Positions 1 to 64,000 of a stretch of 64,000 nt of DNA are shown in pieces. Each line of letters begins with the position of its first letter. The stretch's first letter is position 1. The translations under genes were made by a program, and so were the position numbers. The notes below the pieces were generated by a model that saw only the letters and a program-made list of their open reading frames with translations, ran no database searches and was not told the DNA's origin. The stretch comes from an uncultured virus (IMG/VR IMGVR_UViG_3300042914_003341). Lineage: Duplodnaviria > Heunggongvirae > Uroviricota > Caudoviricetes. The DNA lies in the IMG/VR virus record IMGVR_UViG_3300042914_003341; one strand, written 5' to 3'.

Positions 1-7
1 TAGTCGC

Positions 8-54
8 GAAAAGAAAAGACAAAAGGGCCGGAACCTTTCGGCGCCAGCCCCCTT
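8..54 (-). terminator. Probable intrinsic terminator closing the leftward transcription unit
   Basis: Minus strand reads GGGCTGG-CGCC-GAAA-GGTT-CCGGCCC followed by TTTTGTCTTTTCTTTT (imperfect GC hairpin, GAAA loop, U-tract). Confidence 0.6.
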
Positions 55-69
55 GCCATGCTTTTATAC

Positions 70-98
70 TTGACTCTTGGATTGGTTTGTGCTAGAAT
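70..98 (+). promoter_or_regulatory. Plus-strand sigma70-type promoter (antisense to the gene array)
   Basis: TTGACT(70-75)-N17-TAGAAT(93-98), preceded by TGC like the minus-strand promoters. Confidence 0.55.
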
Positions 99-220
99 CT
101 CAGCCGGGAGGCGCCCGCGCGTTGATCATTCTATTAGTTCCTAGATGGCAGTCTGTTTCTATTGGTTAGGTGTCAAGTCACCGGTTTGGGAGGCGCTCTT
201 GATCGATTCATTGTTGTGCT

Positions 221-457
221 TTACCCTTCGTCCTTGACGGCGCCGAGCACCAGCATGCTGCGGCACGTGATCTCGAATGCATTCCCCGGAAGCGTCAGCG
301 TCGCGGTTTCCCCATCGAGCCGGATTACCGGGCGATTGACGGCGCGCGACGCGTTGGGGGCGCTACGCTCGATGTCAACTACCGTTGCCTTGCGAGCCTT
401 TGCCATGTCGAAACCGTAGCCAACCCAGATCCGCGAACCGATCACCAGAGCTCCCAT
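221..457 (-). CDS. Hypothetical protein
   Basis: ORF directly downstream of promoter 486-514. Confidence 0.6.
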   Translation of the reverse strand: MGALVIGSRIWVGYGFDMAKARKATVVDIERSAPNASRAVNRPVIRLDGETATLTLPGNAFEITCRSMLVLGAVKDEG

Positions 458-517
458 CGCATCACCGTTCCCTCTCTATGCTTCTACCTTAGCACCACGT
501 CGCGAGGTTGTCAAGGC

Positions 518-790
518 TCAGTCGATGTACTGGCACCGCACTTCCCGGATCGTCTCCCAGGAATAGCACCGACCATTGTAGCGCCATTCGCGGTTGCTGT
601 CAAGGCGTTCGAACATGGAATTCGCCTCGTGGAGCTGGTTCAGCTTCGTACAGTAGTCCTCGGCGGCGCTCTGGTCGTTGCAGTCAAGGACGCGTCCATC
701 GGAACCCGCGGGAGGCATGTTGTCATCGATCCCGTAGTTGAAGGAACCATTGCCGCTGCGCCCACGGGAGATGCTGTATCGCTTCGCCAT
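518..790 (-). CDS. Hypothetical protein
   Basis: Start refined to MAKRYS downstream of promoter 821-849. Confidence 0.65.
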   Translation of the reverse strand: MAKRYSISRGRSGNGSFNYGIDDNMPPAGSDGRVLDCNDQSAAEDYCTKLNQLHEANSMFERLDSNREWRYNGRCYSWETIREVRCQYID

Positions 791-863
791 GATGTGTTTC
801 CTTTGCCTCTCTATGCTTTGACCATAGCATCCCCGCGGGCATCTGTCAAGTGTCTGATCGCGA

Positions 864-1169
864 TCAGAACTGCGATTCAGGCGCCTCCAACTCGCCGCGG
901 AGACTTGACAGGTGATCTCGGAGATTCTCATGGATTCCCAGAAGCTCAGTCACGAGGTGCGTTCCTCCCATGTGAAACTTGACGGCCGAGAGACGCGTCG
1001 CCGTCGATTCTGAGTTTCCATCGCTCACATAGGCGTTAGCAGACTTGAGAGCTTCTCCCGCGCATGACAGCTTGTGCGCCGCCGCAGCCAGATCCGAGAG
1101 CGCCTGATCGACGAGTCCCGCCGCGACGGCGGCATGAGTGATGGCCGCGGTGATGGATTCGTTGCTCAT
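864..1169 (-). CDS. Hypothetical protein
   Basis: ORF behind promoter 1203-1231. Confidence 0.7.
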   Translation of the reverse strand: MSNESITAAITHAAVAAGLVDQALSDLAAAAHKLSCAGEALKSANAYVSDGNSESTATRLSAVKFHMGGTHLVTELLGIHENLRDHLSSLRGELEAPESQF

Positions 1170-1227
1170 TGTTTGTACCCTTTCCCTCTCTTCTATGTTC
1201 CTACCTTAACAGACCATTGCGGGTCTG

Positions 1228-1572
1228 TCAAGGGAGATTGGTGCACCACGCGTCCCCGTCACCATCCCGGTCTGCATTGCTCACGGCGCATGCGTAGTAG
1301 CAGGGTTGCGCGGGGCATCCGTTCTTGACGTCGTGGGGGATGTTGTCATCGCTACCACCGATGCACCGCACGTTCAGATCTGCCTTGACACCCTCCACGG
1401 TGACGTGGTAGTCGGCCGGGTCATAGCTGGGACCGTTCATCGCTCGCACGCGCACCGCGTGATCGATTGCCTCAGCCATCGTGCGAAACGTCGCGGCAAC
1501 CCTTGACGACTCCCCGAGATACCCGCTGGTAATGCCGCAGTAGTCCGCCCGGTGCTCGATGACGTTGAACAT
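1228..1572 (-). CDS. Hypothetical protein
   Basis: ORF behind promoter at ~1602; stop TGA lies in the next -35 box. Confidence 0.7.
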   Translation of the reverse strand: MFNVIEHRADYCGITSGYLGESSRVAATFRTMAEAIDHAVRVRAMNGPSYDPADYHVTVEGVKADLNVRCIGGSDDNIPHDVKNGCPAQPCYYACAVSNADRDGDGDAWCTNLP

Positions 1573-1639
1573 TGTGGATCCCTTTTCCTCTCTATGTTCT
1601 GACTCTATCAGATGCGCCGAGGTTTGTCAAGTGCCGCGG

Positions 1640-1936
1640 TTAGCGCAGGGCGTCAAGGCCCATGGTGGGTTCCGGGGCGTTGATGGTGATGGAATAGGAA
1701 CCGTTCACCCAGACCCTCGCACCTCCCTTGACAGCGCCGCCGTGCCATTCCCCGTGCCATTGGAGCTTGTTGACGAGCTCCGTCAGCGCCTTGACATGCT
1801 CCATCTCATCGGTCTTCTCTTGACCGCATGCCACCGTCAGGGTTGCGCCGCACGGCGCGGTTGCCTTGATGCGCGCCCCGCGGTTAGTCGTGGGCGGGAT
1901 GTACTTGGTTTCGATGCTCTGGCGGATCATGATCAA
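1640..1936 (-). CDS. Hypothetical phage protein (IETKYIPPT..RGARIKA motif)
   Basis: ORF behind promoter 1961-1989. Confidence 0.7.
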   Translation of the reverse strand: MIMIRQSIETKYIPPTTNRGARIKATAPCGATLTVACGQEKTDEMEHVKALTELVNKLQWHGEWHGGAVKGGARVWVNGSYSITINAPEPTMGLDALR

Positions 1937-1998
1937 TCACCGTTCCCTTTCGATGTTCCTACCTTAGCAGGTTGTTGGGAGGTTGTCAAGGCAACCTC

Positions 1999-2184
1999 TC
2001 ACTCGATGCTGTCGCGGATATCTTTGACGGTTTCACGCTTGAATCGTGAGCGTGCCACGCCGCGAAGGTGCGCACGGAGGTTGCGGTGCCATGCTGAGCG
2101 CCCGATGGTGCGATTGCAGCATTCGCAGTGAAAACCTCCGATGCCAGCGACCGTGGCAGACGTGCAGAGCGTTCGCGCATCCAT
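1999..2184 (-). CDS. Small Cys-containing hypothetical protein
   Basis: ORF behind promoter at ~2216; CxCC motif. Confidence 0.6.
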   Translation of the reverse strand: MDARTLCTSATVAGIGGFHCECCNRTIGRSAWHRNLRAHLRGVARSRFKRETVKDIRDSIE

Positions 2185-2360
2185 TGTGTTTCCCTTGGTT
2201 CCTTTCTATGCTCTAACTATAGCACCATGCGATGAGGTTGTCAAGAGAGCTCTGGACCTTGCAACGCCTCAAGGGCGCTGTCGGTTGGTTACGACACACG
2301 CCCCGGAGGTTTTATCTTAGCAGCATTGCACTGCTGTTGTCAAGCGCAGTGTCGAGGCGA

Positions 2361-2918
2361 TCAGAGGAGGGCGATGTCGGCGAGGGCGTCGATGGTGTCG
2401 CTTGACACCGGGGCGGTGACGCCCTGCGGAGACGTCTCGCCCACATCATCGAAGTCAAGGCCCGCGGGGACGACGAGGTCGGTCTTCGTATCACCCACAT
2501 CCGAGAAGTCAAGGGGCTCGTCGGCGGGGCGCCCCATCGGAGCCACGTTGAGCACCGCGACGGCGCGCTCCGTCTTGACACGCTTGCGGGGGAACTGGAC
2601 CACCTCGGGCGGCGTATACGCCGTGACCTCGGTGCGCTCGATCTTACCACAGTTGGCGAGCGCCGTCAAGAGACTGTCCATCGAGAGGTCGTAAACCTCG
2701 GTGGGACGGCCACGCTGCCCTTCGTTGTGGTGCCGCCCGATGCCCTGCGCGGCCTTCAGGAACACCGCGAGGTTGATCAACTGCGCCGCAGTCGCGTACT
2801 CGGAGCCGAGAGCCTTCGCGAGCGCGGCGACGGTGATGCCCCAGCGACCAGTGCGGGTGACGGTGCCGCTGTTGTTGATGGCGGCGGGGACGGTGGTGGA
2901 GGCGATGGTCTGCGTCAT
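2361..2918 (-). CDS. Putative winged-HTH DNA-binding protein with acidic low-complexity tail; paralog of 41464-41979
   Basis: ITVAALAKALGS..AAQLINL..GQRGRPTEVYDLS (HTH plus GRP wing); very high GC3; three stacked promoters upstream. Confidence 0.55.
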   Translation of the reverse strand: MTQTIASTTVPAAINNSGTVTRTGRWGITVAALAKALGSEYATAAQLINLAVFLKAAQGIGRHHNEGQRGRPTEVYDLSMDSLLTALANCGKIERTEVTAYTPPEVVQFPRKRVKTERAVAVLNVAPMGRPADEPLDFSDVGDTKTDLVVPAGLDFDDVGETSPQGVTAPVSSDTIDALADIALL

Positions 2919-3179
2919 GGTGTGTGTGCCCTTTCGATGTTCTGACTCTAGCAGGTTGCTGGGAGGTTGTCAAGAGGCTGTTGTTGATGCTGTTGCGGTG
3001 AGAGCGCCGGTTTCTGTTTCTTTCGTACTCCCTCGCTTTCGTTCGATGTTTAGACCTTAGCAGGTTGCTTGGAGGTTGTCAAGGGAGAGTGTTCGCCGCC
3101 GTTTCTTTCCTTGTTGTGCTCAGGCTTTCACTCTCACCTTAGCACGTTCGTTTTGTGTTGTCAAGACGGTGTGTTGTGA

Positions 3180-3461
3180 TCACTCCTCCAGCAGCACGAA
3201 GATGTCGGCCGACGGCGCAGCGACGATAGCGCCGTCAAGACATTCCTCCGCGCCGGGGATCTCATCGCAGAACCGGTCAAGACGCACAAAGGTCGCATCG
3301 TTGGTGCCCCATGCGAACTGGGAGTTGTTGACAGATTCCAGGAACTCATCCCGCACGTCGTCATGCGATTCCGTGCCGCGATCGTGGAACTTGTCAGCAT
3401 ATTCGTTGGCGATGTCCGACAGCTTGACGAAGGTGATGGTGCGATCAGCGGTGTGGATCAT
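3180..3461 (-). CDS. Acidic hypothetical protein
   Basis: ORF behind promoter at ~3491; D/E-rich. Confidence 0.7.
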   Translation of the reverse strand: MIHTADRTITFVKLSDIANEYADKFHDRGTESHDDVRDEFLESVNNSQFAWGTNDATFVRLDRFCDEIPGAEECLDGAIVAAPSADIFVLLEE

Positions 3462-3526
3462 GGTGTTGTGCGCTCCCTTGTGATGCTCTTACCTTAGCAG
3501 TTTGCTCTGAGGTTGTCAAGTACGTC

Positions 3527-3715
3527 TCAGAAGGCGCCATTGTTGCGATACCAGCCATTGTCGGTCTTGACGAGCTTTCCGTCACGAAGCGCCGCGAAGA
3601 CCGCTGCGCTTGACAGCCGCGTGCGGAGCTGGCGGGCGGTGTACAGGATCCGCGGCGGAAGGATCTTGACAGTGCCACGATAGTTGGAGGTGTCGCGCTT
3701 CTTGGTTTCGGTCAT
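3527..3715 (-). CDS. Hypothetical protein
   Basis: Start refined to MTETKK behind promoter at ~3745. Confidence 0.6.
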   Translation of the reverse strand: MTETKKRDTSNYRGTVKILPPRILYTARQLRTRLSSAAVFAALRDGKLVKTDNGWYRNNGAF

Positions 3716-3846
3716 GTTGTTTCGTGCTCCCTTTCGATGTTCTGACCTTAGCACTCCCGTTCTGGTCTGTCAAGTGCGCCGTCATGCTCAGTGCCGCGGT
3801 GGGTTGCCTTGACGGGATAGCAGTTGGAGTGCAAGGGTGTTGGAGC

Positions 3847-3990
3847 CTAGCAGTTGGCCGCAGGATTGTCAAGAACAATGGTCTGACTGGGAGCCGTCAG
3901 AAGAACGGAAAGTTTGTTGCAACAAACTTTCCTGTCTTTTGTTATCCCAGCAAGACCGTTGGCCTTGACAGCCGTGTGAAAGATTGCTAG
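3847..3990. repeat. ~145-bp imperfect inverted repeat with a perfect 26-bp palindromic core and two divergent promoters
   Basis: Core ggaaagtttgttg|caacaaactttcc at 3907-3932; arms share ctagca..tgtcaag..caa(t/c)ggtct..ctggga. Confidence 0.85.
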
Positions 3991-4079
3991 AACAATCCTA
4001 CGACATGGATGCGCTCGCTCATGCACGTCCACCTCGTGTGAGCTGTGGTTTACTACCACAATTCCTATGGTTTTGGCGG

Positions 4080-4370
4080 CTAACACGTCATGGCATTCTC
4101 ATGGGTTGCTTCAATGATGGCAATGTCATCACACTGATCAAACCCAACAATTCTCACTTGCACCGGCTCAGTCTCCCCACCAAGCACCGTCGTCTGGAGC
4201 TTGAATCGATAACCAAACTCATTGCAGATGATATTCAGGAGATATGGCACCATATCTTCATCAATGTTGGCACCATTGTGCCTATACGTGGAAAGTGGAA
4301 ACGACAGCACCACCTCGCGGTTTGTCATGTCGAATGACTTGAAATGGATGTTGTAAACGATTGCACTCAT
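4080..4370 (-). CDS. Hypothetical protein
   Basis: ORF behind promoter at ~4405. Confidence 0.65.
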   Translation of the reverse strand: MSAIVYNIHFKSFDMTNREVVLSFPLSTYRHNGANIDEDMVPYLLNIICNEFGYRFKLQTTVLGGETEPVQVRIVGFDQCDDIAIIEATHENAMTC

Positions 4371-4751
4371 GATCCGTTGCTCCTTTGTTCGTTTCTATGA
4401 TCAGACCTTAGCACACCATCCCAGCACTGTCAAGCACACCGTCTAGGCCAACATAGACACCAGGAAACATCCCGGGTTTGTTGTTCTTTCATTCCAGACA
4501 GGACTGCGGCCATGCCTTGACGTCAGCATACCCATCCAGAACGCGCACAATATTCCTGCAATGCCCTGGAACGGTTTGGACGAGTGTTTGTGTGTTCTTT
4601 TGACAGAGGCGATTGAATCGATTATAAGGCGCCTCTGCGGGCGTGTGAGCGCCCGTGCACGAGAAACACGCGCACACGAGAAAAGGGGCCTCCCCTCGCG
4701 AGGCCAGCCCCAAGTCTCAGTCAAGTGTTTTGTTGTAGGTTTGGTGGTGTT

Positions 4752-4916
4752 CTAATCCTCACACACCTCAAACTCCATCCAGCCTATTGCTGCGTCCAAA
4801 CCTTTGATGAAAGCATCGAGTTCTTTGTCTGTATCAAAGACGTACTCGATGGCTTCGGCCGGATCTGCGCTCTCGATTCTCTCTTGGCCAAACCAGATCT
4901 TGATAGAGGGATTCAT
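4752..4916 (-). CDS. Small hypothetical protein (54 aa, below ORF-track cutoff)
   Basis: Translated by hand: MNPSIKIWFGQERIESADPAEAIEYVFDTDKELDAFIKGLDAAIGWMEFEVCED*. Confidence 0.6.
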   Translation of the reverse strand: MNPSIKIWFGQERIESADPAEAIEYVFDTDKELDAFIKGLDAAIGWMEFEVCED

Positions 4917-4970
4917 GGTGTGCCAGCCTTTCGTGTGGTGTTTCTCAGTCTGGTGTTTGTTTTTCGAATG

Positions 4971-5357
4971 TCAGCGGAGACGGCCGCTGATGTACGCGAG
5001 GGTTTCCTCGCGTCGGTGTGCGGGGATTCGGTTCAGTGCCTTGATGGCATCGTTGACCGCAGCGAGTTCCGGGTCAGAGATCCGATCGACGGCCACCAGC
5101 GGGTTGTTGGCTCGGATCGTACCATCTCCTGTCAGCGATGTCAAGAGCACCGCGAGCATCTCGGTGCTCGCCTCGTGGCTGTGATCGATCTTGGCACCGG
5201 TCATCATGTCGATGACCTGCTTCGCCCCCGTCAAGGAGCACGTGCGTCCCGCTGCTTCGGTGTTTTCGCGGAAATACTTGATCGCTTCGACGTGCTTCTT
5301 GTCCTTGACGAGCCGGAAGACGTGCATGATCATGGAGTGCGTGGTGTTGGTGCTCAT
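4971..5357 (-). CDS. Protein with a ribosomal L7/L12 C-terminal-like motif
   Basis: HVEAIKYFRENT...SLTGAKQVID resembles KIxAIKxxRxxTGxGLxEAKxxVD. Confidence 0.45.
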   Translation of the reverse strand: MSTNTTHSMIMHVFRLVKDKKHVEAIKYFRENTEAAGRTCSLTGAKQVIDMMTGAKIDHSHEASTEMLAVLLTSLTGDGTIRANNPLVAVDRISDPELAAVNDAIKALNRIPAHRREETLAYISGRLR

Positions 5358-5453
5358 GGTGTTTTGTGTTCCGTGTGTTCGTTGTTGAGGACGATCAGAC
5401 TCTAACCGGTTGCTGGGAGTCTGTCAAGGGCTTTGGTTTGTTGTTGTTATCTC

Positions 5454-5831
5454 TCAGCCGAGGATGCCCTTCCATCGACGGATGCCGTGCCACTGATCCT
5501 TGGGAATGCTGTTGCAAACCTTGTCAACGATCTCATCGAGACGCTTGGCGCGCTCGGCGCGGTACTTGCTGCGGGATTCCACGCCCGCAGGACATTCGAT
5601 GTCAAAATCCGCCATCACGGGCATGCACCAGTGCTTCGGTTCGCGACTCAGGGTGAAAGCCGTCATGCGCCAGATGTACTGGGAATCGCCGGAACAATGA
5701 TCCGGCTTCGATGCCCTGAGCCCACCGGCATTCTTTCCCTGGTTTGCGATGATCGGAGCCACCATGTTACGCTCCAGATCCGTCAGGCCCATGGCATCGA
5801 GGTTCAGCTTTGCAGAGATCATTGCGTTCAC
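5454..5831 (-). CDS. Hypothetical protein
   Basis: ORF behind promoter at ~5858. Confidence 0.7.
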   Translation of the reverse strand: MNAMISAKLNLDAMGLTDLERNMVAPIIANQGKNAGGLRASKPDHCSGDSQYIWRMTAFTLSREPKHWCMPVMADFDIECPAGVESRSKYRAERAKRLDEIVDKVCNSIPKDQWHGIRRWKGILG

Positions 5832-5883
5832 TTGCTCCTGTGCTGCGGTGATGTTTAGACCTTAGCAGACCGTTGCAACTCTG

Positions 5884-6246
5884 TCAAGACGTGCCAAACA
5901 GGTCGGACCCAGTGACAAGACCAGACGCAATGATTCGCTCTTCAAACTCGGTCGGCAGAGCCGCTAGCCGCACATGAAGCTTGGCATTGGTGAGGTAATA
6001 GACCTCACTGAATGGATCGCGACGCGAGACGGTTGCAACCATGTACTGCTCTTCGAGTTCAATACACAATCCGGTGTCCGACACCGCATGGTGGTTGTCA
6101 ACACCAGAAGCGTACATCGCGAATGCTCGCTTGCAGACATCGATGCGCTTATCGTTTTCGTAATGCGGCGTCTTGATCGTGATGCCACCGCCAGAGCGCA
6201 CGCCCTGAGAATCAAGGCGCGTGAACGTTACGTTGAAATATCCCAT
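5884..6246 (-). CDS. Hypothetical protein
   Basis: Start refined to MGYFNV behind promoter at ~6299. Confidence 0.6.
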   Translation of the reverse strand: MGYFNVTFTRLDSQGVRSGGGITIKTPHYENDKRIDVCKRAFAMYASGVDNHHAVSDTGLCIELEEQYMVATVSRRDPFSEVYYLTNAKLHVRLAALPTEFEERIIASGLVTGSDLFGTS

Positions 6247-6323
6247 CGTGATGCCTGCTTCCTGCACGTTGTTGCGTTGCTGCCCTTGAGATGGTCTGAC
6301 CTTAGCAGACCGTTTGGAACCTG

Positions 6324-6533
6324 TCAAGACGAAGACGAAGACGAAGACGAGCTCTTGAACAGGAGTAAGCAGAGCCATGTAACGCAAAAGGCATGCCACA
6401 GATCAAGGCCGCGCACACCAGGAAAAACATCTGGAATAGCAGCATTCCAGAGGAGCATCACCGGGATGCATGAAAGAATGGCCAACAGGAACGAGAGGAG
6501 GAGAAGCGCACCAAACTTCATGAGGTTTTCCAT
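6324..6533 (-). CDS. Small membrane protein with poly-Ser tail
   Basis: Two hydrophobic segments; GACGAA repeats encode the Ser run. Confidence 0.65.
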   Translation of the reverse strand: MENLMKFGALLLLSFLLAILSCIPVMLLWNAAIPDVFPGVRGLDLWHAFCVTWLCLLLFKSSSSSSSSS

Positions 6534-6598
6534 ATTGTTTTCCTTTGATGTCTAGCTGTTGTTCGTTGCCGCGGAGACACTCAGACCTTAGCAGACCA

Positions 6599-7015
6599 TC
6601 AACTGTTTGTCAAGGCGCTGTGTGAGCGTCTCAGTGCAATGTACGTTGTCAAGCCGTGCGCATAGCTGATGCGAAAGGTTCCTAGGAGCGCACCCATGTT
6701 GAACACCGGTTGTTTCTGATATTCCAGCGGTGTGCCGATGGCAGCGACAGCATGGAGGTTTTCGCCGCGAATCTTTGACCGCTGCCAGCAGACCTTTCTC
6801 TCAGCATTGATCAGAGCTCTGGCGGTGCTGATTCTCCCGCCAATGCTCGATCTGCCTTGGAGGATGGCACGGAGCGATGCGAGATCGTGTGAACAATGCC
6901 ACTGATGGCCGCTTTCCAGGATTGCTTCCAGATATGCCATGGCAGACTCCGGAGAGTCATACTCCACGCTCCCAAGCATATAGTCCAGCAATGACTTTAT
7001 GTTGATGTTTGACAT
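6599..7015 (-). CDS. Hypothetical protein
   Basis: Start refined to MSNINIK. Confidence 0.55.
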   Translation of the reverse strand: MSNINIKSLLDYMLGSVEYDSPESAMAYLEAILESGHQWHCSHDLASLRAILQGRSSIGGRISTARALINAERKVCWQRSKIRGENLHAVAAIGTPLEYQKQPVFNMGALLGTFRISYAHGLTTYIALRRSHSALTNS

Positions 7016-7022
7016 CTGATGA

Positions 7023-7271
7023 TCAGCCGTTCTCGCGGTAGGTGAAGACGTACCAATCGCCCTCACAGCACAGCCGCTGTGCAATGTAATAGTAGTTGCT
7101 CCCATAGAGCGTTTCGAGGTACTTGTCGAACTCGCGATGGGTGATCAGTTCGCGGTAGTTCTCAGTAGTAACCTTGACGGCAACCACTTCAATCCTCCAG
7201 CCATTCGGGAGAGTGCCGACCGACACGCGAAACGTGTCACGGAATTGTTCCGGAGTCATCTTGATGCTCAT
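7023..7271 (-). CDS. Hypothetical protein
   Basis: Start refined to MSIKMT behind promoter at ~7300. Confidence 0.65.
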   Translation of the reverse strand: MSIKMTPEQFRDTFRVSVGTLPNGWRIEVVAVKVTTENYRELITHREFDKYLETLYGSNYYYIAQRLCCEGDWYVFTYRENG

Positions 7272-7332
7272 GGTGATGTTCCTCGTTTGAGATGCTCTGA
7301 CCTTAGCAGATGGCTGGGAGGCTGTCAAGAGA

Positions 7333-7623
7333 TCAGGAGTTCAGAGTCGCGACGAGATAGATCCCGAGCTTGATCCCAGCAGGGATTGAAAGAATCAATC
7401 CCGTCAGTGTTCCTTCGATCTCAGACACTCCACCAATCGCCAGGAAAAAGCAGATGGTGAGGAGGCAGAGCATCGGGACGATTCCCGGGACCATCACCCA
7501 GAGGCATCCGAGCAGAGCAGAACAGAAAATCGTTGCAGCATTGATGTACTTGTTCCGGCTGAATCCGACCGACGCCAGAAGGAACGTCATCACCAGAAAC
7601 ACGATACCATAGAAGATGTGCAT
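7333..7623 (-). CDS. Membrane protein
   Basis: Almost entirely hydrophobic, 3-4 predicted TM segments. Confidence 0.65.
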   Translation of the reverse strand: MHIFYGIVFLVMTFLLASVGFSRNKYINAATIFCSALLGCLWVMVPGIVPMLCLLTICFFLAIGGVSEIEGTLTGLILSIPAGIKLGIYLVATLNS

Positions 7624-7710
7624 TGTTGCGACCTTTCGTGTTGTTGAAACCTGATGAGATGATCTTAGCAGGGACTTAGTTGGTTGTCAAGTGAAGCGGC
7701 AAGCGCAGCG

Positions 7711-8214
7711 TCAAGGAGCTTCGAGCGCAGCGAGTTGTTTGCGCATCGCCGGATCAACGCGATGGCCATTTTCTTCGCAGAATTCAATCAGGCGCCGCAT
7801 GATCGCAGCTTCCTTTGCGCGCTTTGCACGCTCAATGTTCTGCTCGGCGCGGTTGATTTCTGCCAAAATCAATTCCGGGTTTTGCGTGCCGTTGATTGAA
7901 TCAGTGATGAATTCGCGTCGGCCATCCTGGTGGTTCACTAGGAGCAGCGCGCCATCATTCAGGAGCTCATGCGAGATCATCGATGAAAGATCAGTAAAGA
8001 AACTGGGAGTGTTGAATTGCAGCACAGAACGGAACAAGAACCTTTGTTCAGGGTTCACGTTGCAATTATTCCAGGAAAGCAGCTTGCGAATGATCGTGCC
8101 AATCGCGGTTTCCTCAGAATATTCTTCGAGGTATCTTTCGATGATGTTCACCCCCATGGCAAGCTCGTCTTGTGCTGAGCGCAATTGTCCTTCTAGCATC
8201 TCTTGGTAGTTCAT
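7711..8214 (-). CDS. Hypothetical protein
   Basis: ORF behind promoter at ~8244. Confidence 0.7.
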   Translation of the reverse strand: MNYQEMLEGQLRSAQDELAMGVNIIERYLEEYSEETAIGTIIRKLLSWNNCNVNPEQRFLFRSVLQFNTPSFFTDLSSMISHELLNDGALLLVNHQDGRREFITDSINGTQNPELILAEINRAEQNIERAKRAKEAAIMRRLIEFCEENGHRVDPAMRKQLAALEAP

Positions 8215-8291
8215 CGCAGCCTCCGTTCCAGCTCCATGGTCTTACCTTAGCAGCCCCTTGCGGGGCTGTCAAGTCACCGGTTGATCGATGC

Positions 8292-8615
8292 TCAGCTTCC
8301 AGTTCTTCCAGCAAATCCCATGATGTTCGATCCGCTCGGCGTGGTGAAGGTTGAACCGCTCCCAGAGAAGGGATGCGTACCGTGCGAGTGAGAATTGATC
8401 CCACGAGTCGGCTGCTGGACGTGATTGGTCTGAATGCTCAGACCGAATCCCTTGAGCTCCTCAATGATCTGAGAAATGCCAACCCGGGTGTTGGCCGCGA
8501 CCTTCTGCGCTTCGCCAGGAAGGAACGCAGTGCGCTCATCATCCAGGAGAAACTCAACGAAAGCCTCGACACTCATGAACTCGGGCTCGACACTGTTGCG
8601 CTTCGCCATGATCAT
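8292..8615 (-). CDS. Hypothetical protein
   Basis: ORF behind promoter 8652-8680. Confidence 0.7.
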   Translation of the reverse strand: MIMAKRNSVEPEFMSVEAFVEFLLDDERTAFLPGEAQKVAANTRVGISQIIEELKGFGLSIQTNHVQQPTRGINSHSHGTHPFSGSGSTFTTPSGSNIMGFAGRTGS

Positions 8616-8676
8616 CACCTCGTTGTTGTCTTGCGTTGCTGGGATGGTTAGACCTTAGCAGATAGCTTGGAACCTG

Positions 8677-9159
8677 TCAAGAAGGCTGCATGTAGGATTC
8701 GATCATGTCATAGAGAGCCTGCTTCGACTCCCGGATGCTTCGTGAAACATTGATGATGTTCCGTTCCGCCTCGGTGAGCGCACGGTGGTTGCTGCATTCC
8801 TCAAGGAAACATGCCGCGCTCTCAACGTGCATCGCGAAGTCATCGACATGGTACGCAACCATCGCGCGGGCCAGGGAGTTCTCTGCATCAATTCGCGGAT
8901 CCCGCTTCGCACTGGCATCCCAGCCAGGAGTGATTTCCCGCTTGAAATTGCCACGATGATCCCAGGTCGAACCATCGACGGAGAAATTGATCTCACCATC
9001 CCAGCCTTCGCAATTGCAAGTGACAATTCCGGAGTCCACATAACCATCATCATAGAAAACACTGACGACCTTGGCCTTGTCGGCACAACCATCGATGGTT
9101 TCATTGAGGTTGATCACGTCGCCGACCTTGATGCTGAAAATGAACGTCTGGTTGCTCAT
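8677..9159 (-). CDS. Hypothetical protein
   Basis: ORF behind promoter at ~9200; stop within the next -35. Confidence 0.7.
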   Translation of the reverse strand: MSNQTFIFSIKVGDVINLNETIDGCADKAKVVSVFYDDGYVDSGIVTCNCEGWDGEINFSVDGSTWDHRGNFKREITPGWDASAKRDPRIDAENSLARAMVAYHVDDFAMHVESAACFLEECSNHRALTEAERNIINVSRSIRESKQALYDMIESYMQPS

Positions 9160-9224
9160 TGCCTTCGTGCTCCGTCTGGGTTGCTGTGAAGTGAGTCAGA
9201 CCTTAGCAGGTTGCTGGGAGCCTG

Positions 9225-9572
9225 TCAAGCGTCCCGCTTGTTGGCGGCGATGAACTTCGACAGTTTCGCGGCGAGATCCACCGAATCCTTGAAGGATGTT
9301 TGGCGAAACTTCTCGCACTTCCAAGAAGAAAGGAGCTTGATCTTCTTCTCTGCCCAGTCGACCATGAACGTCGCATAACGCGAGTTCTCATAGATGTCAT
9401 TCTGCCAGGAATCCTTGGGATCAAAACTCAGACGAATGCATGAGCTCAGATCGCGCTCGTGGTTTCCAGTCAAAGAATGCGGCGATTGCATAGAGAAAAC
9501 TGGCACCGACTCGGAAAAGACACGGCGAAAGGTGATGCACGTGGCCGTGGCATGTTCAACGTTGATTCCCAT
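9225..9572 (-). CDS. Hypothetical protein
   Basis: ORF behind promoter at 9601; stop within the next -35. Confidence 0.7.
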   Translation of the reverse strand: MGINVEHATATCITFRRVFSESVPVFSMQSPHSLTGNHERDLSSCIRLSFDPKDSWQNDIYENSRYATFMVDWAEKKIKLLSSWKCEKFRQTSFKDSVDLAAKLSKFIAANKRDA

Positions 9573-9631
9573 GATGTTTGGCTCCTTGTGAGATGATCAG
9601 ACCTTAGCACCTAGCTCAGAGTCTGTCAAGT

Positions 9632-10381
9632 CTAGCTGTTCTTGATCTTCACGCTGTTGACGTGGCATGCGGCATTGCTGAAGATGATTGTTTGAGAATC
9701 ATCTTCTCCAAATGATTCTTCAATGATTTTGCCGCCATCCTCGTGCACATGGCCGAACAGGACAGCCTTGACGTTATGATCGCGATAGCTCAAACAATTC
9801 GTGAGAGGCTCAGAGCCATACGGACCAGCAAGGATGCCCGCAGGAGGAGAGTGGCTCACGATCACGTCAGGGTTTTGATCAAACAAATCATACGTGGCAT
9901 GGCGCAGATCCGTGGGGACGGTTTCATTGTTCCATTCCCCATCGATCCAGGGAATCTCTGCAATTCCTGCAAACTTTAGACCAAAGAGCTCGATGGGGCC
10001 TTCGGTTGTGAGGTTGTGAGTCAGGAGGTTTTCGCCGCGAAAATCCTTGATGAGCTTCGCAAAGTCCACATAGTCATGGTTTCCACCCACGACCAGCACC
10101 GGCAATTCACCAAGGAATTCCAGCCAGAGCTCCAGCGGCGTCGTGCGCGCATGGTGCTTGGTGTTCACTGGATGAATGACACGGCCAAACATCCACTCAG
10201 TCTGGAATGTTTCCTCAATGCTCCGGATCCCGCGCGTGCTGTAGGGAAAGATATCCCCAGACAACACAACCAAGTCAGCAATCTCAAGGAGATTCCGGAA
10301 CGCGTTGCGCGAAGGAATCATCCCGTGCTGATCCGATACGTGCACGATCCGCAGCATGTCGTTGGTCTTCGTGTTGCCCAT
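9632..10381 (-). CDS. Calcineurin-like metallophosphoesterase
   Basis: Motifs VSDQHG, SGDI, GGNHD, SHSPP, FGHVHE. Confidence 0.9.
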   Translation of the reverse strand: MGNTKTNDMLRIVHVSDQHGMIPSRNAFRNLLEIADLVVLSGDIFPYSTRGIRSIEETFQTEWMFGRVIHPVNTKHHARTTPLELWLEFLGELPVLVVGGNHDYVDFAKLIKDFRGENLLTHNLTTEGPIELFGLKFAGIAEIPWIDGEWNNETVPTDLRHATYDLFDQNPDVIVSHSPPAGILAGPYGSEPLTNCLSYRDHNVKAVLFGHVHEDGGKIIEESFGEDDSQTIIFSNAACHVNSVKIKNS

Positions 10382-10423
10382 GGTTAGACCATAGCAGAGA
10401 GTTGGAGCGATGTCAAGGACGGC

Positions 10424-10654
10424 CTAGTCTTTTTCGTTGCAGAACTCATAGAGCGCAACATAAAATGCCGGAATCTTCTTGTCATCGTAAAAACAATCAG
10501 CCTCAGTGCCGCGGATCTTGTCGGTGAATGCGGCATAAGGTCCGTTTGCGACATGGTTGAACAATGCCTGACCACGACGCTGACTCTTTGGAGGATTGCT
10601 CCCCATGGCTGACAGCCCAGCATAGAGAAGCTCTTGGTGGATCCAGTCAATCAT
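10424..10654 (-). CDS. Hypothetical protein, paralog of 13066-13323
   Basis: Shared NPPKxQRRGQAxFNHVANGP..KIRGTxADCFYDDKKIP. Confidence 0.8.
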   Translation of the reverse strand: MIDWIHQELLYAGLSAMGSNPPKSQRRGQALFNHVANGPYAAFTDKIRGTEADCFYDDKKIPAFYVALYEFCNEKD

Positions 10655-10724
10655 TTTGGTGGTTCCTTTGGCCGGAAGTTGAATAGACTCTAGCAGAGAG
10701 CTGGAGAGATGTCAAGTGTCGCGG

Positions 10725-11144
10725 TCAGATACGGTTGGCGTATTCTACGCGATCACCAAGGAACTCCCGCATCGCAGGGATATTCCAGTAACAATCCGGA
10801 TACGGTCCAGTCGGCTGATACTCAGGAATATCAGCGCCAAGCCGTCGAAGTGTGGCCAGCGTAGCCTGAAAACGCTCCTTCTCGGATTCATGCCGCAGAT
10901 ACTCGTTTTGTCGCCAGAGAAGACGGCCCTCCGACTCGGCGACCTTGAGTTCCACCAGAAGACGATCGATTGCGTCCTGGCTCACGCCATAGTTCTGAGC
11001 ATATCGCGTCTCCGGGTGGTTGATCCCTTCCAGCATCGTGCCGAAATGATAGACATGATGCGACATGTCGCCATGCCATTCACCACGCTTGAGCATCACG
11101 AGGAGATAGCCGAAAGAATCATAGAGCTTGGGCTTGATCGACAT
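10725..11144 (-). CDS. Hypothetical protein
   Basis: ORF behind promoter at ~11187. Confidence 0.7.
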   Translation of the reverse strand: MSIKPKLYDSFGYLLVMLKRGEWHGDMSHHVYHFGTMLEGINHPETRYAQNYGVSQDAIDRLLVELKVAESEGRLLWRQNEYLRHESEKERFQATLATLRRLGADIPEYQPTGPYPDCYWNIPAMREFLGDRVEYANRI

Positions 11145-11211
11145 GGTGACTGTCCTTTGTGTTCTGTCTCTTTCGGAGACACTCAGACCTTAGCAGATCG
11201 ATGAGAAACTG

Positions 11212-11853
11212 TCAAGTCGAAGCAGCCGGGAACTGCACATTCCAGCAAGAAATCGGTGTGCTGTACTTCGCTCCGTGATCGCATGTTTCGCAACCAGGAG
11301 TGTACAACGTTTCAGAAAGGTTGATCTTCTTTGTTCCAAGAATCTTGCTGAGACGCTCCAGGTCATCAAAACGCGGAGGTCTATAGCACATCTTGAACTG
11401 TACGACCATTGCCTCCCGATCTTCTACATAATCGACGACGTCGCCAAACACAGCTTCGATCTGATTCATAAAAGCAAACCTTGCCGCTTTGTCAAGAAAA
11501 TCTTGATGAGTGTGCCAGAGTCGTGCTAGCTTGTTGATTGGACCATTTCCGCCGCGAAAACCGGTGCCGCCTTCGTTGTGCTCCCGCGCAATGTTCTGCG
11601 CTCTGTTCAGATATTGCCGCGAATCAACGTTGATGATGTTGAAACGCATATGTTCCAGGAACGTGTATGCACTGTACATCTCGCAAGGCCGAAAGAATCC
11701 CGGGATCAATTCCGGCTTCTGGAGCTTAGACTTGAAAGCAAAGATCAAAATGAAAACAAAACCATTGTCAATCGCGAACTGATGCCTATCCTTGCCGAAT
11801 TCGCGAGCTTCCTTGACAGTGAGAATGATGGTCTTGTCGCCGATGGTGATCAT
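11212..11853 (-). CDS. Hypothetical protein (C-terminal GCETCD motif)
   Basis: ORF behind promoter at ~11879. Confidence 0.7.
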   Translation of the reverse strand: MITIGDKTIILTVKEAREFGKDRHQFAIDNGFVFILIFAFKSKLQKPELIPGFFRPCEMYSAYTFLEHMRFNIINVDSRQYLNRAQNIAREHNEGGTGFRGGNGPINKLARLWHTHQDFLDKAARFAFMNQIEAVFGDVVDYVEDREAMVVQFKMCYRPPRFDDLERLSKILGTKKINLSETLYTPGCETCDHGAKYSTPISCWNVQFPAAST

Positions 11854-11918
11854 TGGTTCTTGTCCTTGAGTTGCTCAGACCTTAGCAGACCGGTGGGAAG
11901 TTGTCAAGTCGGTCATTA

Positions 11919-12233
11919 TCAGCCTGACAACGCAGCGCGCCAGTCAAAAACAATAACGCTTTCAGCGCCAATTGTTTTTTCTACAATCTCGACAAAATAC
12001 TCTCTGTGTTCATTCCAGTAGTCTAGCGCACCACCAAAATCGCCAGACTCCATGAGGGCACGGAAAGAATCTGTAAAGTCAACATTATATACGGATTTCC
12101 ATGTTCCATACTCTGATGCTTGATGTCTGAATATGGCTCGCAACGCAATCATGATTGCTTGTTCTTTGGTTGCAGCAAATCCAATATGCCGATCATCGCC
12201 CCACCCAGTTGAAGAAATAATGTATATGATCAT
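11919..12233 (-). CDS. Hypothetical protein
   Basis: Minus-strand ORF within the array. Confidence 0.6.
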   Translation of the reverse strand: MIIYIISSTGWGDDRHIGFAATKEQAIMIALRAIFRHQASEYGTWKSVYNVDFTDSFRALMESGDFGGALDYWNEHREYFVEIVEKTIGAESVIVFDWRAALSG

Positions 12234-12313
12234 CCGATGTTTCTTTCATATAAGGTTGAATGGACTAAGGAAGGAAGCTAGGAGGGATGGTGTTTCTTGT
12301 GAGAAACTGTTTG

Positions 12314-12604
12314 TCAGTTGCTCGGCTGCTGGGTCGCGGTGGTGGTGACAAGCTGCTGGAAAGTCTCCCACCGCTTGCCGCCGAAACACTTGGCAGCGAA
12401 AACCACCGATGCCGCATCCGAGCCATCACCACACATCGCCGCGGGAATGCCGACCTCTCGCGCGATTGCACGAAGATTCACGGCCGCGATCTTCTTCGCG
12501 TCAGCCGTCACCGTGAGAACCTTGTCGTCGCCCACGAGGATACCATCCAGAAACATGCGCTCGGTCATCATTGTTGTACCCAAACCTTTCGTTGCTGTTG
12601 CCAT
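12314..12604 (-). CDS. Hypothetical protein
   Basis: ORF behind promoter at ~12629. Confidence 0.6.
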   Translation of the reverse strand: MATATKGLGTTMMTERMFLDGILVGDDKVLTVTADAKKIAAVNLRAIAREVGIPAAMCGDGSDAASVVFAAKCFGGKRWETFQQLVTTTATQQPSN

Positions 12605-12643
12605 CACCGTCTTGCTGGTGATGTTTGGACCTTATCAGATGGC

Positions 12644-13021
12644 TCAGTCGTTGTCAAGTGCGGAATCAGACTCAAGGCCGCTGCCAACCACATCAGAAAG
12701 CCCACAGTCAATCGACACAGAAACCACTCGGTGCCCGCCCCAAGGATTGTTAGACCATTCACCCGAATCGCCATCAGAGCTCTCAGGATACTCCGGACAT
12801 GCTTCAACAATCCAGTGGAGCGCCGGGTCATTATCGATCAGACGGTAGAGCTCAGCAATATGCTGATCCTCGCAGCGATACCACTTGATATCCGTAAAAA
12901 GAAACCCATGATGGCCATCCTCGGTGTTGTGGCTGTCTGCATCTCCCCAGATAGAAAGATGCTCCACCTTGCCCCAGAGATCCCTGTGAATGGCCACGAA
13001 AACGTCGCTGCGAATACCCAT
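12644..13021 (-). CDS. Acidic hypothetical protein, paralog of 21027-21383
   Basis: Shared SxVFxAI...WY...VExCxEYP...GxWxxxxW. Confidence 0.75.
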   Translation of the reverse strand: MGIRSDVFVAIHRDLWGKVEHLSIWGDADSHNTEDGHHGFLFTDIKWYRCEDQHIAELYRLIDNDPALHWIVEACPEYPESSDGDSGEWSNNPWGGHRVVSVSIDCGLSDVVGSGLESDSALDND

Positions 13022-13065
13022 GGTGTTTTACCTTTTCCTTTTGTTCCCTTGGAGACACTCAGACC

Positions 13066-13323
13066 CTAGCAGTCCACCGTGATGTTGTCAAGTGGCTCTT
13101 CCGGGTTGCAGAGCTCATAGAGTTTGGCCAAGAAGAGCGGGATCTTCTTGTCATCGTAGAAACAATCAGCCACCGTTCCGCGGATCTTGTTTGCCAGATC
13201 GGAAAACGGACCATTCGCGACATGGTTGAAGATTGCTTGGCCACGACGCTGATTCTTTGGAGGATTGCGGCCAACCAGCGCCAGATCGTTGAAAAGAACG
13301 GCTTGCCTCTCGTAATCAATCAT
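13066..13323 (-). CDS. Hypothetical protein, paralog of 10424-10654
   Basis: See 10424-10654. Confidence 0.8.
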   Translation of the reverse strand: MIDYERQAVLFNDLALVGRNPPKNQRRGQAIFNHVANGPFSDLANKIRGTVADCFYDDKKIPLFLAKLYELCNPEEPLDNITVDC

Positions 13324-13363
13324 TGCACTGCACCCTTTGTCTCGTTGCGGTGATGTTCAGACT

Positions 13364-14242
13364 CTAGCAGTTGCCATCGAAGATGTAAAGGAGCGCCTCA
13401 ACATCGTCCTCGCTGTGAGAACTTGTGAAATCAAACCTCGCGATCATGGTGTCATTGTTGACAGTGAACGTATCCTGGAATGAAATCCCAACCTTGTTCC
13501 CAGCGAGCCTGAGATTGTTGTACAGATCATCGATGCTGTCGAGTTCAACCCGAAAGTCGAGCCCGAGATCATCAACGCTGACAAGGAAACTATTATCACT
13601 GGTGTTCATTTGGGTTTTTTCTTTCTGTTCGATGATTAGAGTGTGTTGCAGGTTTTGAATCCAATTCGCTATATTTCGAAATATATCTGGGTCCGTGCAG
13701 TTTTGTTTGAGTGTGTTGGCTTTGTGCGATATCACATATACGTTCCCTCGTACGTAGCCATTCTCCGGGATTAGGCGATCCAACGAGAAAGAATTCGGCG
13801 TCGGCGAGTCGCGCGCAACAATCATTTTTTCTTTTGTGATAGGGCACACCATGTCTTCCGGAAACAAACTATGCACATAATCGATTGTCAAGTCGAAAGG
13901 TAACCCGCGCTTTGTCGAGCGCGCTTTGGCCGAACGGTACAGTTGCACCCATGGCTTGTCTTCAATCAGTTTTCTGTGTTTGCGCAATATGATGTCGCGG
14001 CGATCAGCATACATTTCCTTGTGTCGCGCGCGGATCAGATCAGTATTTCTTTCACGCCACGCTGCCGCTTGTATTTTAAGGTGCTCTTTAAGCCTTTGCA
14101 CCCTGCTGCGGTCATATTCCCTCTTACAATCCTTGCAAAGACCATTGGAGACATGTTTTTGTGACGTATGGCCGTTCTTGCACGGCGTATCCGAGTCATA
14201 AAACGACAAACCAAGTTCGAGAGCTGCTTCTTTGGTGATCAT
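13364..14242 (-). CDS. HNH/His-Me-type homing endonuclease, in frame with a downstream small gene (MNTSDN.., ~13364-13608)
   Basis: CKNGH..CKDC N-terminus; CPIT..SLDRLIPENGYVRGNVYVISHKANTLK; ATGA overlap with the upstream paralog. Confidence 0.8.
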   Translation of the reverse strand: MITKEAALELGLSFYDSDTPCKNGHTSQKHVSNGLCKDCKREYDRSRVQRLKEHLKIQAAAWRERNTDLIRARHKEMYADRRDIILRKHRKLIEDKPWVQLYRSAKARSTKRGLPFDLTIDYVHSLFPEDMVCPITKEKMIVARDSPTPNSFSLDRLIPENGYVRGNVYVISHKANTLKQNCTDPDIFRNIANWIQNLQHTLIIEQKEKTQMNTSDNSFLVSVDDLGLDFRVELDSIDDLYNNLRLAGNKVGISFQDTFTVNNDTMIARFDFTSSHSEDDVEALLYIFDGNC

Positions 14243-14796
14243 TTTGCACCGCGGTTTGCTAGATGAGCTTCTAGCCAATCAGCTAACGAATACAGTACCG
14301 CAGGGTCTGTGCAGTCATTCTTGATAGTATTTGCCAAATGCGATATGACGAACACATTGCCGCAAACATAACCAAGTTCCGGAATCAATCTATCAAGAGT
14401 CATCGAGCCATTAGCTATATGTCCTTTTGACACGATTAATGGAATCCGGATCACTGGGCACATCATATCATCGGGTACAAGAGTTTTGACATATTCTTCT
14501 GTCAGTTCGAAAGGCAGACCCAACTCTTTTGCGCGCTTCTTGGCATATTTACACAGATATTTCCACGGTTTCTGCTCAAGACGTACTCGCTCTTTGCGCA
14601 ACAAGTTGTCTCGATTGTTTTCGTAGTATTGTTTCTGCGTGGCTTTGCAGCGCTCAAGGTTTTCCAGTCGGTTGATTTTGGCAGCTAATATGAACCGTTC
14701 AGAGTTTGCACGATAATACTGGTTTCTGTAATTTTCTGCGCAAACCTTGCACCGTTCACCTTCGAACTCATGGCCTTTTTTGCATATCTTCAGCAT
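14239..14796 (-). CDS. HNH/His-Me-type homing endonuclease
   Basis: CKKGH..CKVC; CPVI..TLDRLIPELGYVCGNVFVISHLANTIKND. Confidence 0.8.
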   Translation of the reverse strand: MLKICKKGHEFEGERCKVCAENYRNQYYRANSERFILAAKINRLENLERCKATQKQYYENNRDNLLRKERVRLEQKPWKYLCKYAKKRAKELGLPFELTEEYVKTLVPDDMMCPVIRIPLIVSKGHIANGSMTLDRLIPELGYVCGNVFVISHLANTIKNDCTDPAVLYSLADWLEAHLANRGAK

Positions 14797-14849
14797 ACCA
14801 TGGATAAGTATGTGAGTTTGCAAATATCGTGTGACTTTTGTTTGAAACG

Positions 14850-15995
14850 CTAGCGCGCACAAACGTTTCCAGTGGGGCGAAACTCTTCGAAGAGTTTGTT
14901 GCGATTGCGAGGCTCCAGTTGCCAGGAGCCCGGGGTTTTCCGGGCAGTAAAGACAAACCGACGCACACGGATAGGCGCTGTGTTGATCATCAGGCCGACA
15001 TCTTTGTCAGTCATACTAGCAATCGACCGACAATATGCATCAACCTCAGTCCACAAGCCGGTGAACTCTTGATTGAAATACAAAGCCAATTCGTCGAACT
15101 CAGGATAAAACTCTTCCGGTAAGAGCAATTTCATTTCTGCTTCGGTCTGGTCACGTACTGCCGCCCAAACATTTAGCGGCGTAAGTCTGCTGATTGCGCG
15201 ATGCAATGCCGTGTAAATTTCGCCCTTCACCTTCATCCGTTCATTGGTGTCGACATATCGCAGGACAATTCCCTCCATCGTCCCAGGCAGTCCCTTTGCC
15301 CAAGCCATTGCAGCGTCAAGGGAATCAAAGGAATATCGCGGCGGAACCCACGTAGCATCAACACTCGCCGCAAGATCATCGAGATCATATTCCTCGCCGG
15401 TTTCCCTGTTGAAACCCCCAAGCAGGCAGAGCGCATCCGTGTCAAGATAGCTCACAACAACACGGTTCTCTGGATAGATGATCTCAGAAAGATACGTGGT
15501 CGCCGGGTTCATCCTCTCCGTGTTCATGGTGCTTCGCTGCGACCGCAACTGAGCCGTTGCGTGCTTTGCTTGATCAGAAACAAAGCTCCCACGAGTCGCC
15601 ACGTGCCACTGGTTGGCATATTCGAAACAAATCCCGAAGCTCCCATCCATCTTCAGGCGCACATCATAAGGCGCCTCCATGCGAACACGCGGAGCAAACT
15701 GCTCCGATGCATTGAAAAACTTGGGGAATGGCAACGCAACAACAGTCTTCGACGCCAGATCCACGATCAGACCACGACAGACACGAGTCACCCAGTCCCA
15801 TGCCTTTGTGAAAGTAACCTGCTCGGTGTAGTTGAAGATCGCTAGGCTGGGATAGTCGGGATGATAGCCGACAGAAACCAAACCTTGATCCTTGTAACCG
15901 CCAGGATCGAGCACCTTCGCAATCAGACGCATGACGTTCTCGTCACGGTTTCCAGCGAACGCAGCATAGAGAGGATGGATGCCGTTGGTCTTCAT
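14850..15995 (-). CDS. T4 Rnl1-like RNA ligase
   Basis: FNYT..CRGLIVD..PFPKFFN..KMDGS (motif I)..ATRGSF..EIIYP..EGIV..KVK. Confidence 0.92.
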   Translation of the reverse strand: MKTNGIHPLYAAFAGNRDENVMRLIAKVLDPGGYKDQGLVSVGYHPDYPSLAIFNYTEQVTFTKAWDWVTRVCRGLIVDLASKTVVALPFPKFFNASEQFAPRVRMEAPYDVRLKMDGSFGICFEYANQWHVATRGSFVSDQAKHATAQLRSQRSTMNTERMNPATTYLSEIIYPENRVVVSYLDTDALCLLGGFNRETGEEYDLDDLAASVDATWVPPRYSFDSLDAAMAWAKGLPGTMEGIVLRYVDTNERMKVKGEIYTALHRAISRLTPLNVWAAVRDQTEAEMKLLLPEEFYPEFDELALYFNQEFTGLWTEVDAYCRSIASMTDKDVGLMINTAPIRVRRFVFTARKTPGSWQLEPRNRNKLFEEFRPTGNVCAR

Positions 15996-16029
15996 GATGT
16001 TCCTACCTTAGCAGATGGCTTGGATGGTG

Positions 16030-16284
16030 TCAAGAAGGCACAGCTTCGACCACTAGTGCGCTGTCGCGATTTTTCAAACTCGACATAATCACACGAACAG
16101 GGCTATGTCCGAACCCAACGATCAGCTCACCGCCAATTGGATGAGAATATTCATTCGCCATTATCCAACGCATTTCATCCAACAAGTCTTCGGTGGTTTT
16201 TGCTTCGACACCGGTACGTTGAATACTCAGAATCAAACGCATGGTGTCGGACTCATATCCCGTGATTGTGATGTTGTATCTCAT
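16030..16284 (-). CDS. Hypothetical protein
   Basis: ORF behind promoter at ~16322. Confidence 0.6.
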   Translation of the reverse strand: MRYNITITGYESDTMRLILSIQRTGVEAKTTEDLLDEMRWIMANEYSHPIGGELIVGFGHSPVRVIMSSLKNRDSALVVEAVPS

Positions 16285-16532
16285 TGCCTGACTCCTTGTT
16301 TATTGCGTTAGAGACACTCAGACCTTAGCAGGCTGCTGGGACGTTGTCAAGTCCCACGCCATACACTCAGGACTCTCTGCAATATTCCATGACGGCTTGT
16401 GTGACCCAGTGAGTGATCGCCGCCAAAGGTTTATTAGATCGAGTCCTGAGTGCCTTCTTGGTCGTGTTTGTTCAGTACGAAAAAATGGTAGGCACGCTGA
16501 ATCCCATGGCTTTTCTCCTTGAATGATGTGAG

Positions 16533-16760
16533 TCAGACCTTAGCAAACCCGGAACTTTCACGATTCAGGACGAAAACTTGCAGCGCAGCGTGCACGAGAT
16601 GCAACTGGAATGAGAGCAGTTTGTCTGGCCGTCCACCATTGTTTGCAATGCGTTCCTTGCATTTTTTCGCAGCTTCCTTGAGCGAACGGATTGCATTGTT
16701 CAATGCAATCAGTTCATCCTTGGTCATGCCATCGCCCCACATGCTGTTATATGCGCTCAT
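16533..16760 (-). CDS. Hypothetical protein
   Basis: ORF behind promoter at ~16790. Confidence 0.6.
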   Translation of the reverse strand: MSAYNSMWGDGMTKDELIALNNAIRSLKEAAKKCKERIANNGGRPDKLLSFQLHLVHAALQVFVLNRESSGFAKV

Positions 16761-16957
16761 TGTCTACTCCTTGCTGCGGTGATGTTCAGACCTTAGCAGA
16801 TTGCTTGGAGTCTGTCAAGTGGTTTCCGATCGATCATATTCCTTGATGAATGCATTCACGGCTTCCTCAAGCTCATTTTCAGCCTTTGTCGAAGTGCGCA
16901 GGTTGTCGGCGATTCCGACATCAAACTAGTATTTCTTTTGTGATTTCAGACTGTTAG

Positions 16958-17031
16958 CACCCGCAGCAAGATTTGAACTTGCAACCTTATCATTAGGACT
17001 GATTTGCGCCATCCAGTTGCGCCATGCGGGC
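16958..17031 (-). tRNA. tRNA-Arg(CCT)
   Basis: GCCCGCA/TGCGGGT acceptor stem, ATCA-GT CCT AA-TGAT anticodon arm, GCAAG TTCAAAT CTTGC T-arm; no encoded CCA (CTA). Confidence 0.8.
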
Positions 17032-17654
17032 AGAAGAAGGCAGACCGATCTTGGCCAGATTCATTTGTTTGTTGATCTCTGCTGCTCGGTCTTACACAGC
17101 ATGATCACTTGAGTCGATACACTTTGACACTTCAATATCCAAGCTCATGTGTTTGACGAGTAGGGCGAAACGGCGCGGCATATCATATTTTTGCGCCGGG
17201 AATCGACAGCGGCCACTACAGATCAAACAGAACACTCAGACATTGGCAGCGGCTTTACCACGCTGCTCACCGGACTCACACTTACTACGGCTGGCGCCGC
17301 TGGTGACTGGGTGATGATGTCTTGAACCTAGCACCTCTGAAATAGGCTGTCAAGTCGCTTGTCTCAGTCGTTGCAATCGTTGGAGAATCGCGAAGCGTAC
17401 ATTTCCTGGAGAGACTCATCCTCCAGGTCGATGAGCGAAGCCCCACGGCGTCGGTTGTTCCTGTTGCGGGCATCGTTGCCCTTCTTGGAGTTGTTGTTGG
17501 AGGAAAGGTCGTCCTGGTTCTGCCTGTAGCTCTTGCTCATGATGTTGTCTGTCTCCGTTGCGGTGATGTTTGGACTCTAGCAGGGTCTTCGTTGGTTGTC
17601 AAGTGAGCGAGGTGTTGTGTGTGCTTGCTTCGATGTTTTTTGCGGCAAAACTAT

Positions 17655-17954
17655 TCAGTCTGGTTCAACCTCCAGCCCTCGATGCGCCTGCATTCCTATA
17701 GGAATTCCGTTCAGCCCTGTACCTTGACAACTCTGACAGAATTCCCAGATTCCAGGAACAAGTGAGAACTTTGGCCCACCATTGTTCCTGTTGATGAACA
17801 CGCACCAAGGGCAGTTGTCAAATGAATCAGTTGTTCTAGCTAAGATGCACGCTTGGCACTTCGGTGCTCTAACCACCCTGCGATGGTGCATGCACAAACT
17901 CACAACAATGAAGAGCTCAGCGCCAATCGTTCCAGGGGTTTTCGTACTGGGCAT
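17655..17954 (-). CDS. Cys-rich zinc-finger-like protein
   Basis: CQAC, CPWC, CQSCQGTG (DnaJ-like CxxCxGxG). Confidence 0.55.
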   Translation of the reverse strand: MPSTKTPGTIGAELFIVVSLCMHHRRVVRAPKCQACILARTTDSFDNCPWCVFINRNNGGPKFSLVPGIWEFCQSCQGTGLNGIPIGMQAHRGLEVEPD

Positions 17955-17998
17955 CGTCCATTGCCTCTAGTTTACCTTAGCATCTCGCTGTGAGGCTG

Positions 17999-18181
17999 TC
18001 ATGACAGCGCATGTTGTTCGATCAAATACCAGTCATGACCACCGCCCGGATATACCTTGGCATCGCAGCGCACCTTGAACGCTTGTGCGTCAGATTCTGC
18101 GGTAAACACCTTGAGGATTTCACCACCCTCATGTTCCCAGCAACCTTGAACAATCCAAACAAAACGCTCTTCCTTCTCCAT
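17999..18181 (-). CDS. Small hypothetical protein
   Basis: ORF behind promoter at 18221. Confidence 0.6.
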   Translation of the reverse strand: MEKEERFVWIVQGCWEHEGGEILKVFTAESDAQAFKVRCDAKVYPGGGHDWYLIEQHALS

Positions 18182-18289
18182 GACTCTATCCCTTTCGTGA
18201 TGAACCGGTTGGTGAGACTGACCTTAGCAGACAGACGGTGCCCTGTCAAGTTACTGAGCTAGAGCACCGTCTGTCTGGGTATGTTTCGT

Positions 18290-18634
18290 TCAGGAATAGA
18301 TGGCGGGAGTCACGGTGTTGTCCCGGATGATGCTCACGGCCTTCTCGCCGAAGATATCGATGACCTTCAAGGAGATCTCCTGACTGTCATCGATGATGTC
18401 ATTATCCGAACCCATGTCAAGCCAGATGTAATAAACCATCATAACATCGCGCTCGATCTTCCCGGTTTCCGGGTTGAGCCATGCGCCATTGATGCGCTCG
18501 CTGGGATTGACAGAGAAACCACCGAACCGCTCACAGACCCACTCCTGGAATTGAACGTGCATTGCCTCCTTGGCCTTCGAGGTGACGGCCGGGACGAGAA
18601 CGCGGATCTGAATCTTGCTGGTGATGTTGCGCAT
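18290..18634 (-). CDS. Hypothetical protein
   Basis: ORF behind promoter at ~18680; FGGFS..GAW motif. Confidence 0.7.
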   Translation of the reverse strand: MRNITSKIQIRVLVPAVTSKAKEAMHVQFQEWVCERFGGFSVNPSERINGAWLNPETGKIERDVMMVYYIWLDMGSDNDIIDDSQEISLKVIDIFGEKAVSIIRDNTVTPAIYS

Positions 18635-18728
18635 GATGATGTGTGCTCCGTGTTGTTGCCTTGCGGCGGGGATGAATGAACCTTAGCAGGTTGCTGGGAT
18701 GTTGTCAAGTGCAACGTCAAGTGCATCG

Positions 18729-19556
18729 TCAAGGCGCTGCGGTGATGAACTCGATTCGCGGCAAAAACTCAGCAGGGATCTTTGCCAGGATTTGCTTCCG
18801 GAATTCATCGCGCTTGTGTCTGAGGCTCTGGTGCTTGATCACGATGTGATCATTCCCAACAAAAAGCTCAGGCTGGTTCTGCATCAGATCAACCAAATCA
18901 TCCAGGTGAGTGTGACCATGCACTTCTGCGAGCAGCTTCTCATTCTCTGCAACAAAGGTGCACTCGATCACCAGTGTCTGAGCTTGCGCTGTTTCCTCTG
19001 TGATTGCCTTGGTGGTGCTATCTCCAATGAATCCCAGGAGAGGGAATCGCACCACCGAATCCGTGCGAGTGACAGGGTCACGGCGCTTTCTGTTCTCAAA
19101 CACCATGTACCCAACAGAGGGGAGAACGTGATGGGCTGGGATGGCTTGAATCATGTGTCGACCAATCTTGATCCAATCACCAGGATTGATTCCAACAACC
19201 TCGCAAACCTCTTCCAAGTCTTCTTGGCTTGCACCATCGACCGCAGCAGCACCAACCAGAAATTTGATCAAACAATCCTTGGAGGCTTCCGGGACATAGA
19301 TGGTTGTCTTGCCATGTCCCCGGATTGCTCGCCGCGAAAGAAAATGCGGCAAACCTCCAACGTGGTCCATGTGCGTGTGAGTCAGCAGGACATTGTTCTT
19401 GCTAACCATCGCAGGATGACAGTGGCCCATGTCAAACACGGCATCCAAGCCATCCATTGCAATGTACGTAGCAATAGACGAGACACTGAAGCCGCGGAGT
19501 CTGATGGTCCGAAGGTCGAGAATCTCCAAAGAATCAGGAAGCTCCAGTGTACTCAT
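18729..19556 (-). CDS. Metallo-beta-lactamase-fold nuclease, RNase Z-like
   Basis: FDMG, THTHMDHVGG (HxHxDH), HHVLPSVGY, GDST, ECTF, HGHTH. Confidence 0.85.
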   Translation of the reverse strand: MSTLELPDSLEILDLRTIRLRGFSVSSIATYIAMDGLDAVFDMGHCHPAMVSKNNVLLTHTHMDHVGGLPHFLSRRAIRGHGKTTIYVPEASKDCLIKFLVGAAAVDGASQEDLEEVCEVVGINPGDWIKIGRHMIQAIPAHHVLPSVGYMVFENRKRRDPVTRTDSVVRFPLLGFIGDSTTKAITEETAQAQTLVIECTFVAENEKLLAEVHGHTHLDDLVDLMQNQPELFVGNDHIVIKHQSLRHKRDEFRKQILAKIPAEFLPRIEFITAAP

Positions 19557-19583
19557 GATTTGCTTTTTTCTTTTTTGTGTTTG

Positions 19584-19970
19584 TCAGCGATAGGTGTCGC
19601 GCACGTAGAGATTCAGTGGCAAAACCGTGCTGTTCATGAATTCTCTGTGCGCGGTTTCCAGTGTGGTACGTACCAGAGCATACGAAGGATAATTCGTCTC
19701 GCGTGTATATTCTGGGTTGCAGCACAGGGCAAGCAGACAATCCGAAATCAGATCTGAAAATCGATAGCCGTTGATAGTATCACCAACAGAGCGGTTGCAC
19801 TTGTTGGCGAAAACCTGATTCACGACCTTGCTGAGAAGACCCTTCGCGCCAACAGAAGCCTTCACGTTTTCGTCGAGCAAAACCTCCAAGAAAACATCGA
19901 GGTCAACGAAAGTCGCCGTGGCGATTCTGTTGTTGATGGCGCGATCAAGAGCGTTGGTGCACTGGTTCAT
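19584..19970 (-). CDS. Hypothetical protein
   Basis: ORF behind promoter at ~20010. Confidence 0.65.
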   Translation of the reverse strand: MNQCTNALDRAINNRIATATFVDLDVFLEVLLDENVKASVGAKGLLSKVVNQVFANKCNRSVGDTINGYRFSDLISDCLLALCCNPEYTRETNYPSYALVRTTLETAHREFMNSTVLPLNLYVRDTYR

Positions 19971-20034
19971 GGCGTTGGTTCCTTCATGTTGTGTCGAGGA
20001 GATGAATGGACCTTAGCAGACAGATCAAACACTG

Positions 20035-20364
20035 TCAAGGTGCAATGCGCCGGGGCTTGAGCCCGGTGTATTCGATCCTTGCGCACTCGAAATCTGCCAG
20101 ATCTGTGTTTGCGCGATGAAACTTCGCACCGCGCAGGTTGCTGTTACGAAAAGAACAGCCAGCAAGATTGGCAAAAGTAAAGTCGCAGTGGTTTGCATCG
20201 GCGTTCGTAAAGTCAGCCCCAAGCAAATATTTCGCAGCAAAGCTATGGCCGGTCAGATCGCATCCGACAAAACTAGCACGAGCACCAGCCTCTCCGGCAG
20301 TTTCAAGCCACGTTGTGTGGTCTTGGAGCTTCTTCGCGAATTCCCTCTCGGTCAGCTTGATCAT
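20035..20364 (-). CDS. Pentapeptide repeat protein
   Basis: LQDHTTWL..GARASF, then ADFTN/ANLAG/SNLRG repeats. Confidence 0.85.
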   Translation of the reverse strand: MIKLTEREFAKKLQDHTTWLETAGEAGARASFVGCDLTGHSFAAKYLLGADFTNADANHCDFTFANLAGCSFRNSNLRGAKFHRANTDLADFECARIEYTGLKPRRIAP

Positions 20365-20433
20365 GTTGCTTTGTCCTCCAGTGTTGCTGCGTGGTCAGAC
20401 CTTAGCAGTTCAGAGTGTGTCTGTCAAGGCGCC

Positions 20434-20676
20434 TCAGACGTTCTTGTCGAGCTCATTGATCACGGCTTTCCAGAGCTCTGGATTGTCGTAGGTATATTGG
20501 TCTGAGTGCCCAGCACACCATATCTCAACCACCCATGATTTTGCAGCAGAATCAATCCATGACTGAATCTTTGTTAGTGGATCTCTTGGGATCCTGATGT
20601 GAAGGATCCCATTGATTCTTATTCTGATGCTGACGATATCAGCTTCGCAGGTTACTTTGTTCTCTTGTTTAGCCAT
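20434..20676 (-). CDS. Hypothetical protein
   Basis: Minus-strand ORF behind promoter at ~20684. Confidence 0.6.
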   Translation of the reverse strand: MAKQENKVTCEADIVSIRIRINGILHIRIPRDPLTKIQSWIDSAAKSWVVEIWCAGHSDQYTYDNPELWKAVINELDKNV

Positions 20677-20708
20677 CAGCTAGAGATTAGCAACTGGAAT
20701 GGCTGACG

Positions 20709-21011
20709 TCAAGGAGAGGTTTGACGCTTGTTCTTGCAGAAGTTCCTGTCTCTGCTAGCTTCGGCCATTGGAGAATCAAATCCCATCTTGTTGACCCAGC
20801 GCAGTAGCTCAGCAACAGCACCGCGAACTTCAGTGCGATCATTGACGTGGATTGGCTGGTGAAACGTCTTTGGGTCTGTCGAGGTTTCGCCGTGAAACCT
20901 CACAAAGACATTCCATCCGCCCTTCACCTTGTCTGGTCGGACATTGACAAACCAAGTCAGACCATTGGCATCCTTGTCAGATCGCCGCGATTCCTTGTTG
21001 GTGTTCTTCAT
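20709..21011 (-). CDS. Hypothetical protein
   Basis: Minus-strand ORF within the array. Confidence 0.65.
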   Translation of the reverse strand: MKNTNKESRRSDKDANGLTWFVNVRPDKVKGGWNVFVRFHGETSTDPKTFHQPIHVNDRTEVRGAVAELLRWVNKMGFDSPMAEASRDRNFCKNKRQTSP

Positions 21012-21026
21012 GGCAAACCACTTCTT

Positions 21027-21383
21027 TCAGTGAATCAGTTGAAAACTCAGGCCGCACTCAGAATCCCAGCCAGGATTCCAGACGGAATCATTCCAATTGC
21101 CTAGGTGGTTGTAGTTGGGATATTCCCAGCAATCCTCCACGAGAATGTAATCGCTGGGACGCTTGCGCAGGAGATTCATGAAAACATCCACGTCATCGCC
21201 ATACCAAAGCACCTCCGAGAGATAGAAGCAGCGATTACCAGAACTATCCACCTCGGTGTCATCGCTGTTCTTTTCCAGGATGTTCAGAACCCGGGAAACA
21301 GCTTCGTTGTTGATTGCATCAAAGGCAAGATCCCGGTGAAGGCCAGCCTTGATCGCGAGAAAGACGCTGCTGGGGGTGCTCAT
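21027..21383 (-). CDS. Hypothetical protein, paralog of 12644-13021
   Basis: See 12644-13021. Confidence 0.75.
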   Translation of the reverse strand: MSTPSSVFLAIKAGLHRDLAFDAINNEAVSRVLNILEKNSDDTEVDSSGNRCFYLSEVLWYGDDVDVFMNLLRKRPSDYILVEDCWEYPNYNHLGNWNDSVWNPGWDSECGLSFQLIH

Positions 21384-21460
21384 GATGACGTGCTCCGTAT
21401 GGGTTGGTTGGTCTGTGATGTTTAGACTCTAGCAGATGGGCGGGAGGTTGTCAAGGGAGG

Positions 21461-22012
21461 TCAGTCGACCTTGACACCAAACTTCTTGCAAACGACAGTG
21501 AGAATGTCGCGTCGATCCTTTTCCGGAAGAATCTTCATGGCATCGATCAGCTTGGATGCGATATCAAACTTGAAAGCAAAATCATGCTTCTCGGTTTGAT
21601 CATCGGTTGGCTTCGCGGAATCGGCCTTCCACCCGGGGCCGCGTTCATCAGTCCGCACGAACTTTCCAGCAACAATTGCCCAGCATGGATCAAATTTGAT
21701 CCCAGCGGTGAACGAACCTAGGACGTCAACGCCACACAAGTTTGCCCCGCGCAAATCCACATTCCGCAGGTCGCACCCAGTGAGGTCTGCGTCTTGCATG
21801 CAAGCGCCACGGAAATCAGCACCATACAGATTGCAACCTTGAAAACGCGCTCTAGACAAGCTGGCATCAGAAAGATTGACGTCTTTGAGGATCCGGTAAG
21901 ACAAGTCACAATCATCAAGAATTGCTAGCGCTCCGCGATAACTTGCAGACTCGATCCAGAGTTTGTGTTGTGCCAGAGCTGCAAACAGTGATTCATTGCC
22001 GGTATACTTCAT
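21461..22012 (-). CDS. Pentapeptide repeat protein
   Basis: LAQHKLWI.., CDLSY, VNLSD, ASLSR, CNLYG, ADFRG, ADLTG, ANLCG. Confidence 0.85.
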   Translation of the reverse strand: MKYTGNESLFAALAQHKLWIESASYRGALAILDDCDLSYRILKDVNLSDASLSRARFQGCNLYGADFRGACMQDADLTGCDLRNVDLRGANLCGVDVLGSFTAGIKFDPCWAIVAGKFVRTDERGPGWKADSAKPTDDQTEKHDFAFKFDIASKLIDAMKILPEKDRRDILTVVCKKFGVKVD

Positions 22013-22091
22013 AGTTTGTTCCTTGTGTTGTGGTGATGGGATGAGTCAGACTTTATCAGATGGTTGAGAGGTTGTCAAGTGACAGGTGTGC

Positions 22092-22427
22092 TCACTCAGG
22101 GATTTTGACAACTTTGCCTGTGATCTTGTCTCGTAGTTCACACTGATCGGATGCAACGAGCCATATCGTAGCCAATCCTCTGCGAACGATCTGGGATGGT
22201 TCAGAGGTTTTGATCGTACGGCCAATCATGTGCAAATCCTCCCATCCTTTATTTGAGAAGAGAAAGTGACACGTGTGTAGCGTTCCTTCTGAGGCATAGC
22301 CGTCATCAGTTTCTTGAGGCAAAGATTGATCAGTGTCGGGCTTGTTGTTGTTTGCACCTTCGCTGCCAAATGTTCGCCGCAAGAATTCAAGTGCGATATC
22401 AGAGTTCAGACGTCTAGGTTTTGGCAA
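22092..22427 (-). CDS. Hypothetical protein
   Basis: Minus-strand ORF within the array. Confidence 0.55.
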   Translation of the reverse strand: MPKPRRLNSDIALEFLRRTFGSEGANNNKPDTDQSLPQETDDGYASEGTLHTCHFLFSNKGWEDLHMIGRTIKTSEPSQIVRRGLATIWLVASDQCELRDKITGKVVKIPE

Positions 22428-22435
22428 TTAGTTCC

Positions 22436-22837
22436 TCATTCCTTCCATTCGATCATCTTGGCGCTGCGTGCAGAAACAATCGCAAGCCATGCAGTGTCTT
22501 GCGGCGAAACCTTGACTGTGTAAACAACACGTGTTCGTTCCTTGACACTGACGTCACGCTCGACTTCCACATAGAAGGCGCGCAAATAATCGCCAAGTAA
22601 ATCTTCGTTGCTCGGGAGCTGCGAAAACTCAATGCGCATTGCAGAGTAAATCGGCCCGGGACACCATTCGCGACGCGTTGGGATATTTCTGATAAAATCG
22701 ATGTGATTTCCAGTGAGCGCACCGCGAAAATCACATCGATTGTGCAGACGATCCTCCAGCAAACTTCGGCGATAGCCGGAGGAAAGGAATCGATCCTCAA
22801 GGAGTGTCAGGGTCGGGTCATTGGTGTCTGTCGTCAT
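22436..22837 (-). CDS. Hypothetical protein
   Basis: Start refined to MTTDTN behind promoter at ~22845. Confidence 0.6.
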   Translation of the reverse strand: MTTDTNDPTLTLLEDRFLSSGYRRSLLEDRLHNRCDFRGALTGNHIDFIRNIPTRREWCPGPIYSAMRIEFSQLPSNEDLLGDYLRAFYVEVERDVSVKERTRVVYTVKVSPQDTAWLAIVSARSAKMIEWKE

Positions 22838-22884
22838 GGTGATCATCTTAGCGTGTAAGCGGAAGGTTGTCAAGTGCAAGGACA

Positions 22885-23679
22885 TCAGAGCGTGTAGTCC
22901 CGTGCCTCATCAAAAGTCAGGAAGAAATGAATGCCAGGAGCACATTCCACACGAATGTCATCACTGAAATCCTCCACTGAAACCTGCATGCCAATCTTGT
23001 AAGTGAAATTTGGCATCCAAAGAGAATGGAAATGCATCTTAAGCTTCACCTCAGTACCATTATGCGCATTGAAAGCACGAATAACCATTGCCTTGGAAGC
23101 ACGGCACTTCGTGCCCGTGCTGCTCACGCGACGAGCATCGGCCGGAATGAGCAATTCTAGCACATATTCATCGCATACCTTCTTGAAAGCTGTGAACGCT
23201 CCCTCTGCCGGAGGCCGCTGGAAATCAGGAAGATTCTGAATTCCGGAAAGATTGGCACTGGAAAGATCGGCACTGGAAAGATTGGCACTGGAAAGATTGG
23301 CACTGGAAAGATCGGCACTGGAAAGATCGGCACTGGAAAGATTGGCACTGGAAAGATTGGCACTGGAAAGATCGGCACTGGAAAGATCGGCACGGTAAAG
23401 ATTGGCACTGGAAAGATTGGCACTGGAAAGATTGGCACTGGAAAGATTGGCACTGGAAAGATCGGCACTGGAAAGATCGGCACAGTAAAGATTGGCACTG
23501 GAAAGATTGGCACTGGAAAGATTGGCGTCGGAAAGATCGACGTCGGAAAGATCGACGTCGGAAAGATCGGCACGGGTTCCTTCCTTTCCACATGCATGGA
23601 TCCAGCGCTGATGATCCTTGAGGATCTTCTGAAGTTCAGTGGGCAAAACAGAACGGAGAGTGATGTTGGAATTGCTCAT
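22885..23679 (-). CDS. Pentapeptide repeat protein with a C-terminal DUF5758-like domain
   Basis: ~22 A(D/N)LSS repeats; C-terminal FTAFKK..LLIPADARR..KCRASKA..CAPGIHFF. Confidence 0.9.
   Translation of the reverse strand: MSNSNITLRSVLPTELQKILKDHQRWIHACGKEGTRADLSDVDLSDVDLSDANLSSANLSSANLYCADLSSADLSSANLSSANLSSANLSSANLYRADLSSADLSSANLSSANLSSADLSSADLSSANLSSANLSSADLSSANLSGIQNLPDFQRPPAEGAFTAFKKVCDEYVLELLIPADARRVSSTGTKCRASKAMVIRAFNAHNGTEVKLKMHFHSLWMPNFTYKIGMQVSVEDFSDDIRVECAPGIHFFLTFDEARDYTL
23245..23573. repeat. 15-bp tandem repeat (ggaaagat[tc]ggcact), ~22 copies, encoding the pentapeptide repeats
   Basis: Directly visible near-identical units. Confidence 0.95.
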
Positions 23680-23752
23680 GGTGCTTGTTCCTTGGTGTGT
23701 CGAGGAGATGGATGGACCTTAGCAGTTGGTTGAGTCGATGTCAAGTGGGACG

Positions 23753-24091
23753 TCAAGTGTTCTCGGTGACACAGCGCCCATCTGAACTGATTAACACAGC
23801 GAAAACGCCATCATGGATTCCTTGATCTTCGCCACGACATTGTTTGTAGTAATCTCGCGCATTGGTTTCATTATCAAACAGTTTGAGAAACCAGGAGTCG
23901 TATGGCAACTCTGTGTCATCAAACTCTCCTGGTGGAAGACAGGAGATGATATGATCAATCCAAGATCTTGGATTGATCTTCATATTGTGTGAATATGAAG
24001 GCCATGAGCAATACACACCCCATTTTTTGTGGTGCAAACACACAGTCCCAACAAGATCATTTTCGTTGTCATAAAAGTTTTGGTTGTTCAT
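23753..24091 (-). CDS. Hypothetical protein
   Basis: Coupled to the upstream ORF (ATGA overlap). Confidence 0.65.
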   Translation of the reverse strand: MNNQNFYDNENDLVGTVCLHHKKWGVYCSWPSYSHNMKINPRSWIDHIISCLPPGEFDDTELPYDSWFLKLFDNETNARDYYKQCRGEDQGIHDGVFAVLISSDGRCVTENT

Positions 24092-24714
24092 TCGTTGTGC
24101 TTCTTTCGTTTCCGAAACTTTCGAGTAGTGTTTGCCGTCACATTGTGCAGCTTTGCTGACTGCGCGAGGTTCATCGCGAATGATTGCTTTATGAAAGCAA
24201 TCGCCTCTGGTTCTGTGTCAAAGCTAACGTAAAGCCGCAGTTCATTCCCAGCATTGGTGTCGACCTGGAAGTTCTTGCGCGAATACCTGTCATTGTGCTT
24301 CGGATTGATGCCATGCGAGTGATACAGATAATCAATCCGCGGCTTCAATCGCTTCTTGGTATCCTCTCGCAGCTCCCAGTGACTCCATGCACCAGGAAGC
24401 GGCTGGCCACCAAGTTCATTCAACATTGCTTCAGAAATCAGTTCGTAGATCTCCTTGGTGTATTCACCTTCACCAAGGAGATCACGACGGCTCCAGACAT
24501 ATTCCGGAACAACAACATCGCGCAACGCCTTTCCGTGCATCGGGCCAACACCACCGCGGATCAATTCACGGACCAACCAGCACCCCTTGCCATCATATTC
24601 GCGATGATAAGCTGTCATGACATAAACCCACAAACTCCTGGTGCGACCGGTACAGCTACGCTTCCAATAAGCAATGCCTGTCAGGTCTTTGGGGATGTTG
24701 CCATTGCTGCTCAT
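24088..24714 (-). CDS. Hypothetical protein
   Basis: 208-aa minus-strand ORF. Confidence 0.7.
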   Translation of the reverse strand: MSSNGNIPKDLTGIAYWKRSCTGRTRSLWVYVMTAYHREYDGKGCWLVRELIRGGVGPMHGKALRDVVVPEYVWSRRDLLGEGEYTKEIYELISEAMLNELGGQPLPGAWSHWELREDTKKRLKPRIDYLYHSHGINPKHNDRYSRKNFQVDTNAGNELRLYVSFDTEPEAIAFIKQSFAMNLAQSAKLHNVTANTTRKFRKRKKHNE

Positions 24715-24988
24715 AGGAGTTCCTCTAATATTCCCTGGCTAGTTTCATGGAGAGTTTTGCGGCGAAAACCTTGGAGCCTCAGAATCGATTATGTGATACC
24801 ATAATTGCGGCGCGCCACGTCATCCGATATCGCATCGTCAGAAATGGGTGCACGGCGCTTGAACCAGAACCAAGGCTGATCCCCGGGATTGTTTTCGATG
24901 CCACACATCTCCCAGCCATCGGCTTCGAGTTGCTTGATGTTCTTGGTAATTCCATGGCCATAAACGCGTTTGTGTTCACAGTTGTTAT

Positions 24989-25390
24989 TCATCGAGTTTT
25001 CATCACACTTTCTTCCAGATCTAAAGCCTTGAACTCGTACAGGCGCCTGAGTTGTCTGAATGATTCTGGGGATGGATCGCCGCCGAAAACCATGATGCTT
25101 TCGTTGACTGTACGGTTTGACGCCGCTAGCACCTTCAGCTCTGCATTGCTGAGAGCTTCTAGTGGGATCAGTGTACCAGAGCAACGGAACGATGTCAAGA
25201 GCGAGCCAGAGCACTTCTTGATGATATCCTCCAAGAGCAGAGGACAGTGCCCAGCAAGCCATTCACCAAAGAATGCTGGGCGTCTGCTGCCATCCCCTGC
25301 AACCATGACGGTGTGGTTGGTGTACAGCTTGGTGATGTTATAGACGTCGTTGTCGTGGAGAATGATCATGGAACAATCCAATATGCGCAC
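24989..25390 (-). CDS. Hypothetical protein
   Basis: Minus-strand ORF; start uncertain. Confidence 0.55.
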   Translation of the reverse strand: MRILDCSMIILHDNDVYNITKLYTNHTVMVAGDGSRRPAFFGEWLAGHCPLLLEDIIKKCSGSLLTSFRCSGTLIPLEALSNAELKVLAASNRTVNESIMVFGGDPSPESFRQLRRLYEFKALDLEESVMKTR

Positions 25391-25824
25391 TGTGGTAGCG
25401 CAGCCTTGAAGGTGTTGTATTGATTGATTATGTTTTGTACCCGCAATGCATCTGCATGTTGCGCAACTTTTCCAAGTTTAACTTTGAGCATGGCGTAGTG
25501 AAATTGTTCACGGAAATACGAGTCGGTTAGTTGTTCGTACGTTGGCTTTCCTTCGATAATGCTTGTCGTGATCAATGCAGAGGAAATGTCGGCCTTGGAA
25601 ATATCGGTCAGACACCATCTTGTATGTTGCAGCAAACACCCAACAAAGTTAGTACCGTCAACATTTGAACAAATGAACCTTGCCCCTCGCAAGTCCATGC
25701 CTGAGAGATCCAAGCCCGACAAGTCAACGTTGTCAAACAAAGGATCATAACCGCGACTATTGGCCCGACTGATCGCCTCGGCAACAGCATTTTTGTCAAG
25801 AATTCGCCGCATGACGCCCCTCAT
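25366..25824 (-). CDS. Pentapeptide repeat protein
   Basis: VDLSG LDLSG MDLRG ARFIC SNVDG TNFVG. Confidence 0.75.
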   Translation of the reverse strand: MRGVMRRILDKNAVAEAISRANSRGYDPLFDNVDLSGLDLSGMDLRGARFICSNVDGTNFVGCLLQHTRWCLTDISKADISSALITTSIIEGKPTYEQLTDSYFREQFHYAMLKVKLGKVAQHADALRVQNIINQYNTFKAALPQCAYWIVP

Positions 25825-26144
25825 CCTTCCTGATTCGATGGTACATTATCCAGAACAAACTCCCTGACAGTCCAGTCAGAGAGATCGACCACGTTCACAC
25901 GCTCCACCTTCCACTTTGCACAAAGAACTGCAAGTCGCTCCTGCAACACATGCAATGCATTGTGAGAATGAAGCTGTACACAAAGGAGCATATGGCCCTG
26001 TCCCACAGAGATATATTCGGCCGCAAACACCTCCATAAAATCACGAAGCATGTTTGCGGTGAGATACCCCGAAGGAATCCCATAGATCTGCTTTGCTGCC
26101 AGAAAACCACCCTTGCGAATGTTGGAAACAGTTGCGTTGCTCAT
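25821..26144 (-). CDS. Hypothetical protein
   Basis: Start refined to MSNATV behind promoter at 26191. Confidence 0.6.
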   Translation of the reverse strand: MSNATVSNIRKGGFLAAKQIYGIPSGYLTANMLRDFMEVFAAEYISVGQGHMLLCVQLHSHNALHVLQERLAVLCAKWKVERVNVVDLSDWTVREFVLDNVPSNQEG

Positions 26145-26253
26145 GACGTTGTCCTGCTCTTTCTTTCTGATTCGTGCTTGGGATGAATGAACCTTAGCAG
26201 ATGGCTGGGAGGTTGTCAAGCGCAAGCGACTAGTGCATCGTCAAGTGGCTGTT

Positions 26254-26736
26254 TCAGAGTAGCGGCTTGAGCGTGATGGTTGTCCACAAAGTAACTTGGC
26301 GCACCGGTTTCCAGAATTTGATATCCCAAGGCTGAAATACGGCATTTGTCAAATCGAGGTACATGTACCAGCATTTTTCTTCAAAACTTCGCTGGATACG
26401 CGTAGTCAGGCGACTGTATTCATTCCGTGAGTTGGTGCAACGAATATCTCCATCAACCAGCTCTGATCGCAGATATGGTAGCCTGAAATAATACATGTCG
26501 CTTTGCCCAGCGGCACACCTTTGGATGATGTGGTCCATTGACTCAATGATCTCTTCCTGAATCATCCGGAAACGTTTCTCGTGCATTTCCGGGTCAATGG
26601 TGTCACCATCCCTTGATGCCTTGATAGAATCGAGAAGTGCTAGCTTCTCGGAAACGTGCGGCACCTCGATTGGTTTTTGCGGCGAAATAATGATTGAACC
26701 ATCATTCTCGCGATATGGTGTCAATGCCTTGCTCAT
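26254..26736 (-). CDS. Hypothetical protein
   Basis: Start refined to MSKALT. Confidence 0.6.
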   Translation of the reverse strand: MSKALTPYRENDGSIIISPQKPIEVPHVSEKLALLDSIKASRDGDTIDPEMHEKRFRMIQEEIIESMDHIIQRCAAGQSDMYYFRLPYLRSELVDGDIRCTNSRNEYSRLTTRIQRSFEEKCWYMYLDLTNAVFQPWDIKFWKPVRQVTLWTTITLKPLL

Positions 26737-26737
26737 G

Positions 26738-27133
26738 TCATTCCTTGGGATTGAATTCAGATTCGTACACAAACTCAACGATTCGTGCTATCACAGCGCC
26801 AGTACGATCATAGTCGTCATCAATCCACGCTAGCACCAGGGCAGGATACTTTGCTGGGAGCTCCTCCGGAGAATTGATGCGAAAAACACTAGTGTCAACA
26901 CCCTGGTCTTCCCAGTAGGCAAACTGGTCCCACGCAGCGCTGTCGTTGGGATTTTCCTCAGCAAACTTGCTGACGTCTGAGATGAACGCAGTCTGGCCGC
27001 TCTCATCCTTCATTGGGAACTCAATCCCAAGAAAAGACTCAATCTCCTCCGGTGAGGTGTTGATGTTTGCGTCGAAGATTGCAACCATCTTTGCAACATA
27101 GTCTTCGTGGCTGTAACACAGGAAACGTTGCAT
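26738..27133 (-). CDS. Acidic hypothetical protein
   Basis: ORF behind promoter at ~27187. Confidence 0.7.
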   Translation of the reverse strand: MQRFLCYSHEDYVAKMVAIFDANINTSPEEIESFLGIEFPMKDESGQTAFISDVSKFAEENPNDSAAWDQFAYWEDQGVDTSVFRINSPEELPAKYPALVLAWIDDDYDRTGAVIARIVEFVYESEFNPKE

Positions 27134-27311
27134 GGCTGTGGTTATCCTTTTGTTGGTTAGTGTGAGGTGAGATGGTAGTGGTGGGATCCTAGCACGGTGC
27201 TAGGCGGCTGTCAAGTGACGTTGCTGATGATCGCTTCGTATTCTTCGTTGGATATGACGTGGCTCGTATAATCTGAGAGCAGCTTCACTCCATATACATT
27301 ATTCCTGTGAG

Positions 27312-27366
27312 TGCCCAGAGCCGGACTTGAACCGGCACGCCCGTTTGAATGGGCAAAACGTTGATT
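27312..27366 (-). pseudogene. 3' half of an interrupted class II tRNA (Leu-type)
   Basis: Long variable arm GCCC ATTCAAAC GGGC, T-arm GCCGG TTCAAGT CCGGC, acceptor 3' strand TCTGGGC-A. Confidence 0.8.
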
Positions 27367-27445
27367 TGGTGGCCCTTGTGGGATTCGAACCCACACTTTA
27401 AGAGGTTTTAAGTCTCCAGCCTACTTCCAATTGGGCTAAAGGGCC
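27367..27445 (-). tRNA. tRNA-Leu(TAA), short variable arm, encoded CCA
   Basis: GGCCCTT/AAGGGCC-A-CCA; anticodon loop CT TAA AA; T-arm GTGGG TTCGAAT CCCAC. Confidence 0.88.
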
Positions 27446-27497
27446 GTCGATTTGAAACAGCAAACACACAGTCTAGAAATATCTATACGTTTGCTAT

Positions 27498-28334
27498 ATG
27501 AGAAACAAACACAATAATAGTTGGGACGATGATCAATTAATTCTCGCAGTTTCGAAAAACGTTTCAATGGCCGGTACACTGAGGCAGCTTGGCTTGATAC
27601 CAAGCGGCGGCAATTACAAAACCTTAAACCGCGCAATAAAAAAACTCAATATTTCTACAAGCCATTGGACGGGAGCGGCACATCTGCGCGGAAAAACACA
27701 CAATTGGAACGTCTGTATCCCGCTGGAAGAAATATTGATAGAAAACAGCGAATATACTTGTATGCGTACATTGAAAAAACGATTGGTGCGTGCGGGCCTT
27801 ATGACATATGAATGCGCGATTTGCAATTTGCTTAGCTGGAACGGTCTTGAATTGGTTTTGCAACTTGATCATATCAATGGAATCAACAATGATCATCGGA
27901 TCGAAAATTTGCGTTTTTTGTGCCCAAACTGCCATTCTCAAACAGAAACGTTTGCAGGCAAAAACATAGGCAAAAATCCAGAATCGGCTATGCACAATCG
28001 CATCAAAAAAACAATACCCAATCTTTGCAAGATCGAAAAGCTTTGCAAGATCAAAAACCGATCACACCGTGCAGAAAAACAAAAACGAATTAATCGCTGT
28101 GGCAAATGCAACAAACCAATCGATAGGCGTTCTAAACACTGCGGGCTATGCAAAACAGATGATAAAATCATCTGGCCTTCCAATGAAGAACTAGCCGTTC
28201 TTGTGTGGAATGTGCCATGCGCACAGCTCGCTGTCGAACTGGGTGTTTCCGATAAAGCAATTGAAAAACGTTGCAAAAAATTTCAAATCGCAAAGCCGCC
28301 GCGGGGCTATTGGGCAAAACAAAGAGCCGTTTAG
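27498..28334 (+). CDS. HNH homing endonuclease
   Basis: CAICN..LQLDHINGINNDHRIENLRFLCPNCHSQT; C-terminal zinc finger and HTH (LAVELGVSDKAIEKRC..PPRGYW); AT-rich; only plus-strand gene. Confidence 0.92.
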   Translation: MRNKHNNSWDDDQLILAVSKNVSMAGTLRQLGLIPSGGNYKTLNRAIKKLNISTSHWTGAAHLRGKTHNWNVCIPLEEILIENSEYTCMRTLKKRLVRAGLMTYECAICNLLSWNGLELVLQLDHINGINNDHRIENLRFLCPNCHSQTETFAGKNIGKNPESAMHNRIKKTIPNLCKIEKLCKIKNRSHRAEKQKRINRCGKCNKPIDRRSKHCGLCKTDDKIIWPSNEELAVLVWNVPCAQLAVELGVSDKAIEKRCKKFQIAKPPRGYWAKQRAV

Positions 28335-28366
28335 TCCCCCGCGGCTGCCTATTACGCCATCTGGGC
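28330..28366 (-). pseudogene. 5' half of the interrupted class II tRNA (Leu-type)
   Basis: GCCCAGA TG GCG TAATAGGCAGC CGC G GGGGA CT..; GCCCAGA pairs perfectly with TCTGGGC at 27313-27319. Confidence 0.8.
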
Positions 28367-28883
28367 ATTGACCACCGAGAGGAGACTCGGTGTATGTGTT
28401 TAATACAAGAAGGTTTCTGTTCCTGGCACCGCCCTTTCCATTCGCTGTTGTTCGTCGGTGATCATCTTTATGAAAGGAGAAGCGTGGGTGATCACCGACC
28501 AGCCTTGCGTGTGTCTAACTGATGCTGAGTCTAGCAGGCTCGGAAACGCCTGTCAAGTTCAAGTCACTGATCAGAACACAGCTTGAACTTGATCTCGAAG
28601 CAATACTTCTTTTGTTTCTGAAAGAAAGGCAGGAACAGCCCGACTACGATATATAGTCGATCTTCATCAGAGGATGAGCTTTGTTTTCCAGATTCTCTGT
28701 ATGTCATCTTTCAGTTCAACTTCTTCTTGTCGATGGATGGAGGTTTCTTGGCATCTGCCAGCTTCTGTTTCTTCGCAACAATAGCACCTTTGAGCTCCTC
28801 AAGGATGATTGCCGCGATGCCTGTTGCCAGGGTAGAAACCAGGGTTTTGAGGAAAGTCTCTTTCATTCTTAGGGATTGGTTGG

Positions 28884-29168
28884 TCAGTCGTTTTGGTCTA
28901 GAATACCACGGAGTTCTGTGTTTGTAAGGTTGTGTCGGCGACGAAGCTCTGCAATTTCAGCAACAGCTTTTGCGCGACGCACTGCGTCAGCTTCTTCGTG
29001 ATCAGAAATCCAAACCTGAGCCTCTCTGGACAGGCCGTGTTCAAGCTGAGAACGTTTGATCAGCTTTGCCATCTCACATGCAACCCGGGTTGCAAGGTCA
29101 AGGCGTTCGTTGGAGTCGGTGGTTGCGTGGCCATATTCATGGCCATCGCGCGGATCAATGCATGGCAT
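28884..29168 (-). CDS. Hypothetical protein
   Basis: MPCIDP..ATRVAC..WISDHEEAD. Confidence 0.7.
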   Translation of the reverse strand: MPCIDPRDGHEYGHATTDSNERLDLATRVACEMAKLIKRSQLEHGLSREAQVWISDHEEADAVRRAKAVAEIAELRRRHNLTNTELRGILDQND

Positions 29169-29203
29169 GGTTTGTGTTTCTTCCTTCCATGCCTTGGATG
29201 CTA

Positions 29204-29701
29204 CTACTTCTCGGCGCTGCTGTCAAGTAGAGCCTTGAGTTGATCCAAGCTCATGCCAGATGCCTTGAGGGCTTCTGCAACCTTTGTCTGAGCCTGATCC
29301 TCGTTGGCCTTGATCCAGTCACGTGATGCTGGAGTGAGGCTTGCAATGAAACCTTGAACAAAGCGTGGCTCCATCTGCACACGGAGTTGATGGAGCATGT
29401 CATGCACCACCTGATTTGCTTGATATGTTGCTGGATGTGCACTAGGTGCAACAGCAACAACCGAGGCAAAGCGCGGAACTGCGCGCAGCCCAATGTTTGC
29501 AAGAAGATCGAGCTCTTCGCGACGTGCAGCATCATCATCGTGCATTGGATGCATCAGCTTGCAATCACGCTGGTCATGATTGTCAATGCTTGCACGAATA
29601 TTCTTTTCTCGTTCCAATTGCCGTTGAGTCCAGTTGTCACCACGTGTGCGGTTCAGTGGAGCATTTTGTTCGCGATGTACCTCATTGGTTAGCCAACTCA
29701 T
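29204..29701 (-). CDS. Hypothetical protein
   Basis: Minus-strand ORF. Confidence 0.65.
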   Translation of the reverse strand: MSWLTNEVHREQNAPLNRTRGDNWTQRQLEREKNIRASIDNHDQRDCKLMHPMHDDDAARREELDLLANIGLRAVPRFASVVAVAPSAHPATYQANQVVHDMLHQLRVQMEPRFVQGFIASLTPASRDWIKANEDQAQTKVAEALKASGMSLDQLKALLDSSAEK

Positions 29702-29710
29702 TGTCTCATC

Positions 29711-29914
29711 TCACTTCTTGTTGTTGTTGTTTACCTTTGACAAAATTGAATCAACGTATGCCTGCTCTGCGGGCGTCAGCGTCGGAGGATTGGCACGCCA
29801 CAGCTCCAGCGCAGTTGAAAATGTCCGTTCAATGATAACCTGCGTCTCGTGGCTGTGTGGACTGTTTGCGGTGTTCTTGTTGAAAGCATCAGTGATCGAT
29901 TGGAAGATAGACAT
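29711..29914 (-). CDS. Hypothetical protein
   Basis: ORF behind promoter at ~29956. Confidence 0.6.
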   Translation of the reverse strand: MSIFQSITDAFNKNTANSPHSHETQVIIERTFSTALELWRANPPTLTPAEQAYVDSILSKVNNNNKK

Positions 29915-29958
29915 TGTGTTGGACCTTTTCCTTTGTTGAGTCAGTGAGTGTTCAGACC

Positions 29959-30258
29959 TTATCGCCGCTTGGTCTTCTTGTCAAGTCGTTCTGCGTGGAC
30001 CGCTTGCCGGAGCTCTTCGATCTGGTCTGGTGTGAGCAATTCCCACCTCAGCTCCAACTCGTCATTTGAGTTGATGAATGGTTTTGCGGCGAAAACCTCA
30101 TATTTGAAATACCGGTAATCGCTGATCCTGTTGACCACGTGGCCTGGGGTTTCATAGATATTCTGATCCTTGAGCCTAGGCTTGGCGTTGGGATCCGTGT
30201 ATGGATATCCTCGATTAAATCGCTTTACCTTATAGATCTTCAGCGAATTGGGATTCAT
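29959..30258 (-). CDS. Hypothetical protein
   Basis: Minus-strand ORF. Confidence 0.65.
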   Translation of the reverse strand: MNPNSLKIYKVKRFNRGYPYTDPNAKPRLKDQNIYETPGHVVNRISDYRYFKYEVFAAKPFINSNDELELRWELLTPDQIEELRQAVHAERLDKKTKRR

Positions 30259-30305
30259 GGTGTTTGTTCTTTCTTTCTGTTTGTGATTGATGGCTTATTG
30301 ATCGA

Positions 30306-30743
30306 TCAGCAGGGCTTGACTGGCTTCTTTGCTTGAAGAGCTTGCCAATGCTTGTTGAAACCTTCCGGAGTGTAATCCCCAGCGTCAGCATTTAGTGCAT
30401 CAACTTCCTTCTGCCAAGCCGCAAGAAGAATGTCGTAGAATTCCTGCGACTGACGCAGCTTCGCAGCCGCTTCTTTGGCTTTGCGCTTGGCATTGAGCTC
30501 CCAGATGCGTTCACTAATCGATTCACTGTGACCTGGGAATGTCAAAACTATCCGGACATCCAAGTTCCGAATCAGAGTTGGAGCATCCAGGCCGCTGTAA
30601 GAACTTGCAAGTTTGTCAAGCGCTTCATCGAGTGTGTCGCCATGGAATTTGTCATCAAAACTGTCGATGACTTCATATGTTGTCTCGACGCCATCGAAAT
30701 AAACATACGGAGAATCAGGAATGTTGATGCTGTGAGCGCTCAT
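30306..30743 (-). CDS. Hypothetical protein
   Basis: Start refined to MSAHSI behind promoter at ~30782. Confidence 0.65.
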   Translation of the reverse strand: MSAHSINIPDSPYVYFDGVETTYEVIDSFDDKFHGDTLDEALDKLASSYSGLDAPTLIRNLDVRIVLTFPGHSESISERIWELNAKRKAKEAAAKLRQSQEFYDILLAAWQKEVDALNADAGDYTPEGFNKHWQALQAKKPVKPC

Positions 30744-30826
30744 GGTTTGTATCCGTTTCCTTTGTTGATGGAGACGATCAGACGCTAGCACGATCCTAGG
30801 ATGCTGTCAAGTGAGCGTAGTCATCA

Positions 30827-31057
30827 TCACGACCATGCAGCAATTGTGTCTGCCAATTCAACGAACTCCCAGCAGTGCATGTATTCGAATGGATAATGCT
30901 TCAAAACAACGGTGTTCACGAACATGCTGTTGTAAACACCAGATTTGAACAAACTAGTGTACGTATGCACGTGCGCATCTACTTTCGAGATTGACTCCAA
31001 TATGCGTCGGTAAGATCGGCTGGTTTTGTTCCACTCATCATCCCATCGATTATCCAT
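30827..31057 (-). CDS. ELAD-motif family protein
   Basis: C-terminus EFVELADTIAAWS*. Confidence 0.75.
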   Translation of the reverse strand: MDNRWDDEWNKTSRSYRRILESISKVDAHVHTYTSLFKSGVYNSMFVNTVVLKHYPFEYMHCWEFVELADTIAAWS

Positions 31058-31259
31058 GATGATTACTCGCCGCCAAAACATCTGCTAATTCAACGAACAG
31101 ATCAAGCCTTGCGCTCATTGTGAATATGGGGATCGAATGCCCAAAAAAAGGATCAATTGTACGTTCTATGTGATAAATGTACATCTGGCCACCATACACA
31201 GAAGCCAGCGGGCCAAATGACCAACTTATCCTGCGATGTATTGGCTCGTTGTTGTTCAT
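31050..31259 (-). CDS. ELAD-motif family protein
   Basis: C-terminus LFVELADVLAASNHHG*. Confidence 0.75.
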   Translation of the reverse strand: MNNNEPIHRRISWSFGPLASVYGGQMYIYHIERTIDPFFGHSIPIFTMSARLDLFVELADVLAASNHHG

Positions 31260-31843
31260 GTCATTGGATGGAGGATATCAGCAATGTCAGCAAAATACAT
31301 GAGGCGTTTCGGCAACGCCTCATCAACGTCCCAACTGTTTCGTTGCATCAAATTCTCTTGTTCTTTGGATGCCTTGGTCCAATCCGTTTGGAGCTCGTAT
31401 GAGCCAAAACTCTCTTTGGCCATATAAAATGCCTCAGTCAGACCAAGCACGGAAAATTTGTACACCGTCTTAGCTAGTAGAACAATTGGCGCCTCCATAT
31501 AGGCAATGTTGTGAGAATTGCGCAGGTATGTTCCGAACTGATCGGAAGTTATTGCTGCAATGTTGTCGACGAATTTCTGGAGCATTTCTAGCCGTTCAGT
31601 GGCGGCAGTTTTGTCAAAAACTCGCATCGATGACACTTGATCTGTTGTTTGATCTGGTCGGAAATATTTGGCTACAAGCTGCGAATCAACAACGCTGATT
31701 GCCAGCTCGAAACTTTGTACCAATGAGGTTTCCGGCCCAACACCAAAACCAGACAACAGTTGCCTGTCTTTTGCAGGTAGGCTATACCACTGCATTGCAC
31801 TGATTGTTTTCTTTGCGCCCATGATGATTGATCTATCTCCCAC
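31256..31843 (-). CDS. ELAD-motif family protein
   Basis: C-terminus YFADIADILHPMT*. Confidence 0.75.
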   Translation of the reverse strand: MGDRSIIMGAKKTISAMQWYSLPAKDRQLLSGFGVGPETSLVQSFELAISVVDSQLVAKYFRPDQTTDQVSSMRVFDKTAATERLEMLQKFVDNIAAITSDQFGTYLRNSHNIAYMEAPIVLLAKTVYKFSVLGLTEAFYMAKESFGSYELQTDWTKASKEQENLMQRNSWDVDEALPKRLMYFADIADILHPMT

Positions 31844-31900
31844 TGTGGATGATGGTCGTTGGTTGAGTCAGATGGATGCTAGCTGATGGCTGGGAAGTTG

Positions 31901-32116
31901 TCAAGTGGCTGGGAGAATGAGCACGTCGCAAATCTCTGCGAATTGGAGTGATTCCGGCCTTGGCCCAAGTTTTTGGTGCCGAACAAACAAACCAATGTCA
32001 TCGATGCATTGCGGCGATTTATGCTCCCACCAGAGCATTTCTAACATGCCATAGAGGTCGTCCAATGGTTTTTTTTTCATCTCTTTTATTGTTAAATCAA
32101 GGCTCATAATGCTCAT
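31901..32116 (-). CDS. ELAD-motif family protein
   Basis: C-terminus QFAEICDVLILPAT*. Confidence 0.75.
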   Translation of the reverse strand: MSIMSLDLTIKEMKKKPLDDLYGMLEMLWWEHKSPQCIDDIGLFVRHQKLGPRPESLQFAEICDVLILPAT

Positions 32117-32343
32117 ACGTTGTCCACCAGGAGCAGATCGGATATGTCTGCGAGTTCTTTCAGAAGAAAGATCTTGCTACGCTGCCACGGCTCGATCCCA
32201 TCAACGATCAAATGATCAATTGATACAGCCAGGGCATTGATGTGTGAACCGTGTTTGACAGCTAGGTATGTTCGCCTGAGATAGCATCGAACAGATGACC
32301 AACAATTTGTTGGATTGATCAGCTCTGTTGGATTGATGATCAT
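32113..32343 (-). CDS. ELAD-motif family protein
   Basis: C-terminus LLKELADISDLLLVDNV*. Confidence 0.75.
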   Translation of the reverse strand: MIINPTELINPTNCWSSVRCYLRRTYLAVKHGSHINALAVSIDHLIVDGIEPWQRSKIFLLKELADISDLLLVDNV

Positions 32344-32540
32344 GGCTCGGCCACTAGCAGCATGTCCATGAGCTCGATTAGTTGAATCACATCACCGACG
32401 CCAAATATATCACCCGGGTCGTACATCAAGAAATCGTCCGTCAATCCTGCAAAATCGTTGATGCCATTATTGTTTCTCCAATATAGATCATGCAGGAGTT
32501 TAGCGATCCGGCGACCCGGAAAATTTTCGTCTAGGAACAT
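32340..32540 (-). CDS. ELAD-motif family protein
   Basis: C-terminus QLIELMDMLLVAEP*. Confidence 0.7.
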   Translation of the reverse strand: MFLDENFPGRRIAKLLHDLYWRNNNGINDFAGLTDDFLMYDPGDIFGVGDVIQLIELMDMLLVAEP

Positions 32541-32890
32541 GCTCCATTCGTCTGTTTGACGCCAGTGTTGTCTTGCACAACGTTGATTGTGATGCTGTTG
32601 TCTTCTTTGGCAAATCCCATGTCAACCAGCGTTGTCCTGCCCTTGACCAAGCCGCCGACTAGCACACAGAAAGCAACAAAAGCCATTCCTGTTGCAAAGG
32701 TTACGTTGGCGGTTGGAAAGAATGGCTTGGTGATTCCTTGAATCAGGAATTGAGCCATTATTGCATCAAACACAATCCCCAGAGTCAGAAACCCTAGTTC
32801 CTTGCACCTCGTGACGTTTAGCACAAGTTTCTTGGTCAGATGAATGATGTGATCGGGCTGAGTCTTCGGCCCAAGTGTGATGAATGACAT
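32531..32890 (-). CDS. Membrane protein
   Basis: Two hydrophobic segments. Confidence 0.65.
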   Translation of the reverse strand: MSFITLGPKTQPDHIIHLTKKLVLNVTRCKELGFLTLGIVFDAIMAQFLIQGITKPFFPTANVTFATGMAFVAFCVLVGGLVKGRTTLVDMGFAKEDNSITINVVQDNTGVKQTNGACS

Positions 32891-32918
32891 ATGTTGGTTT
32901 TATCTTCTTTCTTTGTTT

Positions 32919-33134
32919 TTACAGGTAGTTGGCGACAGGGTTGAACTTCTCACGAAATGCAGCCAGGAGATCGTAGTATTCACGAGAGGCATTGTCCACC
33001 TGCCACTGTCTGACATTTGACAGATAGAATCCAGCTTCTTGGTCGCCAAGAAACTTAGCAGCGGCGCACAGCTCATCCAGAGCCGTGTCAAAATCATCGG
33101 AAATGGCGGGCACACGGCGAACATTATCACTCAT
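32919..33134 (-). CDS. Hypothetical protein
   Basis: Minus-strand ORF. Confidence 0.6.
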   Translation of the reverse strand: MSDNVRRVPAISDDFDTALDELCAAAKFLGDQEAGFYLSNVRQWQVDNASREYYDLLAAFREKFNPVANYL

Positions 33135-33408
33135 TGCATTCTTCCTGTTCTTCTATGATGATATCAGTTGCTTCGCGGCGAATCTTCTTGTTCCAGTATC
33201 TTGCCTCTGATTGTCGGAACTTTGCTGCGCTTTCTGGGGTGACATAGGAAGGAGAACCGTCAAAGGCAATTCCTTCCTCAACCATCTCCTTGAGGGTTTT
33301 ACGAGGCAACCATCCAGGAAATCTGTGAATCAACTTCCTGCGGTGCTGTGCATCCTTCGTGGTGTGTTCCATCGCTGTCCGATCTGAAACCAGTCTAGCT
33401 CTTCTCAA
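33127..33408 (-). CDS. Hypothetical protein
   Basis: Minus-strand ORF. Confidence 0.6.
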   Translation of the reverse strand: MRRARLVSDRTAMEHTTKDAQHRRKLIHRFPGWLPRKTLKEMVEEGIAFDGSPSYVTPESAAKFRQSEARYWNKKIRREATDIIIEEQEECNE

Positions 33409-33417
33409 AGCTGTGTG

Positions 33418-34020
33418 TCAAGGGCCTGTTTGCAGCATGTCTGCTAGATCAATTAGCTCGTGCAGTATAGGAAAACTGGGTTGCGTTAGGTTGGAAATTG
33501 TTTCCAAGAGGTCATACTCGGATTGGATTAGCTTGTCACGCTCAAAATAATACAATTTACCATCCTCGCCATTGATTACCATTGAAATTTCACCAAGATT
33601 GATTCCCGCGGCGAAAATATCATACAGGCTCTGGCGCAATCGGCATTCCATGGCCCTGTACTCTTTTGTCAGATTTGAGACAATCATTGGCTCATTAACG
33701 GCCGAAACCCCAGCCAACACGTCGACATTGCGCTTAGTGACGCTATAAACATGGATGTTCATGGCATCCCAAACTGTTTCTGCCTCCAGGATTGATCGTT
33801 CAGCATATGAGCTAAGTGACATTGTAGGCGCCATTCTCAATCGAGAACCATTATTGCTCTCTACAACAGACGTCATATCAACTTCGCGTCGCAAAAGCAA
33901 TGGCCGCCTAGGCAGCCCGCGGTAGGCACCGAAAAAATTGATTGAAACAGCACGCTGCGCAACTGTCATGCTGTCCCAGGTATCAGGGTCAATAGCTAGT
34001 GGCATCGTTTTGTGCGTCAT
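33418..34020 (-). CDS. ELAD-motif family protein
   Basis: C-terminus ELIDLADMLQTGP*. Confidence 0.75.
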   Translation of the reverse strand: MTHKTMPLAIDPDTWDSMTVAQRAVSINFFGAYRGLPRRPLLLRREVDMTSVVESNNGSRLRMAPTMSLSSYAERSILEAETVWDAMNIHVYSVTKRNVDVLAGVSAVNEPMIVSNLTKEYRAMECRLRQSLYDIFAAGINLGEISMVINGEDGKLYYFERDKLIQSEYDLLETISNLTQPSFPILHELIDLADMLQTGP

Positions 34021-34038
34021 CCTTTCTACAGTATCAAC

Positions 34039-34692
34039 TTACATCCAGGGAGAGGCGATGTCAAGGACATGCTTGATCTCTTCGAGGTCTGTGAATGGTT
34101 GGTACAGATCTTTGAAAGAAAAGCTGGAGAGGTCGTTGTTTGAGTATGTTACCTTCTTGGTGTTGCGGCCAAACTTTGTTGGATGTTCGTGCAGGAGCCA
34201 CATCGCCTCTTCTGTTGGAACAAACACCGTGTGAATGTCCTCCGCATTCATCGAGGTGATTCGACCCATGTCTTCATCAACCAAGATTTCGTTCTGCAAA
34301 CCAACATACTTGCACCTCTGCGCTCCATTTTCATCCAGCAACTGAGCGAACCCTGGACTGGCTGTGGAAACAATCTTCGATTGAAACTCCCAGAGCTTGA
34401 TCTTGCCATGCTGCATCTGATGACTACCCACCTCATCAACGGTGCAATTGATCATGCAACCCTGAATGACGGTGAAGTCAATCGCACAGTGATGGCCATG
34501 GAATGCGATCTGGAGTTGATCTGAGTAAGGATGACGCACACCCAGCGAGTGACCCTTCCTTGCCCAGAAAACCCTGACAAGCTCTCCGCTGCTGCCTTCA
34601 CCAAGAACAACCGAATCAAGTCCTGGCGCATGGCAGTTCTTGAGACTTTTCGCGGCGATCTCTTCTAAACTGAAACGACGAATATTGCTCAT
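34039..34692 (-). CDS. Hypothetical protein, possible cupin-like fold
   Basis: NCHAPGLDSVVL..FHGHHCAIDFTVIQG..IHTV. Confidence 0.55.
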   Translation of the reverse strand: MSNIRRFSLEEIAAKSLKNCHAPGLDSVVLGEGSSGELVRVFWARKGHSLGVRHPYSDQLQIAFHGHHCAIDFTVIQGCMINCTVDEVGSHQMQHGKIKLWEFQSKIVSTASPGFAQLLDENGAQRCKYVGLQNEILVDEDMGRITSMNAEDIHTVFVPTEEAMWLLHEHPTKFGRNTKKVTYSNNDLSSFSFKDLYQPFTDLEEIKHVLDIASPWM

Positions 34693-34763
34693 GTGGCGTT
34701 TGACCGATCCTTTCCAGTGAGAGCTAAGATCCTACAGCATGAGTGCTGCTCTGTCAAGCAGAC

Positions 34764-35150
34764 TCAGTACGTCTGTTGAACGATGGCCTGCTTCTCGATC
34801 TTAACCTTTTCAAACCCAAAGCAGAGCAGGAACGCTGCAACATCAGAACGCTTTGCTCCGATCACAGTCCAATCATCCTCCCCAATCATTGAATATTGAG
34901 AAGAGTTCAGTACCTGAACCGACTCCCCATTTGGACCAACATATGTTTCCGGGGCTAGATTCTTGCAACGGTTCGTCAAACCACGAGCCAGCCGCCAACC
35001 TTTCAGGTAATAAACATCAGACAGATCAGGGATGTTTTCCGATGAATCCAATTCCGCATCGCAGCACAGCTCTGCATGATCTGCAAAGATCTTTGTTTCC
35101 CCAATGAAAGCGACGTTCTTGCACAGTTCCGCATGTGTGTGATCACTCAT
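34764..35150 (-). CDS. Hypothetical protein
   Basis: Minus-strand ORF. Confidence 0.65.
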   Translation of the reverse strand: MSDHTHAELCKNVAFIGETKIFADHAELCCDAELDSSENIPDLSDVYYLKGWRLARGLTNRCKNLAPETYVGPNGESVQVLNSSQYSMIGEDDWTVIGAKRSDVAAFLLCFGFEKVKIEKQAIVQQTY

Positions 35151-35173
35151 CTGTTGTTTCTCCTTATGTCTTT

Positions 35174-35371
35174 CTAATTTGTTTGCAGCAAAACATCGCC
35201 AAGATCGGCCATATCATGAAGAGTTTGGTTGCTCATAAAGAGCTCGATGCCACGCCATAAGCCAATAAGTTTCATATCGAATGCAGCTAGCGCAACATGA
35301 CGCGCTCCAGGCATCGCACCAACAGCGTAAAACGAGTTGACATATGACAGCAGACTGACTCTGTTACTCAT
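35174..35371 (-). CDS. ELAD-motif family protein
   Basis: C-terminus DMADLGDVLLQTN*. Confidence 0.75.
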   Translation of the reverse strand: MSNRVSLLSYVNSFYAVGAMPGARHVALAAFDMKLIGLWRGIELFMSNQTLHDMADLGDVLLQTN

Positions 35372-35862
35372 GATGTCATTTGATCTTGAAGCACATCAGC
35401 CAATTCAATGAATGAGTTGCATGCACCATTGTTCATGTCAATGAAACTACTGCTTGCAGTCCCAATGATATTGTTCAACACCGGCCTGACAGCTCCTAGC
35501 TCGAACACGTGAAGCGTGTTTCCGAACAAAACATGCGTGAATCGACAGTGTCTGAATTCCGCAAATTTGCGTGCGATTCTACGAGAAGAAACTTGCATGG
35601 CTTGATAAACCATCGCGATTGTTTTTTGGTGGCGTCGGTGCGCAGAATCATCACACTTTGACGATCCATAGTGAAATTGAGGCGATAAGACAATCGTATC
35701 TTCCACGCCTTCGATTGCAATGAAGCCATTACTCTCCCAAGACTTTAACACGCTTGGTGGCGCATTGGTAGGCGCCGTGAAAAAGACAACGATTTGTTGA
35801 AAACTTCTTCCAAACGTTATCGGCAGTCTTGTCAGAAACACTGAATTGTCTTGCATCGTCAT
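35368..35862 (-). CDS. ELAD-motif family protein
   Basis: C-terminus SFIELADVLQDQMTS*. Confidence 0.75.
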   Translation of the reverse strand: MTMQDNSVFLTRLPITFGRSFQQIVVFFTAPTNAPPSVLKSWESNGFIAIEGVEDTIVLSPQFHYGSSKCDDSAHRRHQKTIAMVYQAMQVSSRRIARKFAEFRHCRFTHVLFGNTLHVFELGAVRPVLNNIIGTASSSFIDMNNGACNSFIELADVLQDQMTS

Positions 35863-36311
35863 TCACTCCTTCTGTGATGATACTTCTCACAATCGCAAGC
35901 CAGAGCGGTGCTGCGGTTGAATCTTTGGTAGACCATTGACATCTCAGTGAACTTCCTGTAGTTGTCTGAGAATAAGTTGGTTGTTTTGGTCAACCATCCT
36001 CTGAGATTTTCATGAATGCATTCAGTCATATCGGTTGGCGCCTGAACCCATACATGGGCAATCGATGCAACAAATGGAACAGACAAAGTGATTGCTGATG
36101 GCTCACCACTCAGTCCGACATGGGTCAACAGTGTGGTGTCTAGTGCCGCCACCGTTGCCTTGCTCCACAAACCACCCAGATAGGCTCGATACCACTTCTC
36201 TTCACAAAGCTCATAGTGTTTCTTTGTGAAAAAGTAGTACCTTTGCACAAGAGTCAGCTTGGTATGGGGCTGATGGTACTCAACAACTTTTGCGGATTCC
36301 CTGTAAGGCAT
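35859..36311 (-). CDS. Hypothetical protein (probably leaderless)
   Basis: ATG 6 nt after the -10 box of promoter 36318-36346. Confidence 0.65.
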   Translation of the reverse strand: MPYRESAKVVEYHQPHTKLTLVQRYYFFTKKHYELCEEKWYRAYLGGLWSKATVAALDTTLLTHVGLSGEPSAITLSVPFVASIAHVWVQAPTDMTECIHENLRGWLTKTTNLFSDNYRKFTEMSMVYQRFNRSTALACDCEKYHHRRSE

Positions 36312-36342
36312 GAACAGACCTTAGCAGATGGCTGGGAGGGTG

Positions 36343-36600
36343 TCAAGGATCCGCAGACCACAACTGATGGCAATTATACGCTGACACAACTCTACGTTCC
36401 TTCAATCTCCCAGAATAATCACAGCATGGCATCATGTGCATGATCTGCTGAGCATTGTGACATGGACAGCCGCAATACCTGCCAATGGCGTTTTCATTCG
36501 TATACCTGCCGCGGTGTTCTGTGATCCTGGCAGTGTTGTCTGTGATCAGACTGTCTACCGGCGCAGCCTCGCAGACGTATATTGTTTTCTTATTGCTCAT
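36343..36600 (-). CDS. Cys/His-rich hypothetical protein
   Basis: CGCPCH..HMMPCC. Confidence 0.65.
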   Translation of the reverse strand: MSNKKTIYVCEAAPVDSLITDNTARITEHRGRYTNENAIGRYCGCPCHNAQQIMHMMPCCDYSGRLKERRVVSAYNCHQLWSADP

Positions 36601-37013
36601 GGTGCACAGTCAAATATCCATCCAATTCCAAGATATTGTTTGTCTGTTGGATCTGTGGCAATCACAACACTGATCAGTCTGTTTCGTTCATAATCACCGT
36701 CGACCGGTTCAAACTCACGAATGATGATCTTTGGGTCATCAATCTTGGCAGATGTGTGACAACACCATCCCTCATTTTTTTGGCCAAGATCTGCGAACAT
36801 TTTAAGATGTGCATCCGGGTCTTTGCATGGATGGTTCTTTAATTTGGCCAGCGTCGTTTTGGTGGATCTTTTCCAAATATTGGTGCCAAACCGACCCAAC
36901 TCATCATAAACACAATGTCCTGATGCGCGGCGATGTTCTTGAACAGCAAAGTATATCATATATTTGCAAGTGAGCGTATCTATTTTTTTGTCGACCATTA
37001 CCTCTGAAACCAT
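36597..37013 (-). CDS. Hypothetical protein
   Basis: Minus-strand ORF. Confidence 0.6.
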   Translation of the reverse strand: MVSEVMVDKKIDTLTCKYMIYFAVQEHRRASGHCVYDELGRFGTNIWKRSTKTTLAKLKNHPCKDPDAHLKMFADLGQKNEGWCCHTSAKIDDPKIIIREFEPVDGDYERNRLISVVIATDPTDKQYLGIGWIFDCAP

Positions 37014-37624
37014 CCTTCTACTTTGTTCGTGTGAAATCCTGCCGCGAAATACTCTTCATGCGACCACGGCAACCGGTTGAGTATATCTGCACAATTCTTC
37101 CCACCAAGTGCTGCTCTGATCTTGTCTGATGTGTAAGCCTCAGACGTTCTTGAATTCATGTGATTTACCACACCGCTGGCATGATCGACGACTAGTGATG
37201 TTTGGCAAAGAACAGATTTCAAACAGAATCCAGCCATCACTCTGTCCATGTTGTCTGCGTTCATCTCATACAGAACAAACTTTCGATACCATGAACGGCT
37301 CTTCCAGTTGTCATACTTGTTTCTGTTGTGATGCACTACCATATAGCCATCATCATCTAGATCGCCATACTGATCCCCATTGTTCTCAGCAACGCATGAG
37401 TACCAATATGGCCTAGGCGTAAAGTCATGATGGCCTCGAAACACTTGATCAATGTCTGGCTTGACCCAGACAACACCATCGAAGATGCCATCTTGGTACT
37501 TCCAAGTGTACTGGAAGCTGGTCAGCCTGTCAAGGTTAACCCTGGCGTGGCGATCCTCTAGAATATTCCTAGGATGCCCTAGAGAGGCTCCGAACATGTT
37601 TGGGTTAGTTGGTGTGGTTGGCAT
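36998..37624 (-). CDS. Hypothetical protein
   Basis: 208-aa minus-strand ORF. Confidence 0.65.
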   Translation of the reverse strand: MPTTPTNPNMFGASLGHPRNILEDRHARVNLDRLTSFQYTWKYQDGIFDGVVWVKPDIDQVFRGHHDFTPRPYWYSCVAENNGDQYGDLDDDGYMVVHHNRNKYDNWKSRSWYRKFVLYEMNADNMDRVMAGFCLKSVLCQTSLVVDHASGVVNHMNSRTSEAYTSDKIRAALGGKNCADILNRLPWSHEEYFAAGFHTNKVEGWFQR

Positions 37625-37648
37625 GGTTTGGTGGCAGCAGAAATTGTT

Positions 37649-38104
37649 TTAGAAAGGATTCCTGATGATCAGAGTGGGGTATTCCTGTCTGATTACGTGC
37701 AGTCTGATTCTCCTCTGAATCCCTGAGACTGTTCTCAGGTATTCAACGCCTCTGACTCTGAGAGGAACGTTGGAGGTTTCTGTCATTGGGTCGCAAAGTC
37801 CTGTGTGAAATCTGAGAACAGACCCTTCCCAGGAGTTGCATGCCTGATATCCATTTGAAAGAACACGTGCAGCATTCATATGAGTTCCTGCCGCGTGTCT
37901 CTGCGAAACGGATGGTGGAGCTCCCCAGTCTCCTGACTGATTGAAGTCACAACCAAGGTGTGATTCCAGGAATGCAACAGAAGTCATCAGGTCCAGCGGT
38001 GGAATTGCTGGGAGTGTTTCTGAGGATGATGAAGCAATCTCTTGGAGTTGTGAAGCAATCCTGTCTTGGTTCCTTTCGATGCAATTCCTGTTGTTGTGGC
38101 TCAT
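37649..38104 (-). CDS. Hypothetical protein
   Basis: Minus-strand ORF. Confidence 0.55.
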   Translation of the reverse strand: MSHNNRNCIERNQDRIASQLQEIASSSSETLPAIPPLDLMTSVAFLESHLGCDFNQSGDWGAPPSVSQRHAAGTHMNAARVLSNGYQACNSWEGSVLRFHTGLCDPMTETSNVPLRVRGVEYLRTVSGIQRRIRLHVIRQEYPTLIIRNPF

Positions 38105-38147
38105 GTGAGGAAAGATGAAGAGGATCGCCGCGATGATTGTTTGAGGA

Positions 38148-38528
38148 TTAATAGTTCACTCGCTCCTCAGTCAGTCGGTACTCATAGATCTTGAATTCAT
38201 CTGGAATTCCGTTGAGGGTTCCAATTGCCGAAGACTCGATCATCCCACACTCATGTTGCCACTTGAATGTTTCATTCCAGGCATAGAAGCTGCCTGCGTC
38301 AGTCGTTTCAGACCAGACGGTGTCAACATCGCGGCCAAGCTCCTTCTCAAACTCAGCCAGTTGAGTGAGCCTGCGGCGTTCATTCTCAAACAAACGCTTG
38401 ATCCCTGCTGTGAGCGCGTCCTTGTTCCCATACACAAGGTTTGTCGGAGGAATTGCACCCTTGTCCTTCCCGGTGTGTGCGATCTGGAGAACATAGACAG
38501 ACGCAATCTTCTTGATGTTGTTACTCAT
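38148..38528 (-). CDS. Hypothetical protein
   Basis: Minus-strand ORF. Confidence 0.65.
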   Translation of the reverse strand: MSNNIKKIASVYVLQIAHTGKDKGAIPPTNLVYGNKDALTAGIKRLFENERRRLTQLAEFEKELGRDVDTVWSETTDAGSFYAWNETFKWQHECGMIESSAIGTLNGIPDEFKIYEYRLTEERVNY

Positions 38529-38763
38529 CGTTTTCCTCCAAACATTTCACAATTTTTGCACGATTCCAGAAATTGCCTCGGACCTTCTTCGGTGGGCTGT
38601 GATCTGTCACAAGATAGATCGTTGGCTGATCAACGAGTGTCCAAGCATATGCCTTTGCTTCGGCCTCGGCATTCTCACCTGTGAAAACCCTGATCGGATC
38701 AACGTGCATCCGACCGCGCCACACTGCTGTGACCATGTAGGTTGGTGTTGTCTGTTCTGTCAT
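38521..38763 (-). CDS. Hypothetical protein
   Basis: ORF behind promoter at ~38773. Confidence 0.65.
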   Translation of the reverse strand: MTEQTTPTYMVTAVWRGRMHVDPIRVFTGENAEAEAKAYAWTLVDQPTIYLVTDHSPPKKVRGNFWNRAKIVKCLEENDE

Positions 38764-38809
38764 GATGGAGCCAGCTTAGCGCATGACTTGAAGGCTGTCA
38801 AGTGAGCAA

Positions 38810-39019
38810 TCACAGGAACATGTCGGCCAGATGAACAAATTTGTCAAAAAACGTTTGTCTATTGCAGATATAAGATACATCGATCTTTCGTCCGGACAGC
38901 AGCAGTTTGCTGACCATGTATACATCATAACATTTCTGTGATATGACATATTTGCCAACAGGATGACTTGGTTGTTTATAAAACGCGTTTGTGAATCCAA
39001 GAAGTGTTTGTGAACTCAT
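38810..39019 (-). CDS. ELAD-motif family protein
   Basis: C-terminus FFDKFVHLADMFL*. Confidence 0.75.
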   Translation of the reverse strand: MSSQTLLGFTNAFYKQPSHPVGKYVISQKCYDVYMVSKLLLSGRKIDVSYICNRQTFFDKFVHLADMFL

Positions 39020-39090
39020 GAATCAGTGCCTTTCGTGTTAAACCGTGTACACGCCGCAGAGCTATAGCAGTCTCAACGGAATGTGTCAAG

Positions 39091-39288
39091 TCACAGGAAC
39101 ATGTCAGCCAGACAAGTAAATTTATCCAAGAATACGTACTCCGCGAGGTGTATTTCAAATGAATGCGTGTCACCAATGCTACAACACAAAGTAGGAACAA
39201 CATACCGGTAGTTGTAGCTAGTCCAATCGTCATAGAACGAGTTGCTATAGTCAATCAGCGCATCAAGCGGAAGTTTGTTTGATGTCAT
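39091..39288 (-). CDS. ELAD-motif family protein
   Basis: C-terminus FLDKFTCLADMFL*; ATGA-coupled to the ligase gene. Confidence 0.75.
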   Translation of the reverse strand: MTSNKLPLDALIDYSNSFYDDWTSYNYRYVVPTLCCSIGDTHSFEIHLAEYVFLDKFTCLADMFL

Positions 39289-40364
39289 GACGTGCTTGAT
39301 GGTTTGTTGAACACTGGTGCGGCATAACGCCATTTGTGCGTTTGAGGCTGATGGAATCCTTGTCTGACATATTTTCCAACAAGCTTGTGGTAGTCTTTGA
39401 TGTGAAAACCATTCACTGGTCGTACGACATAGCCTTCACAGGGATCGCCGCAGAACTCTGTTGGAATCCATCCTTTGCTAGAGAATAGCTTCTCATCAAA
39501 CTTGCCGCGATACAACTCTGGAACAACTGGGAGGTTCAACAATTCAGACCATTCCTTGAGTTCATCCCAGCTTAAACAGTTGCCGTCACCTTTCCAGATA
39601 TTGAACACCTGATAGAACCACCTGAGATGATTGATCAGGTTTTGATAATGGATTGTGTGTTGCCTGACCAGGTTCTCGCCGCAAACTCTCCAGCCACTCG
39701 GAATCTCGCCGCCAGACAATTCAGCAGCCAATGCCTTGATTCTCTCGCTGTTCGGTGTGCTCAGTGGTTCAATCCTCCTGGCATGAACATAACCATCAGA
39801 ATAGATTGAGCAGTTCTCACCGTCTTGTTTCACAGTCACCACAACATCCCCACAGGATTTGATAGGAGAAAGATCTGTGATGATCCTGTCGTCCTTTGTG
39901 GCGCCAGTACTCCAAGGCAAGTGCCACGTCCTAGGAGGCTTCACATATTGTTTCTGAAACAAGTGAAGTACCGGCGTGATCACCTTCTGGACTGACTCAT
40001 CCCAGAACAATGGTCCAGGTGTCCTAGTACCGTCTGATAGAACGAGATTGCCCCACTTGTCCCAAGTTTCATCTGGATATAGCTGTGGAGGTAAGAGAAC
40101 CTCAGAGATCCCTGCCAACTCGCGGAGTTTCTCACAACTAATCTCCGTGCTCTCTGCCTTCATGTGACAGTCAGGGTCACAGAGAGTGACTCCGTTGTTC
40201 AGGTAATAACCGCCATCACTCCAGAGCCTTCTTTCAAGGATGTGGTGTGCGTCAAGCGGTGTGTGCTTTGGAGTTTTGCCGCAAACAACACACTCATAAC
40301 CATCCCGCTTGAACACGGCTTCTCTGAACTGATCTCGCGTGAATAGCTTTGGAGTTGCTGACAT
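39285..40364 (-). CDS. HNH domain fused to an RNA ligase (Rnl2-like nucleotidyltransferase)
   Basis: N-terminal CVVCG..LDAHHI..NGVTLC..CH; C-terminal PRTWHLPWS, KQDGEN, VCGEN, VFNIW, EGYVVR, KYVR. Confidence 0.85.
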   Translation of the reverse strand: MSATPKLFTRDQFREAVFKRDGYECVVCGKTPKHTPLDAHHILERRLWSDGGYYLNNGVTLCDPDCHMKAESTEISCEKLRELAGISEVLLPPQLYPDETWDKWGNLVLSDGTRTPGPLFWDESVQKVITPVLHLFQKQYVKPPRTWHLPWSTGATKDDRIITDLSPIKSCGDVVVTVKQDGENCSIYSDGYVHARRIEPLSTPNSERIKALAAELSGGEIPSGWRVCGENLVRQHTIHYQNLINHLRWFYQVFNIWKGDGNCLSWDELKEWSELLNLPVVPELYRGKFDEKLFSSKGWIPTEFCGDPCEGYVVRPVNGFHIKDYHKLVGKYVRQGFHQPQTHKWRYAAPVFNKPSSTS

Positions 40365-40372
40365 GATGTTTA

Positions 40373-40639
40373 TTATCTTTGGGATGGGTGAGGCTCTGAT
40401 GGATCTTTGTATTCTAGCCTGTCTAGAACATCATTCAATCCATGGTAGTCACCAATAATGGTGTTCATCTTACATTCAGGACAGCAAATCGCAGCATGCC
40501 TAGCACCATAACTGATTCCATCCCAAGGGAACAGATCGCTCTGTCTGAACTGCAAAACCGCATCGCACTGTTTGTTGTCACAGTCAACGCGATAGACCTT
40601 GACATCTTTCTGCTTCTTTCCAACTACTTCTACAGCCAT
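40373..40639 (-). CDS. Zinc-ribbon hypothetical protein
   Basis: CDNKQC...CPEC. Confidence 0.65.
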   Translation of the reverse strand: MAVEVVGKKQKDVKVYRVDCDNKQCDAVLQFRQSDLFPWDGISYGARHAAICCPECKMNTIIGDYHGLNDVLDRLEYKDPSEPHPSQR

Positions 40640-40826
40640 TGTTCCTCAATCCTTCTTGTTGGTCAGATCATCGATCAGGTTGCGCGCGGTAAAGGCATAG
40701 CCCACGGTGGTCTTTCTGGAACATGATGGACACTCGATCTGATATTCATGTTCTGAGATCTGAACTCCAGTTACCGCGCAGATTTCCATGACTGGTTTAT
40801 CCTGTCTATGTTACGAGACAATTGCT

Positions 40827-40900
40827 TGGTACGCCTGCTGTGATTTGAACACAGCCTAATCGGATATAAGCCGAAACCCGACAACCAATCGGACAGGCGC
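40827..40900 (-). tRNA. tRNA-Ile(TAT)
   Basis: GCGCCTG/CAGGCGT-A-CCA; TCGG CT TAT AT CCGA; CTGTG TTCAAAT CACAG. Confidence 0.8.
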
Positions 40901-40915
40901 ATGAGACAGAAAACC

Positions 40916-40990
40916 TGGAGCCCCCGGTCGGAATCAAACCGACATTATCCTCATTACAAGTGAGGTGCATCGTCATTATGCTACAGGGGC
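40916..40990 (-). tRNA. tRNA-Thr(TGT)
   Basis: GCCCCTG/CGGGGGC-T-CCA; CCTCA CT TGT AA TGAGG; GTCGG TTTGATT CCGAC. Confidence 0.9.
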
Positions 40991-41084
40991 TTGTGAGCGT
41001 GACACTAACTACTATCTCTAGTGTCTTTGCTCGGTGAGGCGATGAACTGAATCTATCAGAGGCCAGCTAAGTTGTCAAGGAGCT

Positions 41085-41276
41085 CTACCGGGTTTCGACG
41101 AGCCCTTGGGCTTCCAGGGCTACGAATACTCGGTAATATGATCCTTGAAGTCCAGTAAGCACACCTGTATCATACAGCCGCTGAAAAAAATCAGGAACGT
41201 CATCTGCTTCCATCGTCCCAGATTCGTAGTCAATGATCTGATCAATGATGTCGCAGCCGTCCGGAGTTTCTGACAT
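41085..41276 (-). CDS. Small hypothetical phage protein
   Basis: IIDYESG..FFQRLYDTG..LQGSYYR. Confidence 0.7.
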   Translation of the reverse strand: MSETPDGCDIIDQIIDYESGTMEADDVPDFFQRLYDTGVLTGLQGSYYRVFVALEAQGLVETR

Positions 41277-41463
41277 GATCGTGTTCTTTCTGGTGGTTTG
41301 TGAGTTGCTGAAGACACTGAGACAGTAGCACGTGCTGGGAGGGTTGTCAAGGACAGCAAAGTGACATGGCTGAGTTGTTGCGGCGGGATTCTATAACAAT
41401 CCTCTTACCTGTGTCAGTAGAAGACTGACCGCAACACATCACTGAGTCAATTGCTGGCTGCGA

Positions 41464-41979
41464 TCACTCGGCGGTGATGGCGTCAGCGAGCGAGGCCACG
41501 TCAGCGGGGAGCTCCGCAGTCTCGGGGCCAGCCTCGATGGCGGTCCCCACGTCAGCGGCCACCGTGAGGTCGGTGGAGACGGGCGAGAGGTTTGCCACGA
41601 CAAGTCCACCGGCCTGCTCCACCAGGGCGGCGACGGTGGCATCCACCGCAGCAGCACCGGCAACCTGCGCGGCCTTGGGAGCCGCGGGAACCCGCTTCTC
41701 AGCGGGCGGGGTGGTGAAGCTCTCACGAGCGGGGACACCGATGTTCGCGAAGTGAGTCGCGATCTGCTCAGGGCTCCAGTCGAAGACGTACGCTCGACGC
41801 CCACGCTGACCGGACACACCGTGCTCACCGATCACCTTGATCGCCCCCGCGGCGACGAGGTAGTTCACGAGGCCGCGAGCAACCTGCTCGTCAACCGCCC
41901 GACAGGACCGGCGTAGGTGCGCGGTGATGTCGACGAGAGTGTGGCCCTTGCGAGAGATGAAACGAGTAGTCTTTGCCAT
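41464..41979 (-). CDS. Putative winged-HTH protein with Ala-rich tail; paralog of 2361-2918
   Basis: TLVDIT..ARGLVNYLVAAGAIKVIG..GQRGRRAYVFDWS; very high GC3. Confidence 0.6.
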   Translation of the reverse strand: MAKTTRFISRKGHTLVDITAHLRRSCRAVDEQVARGLVNYLVAAGAIKVIGEHGVSGQRGRRAYVFDWSPEQIATHFANIGVPARESFTTPPAEKRVPAAPKAAQVAGAAAVDATVAALVEQAGGLVVANLSPVSTDLTVAADVGTAIEAGPETAELPADVASLADAITAE

Positions 41980-42128
41980 TGTGATAACCAAACCTTTCTT
42001 TGAGTGTTGCGGCTGCTTGGCGACCATCGCCTTGCTTTGTGTTGCCGCGTCGTTGATGATCAAGTTGTATCAGAGGCTGAGAGGGTTGTCAAGAGGTTGA
42101 GCAAACCGCTTGTTTGCCCGCAAGGTTG

Positions 42129-42380
42129 CTAGTCGTTGTCGATCAGGCGGGCGCGTAACACGAGCCTGTTGTGTTTGTCAAGATCGATCGGACCAAAGTC
42201 TAGCTGGTCATCGATCATGTAGTGTATTGTCTTTGCATTCCAGATTGATTTTGATTCAATGATCTTGCAAATGGCAGGGATCTCGTAAGTCCCTGGCGCT
42301 GCCATGATTGTTTCATAGATCAATGCGCTGATCTTTGAGCGAGTGTCGCCGTCAAGTGATAATAGAAATAGTGGTATCAT
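42129..42380 (-). CDS. Hypothetical protein
   Basis: Minus-strand ORF. Confidence 0.6.
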   Translation of the reverse strand: MIPLFLLSLDGDTRSKISALIYETIMAAPGTYEIPAICKIIESKSIWNAKTIHYMIDDQLDFGPIDLDKHNRLVLRARLIDND

Positions 42381-42394
42381 TGTGATTTCTTGGT

Positions 42395-43993
42395 TTAGTC
42401 GCGGCCGGATTCTTTTGCACCCTCAGCACGAATTGCTGTTGCAATTGCTCTGAGTGCTTTGGCTTGGTAGTTTGTGTCACAATGCCCAGAGCGTTGTTCT
42501 GTGAGTGCTGGCGTTGGCTTGATCCGGAGATAGTCCAAACGATCAAACACAGTCTTTGTTTCGTAAATCCTGCGGTAGATAACATCCTGGCACTCCCGGA
42601 TAGACAGATTGGATTTTGCAGCGATATCCTTGAGGAAGATATCTCCATCAATCACTGTGCGAAGGAACAAGCTGAGTAATCCTTCATAGAATGGCGGCGC
42701 TCGGTCTAGATCAAAAACAAACCTAGAGCATTCTTCCAGGGCACTCTCAATCCTTTGCCTGGGCGTCTCGCCTTCTCTGACATAAACTGCCGTTCCCAAC
42801 AGATAGTCCAACTGCTCCTGCATCATTTCTAGAAAATGATCGTGTTTGTCAGAAACTTTGAAGTTAGCAGGTACGTTGAGTTTTAGTGATTTATTGTTTC
42901 CATTTGTAATAGCTTGGTTGATGTAGTCAGAAAGCTCATGAGCAAACACAACAAAATCATCTTGTGTTATGTTGTGCCTACCCCAGTCTCGTTGACCTTT
43001 TGGTACAGGCAAAGCAAGAACTGCTTTCCAGGCAGCTTCCGAAACATATGCAAAACCAAGTTTGACTGCGCTGAGGTGCAGTCGGTTAACTTGCTTGGTG
43101 TTTGTGAGGAAATCAGCTTCCATACGAAGAACACCTTGACGATTTGCGTGCTCAATCTTCGAAGCAAGTGCGTCAAGTTGCGCATCTGGCAGCCGCACAA
43201 CCAGCGTGACATCTTGAACATTTTCAAATGGTGTTTTTGCGGCGGGATCCTTCGTCAGCTCTTTGTAGCGATAATCATTTTCTGGACGCTCTACCAGCCA
43301 ACCAGCAGAAGTAGGATTGTTTGCAAAAACACGGCACACCTCATCATGGAACAAATGATAGGCGTCAATCAACGCCTGATGCAGCATCCCCTTTGTTCCA
43401 GTGATCTTCTTGCTGATCGCGACAACTCCTGGCCTGATGTTTCCAAGGCGATATCTAGCCGCAGGATTTGATCCAGTAATCACTTCATCAATCACTTCAA
43501 TCGTTGGAGCTCCAGATTCTGCAATCGCTTTCCTGATTGAAGACACATAGTATTGAAATTCTTCCTTTGCTTTGTCGCTGAAAACATGGTATGAGTTGCT
43601 GGCCAACGTCTCAAAATCATCGCCCAGCACGCTGTTCAAATAATCCGTACTGAATGGTCTGATGTTTCCAAACACATCATCCTGACACATGAGCTCAAGG
43701 TCGGTCATGTCCGGATTTGTTCTTTTGATGTAGTCAGTGATGAATTTCACAGAAGTGCTAGCACAGACTGCTTCTGCAACTTCCTCCGGAGTGTTGTTTT
43801 CTTTACTCCCAGGTTCTGGAGGCGTAGCTAGCCAGTGTGTGTAGTTGTCATGAACAAAGAACGGCAGGGAGAACAGCCACCATGGGCCATACTCAGTAGG
43901 TTCTTTGTATGGAGTTTCCCCCATCGGAAGAACCATGGCACGTTTGGTGATTGGAGCGCGAGATACAGTGCAGGAGTGAAAAGAATTGCTCAT
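42395..43993 (-). CDS. Large hypothetical protein (532 aa)
   Basis: Long ORF; no motif recognised. Confidence 0.8.
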   Translation of the reverse strand: MSNSFHSCTVSRAPITKRAMVLPMGETPYKEPTEYGPWWLFSLPFFVHDNYTHWLATPPEPGSKENNTPEEVAEAVCASTSVKFITDYIKRTNPDMTDLELMCQDDVFGNIRPFSTDYLNSVLGDDFETLASNSYHVFSDKAKEEFQYYVSSIRKAIAESGAPTIEVIDEVITGSNPAARYRLGNIRPGVVAISKKITGTKGMLHQALIDAYHLFHDEVCRVFANNPTSAGWLVERPENDYRYKELTKDPAAKTPFENVQDVTLVVRLPDAQLDALASKIEHANRQGVLRMEADFLTNTKQVNRLHLSAVKLGFAYVSEAAWKAVLALPVPKGQRDWGRHNITQDDFVVFAHELSDYINQAITNGNNKSLKLNVPANFKVSDKHDHFLEMMQEQLDYLLGTAVYVREGETPRQRIESALEECSRFVFDLDRAPPFYEGLLSLFLRTVIDGDIFLKDIAAKSNLSIRECQDVIYRRIYETKTVFDRLDYLRIKPTPALTEQRSGHCDTNYQAKALRAIATAIRAEGAKESGRD

Positions 43994-44024
43994 GCCATGA
44001 GACTAACATGAGACTGAGATGGCG

Positions 44025-44228
44025 TCAAGATGACTGTGAGGTGCTGTCTTCGTTGTCAGAATTGCTCTCGGCGTAATACTCATCCAGAATATCACGCACA
44101 AAGTTGCGTTGACCACCACGAGGACCAGACTTGTGAGATCCTGCGCCAGAACGCAGAGTCGCAGCCATCACAACGGCGCGATTGGTGTGACAATCCGTGG
44201 ATTGAAAATGAATGATGTTGCTAGCCAT
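44025..44228 (-). CDS. Hypothetical protein
   Basis: ORF behind promoter at ~44265. Confidence 0.55.
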   Translation of the reverse strand: MASNIIHFQSTDCHTNRAVVMAATLRSGAGSHKSGPRGGQRNFVRDILDEYYAESNSDNEDSTSQSS

Positions 44229-44317
44229 GGTGGTACTCCTTACTCTCTCTCTTGTTGATGAGTTAGATAGTGACAGACTCTTGGTGTTCTGTCAAGACCA
44301 TTGCTGCAAAGCCGGTG

Positions 44318-44572
44318 TTAGTCGAGTTGGGCTGGTGGATGATAGCCGCGAATATCCTTAGAAGTCTTGCCTTGGAGAAACTGAAACAGTCGTTGTGCAA
44401 GCCTACCAAACCAGTTCAGGTTCCTTGGCTTTTCGCCGCCATACTTCTTCACAGAACCCCAGAGCATGATCAGGTTCTGCGAGATTATCACGACAACCAC
44501 GAGCATGAATGCGACAAATGCAATCAAACCAAATGCCGCGAATGCCCTAATGACGAATTGAAATATAGTCAT
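44318..44572 (-). CDS. Small membrane protein
   Basis: N-terminal TM segment from MTIFQF. Confidence 0.6.
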   Translation of the reverse strand: MTIFQFVIRAFAAFGLIAFVAFMLVVVVIISQNLIMLWGSVKKYGGEKPRNLNWFGRLAQRLFQFLQGKTSKDIRGYHPPAQLD

Positions 44573-44579
44573 TGGTTGT

Positions 44580-45017
44580 TCAGTTTCCAGTGATGATGTT
44601 GACGCTGTTGTATGGCCGACAGATGTTGTTGGTTTGATCAGTGATGCTCTGGTCGGCACACTCGATCTGTTCAGTGGCCCCTGCGCGATTGCTGATCATG
44701 CAGGTTACGTAACCATTCGCATCATTGTCAGTCCCAGCGCAACTAACCCACGGATTGTTCCAGTCGCTGTGAACATTGCTTGCATAAACCATGGCCAGTG
44801 CCTCTGCGCGCATCCTGGCTCGACGCGGAGTGGTGCCGGAGTAATGAAACACTGCCAGAGCAAATGCTCCAAGAAACCCCAGTGCAACCAGACCAAAAAC
44901 CATGGCTGAGATGATCGAGATGCGTCGGCTCGTGCTGTTGAAATCGCGTATGAACTCATCATGCTCTGCCAAGGATTTGTTTCCTGGAAAACGACCCCAA
45001 GGCATTGGAGGTGGCAT
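44580..45017 (-). CDS. Single-pass membrane protein with a Cys-containing C-terminal domain
   Basis: TM segment followed by CAGTDNDANGYVTC..EC..C. Confidence 0.7.
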   Translation of the reverse strand: MPPPMPWGRFPGNKSLAEHDEFIRDFNSTSRRISIISAMVFGLVALGFLGAFALAVFHYSGTTPRRARMRAEALAMVYASNVHSDWNNPWVSCAGTDNDANGYVTCMISNRAGATEQIECADQSITDQTNNICRPYNSVNIITGN

Positions 45018-45086
45018 AGTAGAATCCGTTCCTTTCTCTGTTGTGTTGTACAGATACATGGACCCTAGCATGTTGCTGGGATGGTG

Positions 45087-46079
45087 TCAAGTCATGACTG
45101 AATGCACGTCGATGATCTCCCATGGTTTCCCGCGCGCATCACAGATTCTTTCAAAGAAGATATCAAACTCTTTCGTTTTATATCTTGGGAGTGGGAGTTG
45201 GCCGCTGCGCAACCAACTGCATATTGCCGTTGCCATGTCATAAGACCAGTTGGTTTCTTCGAGACATGAGATGATCCAATCAAACTCCGACGCAGGTATT
45301 GGTTCACAGTCAGCAGATGCATAAGCAAATGTATCACTGCATCTAAGTTGTGGAAACATGCATGCTGGGCGATAATCATGGACATATGTGTCATAGTAAG
45401 GAAACATCAGCACCTGATCATGGTACAGTTTTCCTTTGACCAAGCGAAACAGATCGGATAGGTCTTTAGAGAGTTTGCGGCAATAATCCTTGTCACTGAA
45501 CCGATCTGCTGCTGTCTTTGTTCTATAGAGATAGAACGTTCTGCCAATCACAATTGAATTGCTGGCAAGGTCATGCGGCAACACCATGTCTGGCGGCACA
45601 ATGTTCTCGTGTTGCAGCATGTTTTGGTACCAGAATTCCTTCTTAGTCAGAGTTTCAAAGTCATCGGTTGGTTTCGAAATGCACAGATTGTAAATGTCTC
45701 TCAAGCTAGGTCGATCATCTGCATGATGATAAGCCATGTATGAATAAACATTCTCCAGCACATCAGGAGCAAACAGTGCTTTGGTTGCAAAGATATTGTT
45801 GCGATAGTCTACATCTGGCCAATGATGCCATACACTCACTTGCACCATGTGCTCTGGGCTGTATGACTTTTCACAGGATTCATCATCTGTGCCATACAGC
45901 GCGCTATCGTACATATCTGCAACAAGGACTCTGGCAAGATATATCAACAGCTCTTCTTGCGCCTCTGGACTGCCAGTGCTGACAATATCCTCCCAGTCAC
46001 CAAGTTTAAACTGGCAATATATGCCAGCAATTCCAAGGAATGAATTGCCTGTTTCTATTGTGTGTTTTATCAGAGACAT
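45087..46079 (-). CDS. Hypothetical protein (330 aa)
   Basis: Long ORF; stop within the next -35. Confidence 0.75.
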   Translation of the reverse strand: MSLIKHTIETGNSFLGIAGIYCQFKLGDWEDIVSTGSPEAQEELLIYLARVLVADMYDSALYGTDDESCEKSYSPEHMVQVSVWHHWPDVDYRNNIFATKALFAPDVLENVYSYMAYHHADDRPSLRDIYNLCISKPTDDFETLTKKEFWYQNMLQHENIVPPDMVLPHDLASNSIVIGRTFYLYRTKTAADRFSDKDYCRKLSKDLSDLFRLVKGKLYHDQVLMFPYYDTYVHDYRPACMFPQLRCSDTFAYASADCEPIPASEFDWIISCLEETNWSYDMATAICSWLRSGQLPLPRYKTKEFDIFFERICDARGKPWEIIDVHSVMT

Positions 46080-46636
46080 CGGTGATATCCAGTAATCTGT
46101 TCTAGGAATTTCTTGAATGACACAGGGGCTGGGGAGTTGATTGTTTCAACGCTTGCGCAAGCCCCTCTGTCTGCTGGGAGAATATCTTTCTGATAACCTA
46201 AACTGTGCGTGTGGCCGTGGAGGTATAGCCGCCGAGGGTGATCGGTTGGCCAATACTTCTCTCTGAGATGATGTGGATTGTGCGCACAAACAACCTCCCA
46301 GCCATCATCGGTTCCGAATGACAGTCGCGTGTGAACCTCATCAATTCCTGCGGCAAGCAACGCTGTTCGCTTCCTGTCATGGTTTCCATGAACTAGTATG
46401 ATCTTGCCATTGAGAAGAGAACGTACATACTTCAACAACTCAGCATTTCCCAGACAGAAATCACCAAGGTGAAGCACCGTTGCATCCTTCGGAACAGCCC
46501 GGTTCCATTCCTCAATCATATGCTTGGTCATAGCATTGGAATCAGCGCCCCATGCTCTGCGCATTGGTTCGTACTCCGGAATCATCTTGTGATAGAAGTG
46601 AGTGTCTGATATGATGAAATCAGGTTGACGATCCAT
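46070..46636 (-). CDS. Calcineurin-like metallophosphoesterase
   Basis: ISDTHFYH, HLGDF, HGNHD, HGHTH; probable leaderless start MDRQ. Confidence 0.9.
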   Translation of the reverse strand: MDRQPDFIISDTHFYHKMIPEYEPMRRAWGADSNAMTKHMIEEWNRAVPKDATVLHLGDFCLGNAELLKYVRSLLNGKIILVHGNHDRKRTALLAAGIDEVHTRLSFGTDDGWEVVCAHNPHHLREKYWPTDHPRRLYLHGHTHSLGYQKDILPADRGACASVETINSPAPVSFKKFLEQITGYHRCL

Positions 46637-46656
46637 GACACCACCATAACACAAAC

Positions 46657-46890
46657 CTATCCAGGTGTCAAGAAAAAGAAGTCACAAAGACCAGAGAAAT
46701 GTAACATATGGTCCAACTCACGGTCTTCAAAAACCATCAACATTGTGCGGCCAACAAACATGACCGACATCACTCCTGCGCGTGCAGGATCTGGCACGTC
46801 AGAAAGACCGTTGATACTGACCATAAACCGCAAAAGCCATACTTGGTAGTCGAGGTATTGAATGTTTGCAAGTTCTTCTTCTGTGTTCAT
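46657..46890 (-). CDS. ELAD-motif family protein (divergent)
   Basis: C-terminus HFSGLCDFFFLTPG*. Confidence 0.6.
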   Translation of the reverse strand: MNTEEELANIQYLDYQVWLLRFMVSINGLSDVPDPARAGVMSVMFVGRTMLMVFEDRELDHMLHFSGLCDFFFLTPG

Positions 46891-47108
46891 TTGTTGTTGT
46901 TCACCGAAAGAATATCACCCAGCATTGCTAGAATCAACGCGTTGTGAATCTCTAGCAATTTCAGATCAACTGATTCGAACACCAAAATCGACAACACTCC
47001 TTGAATGGCTATGCTGTATGGTATGTCATCTCTCAGACTGTGCACGCGTTTTGTGTACCTCAGTCTCCAGCGAGCAAAGAATAGACCATACGCATATTGT
47101 TGAGTCAT
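46887..47108 (-). CDS. ELAD-motif family protein (divergent)
   Basis: C-terminus ILAMLGDILSVNNNK*. Confidence 0.6.
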   Translation of the reverse strand: MTQQYAYGLFFARWRLRYTKRVHSLRDDIPYSIAIQGVLSILVFESVDLKLLEIHNALILAMLGDILSVNNNK

Positions 47109-47605
47109 GATTCTGTCGCGGGCCACCAGTCCGGAGCTCCGTGTGGCGACCTGAGCCATGAAGCAAACCCTGATTTCTCACCCAAGTAATAGCCTCTGTA
47201 CGATTTTACAGGGTCACCACCCGGATCTTTGTATTGATCGGGCATAGCCAGAGCCCAGCGGCTTGGTTGGATTATAGGACCGCTTAGCGAGAGGATCAGC
47301 TTTGCTTTCTCAAACACCTCATAGCTCTTGTGGATCTTGCCGTCAAACCTTGAGCTATATTCAGCAAACATCTCTTCTGTGTGAGTGATCAACCAGCGTG
47401 CATGTGCTGGGGAGCTACCAACCCAGAGAGTGCATGGATGATTGGCGTGTGTTGGTTTGTAAAGTCTTGCCGCAGTGTTTGGCCGTTGTTTCCTTGCGAC
47501 GGTCGAGAGCATCTGTGTGCTTTCTAGCACCATCTTCACGACATGTTTGTCACAGAGGTTTCTTGCGGCAATCACCGGGTTCTTGTCTACTACAAAGATG
47601 TTCAT
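47105..47605 (-). CDS. Pyrimidine-dimer DNA glycosylase / endonuclease V (DenV)-like protein
   Basis: MNIFVVD.NP..AA..LCDKHVVKMVLESTQMLST..YKPTH.NHPC..W..AMPDQYK..SYR.YY. Confidence 0.85.
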   Translation of the reverse strand: MNIFVVDKNPVIAARNLCDKHVVKMVLESTQMLSTVARKQRPNTAARLYKPTHANHPCTLWVGSSPAHARWLITHTEEMFAEYSSRFDGKIHKSYEVFEKAKLILSLSGPIIQPSRWALAMPDQYKDPGGDPVKSYRGYYLGEKSGFASWLRSPHGAPDWWPATES

Positions 47606-47633
47606 CGTAGGACTACCTTAGCACACTCACAAG

Positions 47634-47909
47634 CTACCTGTCAAGGAGAAGCATGTCGCAAAGCTCACAGAAATCGAATGCCCTTGTCAGCGTGATTGGA
47701 GCCCACTGACTGCCCAGATAAGGAAATCTGGTTTCAACTGTTCTTCCGGCTGATTCTGTGAATGTAGTCAGTTCAATGCAGTGCGTGATGCTGACAGAGA
47801 AAGTATAGAAGAAAACCTCATCCATCTTTTCTGATTCAAACTCGATGCGCCGGAAAACTGCCCTGCTCCAGTCAAACACGTTTGATTTTCTAGGATTTGA
47901 TCTCAACAT
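47634..47909 (-). CDS. ELAD-motif family protein
   Basis: RFPYLGSQW..DFCELCDMLLLDR*. Confidence 0.75.
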   Translation of the reverse strand: MLRSNPRKSNVFDWSRAVFRRIEFESEKMDEVFFYTFSVSITHCIELTTFTESAGRTVETRFPYLGSQWAPITLTRAFDFCELCDMLLLDR

Positions 47910-47923
47910 TTTACCACCAATCC

Positions 47924-48160
47924 TTATTGCAAGGCATCTGCGAGAGAAACAAACAAATCAATCTCCTGTGTCTCTTCCGGTACGGCCGAGGCGCCGGAGT
48001 GTCTGAACGGGTGATAGACGTGCGCAATTGTCGTTCGCAGATCTTGTCGAACACAGTAATGCACGTTCCCGCTGCCAACTATGAGGAATGTCTTGATTGC
48101 GTTGTCGGTTTCGAACGACTCATTCCACAGGCGCATCAGTTTGGTCGTGATTTCTGCCAT
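47924..48160 (-). CDS. ELAD-motif family protein
   Basis: C-terminus LFVSLADALQ*. Confidence 0.75.
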   Translation of the reverse strand: MAEITTKLMRLWNESFETDNAIKTFLIVGSGNVHYCVRQDLRTTIAHVYHPFRHSGASAVPEETQEIDLFVSLADALQ

Positions 48161-48161
48161 G

Positions 48162-48218
48162 TCAACAATCCTCCTGGTTTGTGCTCAGTTGCAAACAGTC
48201 AGCCAAACATAGAAACAT
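48162..48218 (-). CDS. 18-aa micro-ORF or remnant consisting almost only of the ELAD-type motif
   Basis: Hand translation MFLCLADCLQLSTNQEDC*. Confidence 0.35.
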   Translation of the reverse strand: MFLCLADCLQLSTNQEDC

Positions 48219-48249
48219 GTCAATACCAGATCGTAACCCTTTGACATTT

Positions 48250-48543
48250 TCATTCTCCTATCGGATCGATTGGCAAAAGCAGCATATCACAGAGCTCTGC
48301 GAAACGCAACTCGCTTTTGCCTGTGTTCCATTCGCCGCCAAGATAAGGCATTCGACTGCGCAAAATTTCCGAATTATTCAGACGAGCACAATCAAACATA
48401 TCGACCAGTGCCCATGTCAATGCTGGTCGGTAGCACCAGACGCGATCCAAATCATGACAGAGCTCTTTGATTGATATCAGCAGTGGATGATCGTCGCGGA
48501 AAAAACCTTCAGGATGCTTGCTGTAGTTTATAGAACGTTTCAA
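48250..48543 (-). CDS. ELAD-motif family protein
   Basis: RMPYLGGEW..RFAELCDMLLLPIDPIGE*. Confidence 0.75.
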   Translation of the reverse strand: MKRSINYSKHPEGFFRDDHPLLISIKELCHDLDRVWCYRPALTWALVDMFDCARLNNSEILRSRMPYLGGEWNTGKSELRFAELCDMLLLPIDPIGE

Positions 48544-49093
48544 GGAATTTCTTCTCTGCTTTCTTTACAGACCATGGCTTGATCACAAGGTTTGGATATG
48601 GTTTCACGCCCTTCAAAGCAGTCCAATGCTCAACTGGGGAATTGTGTGATCTAAGATCTCTGAACTCCGTTGCCAGCATCCGTACATCTGCTTCTTTGAT
48701 CTCGGGATCCTCCAGAACGTCTAGACCATCAAACCATTTCTCCTCAATCTTCTTTGCTGCTGCCAACTCCAGTTGTTTGTAGTTTGATAGATGCGGCTTC
48801 AGAGGGCTGGGAATATCACAGAGATATGTTTCTGTGCCATCGTGCATCAGCCCAGCAAGTTTCTTTTTCTTTGGTAGTTGCCGCGAAACATACACACAGT
48901 GCTGAGCCACGCTGTAGAACTCGCCGCAATGGCCATTGAACCTGCACTGCTGAGACAGTGAGTGTGCAATGTCTCTGATGTCAAGCAGATCAATGTCCAA
49001 ATCTAAGACATCGATGAGTTTCCCAGTGAATGTCTGGATGTATGCTTGCGGCTTTGTTTCTGTTAAGAGATTTTTCTCACTCGTCTTCGTCAT
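48509..49093 (-). CDS. HD-domain 5'-deoxynucleotidase (YfbR/YfdR-like)
   Basis: IRDIAHSLSQQCRFNGH..YSVAQH..LMHDGTETY.CDIPSPLK..AD..LATE.RDL. Confidence 0.88.
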   Translation of the reverse strand: MTKTSEKNLLTETKPQAYIQTFTGKLIDVLDLDIDLLDIRDIAHSLSQQCRFNGHCGEFYSVAQHCVYVSRQLPKKKKLAGLMHDGTETYLCDIPSPLKPHLSNYKQLELAAAKKIEEKWFDGLDVLEDPEIKEADVRMLATEFRDLRSHNSPVEHWTALKGVKPYPNLVIKPWSVKKAEKKFLETFYKLQQAS

Positions 49094-49571
49094 GGGTAGA
49101 GGATACATCGCCAGACGTGTTTTCGTCAAAAGACGGATTGCCCTTATCATCTCGGCGGGGATCCGTGAGGTTCATCACGCCGTACTCATCATTGCTGATG
49201 GTATAGATTGCACGCTTCAACCCGTAGCTGTAAAGAACAGCCTGACACATCGCACAGGGACGAGCCATCACCAGCTTCGGGTTCTTCGCGGAATCATCGC
49301 GGAACCGGCGAACAACAACGACCTTGGCACCAGTCAAGTCAATCTTCCGTCGCACGTTCAGCACCGCCGCAACCTCGGCATGGATCGAACAGCAGTGAGG
49401 ATTGGTGCGATAACGACGCTGGAGCCCAGAGTCGCGACCCTTGGCGTTGTAACCAACAGAGATCACACGACCTCCAATGAAGATTACCGCGCAAACACAC
49501 GCTGCAAGGCCGCTGTCATACTTGTGGTCGCGAGCATAGTCAATCGCAACATCCAGAATTCGCTTGCGCAT
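49077..49571 (-). CDS. Zn-dependent cytidine/deoxycytidylate deaminase family protein
   Basis: SVGYN, IHAEVAA, ARPCAMC. Confidence 0.85.
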   Translation of the reverse strand: MRKRILDVAIDYARDHKYDSGLAACVCAVIFIGGRVISVGYNAKGRDSGLQRRYRTNPHCCSIHAEVAAVLNVRRKIDLTGAKVVVVRRFRDDSAKNPKLVMARPCAMCQAVLYSYGLKRAIYTISNDEYGVMNLTDPRRDDKGNPSFDENTSGDVSSTHDEDE

Positions 49572-49605
49572 GGGTCACATCCTCTCGCTGGTGAATGATC
49601 CGACC

Positions 49606-49869
49606 TTAGCAGGTTTCGGTACCGCTGTCAAGTCGATGGGATACCATCAGGTCACAACACCAGATCAATTCACCGAGCACAGTATTATCCCACTTGCTTT
49701 TCATCATTCCACGCAATGCATTGGTGGCATAATCTCTGATTAGGATATGCACCAAAGCTCTGATCAGGTCGGTCCCTGTTGCGAACCTGAATTCAAGCAG
49801 GATGTTTGTGGCAAACAGACCTGATCTAAGAAAAGCAGCATCGATGTTGTATTCATAGTCCATGTTCAT
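49606..49869 (-). CDS. ELAD-motif family protein (divergent)
   Basis: ELIWCCDLMVS near the C-terminus. Confidence 0.55.
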   Translation of the reverse strand: MNMDYEYNIDAAFLRSGLFATNILLEFRFATGTDLIRALVHILIRDYATNALRGMMKSKWDNTVLGELIWCCDLMVSHRLDSGTETC

Positions 49870-50183
49870 AGCACCAGTGCATCACAAAGATCAACAAGGA
49901 ACTTTAGGTGTACTGCGCTTTGTTTTTGAATGGCTAGTGTTCTGTATGGGTGTATGGATATGTACAGCAAGCCACTAAAGCCTGAATCTATCAAAACAGA
50001 CTCGCTGCCATTGTATCTGTTGTATGACTCATTGGCTACTCTGTGGAAAACTATGTCGCTGCGCCTGTACCATTCCATCAGAGAGCTCGTGGATGGTTCA
50101 CCCAGAACATCCCGCGGCAACAGGAACTTAGGCCGTATTGTCATTAATGTGACATCTGCTCCATTGATACGCGCAACCATCAA
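49866..50183 (-). CDS. ELAD-motif family protein
   Basis: C-terminus FLVDLCDALVL*. Confidence 0.75.
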   Translation of the reverse strand: MMVARINGADVTLMTIRPKFLLPRDVLGEPSTSSLMEWYRRSDIVFHRVANESYNRYNGSESVLIDSGFSGLLYISIHPYRTLAIQKQSAVHLKFLVDLCDALVL

Positions 50184-50437
50184 AAACTGCTGCTTTCTGA
50201 TATGGCATCTGCGACGTCTAGGAAGAGCTGCAACTCCGGGGGTGTTCTGTCGCAGAATATTGCGAGGCGATATAGTTTCAGCGTCAGCTCCAGAAACGCT
50301 GGTTCAGACGCATTCAAATGCTCACCAATCAGATTAAAGAATGTTTCGGGCGATGGCTTTCCGTCTAGCTTATAACGATCGATTGCAATGTACTTCACAT
50401 ATTTGACGTTGACAAACACCGATGAAGTAGTGATCAT
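50180..50437 (-). CDS. ELAD-motif family protein
   Basis: C-terminus LFLDVADAISESSSF*. Confidence 0.75.
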   Translation of the reverse strand: MITTSSVFVNVKYVKYIAIDRYKLDGKPSPETFFNLIGEHLNASEPAFLELTLKLYRLAIFCDRTPPELQLFLDVADAISESSSF

Positions 50438-50664
50438 ACTGGTTGGTTCTCCGAGTCATTATTCAACAAGGCAATTGCATCTGCGATCTCTATGAAACAG
50501 GAAGAACGTGACAATGTTCCATATGGCGAAGGCAAAGCATCGTCGACATAGTTTTGCAAAAAATCACACAGTCGATGTCGAAACCAATGCAAACCATGGC
50601 TGTTTAGTCGCTCGGTGAACGACTCAATCACTCTTTGAGGATTAAAAATCATGTTGTTTGACAC
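50434..50664 (-). CDS. ELAD-motif family protein
   Basis: WFRHRLCD..PYG..CFIEIADAIALL. Confidence 0.75.
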   Translation of the reverse strand: MSNNMIFNPQRVIESFTERLNSHGLHWFRHRLCDFLQNYVDDALPSPYGTLSRSSCFIEIADAIALLNNDSENQPV

Positions 50665-50881
50665 GTTGATTGTTCTCCGCTAGCAAATCGGCCAGTTCAA
50701 TGAACTCCGAAGATTCGTACAAACCATATGGCTCGACAATCCGGATTCTATCACTGCTGAGGCACAAACAATCATACAACCTCATCTCAAACCATGTTTC
50801 CTGGTGGCCAGAAATACTGTTGCACAGTTTGTGGAATTTTAGAATGGTCATATGACCATCAAACGACTTATTGCTCGGCAT
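50642..50881 (-). CDS. ELAD-motif family protein
   Basis: WFEMRLYD..PYG..EFIELADLLAEN. Confidence 0.75.
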   Translation of the reverse strand: MPSNKSFDGHMTILKFHKLCNSISGHQETWFEMRLYDCLCLSSDRIRIVEPYGLYESSEFIELADLLAENNQRVKQHDF

Positions 50882-51119
50882 GATGTTGCTTGCTCTCTGC
50901 TAGTATGTCTGCCAACTCAATCAAACCTACAGACGGTTTAAACAATCCGTAAAACTCCGTTAAAACGGAGTTCGCATACCCGCGATTGATATCATGCAAA
51001 CGGTTTTCAAACCAAGCAAAACGTCTATCCAGAAAAACCGTCTCAATCAGAGCTCGTACGCGTCGATTAAATGAGGTAACTGAGGAGCTGTGGATGCTCG
51101 GCATTATGTATTGTTGCAT
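50868..51119 (-). CDS. ELAD-motif family protein
   Basis: WFENRLHD..FYG..GLIELADILAES. Confidence 0.75.
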   Translation of the reverse strand: MQQYIMPSIHSSSVTSFNRRVRALIETVFLDRRFAWFENRLHDINRGYANSVLTEFYGLFKPSVGLIELADILAESKQHHAEQ

Positions 51120-51311
51120 GCCAGAGACAGACTAGCACAGATGCATCTCAGTTGTCAAGCACTAGGATGTTCTTCTGTGATGGCGTCAGTATGTGAAAAC
51201 CAGATTGGATGGTTCCCGGTGCAAATAAAACCAACAATGCTTCTGAACACATTTCCAGTTGTTCTCCAGTACCATTCGTTCAACGGTTGCGACCGATCTT
51301 TAGTTGGTTTT

Positions 51312-51599
51312 TCATCTTTTCTGGATATTAGTCTTCTTGGATAGCACCTTCAACGCATCATTGTATGCTTGCTTGGCTGTCTCAGAGGCATGAACTACCA
51401 CACCGCGCCACTTGCCATTAGCCGCATCAAAACTATGAGCGCGCCACGGGGTCTTTGCGTTGTTGCCACTCCAGCGTTCTAAAGCTATGACCCACTGGTT
51501 GTTTGCGCGAACAATCTCAAACTCATCCTTGCCACGCATCAAGGCGTGAACCTCTGCCGCGTTCAAACCTCCTGCTGGTATTGAAGGAAGAATCTTCAT
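51312..51599 (-). CDS. Hypothetical protein
   Basis: Start refined to MKILPS. Confidence 0.6.
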   Translation of the reverse strand: MKILPSIPAGGLNAAEVHALMRGKDEFEIVRANNQWVIALERWSGNNAKTPWRAHSFDAANGKWRGVVVHASETAKQAYNDALKVLSKKTNIQKR

Positions 51600-51624
51600 G
51601 CTATTCTGTAACTTTCTTTCGTTG

Positions 51625-52104
51625 CTAGTTTGCCGCAAAAACAGTCATGATCAGCAATACCAGAGCAAAGAGCATCGGCATCCAATACAGAGTATAAAGT
51701 CTCTTGGACTCCAGCTCTGCCATCTCTGCATATGTCCCAGGCAACACAGACCCCGCTCCAACTAATGAAGCAAAACCAAGCCAACTCCCAACGTCGCCAA
51801 CAGATCCGGGATCCATCAGGAGAACACACGCACTGCTCAGAGACAGAACAACAGTAGCAGCAATCGCTACAGCTTTGTTGAAGTTCTTGGTGTAAACAGA
51901 TTCAGTGTCTGGAACTAACTGGCGACGTCTGTACTCAGCAACAATCATTGATTTAGCAGTCGCCAAAGCAAGAACAGCGGCGGCATAACGAGATGTCCCA
52001 GCAAACAACAAAGGCAAACTGCCAATTGTTCCAGCAAGTGCACTGCTCATTGCCTCACCATGTTCTCCTGTTGAATTGTTTTGTTGCCACCACACCATGA
52101 TCAC
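51625..52104 (-). CDS. Membrane protein
   Basis: Several hydrophobic segments. Confidence 0.65.
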   Translation of the reverse strand: MIMVWWQQNNSTGEHGEAMSSALAGTIGSLPLLFAGTSRYAAAVLALATAKSMIVAEYRRRQLVPDTESVYTKNFNKAVAIAATVVLSLSSACVLLMDPGSVGDVGSWLGFASLVGAGSVLPGTYAEMAELESKRLYTLYWMPMLFALVLLIMTVFAAN

Positions 52105-52183
52105 TGCCTAGCTCTGATCGATCATGGCATAACTAGCCTGACACAGCACGGATCAGTTGTCAAGTGCAACGTCAAGCGCAGCG

Positions 52184-52372
52184 TCAAACAGCAAACATGT
52201 CAGCCAACTCAGCAAACAGCTTTGCATTTTTATACCAATTGTGATGCCAGTGATGCGTGGTGTATGATATCTGAATCATATCTGTCAATACCATGCTCAT
52301 GAAATGGTACTGCGAAAAATCTTTGCGGTTGCCGCATACCGAACTTATTCTGTTCTCGATTTCTTCAATCAT
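52184..52372 (-). CDS. ELAD-motif family protein
   Basis: C-terminus LFAELADMFAV*. Confidence 0.75.
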   Translation of the reverse strand: MIEEIENRISSVCGNRKDFSQYHFMSMVLTDMIQISYTTHHWHHNWYKNAKLFAELADMFAV

Positions 52373-52664
52373 CAATCCTCTTGCTCGTGCATGCCAACAC
52401 ATCTGCTAGCTCATAGTCTGTTTCTAGCAGTTCGAACAAATCACAATTGTCCAGGCCCCAATGAGGCGTGAAACCGCTCAGAACTGTCATGATGCCCATT
52501 AGTTGCAACAAGGGCGATGGCTCATGCTGGACAAACACCCGGTTCATTGAGTTTACTATGTAGTTGCAGGGCGTCATTTCGTGTAACTGATATGAAGAAC
52601 GGTAATAGTTTCTATTTGCGTAGTATGCAGCCATGAATGTGTCACCGTCAACCAGCATCGTCAT
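52365..52664 (-). CDS. ELAD-motif family protein
   Basis: DYELADVLACT near the C-terminus. Confidence 0.75.
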   Translation of the reverse strand: MTMLVDGDTFMAAYYANRNYYRSSYQLHEMTPCNYIVNSMNRVFVQHEPSPLLQLMGIMTVLSGFTPHWGLDNCDLFELLETDYELADVLACTSKRIDD

Positions 52665-52873
52665 GACGTCAACATGTCGGCAATGTCAGCAGTTGTCATG
52701 GCTTCTATGAACCAACTAGAAGCCCATGAGCTATTCGACAACAGCATTTCATCAAAAACTACTCCAAACATAAGCTCTATGAATTCAACAAACAGGTGTG
52801 TGTTTTGATTCAACTTGAAGTTAGATTTAACGTTTACTCGGATAGTCCATTCGTTGCGTTTTGGACATGTCAT
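52661..52873 (-). CDS. ELAD-motif family protein
   Basis: C-terminus TTADIADMLTS*. Confidence 0.75.
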   Translation of the reverse strand: MTCPKRNEWTIRVNVKSNFKLNQNTHLFVEFIELMFGVVFDEMLLSNSSWASSWFIEAMTTADIADMLTS

Positions 52874-53115
52874 GACTGTTTTGCGGCCAAAAGCACGTCT
52901 CCCAACTCAGCAAACTCCATGGCTTCAGAGTACCCATCCGGATGCCACAGCTCGAAAAATGATTGTGTTCGAATGGTTGAATTTATAGAGATCCGCATAT
53001 ATTCAGACACTAGATCGTTCGAACAATGTGGTAACAAAAGCTCACGAACTCTCTTTCTGATCGTAACGATACGTGAATTTATCAACCCGAGATCTTTGTC
53101 TGTCAAACCATCCAT
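52870..53115 (-). CDS. ELAD-motif family protein
   Basis: C-terminus EFAELGDVLLAAKQS*. Confidence 0.75.
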   Translation of the reverse strand: MDGLTDKDLGLINSRIVTIRKRVRELLLPHCSNDLVSEYMRISINSTIRTQSFFELWHPDGYSEAMEFAELGDVLLAAKQS

Positions 53116-53378
53116 CCTTCCTGGAAAACGTCAGCAATGTCTGAGAGCTCTGTGCCGCAAGCGATCAGATGGTCGTTATTTGCAACAATCATCGACATTA
53201 GATCTTCACGGAAAAACCAAAGACAGAACAGCCATGTCATTCTGGCTGAATCATACCTGAACTTTTCAGGATCGGATTCTGCCTGGTGAAACAAAACATA
53301 AAGACTGTTCTGTATTTTGTCAAAGTAATGCCAACGTCTTTGTTTGGCTTCAAACGTCCATGATGATGGATTATTCAT
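53103..53378 (-). CDS. ELAD-motif family protein
   Basis: C-terminus ELSDIADVFQEGWMV*. Confidence 0.75.
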   Translation of the reverse strand: MNNPSSWTFEAKQRRWHYFDKIQNSLYVLFHQAESDPEKFRYDSARMTWLFCLWFFREDLMSMIVANNDHLIACGTELSDIADVFQEGWMV

Positions 53379-53643
53379 TTGCCATCAATCCTGTCTGGAT
53401 GAAGTCGGCTAGATCTGTGAACTCATTGTCGACAACGTGCCTTGAATCAGCCCTGAGATCAGCCCCGTGAATTTCTAGGCGAAAGCTTCTGACACATCCA
53501 AGCCAGACCAGAAAAACCGAATTATACGTCGAATTCTGCAGGTCATTGACCTCAACATGAAACATTTGGAACAGCCGGTTCTGGAAAATGTCTTGATGTC
53601 TGATAAAGCGGTACTCTGCGTGAGTCATCATGATCGCTGTCAC
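53371..53643 (-). CDS. ELAD-motif family protein
   Basis: C-terminus EFTDLADFIQTGLMANE*. Confidence 0.75.
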   Translation of the reverse strand: MTAIMMTHAEYRFIRHQDIFQNRLFQMFHVEVNDLQNSTYNSVFLVWLGCVRSFRLEIHGADLRADSRHVVDNEFTDLADFIQTGLMANE

Positions 53644-53882
53644 TTTCTTCGCGCTAACACATCACATAGGTCGAAGAACCCTTCGAAATCTTCAATCATC
53701 GTGTATACAGAAATACTCCATCTGAAACGGCCATCAATTCGTTCAAAACCATTATACACACTGATTGGTATATCATGCTGCGCACGATTAACGCGATGAA
53801 GATATGCCATCTTCTCTAGAACTTTCCAGAGGACATGACGACCCAACCAGTCATCATATGTTTTGTATAGCTGATATTCCAT
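53640..53882 (-). CDS. ELAD-motif family protein
   Basis: C-terminus GFFDLCDVLARRK*. Confidence 0.75.
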   Translation of the reverse strand: MEYQLYKTYDDWLGRHVLWKVLEKMAYLHRVNRAQHDIPISVYNGFERIDGRFRWSISVYTMIEDFEGFFDLCDVLARRK

Positions 53883-53892
53883 CTAGCTTTGA

Positions 53893-54354
53893 TCAGACAG
53901 GGCCGTCAGCACGCCATTGATCTAGGAACTCTTCTGGGGTTTCGCCGTCAGTGTCCAAAGAACCTTGATTGATTGCCAGCTTGACGTCATCAACTGTGCA
54001 GCAATCCTTGCACACCGGGCCTAGATCGTCCAGGATCAAAACATTGTCCGGATAAAACATCATCCTGCACTTTTGGCAGCATTCTTCGGCAGACTCATCC
54101 TCTTCGCCAACGTTTTCAGCAACATCATCTAGCAGATCACCATATCTGCTCGGAGTCATGACGGTAATTGTCGCATATTGACTTGTGCAATGGCCATCTG
54201 CGGCAAGAATTAGCTGTTCTCCGTCAGTGCAATTGACAGTATAGAACTGCATAACGTTCGCTCTGTCTCCATACATGTCGACCTCTTTCACAGTGATTGA
54301 CTGAATGGTCTTACCGACTAGTGCTGTGAGGTTGTGCTCTGCTGTGTTTGACAT
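53893..54354 (-). CDS. Acidic zinc-finger-containing hypothetical protein
   Basis: CQKC..CKDC; start refined to MSNTAE. Confidence 0.65.
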   Translation of the reverse strand: MSNTAEHNLTALVGKTIQSITVKEVDMYGDRANVMQFYTVNCTDGEQLILAADGHCTSQYATITVMTPSRYGDLLDDVAENVGEEDESAEECCQKCRMMFYPDNVLILDDLGPVCKDCCTVDDVKLAINQGSLDTDGETPEEFLDQWRADGPV

Positions 54355-54376
54355 TGGTGGTTTGTTGTCCTTTGGT

Positions 54377-54682
54377 TCAGTAGTCGTTGGGGTCATAGGC
54401 ATCTGGAGAACCCAGAGCAGATCGGAGGGGTGAGCCGTTGTTGGTGATGCTGGGAATGTTCACGGAAGGGTTTGCGTTTGGATCGAACCAAACCGTGTAG
54501 GTCGGGCGCTCACCCTCAAACTCAAAGATGAGTTCATTGGAACCGTTCTCCTCGTTCTTCTCAAGGAGATCATCCCGGTACGCGCGAGCAGCGGTTTCAC
54601 TTGCGAAACGCATGTCGATCTTGCCAGAAAGAGGCATCTCGATTGTCAGAGTCCAGCGGCCAGTGTTGTTCTGAGTGGTCAT
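54377..54682 (-). CDS. Hypothetical protein
   Basis: Start refined to MTTQNN behind promoter at ~54729. Confidence 0.65.
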   Translation of the reverse strand: MTTQNNTGRWTLTIEMPLSGKIDMRFASETAARAYRDDLLEKNEENGSNELIFEFEGERPTYTVWFDPNANPSVNIPSITNNGSPLRSALGSPDAYDPNDY

Positions 54683-54765
54683 GATAGTACCTGTTCTTTC
54701 CGTCCCGGTGTGCTTGGGAACAGACCAGAGTCTAGCAAACGCCAGGAGTGATGTCAAGTGTAACG

Positions 54766-55056
54766 TCAAGCGTAACTGCAAGCAGCAATTGTGTCGGCCA
54801 AGTCACAGAAGGTTTCGCGGTCAAATTCCCAGATCCAATGACCAGACCCTAAGATCGACCACTGTTCCGGTACCATTGGTTGTATTTTCATGTGGAATTG
54901 GTAATAGTTGCGATTAAACCCCACCAACGTGTCACTGATGATGTCCGCCATGCGCACTGAAACGAATGACATCTCAGGCATTGATTTTCCATCCGGTTTG
55001 TACTTGCCGAAAACATTGGTGATCAACACGAGTAGCGGAATTGATATGACAATCAT
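54766..55056 (-). CDS. ELAD-motif family protein
   Basis: C-terminus TFCDLADTIAACSYA*. Confidence 0.75.
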   Translation of the reverse strand: MIVISIPLLVLITNVFGKYKPDGKSMPEMSFVSVRMADIISDTLVGFNRNYYQFHMKIQPMVPEQWSILGSGHWIWEFDRETFCDLADTIAACSYA

Positions 55057-55358
55057 CGTGCTAGCACCAAGGCGTCTGCGATGTCAAACACAAAGGTGTT
55101 GATGAATTTTAGCGTGCTAATTGTTTCTGTTATGTACTGGTCGGTTTCGAAATCGCGATATTCAACAGCAAACTCTGAGTAGTACAGCATTCCTGGCCAC
55201 CACCAACAGTTGGCACCTTCGTCCCACGCAGTGATATCATGAAGCATACACAAATCAAACATCCGAGCAAAACACAATCTGAATTCAACGTTGTTTGTCT
55301 CGTATCTCATATAATGTTCATCGATGTCTATGTTCCAGCGTTGATGTTTGATGGTCAT
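55053..55358 (-). CDS. ELAD-motif family protein
   Basis: C-terminus FVFDIADALVLAR*. Confidence 0.75.
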   Translation of the reverse strand: MTIKHQRWNIDIDEHYMRYETNNVEFRLCFARMFDLCMLHDITAWDEGANCWWWPGMLYYSEFAVEYRDFETDQYITETISTLKFINTFVFDIADALVLAR

Positions 55359-55621
55359 TGGAGTAGGTCTGCCATTTCAAAGAAGTATTGATCCAGATCC
55401 ACAAAAGTATACATTCCTCCAGAATCGTTATCCGTGGTTTTCCCAATCAATGACCAAGTCATAAGAGATATCGATATGCCTGCGTGGTAACCCAGGCCAA
55501 GTCCGTATGAATAGTGACGTCGCGAATGTTGTGCACACAACACATCATTAATTCTTTTCGCAGATTCTGCAAAGAGTTTGTTCTTCGTGTAAAGACACAG
55601 TGGTTTTCTGTTAGCACTCAT
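55355..55621 (-). CDS. ELAD-motif family protein
   Basis: C-terminus YFFEMADLLQ*. Confidence 0.75.
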   Translation of the reverse strand: MSANRKPLCLYTKNKLFAESAKRINDVLCAQHSRRHYSYGLGLGYHAGISISLMTWSLIGKTTDNDSGGMYTFVDLDQYFFEMADLLQ

Positions 55622-55884
55622 TGATGAATGATTAACACGTCTCCGATCTCCGCGATCTCAATGATTTCTTCTGCATACACTCCTGCCAGACTAGAAGCTG
55701 TGTGTTTGCGAACCATGATCATGAGCAGCCCTGTAAAGAACGGATTCACAGGAACACTGTTCAACTTTTCTTGAAGATCCGCGGACCAAACCCAGTACGC
55801 GTCATGTTTGGCCCATTTTGCAACAACTAGTTCTTCATCCGTCGGCAATCCGGATTGTAGTGTGGGCTGTTTAGATGAACACAT
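55618..55884 (-). CDS. ELAD-motif family protein
   Basis: C-terminus EIAEIGDVLIIHQ*. Confidence 0.75.
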   Translation of the reverse strand: MCSSKQPTLQSGLPTDEELVVAKWAKHDAYWVWSADLQEKLNSVPVNPFFTGLLMIMVRKHTASSLAGVYAEEIIEIAEIGDVLIIHQ

Positions 55885-56380
55885 CAGCTATCTCTGTGAA
55901 TTGAATCAGTGTGTTTGTTTTGTCGGCATCAACCTCTGCATATCGATCATACCCGGAAAACCAATTCAACAAATCGTACAATGGATTGCTCAATAAATCA
56001 AACAGCGCACCATGTGAATCATTTGGTAATTCAATATGATACTGAGTCCTAGCAATCAAAGCAGTGCTTTCCGTACGCGTCACTGGTTTGGATTTTTCAC
56101 CTTTCCAAGCACTAAGAACAGTTTCTTCTCCAACCCAGCTATAGTTGATTCGCTCCAGCATCTCTTTCGTGCGGCGCCCTTCGGGGTACAATTCGCCATT
56201 CAAACAATCTTCGATAAGCTCTCTAAGTCCTGGGAAAATAGCACGCCCCAGAGTGTCGGCTGAAATCGATGTCGTCAAACGATCAATCAATGCATTTGTT
56301 TTGTGTTCCCGATGCAAATTTGCTGCGATCTGCTTTAGTTGCGCAGTGAAATTCTCCGGCGCGGCTGGGGATTCACTCAT
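55871..56380 (-). CDS. ELAD-motif family protein
   Basis: C-terminus QFTEIADVFI*. Confidence 0.75.
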   Translation of the reverse strand: MSESPAAPENFTAQLKQIAANLHREHKTNALIDRLTTSISADTLGRAIFPGLRELIEDCLNGELYPEGRRTKEMLERINYSWVGEETVLSAWKGEKSKPVTRTESTALIARTQYHIELPNDSHGALFDLLSNPLYDLLNWFSGYDRYAEVDADKTNTLIQFTEIADVFI

Positions 56381-57038
56381 GATTGTTTTCCGCGGTTGTT
56401 GCGATCATGTCAGCCAGTTCGATTGTGCGTGAAAGATGTCTGTAACCTCTTGAACTTGAAATCCAAACAGCACCACTCCCGCGCATAGCTCTGAGGTTGT
56501 TACGGAGCCAGCCAACATTGTCTGAAAGTGCGTTGTTAATGATATTACACACTGGAGAGCTGTTCCACAGTCCAGGTGGTACATCGACTTGACTCAGTTG
56601 TTTGATACAGTGACTGTGCAAACGCCAACACGGATAGTCATATCCCGAGAGACTGTTTTTGGATCGCTGTTGCGCAACAAAGAACAACTCTGGGATGTTT
56701 GTCTCGTCTGTTGTCGTCATCTCGTCCAAGAGCTTCTTTAGGTTTCTGAAACGAGTTCTCTCACTGCTTGTGAACTTGAACGATGATGATGAACGTTTCT
56801 TTGGCCCAATGAACCTTTTGTGACCATTATCAGTGGCAGTGAGGCGGATCAATTCTGAGATGGTTCTTGCAAAGAACCCAGCAAACCTTTTGTTGCGTTT
56901 CGATGATGAACTAAAGGATTTGATCGTGTTTTCAATGCTGACCCAGATTTTCATGATATATGTTTCACGCTTAGCTGCTAGATGTAATTCATTCAGCTTG
57001 TCGATTGAAGGAACTGTCTCAAACTCTGGAATCGTCAT
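56373..57038 (-). CDS. ELAD-motif family protein (long subfamily)
   Basis: N-terminal PSIDKLNE; C-terminal TIELADMIATT. Confidence 0.75.
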   Translation of the reverse strand: MTIPEFETVPSIDKLNELHLAAKRETYIMKIWVSIENTIKSFSSSSKRNKRFAGFFARTISELIRLTATDNGHKRFIGPKKRSSSSFKFTSSERTRFRNLKKLLDEMTTTDETNIPELFFVAQQRSKNSLSGYDYPCWRLHSHCIKQLSQVDVPPGLWNSSPVCNIINNALSDNVGWLRNNLRAMRGSGAVWISSSRGYRHLSRTIELADMIATTAENNHE

Positions 57039-57565
57039 TGTTTCTCTTCTTCTGTGCTCCTCGCCATAGCATGACACAACTGATCGGCGATGTCAATGAA
57101 AGCTACGACCTCTTTTTTTGAGGAAGTAAAGCTGTGGCTGTGACTGGACCACAGTCGAGCATGTGGTCCGGTGAATTCATGTATAAAACGTATTGGTTTT
57201 GGTTGTGGCGCAGTTAGCCACCACACCCTCCATGCCGCGGCTGCTAAGCGTCGATTTTGCTGAGCTAGCTCTTTCTTGTAATGTACCAGTATTGTTGATG
57301 GCACTGTTGGTTCCTTGCAGAAAGTTGTACAGAACGATTTCAGCCTCGATTTATCGCTGCGTGTGAACGTTTCGTTCCTGATCCAGAGCATGACAACGCC
57401 TGTCAGCTTGCTGTAGCGCGATTGGTACAGATGTTTGTCAGCATAGTTTTTGACGCTGGCCTTCATTGCATCTTCTATCATGTGACAAAGAAGTTTGAAC
57501 TTAACCTTTGTCAGTTCTGCGTTTAGCTCAGCCATGCTCGGCGGCTCTACCCATTGCATACTCAT
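57035..57565 (-). CDS. ELAD-motif family protein (long subfamily)
   Basis: N-terminal PSMAELNA; C-terminal AFIDIADQLCHA. Confidence 0.75.
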   Translation of the reverse strand: MSMQWVEPPSMAELNAELTKVKFKLLCHMIEDAMKASVKNYADKHLYQSRYSKLTGVVMLWIRNETFTRSDKSRLKSFCTTFCKEPTVPSTILVHYKKELAQQNRRLAAAAWRVWWLTAPQPKPIRFIHEFTGPHARLWSSHSHSFTSSKKEVVAFIDIADQLCHAMARSTEEEKQ

Positions 57566-58116
57566 GATTGGGTATTTTCACTTTCGTTGTGCTGGAGCAA
57601 CATGTCCGCGATGTCAAGAAAACCATCAGCATCATTCTGATAATCAACGAAGATTCCCACGTTGGCGTACCAACGAGGCTGAGTTACCATCGCGATAAAA
57701 TTTGGCAGTTTGGGCAAACATTTACCCAACTCTATTGGGCGGTAGATCTGGTAGCTCTGCATCCACTTGTTTCGTTCTTCGTCAGCCAGTTGTTTGCAGT
57801 GTTTAAAGAACACTTCAGATGTGCTGGGATTGTCCAGTGGCACTGGTTCTATCACCTTTGCGAACCTCTTGAAGTATGTCCAGTCGTTTTTTGTAAAAGA
57901 TGTGCAGCCGTTCTTACCAACCGCAACATCCATCACTCTGTCCAGACAGTTGGCAATCATCACATAACCAAACTGCTTGTAGATGTTGCTTGGTGTTATG
58001 TCCTTGATGGCTTTAGCAACAGAACCAGCAAACAGACGCGCGTGAGTTGCAGCATAATGTGCATTCCTGTTCGATTTTAGTTCTTCAGTGGTTGGCCGGT
58101 GGAGATAGTATGTCAT
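57562..58116 (-). CDS. ELAD-motif family protein (long subfamily)
   Basis: N-terminal PTTEELKS; C-terminal GFLDIADMLLQH. Confidence 0.75.
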   Translation of the reverse strand: MTYYLHRPTTEELKSNRNAHYAATHARLFAGSVAKAIKDITPSNIYKQFGYVMIANCLDRVMDVAVGKNGCTSFTKNDWTYFKRFAKVIEPVPLDNPSTSEVFFKHCKQLADEERNKWMQSYQIYRPIELGKCLPKLPNFIAMVTQPRWYANVGIFVDYQNDADGFLDIADMLLQHNESENTQS

Positions 58117-58649
58117 GTGTTGTGTCCTGCTAGCATATCAGCAACCTCGATGAAGTTTGCGTTCATGTACCAATGTTGAGCATCCGGATGATCAACTGAC
58201 CAACTTGGTGAATTTTCATCATCAAAAACACAGGCTTCTATTAAGCTTCCAGGATCGCAAAATCCCACGGTGGGATGTTCGAGCAAGCATATAAGCTTGC
58301 CGCATCGGTTAACGTCTTTGTGAAATTTTGCAGCAGCACGGGTATATGAGTCAATGATTGCAATGCTGTTTGGTTTGTAGGCTTGGTGCAGGTTCTTGCA
58401 CAGTTTCTTGAAACGTTTGCTCTCTTTCTGTATGTTTACAGCGTCACCCTCGATCAACAGAACTATAGACGAAACAAGGACGTTGTAGTGCGCCTTGAAC
58501 ATAGCAGGCTCTGTGTTTTTCTTGACTGCATCAGCAAGCCATTGATGCACCATACACAGCCAAGCATCATAGTATTCCATGCGATGAGATATCTCAAGCT
58601 GTTCTAGCGTTGGCAGATCTTGCCAAACGAATTGTTCTTCTGATAACAT
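58113..58649 (-). CDS. ELAD-motif family protein (long subfamily)
   Basis: N-terminal PTLEQLEI; C-terminal NFIEVADMLAGHNT*. Confidence 0.75.
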   Translation of the reverse strand: MLSEEQFVWQDLPTLEQLEISHRMEYYDAWLCMVHQWLADAVKKNTEPAMFKAHYNVLVSSIVLLIEGDAVNIQKESKRFKKLCKNLHQAYKPNSIAIIDSYTRAAAKFHKDVNRCGKLICLLEHPTVGFCDPGSLIEACVFDDENSPSWSVDHPDAQHWYMNANFIEVADMLAGHNT

Positions 58650-58662
58650 GTTATGATTTAAA

Positions 58663-59757
58663 TCACTTCATTGAGAGATACTTGTCTGAGACGTTCTTCA
58701 GAGAAATACGGCCGACCTGCGGATGGATGCGCTCCTTTGGAGTCTTGACGACAAGACCTTCACGGATCTTTTGTCCTGGAAAGATCTTCTCATCTGATTC
58801 CTCTGAGAGTTTCCAGAGGAGCTCCTTGTTGTGTTTGCCGCGATAAACCACGGGCACAGTTTCACCGATGCCTGCCATGAGCTCAGTATCGTCGATCAGA
58901 CGCGCGTTGTCGACCCACTTCCCATCAACAAGGATATCAAACACGGCAAACCCGAACACTCCCTCCGGTTTTGCATATGCAAACTGAGCACCCTGACAAC
59001 GTGTGCCATAGACCTCGCCATACAGAACCTTGCCAGGATTGTTCCTGCACCAAGTCTCAATCCATGGGTTGTCCTCCAGCGTCTGCCACCAGTTGCTGTT
59101 TGGTGCAAGAATATCCTTCGGAACTTCCTCGCCAGTCACTTCATCCTTGACAGTGACAGTCTTGATGAACTTCCCTGGACGCTTCTTCCAGGTTGTCCTG
59201 CTTCCACAGAACATGTCATTCCCATCAAACACATACCTTGCGTTCTGGCCGTGAATCTTGACGGAATAGATCACGTCGTCTTCACCCTCGACCAGAACAG
59301 AGTTGTTCTTGCGAATGTTCTCCAGATCATAGACTGGAGCATTCACCTCTGGTCCTGTCTCACACAGACCAGACATTGCATCAGTGGGGCCACCGAGAGA
59401 ACCACGAGGAGGAGGCGGCTCATACCTTTCAACACCGAAATGATCCCAGGCATTGTCTCCTTCAACCATACCTTCGGGAGCTGGGAGGAGAAGACCATAG
59501 GACTGTTGGCCGCGAAACCTTCGCGTGGTGATGCGCTCGAAGTCGCGACCCTTTCCAGTGTCAAGGAATGAGAACTCAATCCTGTTCAGGGGAACCTTGG
59601 TGTCAGGCTCAATGAAGGCAGCAAGGTCACCCTCCTGAAACTGACCACGCTTGACCACACAGGGATAGTCCCAGATCATGGTCAGAACAATAGAGTCCGC
59701 ACACTCAATCGGAGTGACAGGACCAACCTTCACAATGCGTACTTCGTGTGTGCTCAT
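58663..59757 (-). CDS. RNA ligase, DRB0094 (Rnl5) family
   Basis: N-terminal OB-like PI..AD.I..CVV.RGQF..GDLA.FIEPD..RFRGQ.S.GLL; KIHGQN, LYGEVYG, VFDI, REGLVVK, LK.VS..YL. Confidence 0.9.
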   Translation of the reverse strand: MSTHEVRIVKVGPVTPIECADSIVLTMIWDYPCVVKRGQFQEGDLAAFIEPDTKVPLNRIEFSFLDTGKGRDFERITTRRFRGQQSYGLLLPAPEGMVEGDNAWDHFGVERYEPPPPRGSLGGPTDAMSGLCETGPEVNAPVYDLENIRKNNSVLVEGEDDVIYSVKIHGQNARYVFDGNDMFCGSRTTWKKRPGKFIKTVTVKDEVTGEEVPKDILAPNSNWWQTLEDNPWIETWCRNNPGKVLYGEVYGTRCQGAQFAYAKPEGVFGFAVFDILVDGKWVDNARLIDDTELMAGIGETVPVVYRGKHNKELLWKLSEESDEKIFPGQKIREGLVVKTPKERIHPQVGRISLKNVSDKYLSMK

Positions 59758-59794
59758 CTTGATGCCTTGACCCTAACATGTTGTGTTGTGGCTG

Positions 59795-60136
59795 TCAAGA
59801 GCATTGGACAAGTGCATCAGCTATGTCAAAGATCATCTGAAAAGCCTCATGTCGCGCTGAGCTTGTCGAACCTTTGTACAATCCACCAACAGACAGGTCA
59901 AAAGCATCAGAGAAATTTTCGAAATCATCATGATCTATTGCCATGTAAATTGCTTTGCGCAAAACGTACGACAGACTTGGCGCTCCGTAAGGACTAAACT
60001 TGATCTGATCAAAGTTTTGTCGGTTGTTGAACAAGACGGTATGAACACGATTTGCTAGTATCTGTGTGTATCTGATACTCATCGCCCATGCCTCCCTATA
60101 ATCGATCCAGTGGCAGTTCTCATTGTTTTGCGGCAA
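59795..60136 (-). CDS. ELAD-motif family protein
   Basis: C-terminus MIFDIADALVQCS*. Confidence 0.75.
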   Translation of the reverse strand: MPQNNENCHWIDYREAWAMSIRYTQILANRVHTVLFNNRQNFDQIKFSPYGAPSLSYVLRKAIYMAIDHDDFENFSDAFDLSVGGLYKGSTSSARHEAFQMIFDIADALVQCS

Positions 60137-60151
60137 AGACCTGTTGTGGAC

Positions 60152-60430
60152 TCAGGGTGCCCCAGAATTAATCTGTGGAGCTCCTGATGAGAGACACAAC
60201 ACATCACCAAGCTCTGCAAATGAAATGATGTTTTCCAATAGAAGTAAACGTTTCAATGGGTTGAAGGAATATACCCTGATGGCATCATCGGTCAGATCAA
60301 CAATCTGATTATCGACAGGCATGCAAAGTAAGCCAGATCTGGCGTTTAACCGATCTTGCCAGTACCGGTGCCACCGTGGCACACGTGCGCACACATCCTC
60401 TGCTAGCAGAAATGTAGATATATCGCTCAT
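60152..60430 (-). CDS. ELAD-motif family protein
   Basis: VPRWHRYW..SFAELGDVLCLS. Confidence 0.75.
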   Translation of the reverse strand: MSDISTFLLAEDVCARVPRWHRYWQDRLNARSGLLCMPVDNQIVDLTDDAIRVYSFNPLKRLLLLENIISFAELGDVLCLSSGAPQINSGAP

Positions 60431-60618
60431 TGTTGTTGAAGCATGTCTCCCAGGACTATGAGCGTTTCATTGCCCTTGAAATATGTGAACGCATGACTCA
60501 CGTTGTCTTCCATGACCAAAGCGTCAAGAGCAATGATGAAATAAGAAACAGTTGGCTTTGGCTTATGAGCATCGACACGAACCAAGTCGTCGAACAGCTT
60601 GTTGTATTTGTTTAGCAT
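60427..60618 (-). CDS. ELAD-motif family protein
   Basis: C-terminus TLIVLGDMLQQQ*. Confidence 0.7.
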   Translation of the reverse strand: MLNKYNKLFDDLVRVDAHKPKPTVSYFIIALDALVMEDNVSHAFTYFKGNETLIVLGDMLQQQ

Positions 60619-60890
60619 TGCAGTGCGTCTCCTATGTCAAAGAAAAGTTCGAACATTTTCCAGCCGCCATACTCTGTGTGGTCCGTACTAATATCTTCTA
60701 TATCATCATATAGAAGTTTGCCACCGATTGCATAACGCACCGAATGACAAATCACGTATGCTATTTGACTGCCGTAGCCAACACGACCAGGGCTGCTCAA
60801 TAAAGCATCCATTTCTTTTACAGAATCTGAGATCCTTTGTGTGAGATCGAGCAGGTCATGGGCCACGTTGCACCAAAAACATATCTCCAA
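60612..60890 (-). CDS. ELAD-motif family protein (start uncertain)
   Basis: C-terminus LFFDIGDALQC*. Confidence 0.7.
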   Translation of the reverse strand: MEICFWCNVAHDLLDLTQRISDSVKEMDALLSSPGRVGYGSQIAYVICHSVRYAIGGKLLYDDIEDISTDHTEYGGWKMFELFFDIGDALQC

Positions 60891-61068
60891 GTTCCGCTAT
60901 GAGCAAACCATTGGCTAGTTTGTCTTCTGGCTTTCTGTATCTCCTGATGAAATCATCCACCAGATCCACAAACAACACAGTGCCGTAGTTTGTACCTATT
61001 GTACGCCAATATTCACCCCAGCTTGGCAGCTTTCTTGAAACATCAATACGACCCGGGGTGCTACTCAC
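60856..61068 (-). CDS. ELAD-motif family protein
   Basis: LPSWGEYW..LIAELGDMFLV. Confidence 0.75.
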   Translation of the reverse strand: MSSTPGRIDVSRKLPSWGEYWRTIGTNYGTVLFVDLVDDFIRRYRKPEDKLANGLLIAELGDMFLVQRGP

Positions 61069-61540
61069 TGATCATATCTCCTAACTGAGCAAGCTCGATC
61101 AGCCGTTGAATTTCTTCGATTGAAACTTGGTAACCTAGCCGCGGCGGATCTTGGTGAAAATTAAACCAGATAGGATGACGGCTGCCAATGTAGGAGGTTG
61201 GTGTTTTCGCGAACAGCAAACTGATCAAATCGTCCACTGGTTCGAACCGGTGTTCATCCGAATCCGGATCCCGCGCGCCTAGAATATGATGTGCAAGTAT
61301 CGCAGGAGCCCTCTGAAGGGAACAAACAATAACATTCACCATCCAGCTCTTGCGAGTTTTGATGTCGGGAAGAATGTCGTGGTGATACATATTCCAGTTG
61401 TAATGGTTGAGATCTCTGTATTCCGGGGGGCGCATTTGCAACTCAAACTGAATCTTTTCCATGGCCGCAATATAACCATCAGAGAACCTGTCTCGATCAT
61501 CTTTTTCGTCAATCAGGCACACGGCATTCTTATCAGACAT
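61061..61540 (-). CDS. ELAD-motif family protein
   Basis: C-terminus LIELAQLGDMISE*. Confidence 0.75.
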   Translation of the reverse strand: MSDKNAVCLIDEKDDRDRFSDGYIAAMEKIQFELQMRPPEYRDLNHYNWNMYHHDILPDIKTRKSWMVNVIVCSLQRAPAILAHHILGARDPDSDEHRFEPVDDLISLLFAKTPTSYIGSRHPIWFNFHQDPPRLGYQVSIEEIQRLIELAQLGDMISE

Positions 61541-61543
61541 TGG

Positions 61544-61774
61544 TCACTGTACCTTTGTTGGCTGTGAGACGGAGAACTGATCGGCCAATGCGATCATCAA
61601 TTCAAAGTCGAATGATCTGATATCATCAAAGAACGTTGGCAGAGCTAGCCGTCCGCAATCTATGGCATTAAACAATTGATATTTGATTGCGTACGTCATC
61701 GCGCGCATCTTTTCGCCGCCAACACACGCATCATGAACGTTGCATGCAATGTCATGGACAGAAGAACGACTCAT
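61544..61774 (-). CDS. ELAD-motif family protein (probably leaderless)
   Basis: LMIALADQFSVS; ATG 6 nt after the -10 box. Confidence 0.7.
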   Translation of the reverse strand: MSRSSVHDIACNVHDACVGGEKMRAMTYAIKYQLFNAIDCGRLALPTFFDDIRSFDFELMIALADQFSVSQPTKVQ

Positions 61775-61817
61775 ATCTGAACCCTAGCAGGCAATGCATC
61801 CTGTGTCAAGTATAGCG

Positions 61818-62048
61818 TCAAGTCGCGAATCCGTCTGCCAGATCGATCAGGAGATCCAAGTCAGGGATGACAGTGGATTGTCCCGTGAAGTTCGGTAAGA
61901 AATATTTTGATGCGGCCGTTGGTTCATCGCCGCATAGGATTCTGAACGTGTTGTTGAGAAGATATAGAACATCATTCAAATATGCTGTCATGCCGCCATA
62001 TGACGCGATGGCATTGCTTCGTATCTTTCCGTAATCAATCTTCTTCAT
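61818..62048 (-). CDS. ELAD-motif family protein
   Basis: Start refined to MKKIDY; C-terminus LLIDLADGFAT*. Confidence 0.75.
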   Translation of the reverse strand: MKKIDYGKIRSNAIASYGGMTAYLNDVLYLLNNTFRILCGDEPTAASKYFLPNFTGQSTVIPDLDLLIDLADGFAT

Positions 62049-62344
62049 AGCAAGAAGGTATCTCCAAGCTCGGCAAGGAGAGAAAGACGACAATAACGCG
62101 GGTTTCCGTTTATGAGAGAAAGATGACAATAACGCGGGTTTCCGTTTATAGGATCGCGCAGCACCGGCCAAAAACGCAAAACATCATCAACAGACTCAAC
62201 CAGTTCATCAATCGATTCTGCAATGTCCCCGTTGTGATTGTGATGGTGCCCATTGAAGTTCGTGCTATCACCCCAGTATATACGCCATCTTGGCAACCGA
62301 TTGCTAATATTGAAATCATCTAAGCGATCTAAGCGATTAGTCAT
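62045..62344 (-). CDS. ELAD-motif family protein with an internal 12-aa duplication
   Basis: LPRWRIYW..(INGNPRYCxLSL)x2 LAELGDTFLL*. Confidence 0.75.
   Translation of the reverse strand: MTNRLDRLDDFNISNRLPRWRIYWGDSTNFNGHHHNHNGDIAESIDELVESVDDVLRFWPVLRDPINGNPRYCHLSLINGNPRYCRLSLLAELGDTFLL
62078..62149. repeat. 36-bp tandem duplication (1 mismatch)
   Basis: gagagaaaga(c/t)gacaataacgcgggtttccgtttat twice. Confidence 0.95.
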
Positions 62345-62562
62345 TGAGCACCTAACATGTCTGCCAGCTCAAAGAACAGATCAAACGCTGCATTGCCGCC
62401 AAACCTTTTATAATCACAGACTGCGTATTGTATATGCCTCGTTACGAAACTGTTTTCTAAAGCATCTAAGACTCCGTGACGAGTAACATAAACAACCTGC
62501 ACCATTATTCGATCGTAGTCTGGGAAGGCTTTATTTAACGCGAGGCTTGTAGTTCTAGTCAT
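62341..62562 (-). CDS. ELAD-motif family protein
   Basis: C-terminus LFFELADMLGAQ*. Confidence 0.75.
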   Translation of the reverse strand: MTRTTSLALNKAFPDYDRIMVQVVYVTRHGVLDALENSFVTRHIQYAVCDYKRFGGNAAFDLFFELADMLGAQ

Positions 62563-62798
62563 GACTCTGATGAATTGGTTTTTTGGTTGATGATAATGAA
62601 CATGTCTCCCAGGTCTGCGAGCAAGGCGATATCCTCTGGCGCCTTGATCATCAGGCGCACATCAAAACAGCTTTTGAGCTTGTAGTACATGTAAGCATAG
62701 TAGCAAACATCGTCTGCTGGATGGCCGATATGGTCTGGCCAGTCTTCCGGGACAAGGCCCATGTCTGTTGGTATGTTGTATAACTGTTGCCATTTCAT
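62559..62798 (-). CDS. ELAD-motif family protein
   Basis: LLADLGDMFIII near the C-terminus. Confidence 0.75.
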   Translation of the reverse strand: MKWQQLYNIPTDMGLVPEDWPDHIGHPADDVCYYAYMYYKLKSCFDVRLMIKAPEDIALLADLGDMFIIINQKTNSSES

Positions 62799-63697
62799 TG
62801 GCTTAGCAGCTTGGTCAATCTGTCATGAGTTGTTTGCGGCGAAAACCAGAACGTCGTTGTAGGTTCTTTGCAGTAATCCTCCAGAAGATCGACCACTGGC
62901 TCATACTGCGAGCGTTGATAGGTATAAAACCTTGCGCCGGTCAGTGTGTCGACATGTTCTTCTAGACCTTTGCAACCAAACCTGGGATTGTTCTCTCGTT
63001 CTGCCGCCAGCTCCTGCTCGGACATGGTGACATCTGCCTTGATATGTTTGAACAACCTGCCACAACGCCTGTGTGTTGGCAGCGACAGCCATGGAGTTGC
63101 ACCTTCGTTTCTTCCATCTTCTGTGTGAGCAATGAGCTGTGCAGAGTTCATGCCACTTAGCTCCTTGTTTGATGAATATTGGCGTGCCCACTGAGCCACT
63201 GAGTTCCTCCTGGCATCACACATCCTCCAGCAGATGTTTGCCGCAACATCTTCGCAAGTTGGCAGCGAAAAAGCTCTGGCATCGAACGTCGCCATATCTC
63301 CGGATATCTTGCCAGAAGCTTGAGCAAACTTTGTCGTCATCATCGACGCCATCAGGGTCGAGAACTTCAAGATTCTTCCGCCGCTCAGTTGGTTCACCTT
63401 GCTGGGTTCGAACACCATGGTGAGTTCATCTGAGAATGTGTAAAGCAGCGCTGGAGCATAGACCTTCGCCATGGCCAAAGCTGTGTCAGTCATTGCTTTC
63501 TCAAAGGCTGGATGCCATGTGTCCTTGTTGCCTTGAGCAGTTGGATAGTTTTCCTTGACCCAAGTAGAGAACCCATGGCCATCCAAACGAACAACCGCCC
63601 ATTCAAGTGGAGTTAGTTGTTTTTTGCCGCGAAACCTCTCCTCGATGTCCTTGAAGTGGTTCCCAGAATCATTGATACCTCTGATGTTCATTTGCAT
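62795..63697 (-). CDS. Thg1-like tRNA(His) guanylyltransferase / 3'-5' polymerase (TLP)
   Basis: VVRLDGHGFS, YTFSDELT, GRILKFS..AS, FDARAF, WR..DARRNSV. Confidence 0.9.
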   Translation of the reverse strand: MQMNIRGINDSGNHFKDIEERFRGKKQLTPLEWAVVRLDGHGFSTWVKENYPTAQGNKDTWHPAFEKAMTDTALAMAKVYAPALLYTFSDELTMVFEPSKVNQLSGGRILKFSTLMASMMTTKFAQASGKISGDMATFDARAFSLPTCEDVAANICWRMCDARRNSVAQWARQYSSNKELSGMNSAQLIAHTEDGRNEGATPWLSLPTHRRCGRLFKHIKADVTMSEQELAAERENNPRFGCKGLEEHVDTLTGARFYTYQRSQYEPVVDLLEDYCKEPTTTFWFSPQTTHDRLTKLLSQ

Positions 63698-63921
63698 TTT
63701 GTCTCCGATGCGAAGATATCAGCCAACTCGCACATTGTAAAGAGAACAGCGCGATTGTAGCCCTCCACACACTCATATCCTTGGTCTTGATAATAGCAAT
63801 TGCTGTTTATTCGACTCGCTATTTTTAACACAATCATCGAAATCGACCCAACATGCTGTTTGGTATTCACGAATAATCCATAAGCCCGTGGGATAACCAC
63901 AAGTCTTGGTCGCTGTATCAT
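63688..63921 (-). CDS. ELAD-motif family protein; the frame stays open upstream through a second motif (FELADHF) at the window edge
   Basis: C-terminus TMCELADIFASETKCK*; promoter at ~63935-63963. Confidence 0.7.
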   Translation of the reverse strand: MIQRPRLVVIPRAYGLFVNTKQHVGSISMIVLKIASRINSNCYYQDQGYECVEGYNRAVLFTMCELADIFASETKCK

Positions 63922-64000
63922 TGCGACTGAACGAACCATAGCAGCAGCAGTCGTGGTTGTCAAGTGGGCTTGGAAATGATCTGCTAATTCAAACAAAACA

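Follow-up and report, generated by a model that had tools for sequence, protein, structure and literature searches.

How does a phage tRNA gene come to lie in two pieces about 1 kb apart, do those pieces still yield a tRNA, and what are the sequences lodged between them doing there? These questions are raised by a locus of a huge lake phage, within a 64-kb stretch of DNA that was analyzed as a whole and is called the window here. One bacterial-type class II tRNA-Leu gene on the minus strand, the outer gene, reads as broken in two at its anticodon loop, with an HNH nuclease gene and a complete second tRNA-Leu between its parts (Table 1). We propose, with a probability of roughly 0.6, that a resident tRNA-Leu gene has received, within its anticodon arm, a copy of a mobile cassette made of the HNH gene and a short-loop tRNA-Leu(UAA).

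The 5' part of the outer gene begins with the acceptor strand GCCCAGA, followed by U8 and G9, a D arm with a 3-bp stem (GCG/CGC) and an 11-nt loop, G26, the anticodon-stem strand GGGGA, and C32 and U33. The 3' part consists of the variable arm U-GCCC-AUUCAAAC-GGGC-GU, the T arm GCCGG-UUCAAGU-CCGGC, the acceptor strand UCUGGGC, which pairs with its 5' partner at 7 of 7 positions, and A73; CCA is not encoded. The D, variable and T stems are all intact, and the Leu-type features of a class II tRNA are present throughout (acceptor, 3-bp D stem with a large loop, long variable arm, T arm and A73). Positions 34-43, ten bases that would comprise the anticodon and the 3' strand of its stem, are absent, and 977 bp stand in their place: the HNH gene, a 52-bp spacer, the inner tRNA-Leu and the 11 filler bases AATCAACGTTT. 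The original prediction had described two complementary tRNA halves about 1 kb apart, and its coordinates were right except at the inner edge of the 3' half, which it started at 27366, whereas tRNA-derived sequence begins at 27355 and 27366-27356 is filler. The CCA of the inner tRNA was likewise said to abut the 3' half, but the eleven bases intervene. By comparison with intact homologues, the filler supplies no 3' anticodon-stem strand. The loss of that strand had been put down to decay; because all other stems are perfect, the ten lost and eleven filler bases instead resemble the scar of an insertion event and not drift.

Table 1. Features of the split tRNA-Leu locus, in window coordinates
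Feature	Coordinates	Strand	Description
Filler, 11 bases	27356..27366	-	between inner tRNA CCA and outer variable arm
Outer tRNA 3' part, position 44 onward	27312..27355	-	long variable arm, T arm, acceptor 3' strand, A73
Inner ("cargo") tRNA-Leu(UAA)	27367..27445	-	ARAGORN; Rfam tRNA 51 bits
AT-rich spacer, 52 bp	27446..27497	.	between HNH start and inner tRNA (divergent)
Free-standing HNH endonuclease gene, intact, 278 aa	27498..28334	+	ORF; antisense to outer tRNA
Outer tRNA 5' part, positions 1-33	28333..28366	-	acceptor 5' strand, D arm, anticodon-stem 5' strand, C32, U33
Terminator-like hairpin	28373..28392	+	just beyond HNH stop and antisense 5' part
Promoter-like site, TTGACA-17-TAGACT	28528..28556	-	about 160 bp upstream of outer tRNA 5' end

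Both outer parts were recognized by a tRNA-Leu covariance model (R1) that was built from 15 other tRNA-Leu genes. It scored the 5' part at 21.6 bits (E 0.0015) and the 3' part at 21.3 bits (E 0.0018), and placed them on the same strand in the correct order. ARAGORN, run with its intron option at the default threshold, made a single intron-type call in the 64-kb window, at c[27311,28366]. Over 29-33 nt the 3' part is identical to bacterial tRNA-Leu 3' ends; its variable arm equals that of Streptomyces tRNA-Leu(taa), the loop excepted, and the 5' part could be aligned to the intact tRNA-Leu(taa) of L005, L001 (anticodon taa) and L006. The first 10 bases of the gene, its T arm and its acceptor 3' strand are found together at 78 genome loci, 77 of them tRNA-Leu(taa) and one Leu(gag), which count as three lineages because 76 are Streptomyces. 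Three distinct loose-end sequences from other lake organisms, at 27345/27346, read CTTAAAA in reverse complement. We infer that the outer gene was a tRNA-Leu gene and that the anticodon it lost was probably UAA.

The insert has a GC content of 0.423, against 0.48-0.49 in the flanks. Its HNH gene (GC 0.422) stands alone as an antisense ORF, with no intron family over 26800-28900, and its TAG stop codon (28332-28334) overlaps C32/U33 of the old anticodon loop. An AT-rich, oppositely oriented HNH gene that takes its stop from the old anticodon loop had been predicted, and both points are upheld by the intact plus-strand frame. The protein matches PHROG 10822 over residues 5-260 (E 3.1e-51). The Pfam HNH model scores 19.6 bits (E 0.001), just under its cut-off of 21.4, and NCBIfam gave no useful name. 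An HNH (His-Me finger) catalytic motif flanked by zinc-binding cysteine pairs is present (DHINGINNDHRIENLRFLCPNCH), and H125, N137, C142-P-N-C145, C106 and C109 are invariant in an alignment of six sequences, namely the window protein and five homologues with which it shares 27-54% identity. Its helix-turn-helix-like C-terminal region ends in KPPRGYW, and KPPRGYW or KPERGYW is common to the window protein, L083 and L004. A tblastn search with the protein returned 231 phage records, 14 of which cover at least 80% of the query; the match in a T5-like Salmonella phage covers 92% of the protein. Homologues in Klebsiella phage Muenster ("TflIV e 4.8e-37") and Enterococcus phage Bop (hegA, "F-TflIV") are annotated as F-TflIV. 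Judged by these matches, the nuclease is a free-standing HNH homing endonuclease of the T5 F-TflIV-like group. A ten-base direct repeat near both joints, GTTTTGCCCA, was considered as a target-site duplication and rejected: a 1.3-kb stretch is calculated to contain about 0.8 repeats of this kind, and one copy encodes W-A-K of the C-terminal KPPRGYWAK, a motif shared in full by only two of the five aligned homologues.

The inner tRNA has a Leu-type 3-bp D stem, an CAAUUGGAAGUA loop, a variable loop of 6 nt, A73 and an encoded CCA. R1 scored it at 53.2 bits (E 3.5e-12), the top match in the window, and the ARAGORN and Rfam calls agree with the earlier description of a complete tRNA-Leu(TAA) with a short variable arm in the insert. 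It fits a group of phage tRNA-Leu genes that have a conserved UAGCCCAAUUGGnAG D arm, a variable loop of 5-7 nt and A73, and whose anticodons are taa, tag and caa. Matches were found in 91 phage records, 58 of them over at least 80% of its length; with the tRNA-Leu gene from Pseudomonas phage 16Q it shares 82% identity. Double changes occur in 14 of 21 pairs in a 7-sequence alignment of this short-variable-loop family. The inner tRNA is thus a real gene of a widespread phage tRNA-Leu type and not an isolated oddity. Small ORFs beside short tRNA-Leu genes in Michonne and Phosso are mutually unrelated, and only that of Michonne is an HNH. A review states that a long variable arm occurs in all tRNA-Leu outside animal mitochondria, and that what E. 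coli LeuRS requires is A73 together with tertiary contacts of the D and T loops, the long arm being dispensable (PMC9976931).

Six copies of the promoter motif found upstream of the outer gene lie in the window, each of them on the minus strand; the expected number is 0.06. A transcript begun at the promoter-like site would span the 5' part, the antisense HNH gene, the cargo tRNA and the 3' part. Within the spacer, a CTAGACT box resembles the -10 element of this phage motif; its -35 is poor, and the promoter-like matches there are weak. The terminator-like hairpin is accompanied by a second one, formed by 28295-28306 with 28337-28348 (11 of 12 pairs). The two-hairpin region folds at -46.4 kcal/mol (z -2.7), with 2 of 200 shuffles equally good, and both hairpins together are predicted to form the 3' end of the HNH message.

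Insertion of the cassette would have removed positions 34-43 and put 977 bp in their place, leaving the outer gene as two structurally perfect but useless pieces, and the inner tRNA would now read UUA/UUG. In the cycle that we propose, intact alleles of the tRNA-Leu gene would be cut by the nuclease within the anticodon arm or close to it, and repair from a cassette-bearing genome would copy the nuclease and the spare tRNA together. Its differing sequence would let the spare tRNA escape cutting, and by making the loss of the resident gene harmless it would allow the element to persist. The cassette looks foreign and recent, to go by its low GC and an intact HNH frame with alignment-invariant motifs.

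Free-standing homing endonucleases live among phage tRNA genes and cut them, and the T5 HNH endonucleases F-TflI, -II and -IV were reportedly placed in the T5 tRNA region by Akulenko et al. in 2004 (as cited in PMC2330249 and PMC10644984). The window nuclease belongs to the same protein group as F-TflIV, by the annotation of its homologues, and shares its position among tRNA genes. In the T5-like and jumbo phage records that were opened, the gene lies between whole tRNA genes, whereas the window gene lies inside one and, unlike those, adjoins a tRNA of the same anticodon. A tRNA gene was present within 200 bp of the nuclease homologue in all 11 loci opened, which were hand-picked from the best 30 of the 231 records, and at six of the 11 a tRNA-Leu stands beside it, five of the six being taa. 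These tRNA-Leu(taa) neighbors have various orientations and are ordinary class II genes, not of the short type.

A comparable lesion was found in Enterococcus phages (Schiekvirus) 113 and vB_OCPT_Bop, where a 40%-identical HNH gene (hegA in Bop) occupies the anticodon-arm place of the tRNA-Gln that is intact in phage EFGrNG. Among sister phages, tRNA-Gln lies under the match in 18 of the 35 matches listed, with EFGrNG examined directly; at this locus, then, certain close relatives have the nuclease and others lack it. As in the window, the flanking tRNA remainders are untouched and the 3' break falls where the anticodon stem meets the variable region. Unlike the window locus, the Enterococcus insert has no spare tRNA, its nuclease gene and the tRNA share one orientation, and its 5' break coincides with the beginning of the anticodon stem instead of lying in the loop. 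We know of no paper on this replacement of tRNA-Gln. The original prediction of a selfish element that destroys its target tRNA and compensates for it is therefore sustained in its anatomical part, a class II tRNA-Leu broken by an HNH gene and a tRNA-Leu(UAA) and very probably dead. The selfish part is supported indirectly, by the occurrence of the nuclease family at tRNA genes in all the loci opened and by an Enterococcus relative that has replaced a tRNA-Gln anticodon arm.

Free-standing nucleases of another fold offer a further comparison. SegB of T4/T6 is a GIY-YIG homing endonuclease in a tRNA gene cluster that, according to the accessible sections of two papers, cuts inside tRNA genes of SegB-less relatives, with repair dragging neighboring tRNA genes along; its homologues are statistically tied to tRNA genes (PMC2330249; PMC13096335). 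Like the window nuclease, SegB stands alone among phage tRNA genes. In those same sections, segB lies between intact tRNA genes whereas the window HNH gene, with its different fold, lies inside a split one, and neither a split tRNA gene nor a dedicated spare of the same anticodon is described for the segB system.

Relatives of the locus were sought in several collections. Megablast of a phage collection gave no match to it, and IMG/VR held no relatives of the HNH protein or of either flanking protein, no match to the cargo tRNA pattern and thus no close relative of either cassette gene. An exact 22-mer of the outer 5' part was absent from IMG/VR, and an exact 25-mer of the 3' part matched one viral contig, which carries an ordinary tRNA-Leu(taa). 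The flanking proteins were absent from LR745208.1 and LR756511.1. A metagenome scan yielded one related contig (L002), 82-90% identical, whose homology ends at window position 27295, 17 bp beyond the tRNA end. Because its remaining 59 bases past the break show no tRNA 3' end, this relative lacks the outer tRNA there, which makes the past of the locus more complicated than plain insertion into a resident gene that is conserved. R1 found no half-tRNAs near nuclease homologues or short tRNA-Leu genes in L083, L085-L088, L003, L095 and L097. Two of the checks proposed with the original prediction thus came back empty: relatives with an intact allele at this locus were found neither in the phage collection and IMG/VR nor in the metagenome scan and lake contigs, and the HNH-tRNA cassette was found neither elsewhere in IMG/VR nor, as half-tRNAs, at the homologue loci scanned with R1.

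The strongest alternative to insertion of a cassette is that a tRNA array was rearranged and no targeted homing took place. In that case the short tRNA-Leu and the HNH gene would be ordinary array neighbors, the 5' and 3' pieces would have been left by illegitimate recombination or deletions, possibly between two near-identical tRNA-Leu paralogues, and the real target of the nuclease would lie elsewhere, for instance in a T loop as for SegB. Salicola phage SCTP-2 has just such an arrangement, with tRNA-Leu(caa), an antisense HNH gene and tRNA-Leu(taa) in the same order as the window and all intact. The joints in the window are untidy, with 10 bases lost and 11 of filler gained, unlike clean homologous homing; L002 shows that the locus varies among relatives, and SegB recognizes a T-loop motif, not the anticodon arm (PMC2330249). 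Such a history would, however, need two independent deletions that left exactly complementary remainders, ending at 33 and resuming at 44, in genes with identical acceptor stems, whereas the five tRNA-Leu genes of the array in LR745208.1 all differ in their acceptor stems. With the Enterococcus homologue, moreover, a lesion of this kind affects one gene only, and there an empty site can be set beside it. We consider a rearranged array rather unlikely.

Much less probable is that the outer parts form a working split tRNA, transcribed, cut out and joined by way of an unrecognized intron or by phage RNA ligases. All retained stems are perfect, the promoter-like site lies upstream, the proteins encoded in the window include a Thg1-like enzyme and three or more homologues of RNA ligases, and ARAGORN can draw a joined cloverleaf. 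That cloverleaf, however, borrows TGCCC as a stem strand, with a G.G mismatch, a CUAGUUU loop, U37 and an unstructured extra arm as the result. Since TGCCC...GGGCGT is the variable arm by homology, no 3' anticodon-stem strand exists, and the label tRNA-Thr(agt) given to the joined model was rejected as a misfold by comparison with intact homologues. A canonical tRNA cannot be rebuilt from the outer parts. Rfam returned no intron family, group I or II, at E up to 10 over 26800-28900; its only ribozyme-family match, a Twister-sister hit on the 3' part that scores 19.2 bits where the cut-off is 34, was taken as chance, as was Plastid-ycf2, both being far under their cut-offs. Except for 63 bp (52 of spacer and 11 of filler), the insert is antisense ORF or tRNA. 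No helper helix between the outer parts was found, the trailer/leader duplex of -11.6 kcal/mol being matched by 16-19% of 2000 shuffles, and the homologous Enterococcus lesion deletes the whole anticodon arm.

Two known types of interrupted tRNA gene resemble the locus in outline. A group I intron sits in the anticodon loop of cyanobacterial and plastid tRNA-Leu(UAA), and such introns can house homing endonuclease genes. The window locus is likewise a tRNA-Leu, probably UAA, interrupted in the anticodon loop; unlike the intron case, it has an antisense ORF and no detectable ribozyme, and splicing could not restore the tRNA because ten of its bases are missing. In the split tRNAs of Nanoarchaeum and its relatives, complete halves carry complementary extensions and are joined for the archaeal splicing endonuclease. 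The window halves are also separated at the anticodon loop, but the anticodon arm is incomplete and the extensions pair no better than chance. With no intron ribozyme, no helper helix and no canonical tRNA to be rebuilt, the outer gene is most likely dead, as had been predicted, and the inner tRNA most likely does its work; the check for splicing came out the same way, with no intron family detected and joined exons that give no canonical tRNA.

That the halves and the cassette were joined by metagenome mis-assembly can be practically dismissed, for although the window comes from a metagenome-type source and foreign reads are drawn in by tRNA T arms, as seen in the added depth and the loose ends over 27270-27396, independent contigs from other lake-water runs bridge the joint of the HNH end with the 5' half in 4 of 4 runs and that of the filler with the 3' part in 3 of 4, with no differing letters. 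These four runs come from four studies, a possible source run having been left out. The split layout is not an assembly artefact, and it is fixed in the population, being present in four other lake runs. No joints of a nuclease-free allele occur in the contigs of the four runs, and contigs cannot show absence.

A literature search confined to journals outside subscription yielded no account of a tRNA gene that a nuclease-plus-tRNA cassette had split, or of a phage tRNA-Leu with a short arm. Insertion of the cassette into a resident gene might tentatively be extended to a general, undescribed class of mobile phage elements, homing cassettes that break and replace, a possibility that we rate well below even odds. 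The nuclease of such an element would target a resident tRNA gene of host-like type in its anticodon arm, and the cassette would install beside itself a tRNA of phage type with that same anticodon. Besides compensating, this payload may be an advantage in its own right: a tRNA-Leu that lacks the long arm and differs in its anticodon stem could elude tRNA-cutting nucleases of the host, and selfish drive and anti-defence benefit would then spread together.

If our reading is true, a selfish element destroys a useful gene and yet pays no cost, by way of a differently built tRNA with the same reading capacity. This would provide a mechanism for remodelling phage tRNA sets from host-like to phage-type molecules. 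The case links the T5 F-TflIV-like nucleases, the empty and filled sites of the Enterococcus phages and the widespread phage tRNA-Leu without a long variable arm, all three of which are testable in cultured systems.

The anatomy of the split locus is settled. As the original prediction held, two pieces about 1 kb apart belong to one class II tRNA. The 5' part comprises the acceptor strand GCCCAGA, U8 and G9, a 3-bp D stem with an 11-nt loop, G26, GGGGA, C32 and U33, and the 3' part comprises a long variable arm (U-GCCC-AUUCAAAC-GGGC-GU), the T arm, the acceptor strand UCUGGGC and A73; positions 34-43 are absent. Default ARAGORN and Rfam runs detected the inner tRNA-Leu(taa) alone. With introns allowed at the default threshold, ARAGORN returned a single intron-type call in 64 kb, c[27311,28366]. 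R1, a covariance model built in this work from 15 tRNA-Leu genes of other sources, scored the two parts at 21.6 and 21.3 bits (E about 0.002 each), and the acceptor strands form 7/7 pairs; the split is therefore real and not due to chance.

Features of the split locus, the remainder of the window and the Enterococcus phage loci
Feature	Coordinates	Strand	Basis or remark
Outer tRNA 5' part, first 33 positions of class II tRNA	28366-28333	-	sequence reading
Outer tRNA 3' part, positions 44 to 73	27355-27312	-	sequence reading
HNH ORF, 278 aa	27498-28334	+	inside insert
AT-rich spacer, 52 bp			part of insert, between HNH ORF and inner tRNA
Inner tRNA-Leu(taa), CCA encoded	27367-27445	-	ARAGORN, Rfam
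Filler, 11 bases (AATCAACGTTT)			in insert, joined to outer 3' part; matched to no nameable element
Three RNA ligase homologues and a Thg1-like tRNA-His guanylyltransferase homologue	14850-15995, 39285-40364, 58663-59757, 62795-63697	all -	PHROG scans
Promoter-like motif sites	3844-3872, 27186-27214, 28528-28556, 33392-33421, 34729-34757, 54729-54757	all -	motif search of window
Nuclease gene breaking tRNA-Gln	L084 1394-2221		Enterococcus phage 113; also L093 (phage Bop)

The insert spans 977 bp (28332-27356) and has a GC content of 0.423, against 0.48-0.49 in the flanks. The CCA of the inner tRNA had been described as abutting the outer 3' half; the filler in fact lies between them. The proposal that old anticodon-loop sequence supplies the HNH stop codon was borne out, as the TAG shares bases with C32/U33. 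The window ORF extends four codons further, into the tRNA; its homologues stop two or three codons past the conserved GYWAK. The PPRG codons of the nuclease (28295-28306) are complementary at 11/12 positions to the outer D-stem/anticodon-stem stretch (28337-28348), so that the nuclease message ends in a strong hairpin enclosing its stop codon (z -2.7; 2/200 shuffles equally good), for which chance and selection are both possible. The 3' anticodon strand had been read as decayed. With every surviving stem perfect and an intact nuclease gene, however, the event looks recent, and the joints resemble a scar left by repair, not decay.

Genome searches returned 78 loci that match the outer tRNA in its ten opening bases, in the T arm and in the acceptor 3' strand; 77 of them are tRNA-Leu(taa) and one is Leu(gag). 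As 76 are from Streptomyces, the count represents three lineages. A viral contig with an identical 3' end also carries a tRNA-Leu with anticodon taa, and three different foreign tRNA ends piling up at 27313-27345 in lake runs have CTTAAAA. Because the Streptomyces genes align TGCCCC-TTCG-CGGGCGT with TGCCC-ATTCAAA-CGGGCGT of the window, TGCCC is variable arm. The joined 'tRNA-Thr(agt)' of ARAGORN, which takes TGCCC as the 3' stem strand and has a G.G mismatch and U37, is therefore a misfold. A UAA loop could have left behind the three A that follow CU and the AAUC that follows the inner CCA, and both are indistinguishable from cassette sequence.

The spare tRNA, which scored 53.2 bits with R1, combines a D arm of Leu type with a variable loop of 6 nt and A73. 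Look-alikes were found by blastn in 91 phage records, in 58 of them over at least 80% of its length. Four were examined: Pseudomonas phage 16Q (82% identical to the spare), Mycobacterium phage Kykar and Sinorhizobium phage Phosso have one short tRNA-Leu each, and Citrobacter phage Michonne has three (anticodons tag, caa and taa), all of the short-variable-loop type; the hit list adds Lactobacillus to these hosts. Double compensatory changes occur in 14/21 pairs in an alignment of seven short tRNA-Leu. Such genes, 75-79 nt long with a conserved UAGCCCAAUUGGnAG D arm, are present at four phage loci (L094-L097) and at 27367-27445. According to the review PMC9976931, E. coli LeuRS depends on A73 and on contacts of the D/T loops but can do without the long arm, and the long arm of tRNA-Leu is retained everywhere except in animal mitochondria. 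Set against this retention, the short-arm phage type merits a separate note; no description of it was found in the non-subscription literature searched. A set of 40 long ORFs from the window contains 738 leucine codons, 23% of which are UUA or UUG.

The window derives from a very large lake-water phage. The runs containing it are lake-water metagenomes, and its closest records come from uncultured huge phages and from jumbo phages (protein identity ~35-50%). Several endonucleases are also encoded (PHROG scans), and the RNA ligase and Thg1-like homologues are a heavy investment in tRNA repair. One of the three ligase homologues has an HNH-like N-terminus (PHROG scan), as described for Rnl2 in a jumbo-phage review (PMC7824862). 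The motif TTGACA-N16-18-TAG[GA][AC]T, found six times against 0.06 expected, probably represents a promoter class belonging to the phage and used by host RNA polymerase. A fourth tRNA-like gene (40827-40900, minus strand) lies 16 bp downstream of tRNA-Thr(tgt) and has the anticodon loop CUUAUAU (UAU, a reader of AUA); it scored 30.8 bits with R1 (E 5e-6), was detected by ARAGORN at lowered thresholds only, and had no match with the Rfam tRNA model at E up to 1.

The nuclease matches PHROG 10822 (E 3e-51) and has an HNH motif, two cysteine pairs and a helix-turn-helix-like C-terminal region with KPPRGYW at its end. Homologues are annotated as like F-TflIV of T5, and PMC2330249 and PMC10644984 report F-Tfl genes inside the T5 tRNA cluster. 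A tRNA gene lies within 200 bp in all 11 homologue loci examined, which were chosen from the top rows of 231 matching records; six have tRNA-Leu beside the nuclease, five of these taa. In LR745208.1 (L003 2836-3953), a 215-aa truncated homologue reads directly into the antisense 3' end of a tRNA-Leu(taa) that stands at the end of a five-gene tRNA-Leu array (cag, gag, tag, caa, taa). Salicola phage SCTP-2 shares the gene order of the window, its antisense nuclease gene being flanked by tRNA-Leu(caa) and tRNA-Leu(taa). At the locus SE_PL of a cultured Salmonella phage the nuclease adjoins tRNA-Leu(taa), and no half-tRNA was found there by R1 or ARAGORN. An unannotated homologue in Enterococcus phage iF6 (L089 877-2233) lies among several tRNA-like fragments, which in the ARAGORN 'intron' text include both 3' and 5' halves and which may represent a further broken array. 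IMG/VR yielded no close relative of the window nuclease, and a pattern search there with the spare tRNA yielded no second copy of the pair. Unlike its known kin, SegB and the T5 F-Tfl nucleases, the window nuclease landed inside a tRNA gene and is accompanied by a spare tRNA of different build. These are the new points, and such a layout was absent from the non-subscription literature searched.

In the best reading, to which we assign a probability of about 0.6, the nuclease would cut intact tRNA-Leu alleles, nuclease and spare would be copied together, and the spare would compensate for the broken tRNA-Leu. Rearrangement of the array without targeted homing is an unlikely alternative, at well under half that probability. 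The one related metagenome contig, L002 (identity 82-90% across 3.3 kb), is hard to fit into a simple story. Homology ends at 27295, 17 bp past the outer tRNA end, and the 59 bases beyond the break (L002 1-59) contain no tRNA end but a hairpin-like sequence; this relative therefore lacks the outer tRNA here, and the locus is at a variable spot between conserved genes. Contigs of four lake runs, which cannot show absence, contained no nuclease-free allele. A working split tRNA is very improbable, given that Rfam has no intron or ribozyme at the locus at E up to 10, that only 63 bp of the insert lie outside ORF and tRNA, that the 3' anticodon-stem strand is missing by sequence comparison, and that 16-19% of shuffles pair as well as the sequences following the 5' part and preceding the 3' part. 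Judging from sequence, we think that the outer gene is not alive. An artefact is scarcely credible: contigs of four other runs bridge the joints with no differing letters (HNH end to 5' part in 4/4, filler to 3' part in 3/4), and the layout is therefore no mis-assembly.

A filled and an empty site can be compared in cultured Enterococcus phages. Around the nuclease homologue of phage 113, ARAGORN reported a split tRNA, and megablast of this locus matched 35 Enterococcus phage records, two of which (113 and Bop) have the nuclease gene. In most of the others the match breaks into two pieces on either side of this gene, and tRNA-Gln is listed at the spot in 18 rows of the 35. Neither tRNA-Gln remnants nor the loss are annotated in 113 and Bop, and the insert of phage 113 is without a spare tRNA. 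EFGrNG has an intact tRNA-Gln at the site; in phage 113, about 745 bp with the nuclease gene stand in place of the anticodon arm, and the remaining pieces are untouched. Comparison of 113 and Bop with EFGrNG thus demonstrates that insertion into tRNA anticodon arms does occur in this nuclease family and that it destroys the gene, unlike the behaviour of an intron.

Follow-up and report, generated by a model that had tools for sequence, protein, structure and literature searches.

The window analyzed, a 64,000-nucleotide stretch of DNA, belongs to an uncultured, T4-flavoured lake-water phage of ~151 kb that has no close cultured relative. Between 30,827 and 63,996 it contains 49 minus-strand ORFs (63–234 aa; median 88 aa) that share a C-terminal tag, [FL]-x-[ED]-[LI]-[AGC]-D-h-[LFI], positioned 1–14 residues before the stop, in good agreement with the original observation of about 50 such ORFs. 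The member list was curated on the core [LIMV][AGCM]D, and genes were scored leave-one-out (LOO) with an 11-column matrix of 17.7 bits. The lowest LOO scores are those of 46657–46890 and 46887–47159, and the ORF at 49866–50183 lies outside the predicted gene set. Each line below gives coordinates, strand, length, tag, C-terminal tail and score; orthologs and distant homologs are designated by P numbers.

30827–31081, minus: 84 aa, FVELADTI (30842–30865), 4-aa tail; LOO 14.2 bits
31050–31259, minus: 69 aa, FVELADVL, 7-aa tail; 24.6 bits
31256–31843, minus: 195 aa, FADIADIL, 4-aa tail; 20.6 bits
31901–32116, minus: 71 aa, FAEICDVL, 5-aa tail; 20.7 bits
32113–32343, minus: 76 aa, LKELADIS then DLL, 8-aa tail; 11.9 bits
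32340–32540, minus: 66 aa, LIELMDML (Met at the small-residue place), 5-aa tail; 14.2 bits
33418–34020, minus: 200 aa, LIDLADML, 4-aa tail; 23.5 bits
35174–35371, minus: 65 aa, MADLGDVL, 4-aa tail; 17.0 bits
35368–35862, minus: 164 aa (start uncertain), FIELADVL, 6-aa tail; 19.6 bits
38810–39019, minus: 69 aa, FVHLADMF, 1-aa tail, kept in orthologs P0030, P0035; 15.8 bits
39091–39333, minus: 80 aa, FTCLADMF, 1-aa tail, paralog of 38810–39019; 15.5 bits
46657–46890, minus: weak member, 77 aa, FSGLCDFF, 5-aa tail; LOO -0.2 bits
46887–47159, minus: weak member, 90 aa, LAMLGDIL, 6-aa tail; LOO 7.0 bits
47634–47909, minus: 91 aa, FCELCDML, 4-aa tail, orthologs P0015, P0016; 20.9 bits
47924–48160, minus: 78 aa, FVSLADAL, 1-aa tail; 15.5 bits
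48250–48543, minus: 97 aa, FAELCDML, 9-aa tail, paralog of 47634–47909; 17.5 bits
49866–50183, minus: 105 aa, LVDLCDAL, 2-aa tail; ORF not picked by the gene caller
50180–50437, minus: 85 aa, FLDVADAI, 6-aa tail; 14.3 bits
50434–50664, minus: 76 aa, FIEIADAI, 12-aa tail, tandem paralog trio; 14.5 bits
50642–50881, minus: 79 aa, FIELADLL, 12-aa tail, tandem paralog trio; 19.9 bits
50868–51119, minus: 83 aa, LIELADIL, 10-aa tail, tandem paralog trio; 17.1 bits
52184–52402, minus: 72 aa (or 62), FAELADMF, 2-aa tail, ortholog P0026; 24.0 bits
52365–52664, minus: 99 aa, DYELADVL, 9-aa tail; 11.6 bits
52661–52873, minus: 70 aa, TADIADML, 2-aa tail; 18.7 bits
52870–53115, minus: 81 aa, FAELGDVL, 6-aa tail; 23.1 bits
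53103–53378, minus: 91 aa, LSDIADVF, 6-aa tail, paralog of 53371–53643; 13.4 bits
53371–53643, minus: 90 aa, FTDLADFI, 8-aa tail; 13.7 bits
53640–53882, minus: 80 aa, FFDLCDVL, 4-aa tail; 21.7 bits
54766–55056, minus: 96 aa, FCDLADTI, 6-aa tail; 14.2 bits
55053–55358, minus: 101 aa, VFDIADAL, 4-aa tail; 8.8 bits
55355–55621, minus: 88 aa, FFEMADLL, 1-aa tail; 9.4 bits
55618–55884, minus: 88 aa, IAEIGDVL, 4-aa tail, orthologs P0032, P0034; 18.3 bits
55871–56380, minus: 169 aa, FTEIADVF, 1-aa tail; 21.1 bits
56373–57077, minus: up to 234 aa (start uncertain), TIELADMI, 9-aa tail; 17.6 bits
57035–57565, minus: 176 aa, FIDIADQL, 13-aa tail, paralog of 58113–58649; 11.5 bits
57562–58116, minus: 184 aa, FLDIADML, 11-aa tail; 19.5 bits
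58113–58649, minus: 178 aa, FIEVADML, 5-aa tail, tag kept in orthologs P0001–P0004 and distant homologs P0005, P0008; 13.6 bits
59795–60136, minus: 113 aa, IFDIADAL, 4-aa tail; 12.5 bits
60152–60430, minus: 92 aa, FAELGDVL, 14-aa tail, orthologs P0029, P0031, P0033, tag in last AF2 helix; 20.6 bits
60427–60618, minus: 63 aa, LIVLGDML, 3-aa tail; 14.8 bits
60612–60890, minus: 92 aa, FFDIGDAL, 2-aa tail, paralog of 62341–62562; 21.1 bits
60856–61068, minus: 70 aa, IAELGDMF, 6-aa tail, paralog of 60152–60430; 18.4 bits
61061–61540, minus: 159 aa, LAQLGDMI, 2-aa tail; 15.2 bits
61544–61774, minus: 76 aa, MIALADQF, 9-aa tail; 12.9 bits
61818–62171, minus: 76–117 aa (start uncertain; overlaps next ORF), LIDLADGF, 2-aa tail; 17.2 bits
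62045–62344, minus: 99 aa, LAELGDTF, 2-aa tail, paralog of 60152–60430, 36-nt x2 duplication inside; 19.3 bits
62341–62562, minus: 73 aa, FFELADML, 3-aa tail, orthologs P0021–P0023; 26.5 bits
62559–62798, minus: 79 aa, LADLGDMF, 12-aa tail; 19.6 bits
63688–64000, minus: edge-cut member, MCELADIF (63712–63735), in-frame LFELADHF 63973–63996 with no stop between; 18.6 bits

The members, which are mostly acidic, account for 49 of the ~85 right-arm genes and none of the 68 left-arm genes, such that the tagged library (at least 49 small proteins) forms the majority of the genes across the right 33 kb of the window. The start of the called downstream gene is overlapped by 25 of the 47 members that have one, in 14 cases by exactly 4 nt, in line with the translational coupling originally noted for these runs. 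As also noted, the family extends to the right edge of the window, where the last ORF is cut and carries a second, in-frame tag-like LFELADHF, and the right arm is the more AT-rich, albeit modestly (44–48% GC vs 47–59% in the left arm).

Recurrence and position of the tag

A relaxed version of the originally proposed regular expression yielded 33 matches among 612 six-frame ORFs (40 aa or longer); 32 of these lie in minus-strand ORFs at 31,050–63,996, at most 14 aa from the stop, and the lone internal match is in the metallophosphatase at 9632–10381. The strict expression, applied to the 168 predicted genes, matched 24 C-termini and no internal site, confirming the proposed C-terminal bias; 500 shuffled proteomes averaged 0.07 matches and never exceeded 2, and chance does not explain the recurrence. 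LOO scores of at least 8 bits were obtained for 46 of the 168 predicted genes, all within 15 aa of the C-terminus (46 of 84 right-arm minus-strand genes vs 0 of 68 left-arm genes), and for 1.2% of shuffled proteins. All 49 raw six-frame matches of at least 12 bits, for which the matrix was not leave-one-out, are on the minus strand and at most 15 aa before the next stop. Within the predicted gene set the motif is absent from the right-arm enzymes and the left-arm genes, as originally stated. Because the motif codons vary synonymously, with the Leu, Ala and Asp codons varying freely among members, selection acts at the peptide level.

Tag residues and helical character

The tag, a putative acidic helix, has a consensus of ~11 residues, h-x-x-F-h-[ED]-L-[AGC]-D-h-[LF]. 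The Asp is present in all 49 members, as is a Leu, Ile, Val or Met two residues before it; the small-residue column (Ala, Gly or Cys) is occupied in 48/49, the Glu/Asp column in 41/49 and the Phe/Leu column in 39/49. The hydrophobic moment of the tag is 1.39 at 100 degrees; shuffles give 0.86, and the value falls to 0.61 at 160 degrees, supporting the predicted amphipathic pattern in a helical register, and no member has a proline at positions -9 to +2 of the tag. In both AF2 models, which are of low to moderate confidence, the tag lies within a helix. The better model, that of 60152–60430 (mean pLDDT 60.2; ~71 over residues 41–80), places it inside a long last helix that extends a hydrophobic segment of the body. 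Just before the helix there is a slight enrichment in Pro, Gly and polar residues (Pro plus Gly 0.14–0.16 vs 0.08 in bodies); with so slight an enrichment, a flexible linker is not evident.

Bodies, paralogs and relatives

The tag is the sole element common to all members, whose bodies are mostly unalignable. Comparison of the tag-less bodies linked 7 of 1176 member pairs at E≤0.01, giving four groups (10 proteins) and 39 singletons; hhalign of subfamily profiles aligned the tag columns alone (11 and 15). No reduced-alphabet 5-mer from the N-termini is common to more than 3 of 48 members, whereas the best C-terminal one occurs in 28 of 48. Full-length phmmer, however, connects more members than the tag-removed comparison, and the variants ELGD, ELCD, DIAD and HLADMF-stop track paralog groups, indicating that the tag was inherited with the gene and is not modular. 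The description of the proteins as ‘otherwise unrelated’ is therefore overstated: given the four paralog groups, the further phmmer links and the group-specific variants, the set looks like one duplicated and diverged family, rather than a tag pasted onto foreign proteins.

Orthologs from other metagenomes retain the tag, as do two distant homologs with 22–29% identity, also from other metagenomes (P0005, 29%, ending LVDMADLF, and P0008, 22–27%, ending FLEIADMF). Over 19 non-independent ortholog/homolog pairs, the six core tag positions agree in 106 of 114 cells, and upstream identity in the same non-independent pairs is 1319/1878 (70%); by this comparison the tag is evidently under tighter constraint than the bodies.

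Docking and structural readings of the tag

We tentatively propose, as the preferred and quite possible reading of the sequence evidence, that all members dock through the tag helix onto one common partner and make up a lineage-specific library that is probably expressed early. Such a partner, possibly a phage or host hub encoded beyond this window, would be contacted through the hydrophobic face (F/L, L/I, the small residue, h and L/F) and the invariant Asp, and each divergent body would confer an activity or target particular to its protein, perhaps in host takeover or anti-defence. The library probably expanded by tandem duplication and fast divergence, with strong purifying selection retained on the tag alone. 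The tag's C-terminal position, peptide-level selection, amphipathicity, exclusivity and conservation are consistent with a docking element on variable bodies, as originally envisaged. The modularity implied by that view did not stand, and the group-linked variants and lack of an evident flexible linker count against docking.

The main rival, which we consider somewhat less likely, is that this is one fast-diverging family with a helix that has a structural role or mediates self-association. In the model of 60152–60430 the last helix is continuous with the body, as a structural helix belonging to a three-helix unit would be.

The analogy drawn earlier with poxvirus PRANC/F-box proteins holds in its logic only; no member scored above any Pfam family's cut-off or matched PHROGs, and literature searches found no published description of this tagged family. 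A phage precedent for C-terminal docking of the kind proposed is provided by T4, whose gp43 ends in ...ASLDFLFG and gp55 in ...PSLDFLYEAND. Through this hydrophobic-acidic epitope at their C-termini, unrelated proteins dock on the gp45 clamp, and the epitope is exchangeable among them (PMC2988020).

Placement and anatomy of the C-terminal tag

The original prediction placed a common C-terminal motif, the tag ([FL]-x-[ED]-[LIMV]-[AGC]-D-h-[LFI] near the stop), on about 50 small ORFs of the right arm (~30.8–64 kb), and the searches bear this out. Among the 612 six-frame ORFs of 40 aa or longer, a relaxed regular expression matched 33 times; 32 of these matches fall no more than 14 aa before the stop in minus-strand ORFs at 31–64 kb, and one is internal, in a left-arm metallophosphatase. 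Curation on the core yielded 49 ORFs of 63–234 aa (median 88), here termed members and named by their coordinates, two of which (46657–46890 and 46887–47159) are weak. With the strict expression, 24 C-termini and no internal sites were found in the predicted proteome, compared with a mean of 0.07 in 500 shuffles. The expected C-terminal bias was also evident with a tag matrix of 11 columns (17.7 bits; leave-one-out scoring, threshold 8 bits): 46 genes reached 8 bits, all 46 at the C-terminus, whereas the motif was not as frequent in shuffled proteins, 1.2% of which reached this score. All 46 are among the 84 minus-strand genes of the right arm and none among the 68 genes of the left arm, which had been predicted generally to lack the motif. 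Raw six-frame matches of at least 12 bits, scored without leave-one-out, were all on the minus strand and no more than 15 aa from the stop (49/49). The best C-terminal reduced 5-mer occurred in 28 of 48 members compared with 4 of 102 non-members, among which no second shared C-terminal motif was found (best reduced 5-mer, 4/102). Translational coupling, likewise proposed, is observed: of 47 members with a called downstream gene, 25 overlap it, 14 of them by exactly 4 nt.

Composition of the tag, columns numbered relative to the Asp (position 0), counts out of 49
Position −8: mostly hydrophobic
Position −5: F27, L12
Position −4: hydrophobic
Position −3: E24, D17
Position −2: L34, I12
Position −1: A31, G11, C6, M1
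Position 0: D49
Position +1: M16, V11, A7, I5
Position +2: L29, F12, I7

Beyond position +2 there is a variable tail of 1–14 residues, differing in number and kind. The tag is amphipathic in helical register (moment 1.39 versus 0.86 for shuffles), with Pro absent at positions −9 to +2, and the members that bear it are mostly acidic (median pI 5.4).

Divergence of the bodies and relatives of the members

When the members were compared without their tags, 7 of 1176 pairs matched at E ≤ 0.01, giving four groups that comprise 10 proteins and leaving 39 singletons, compared with none of 4312 member-versus-control pairs; phmmer on full-length members connects a few more pairs. Inside a paralog group the subfamily alignments reveal real full-length homology, whereas in profile-profile comparisons between groups the 11–15 tag columns alone align. 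The tag variants ELGD, ELCD, DIAD and HLADMF-stop track the paralog groups. On these alignments the bodies, the parts upstream of the tag, are mostly unalignable, though not entirely, and the proposal that the members are otherwise unrelated is overstated. We conclude from the sequence comparisons that the library probably arose via tandem duplication followed by fast divergence, the tag remaining unchanged; we do not think that the tag was added onto foreign genes. As anticipated, the members belong to no named family that we could recognize: none of the 49 matched Pfam above the cut-off (four weak, unrelated matches, E 0.024–0.038) or a PHROG profile at E ≤ 0.001 (two weak matches, E 0.0095 and 0.007), and full-text searches of the literature found no description of such a tag family.

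Orthologs were found for seven members, with upstream identities of 63–99%; relatives of 73.6 kb and 86–87 kb were also encountered. A profile search of 1.84 billion representatives with the group of member 58113–58649 identified two true distant homologs only, P0005 (E 2.5e-16) and P0008 (E 7e-5); the other two matches are repeat proteins and not homologs. The tag is kept in all of the orthologs and distant homologs found, and over 19 non-independent pairs, 106 of the 114 cells at the six core positions are identical, compared with 1319 of 1878 (70%) upstream. The scarcity of distant homologs and the conservation of the core thus imply a narrow, fast-evolving family with one strongly constrained patch. 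In IMG/VR, a locus search reported two stretches encoding relatives of P0008 and one encoding a relative of P0005, and a related phage may be present; searches there with window proteins and subfamily alignments gave no match.

A back-translated F-x-E-L-A-D-M-[LF] pattern matched 40 loci in IMG/VR, which by estimate is roughly what chance would give. There is a single match per locus; 7 of the 40 are close to the end of an ORF (five of these seven in one small ORF family), and none of the 40 has two or more C-terminal tags. Five unrelated viral contigs (L002, L014, L017, L020 and L030; IMG/VR, 7.7–47.5 kb) each encode one ORF of 42–59 aa that ends ...QFPFLELADMF plus seven residues, and a 43-aa ORF of contig L036 contains NVNFAELADML (22.6 bits with the tag matrix). 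These six are single tag-like ends beyond this phage lineage.

Several genes of the window depart from the simple pattern. Member 63688–64000 (−), which is cut by the window edge, has no stop between LFELADHF (63973–63996) and its C-terminal MCELADIF about 80 residues on, and an in-frame ATG lies 11 codons past the first tag, which is the sole internal copy seen; the gene looks like two members fused through stop loss. The paralogs 2361–2918 (−) and 41464–42063 (−), one in each arm (BLASTP E 3e-9 over 64 residues), end in the weakly tag-like ...LADIALL and ...SLADAITAE, both under threshold, and could represent a remote offshoot of the tagged proteins. Amid a run of members, the 87-aa non-member 49606–49869 (−) has the C-terminus ...LIWCCDLMVSHRLDSGTETC and may bear a decayed tag. 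Where 61818–62171 and 62045–62344 overlap in different frames, a 36-nt unit occurs twice (62078–62149, 97% match), so that a repeated peptide is encoded in both frames and the start of 61818–62171 is uncertain.

The phage and its other genes

Gene prediction by codon score gave 168 genes, nearly all (152) on the minus strand. The recognizable ones are phage-like, and include HNH, EndoVII/Srd-like and pentapeptide-repeat genes in addition to the following.

Recognizable enzyme and tRNA genes of the window
9632–10381: metallophosphoesterase
14850–15995: RNA-ligase-type, RnlA-like
16957–17031: tRNA Arg-CCT
27367–27445: tRNA Leu-TAA
39285–40364: RNA-ligase-type
40916–40990: tRNA Thr-TGT
46070–46654: metallophosphoesterase
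47105–47605: T4 DenV-like glycosylase
48509–49571: dNMP phosphatase and dCMP deaminase
58663–59757: RNA-ligase-type
62795–63697: Thg1-like tRNA-His guanylyltransferase

The RNA-repair kit is unusually rich. Of its three RNA-ligase-type genes, the first is RnlA-like, another has an HNH-like N-terminus and another a PHA02142 OB fold; the Thg1-like guanylyltransferase, two metallophosphoesterases and three tRNAs complete the set. Four pentapeptide-repeat proteins are encoded at 20035–20364, 21461–22012, 22885–23679 and 25366–25824 (−), one of which is a DUF5758 fusion made of a 15-nt unit repeated 19.5 times (23245–23537). The left arm also contains the paralog pairs 10424–10654 and 13066–13323 (−; phrog_8466, E 5e-25) and 13364–14242 and 14239–14796 (−), the latter being adjacent endonuclease-VII/HNH/Srd-like genes. 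The sole clearly plus-strand gene, 27498–28334 (+), encodes an HNH endonuclease (phrog_10822, E 3e-51) and lies beside tRNA-Leu, a position that makes a mobile insertion probable. The left end (1–12000) has a GC content of 58%, which declines to 44–48% in the tagged region (30000–64000), with a 53% island at 40001–42000 around tRNA-Thr and 41464–42063.

Public protein collections contain 9 of 10 members looked up, on source contigs of up to 151,347 bp, and near-identical DNA is present in runs labelled lake water; together these observations imply that the phage is real and recurrent, an uncultured inhabitant of fresh water with at least about 151 kb of DNA. Over 44,001–64,000 (20 kb), the window differs from contigs of four further lake-water runs at one site, 54872 (A>G). 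Across these runs the population is almost clonal, and this near-identity left no polymorphism for analysis in those contigs. No close relative was found among 50,697 phage records queried with the 532-aa protein (the product of an unannotated neighbouring gene that is not a member), a 12-kb stretch, P0005 and P0008, and the window enzymes are at most 44% identical to those of scattered phages. The sole match in a metagenome scan was a 1.1-kb contig (L001), an exact 51-mer from the window end had no match in species genomes, and no RNA dataset was found among 24 runs.

A proposed docking helix and its alternatives

The reading best supported by these comparisons, which we hold tentatively, is that the tag would be a shared docking helix for one putative partner, with the bodies giving individual functions. 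Such docking has a phage precedent in the C-terminal tails of T4 gp43 and gp55, through which unrelated proteins bind the sliding clamp (PMC2988020). From gene context, we infer that the members may be expressed early and may have a takeover or anti-defence role. In a doubtful, more specific form of this proposal, the members (at least 49 mini-proteins, amounting to more than half of the genes across 33 kb) would be spokes plugged via the C-terminal helix into one putative reader, with a clamp-like ring, an unfoldase or protease, and a capsid or compartment surface as candidates; one machine would then be directed to, or made to carry, host targets of dozens of kinds. Twelve unannotated window neighbours, considered as candidate readers, have no Pfam match above the cut-off, and the 532-aa protein has no sequence match in the PDB.

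Such an arrangement resembles that of poxvirus ankyrin/PRANC, F-box and SOCS-box proteins, in which variable proteins share one C-terminal element for a common machine, with expansion in a large virus. The PRANC, F-box and SOCS-box modules are folded domains of about 40–50 residues that act in the eukaryotic ubiquitin system, whereas the tag is a helix of 8–11 residues in a phage and its carriers fall below the Pfam cut-off. The poxvirus parallel drawn in the original prediction therefore survives as a shared logic, but not as a shared domain: Pfam searches of the 49 members found no PRANC/F-box-like domain and no N-terminal repeat family (ankyrin, kelch or LRR). The pentapeptide-repeat proteins of the left arm do not have the tag.

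If the hub-and-spoke form is true, it would be a bacterial-virus counterpart of F-box/PRANC or PIP-box networks. In large phages, small orphan genes number in the hundreds and mostly have unknown roles, and here half of one orphan-gene region is united by one short, strongly selected peptide, so that comparison of the tag peptide with an Asp mutant offers a single experimental handle for partner fishing and for a common pathway of some 50 orphans. Were the partner a hub such as a clamp, protease or capsid surface, this would be the largest docking-tag client set described in phage and a model for the diversification of an accessory library around one fixed interface, and it would make the tag a portable targeting peptide. 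Should the helix prove merely structural, the region is still a clean case of a tandem phage gene family that has diverged to an extreme degree.

The latter outcome, which we regard as possible but unlikely, would follow if the members were small helical proteins of a single, rapidly diverging paralog family, with a C-terminal helix that is structural or engaged in self- or cross-pairing and no separate reader. The full-length similarity inside paralog groups, the association of tag variants with those groups and the arrangement of the genes in tandem coupled runs are consistent with this proposal, and the small residue beside the invariant Asp would suit tight helix-helix packing. Structure prediction bears on the same point. 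The AF2 model of member 58113–58649 is unusable (mean pLDDT 41.5); that of 60152–60430 (mean pLDDT 60.2) is a three-helix unit (19–31, 41–55 and 58–82) with the tag (71–78) within the last long helix, where pLDDT is about 71, and leans towards a packed rather than a free tag helix. Both models are of low confidence (pTM 0.34), which weakens their support for packing. Foldseek with the model of 60152–60430, the single member searched, gave no match at E ≤ 0.001, and VIA-align matched this pLDDT-60.2 model to generic helical bundles (best, 4mk6_A; Z 6.3, rmsd 3.7, 77 aligned); the ESM Atlas had no usable match to either a member or the 532-aa neighbour. Arguing against a purely structural role are the range of member lengths, the alignment of the tag alone between profiles, the near-invariance of 8–11 residues while the bodies fall to 22–29% identity, and the invariant exposed-type Asp, which is unusual in a purely structural helix.

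Improbable, by our estimate, is a sorting signal for the prohead interior, the scaffold/portal or a phage compartment, by which small effectors would be packed and delivered with the DNA. Short peptides common to unrelated small proteins do sort cargo into capsid-type shells: the capsid-targeting sequence of T4 internal proteins is N-terminal and cleaved by the prohead protease, and encapsulin cargo-loading peptides are C-terminal. Strict terminal placement in all 49 members and the small, mostly acidic nature of the would-be cargo fit this logic. In contrast to the T4 signal, the members' N-termini have nothing in common (no reduced-alphabet 5-mer is shared by more than 3 of 48 in the first 25 residues), and their genes lie in long coupled runs amid nucleotide-metabolism and RNA-repair genes, not in a late or structural context, with capsid, portal and protease genes absent from the window.

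There is similarly little to recommend a turnover signal or adaptor tether for a host or phage AAA+ protease, which would time the removal of early proteins or bring bound targets to the protease. The C-terminal location and the hydrophobic and acidic character of the tag accord with such a role, the SspB C-terminal tail and the ssrA tag likewise being short C-terminal peptides read by one machine. However, to our knowledge the tag motif is unlike these peptides, no residues are fixed at the extreme C-terminus, and the window has no protease gene. Since the stretch that follows the tag differs between members in length (1–14 residues) and make-up, the free end is not the signal, and the tag does not behave as a free-terminus degron of the ssrA kind.

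Slighter still is the probability that the partner is the phage or host sliding clamp, a special case of docking in which the tag would be a PIP-like peptide. A review describes the C-terminal epitope of T4 gp43, gp55 and gp33 as hydrophobic, acidic, interchangeable and portable, docking unrelated proteins on the sliding clamp (PMC2988020). The T4 tails read ...ASLDFLFG (gp43) and ...PSLDFLYEAND (gp55), with one and four residues after the motif. Like this epitope, the tag is a short hydrophobic and acidic peptide near the C-terminus of unrelated proteins (49 members here); both motifs run from Leu through Asp to two hydrophobic residues, and the h4-x-x-h7-h8 spacing, with an acidic residue, resembles ...SLDFLF/Y. 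T4-flavoured genes also occur in the window (RnlA-like, DenV-like, dCMP deaminase and EndoVII/Srd-like). The tag differs in having F/L and E/D upstream and an obligatory small residue between Leu and Asp; S-L-D-F-L-F/Y was not found, and none of the 49 tags has Leu directly before Asp, the position being A, G, C or M. Whereas in T4 the epitope marks a few proteins of replication and transcription, the carriers here are some 50 orphan mini-proteins and no window enzyme, including those that act on DNA (DenV-like, ligases). The similar spacing but different sequence, together with the orphan carriers, thus places the tag outside the T4 clamp-motif class. No clamp, DNA polymerase or late transcription factor gene lies within the 64-kb window.

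A DNA- or RNA-level element that mimics a peptide motif (a promoter/stem-loop cassette, a ribosome-binding signal or a recombination site) is very improbable. The tag does lie immediately upstream of the next gene's start, and two papers describe PeSL, an intergenic early promoter and stem-loop repeated at junctions of small variable genes in T4-type hyperplastic regions (PMC4122927; PMC2839356). The tag, by contrast, is coding, without exception in frame and on the coding strand, and is equally present before overlaps and before gaps of 20–104 nt; promoter-like sites (33 versus 28.2 ± 5.8 in shuffles) and terminator-like sites (19 versus 15.2 ± 3.9) are not enriched. Synonymous codons vary at nearly every motif position (six for Leu, four for Ala and two for Asp across the members' tags), which contradicts a nucleic acid element: the repeated element is a peptide, not a DNA signal.
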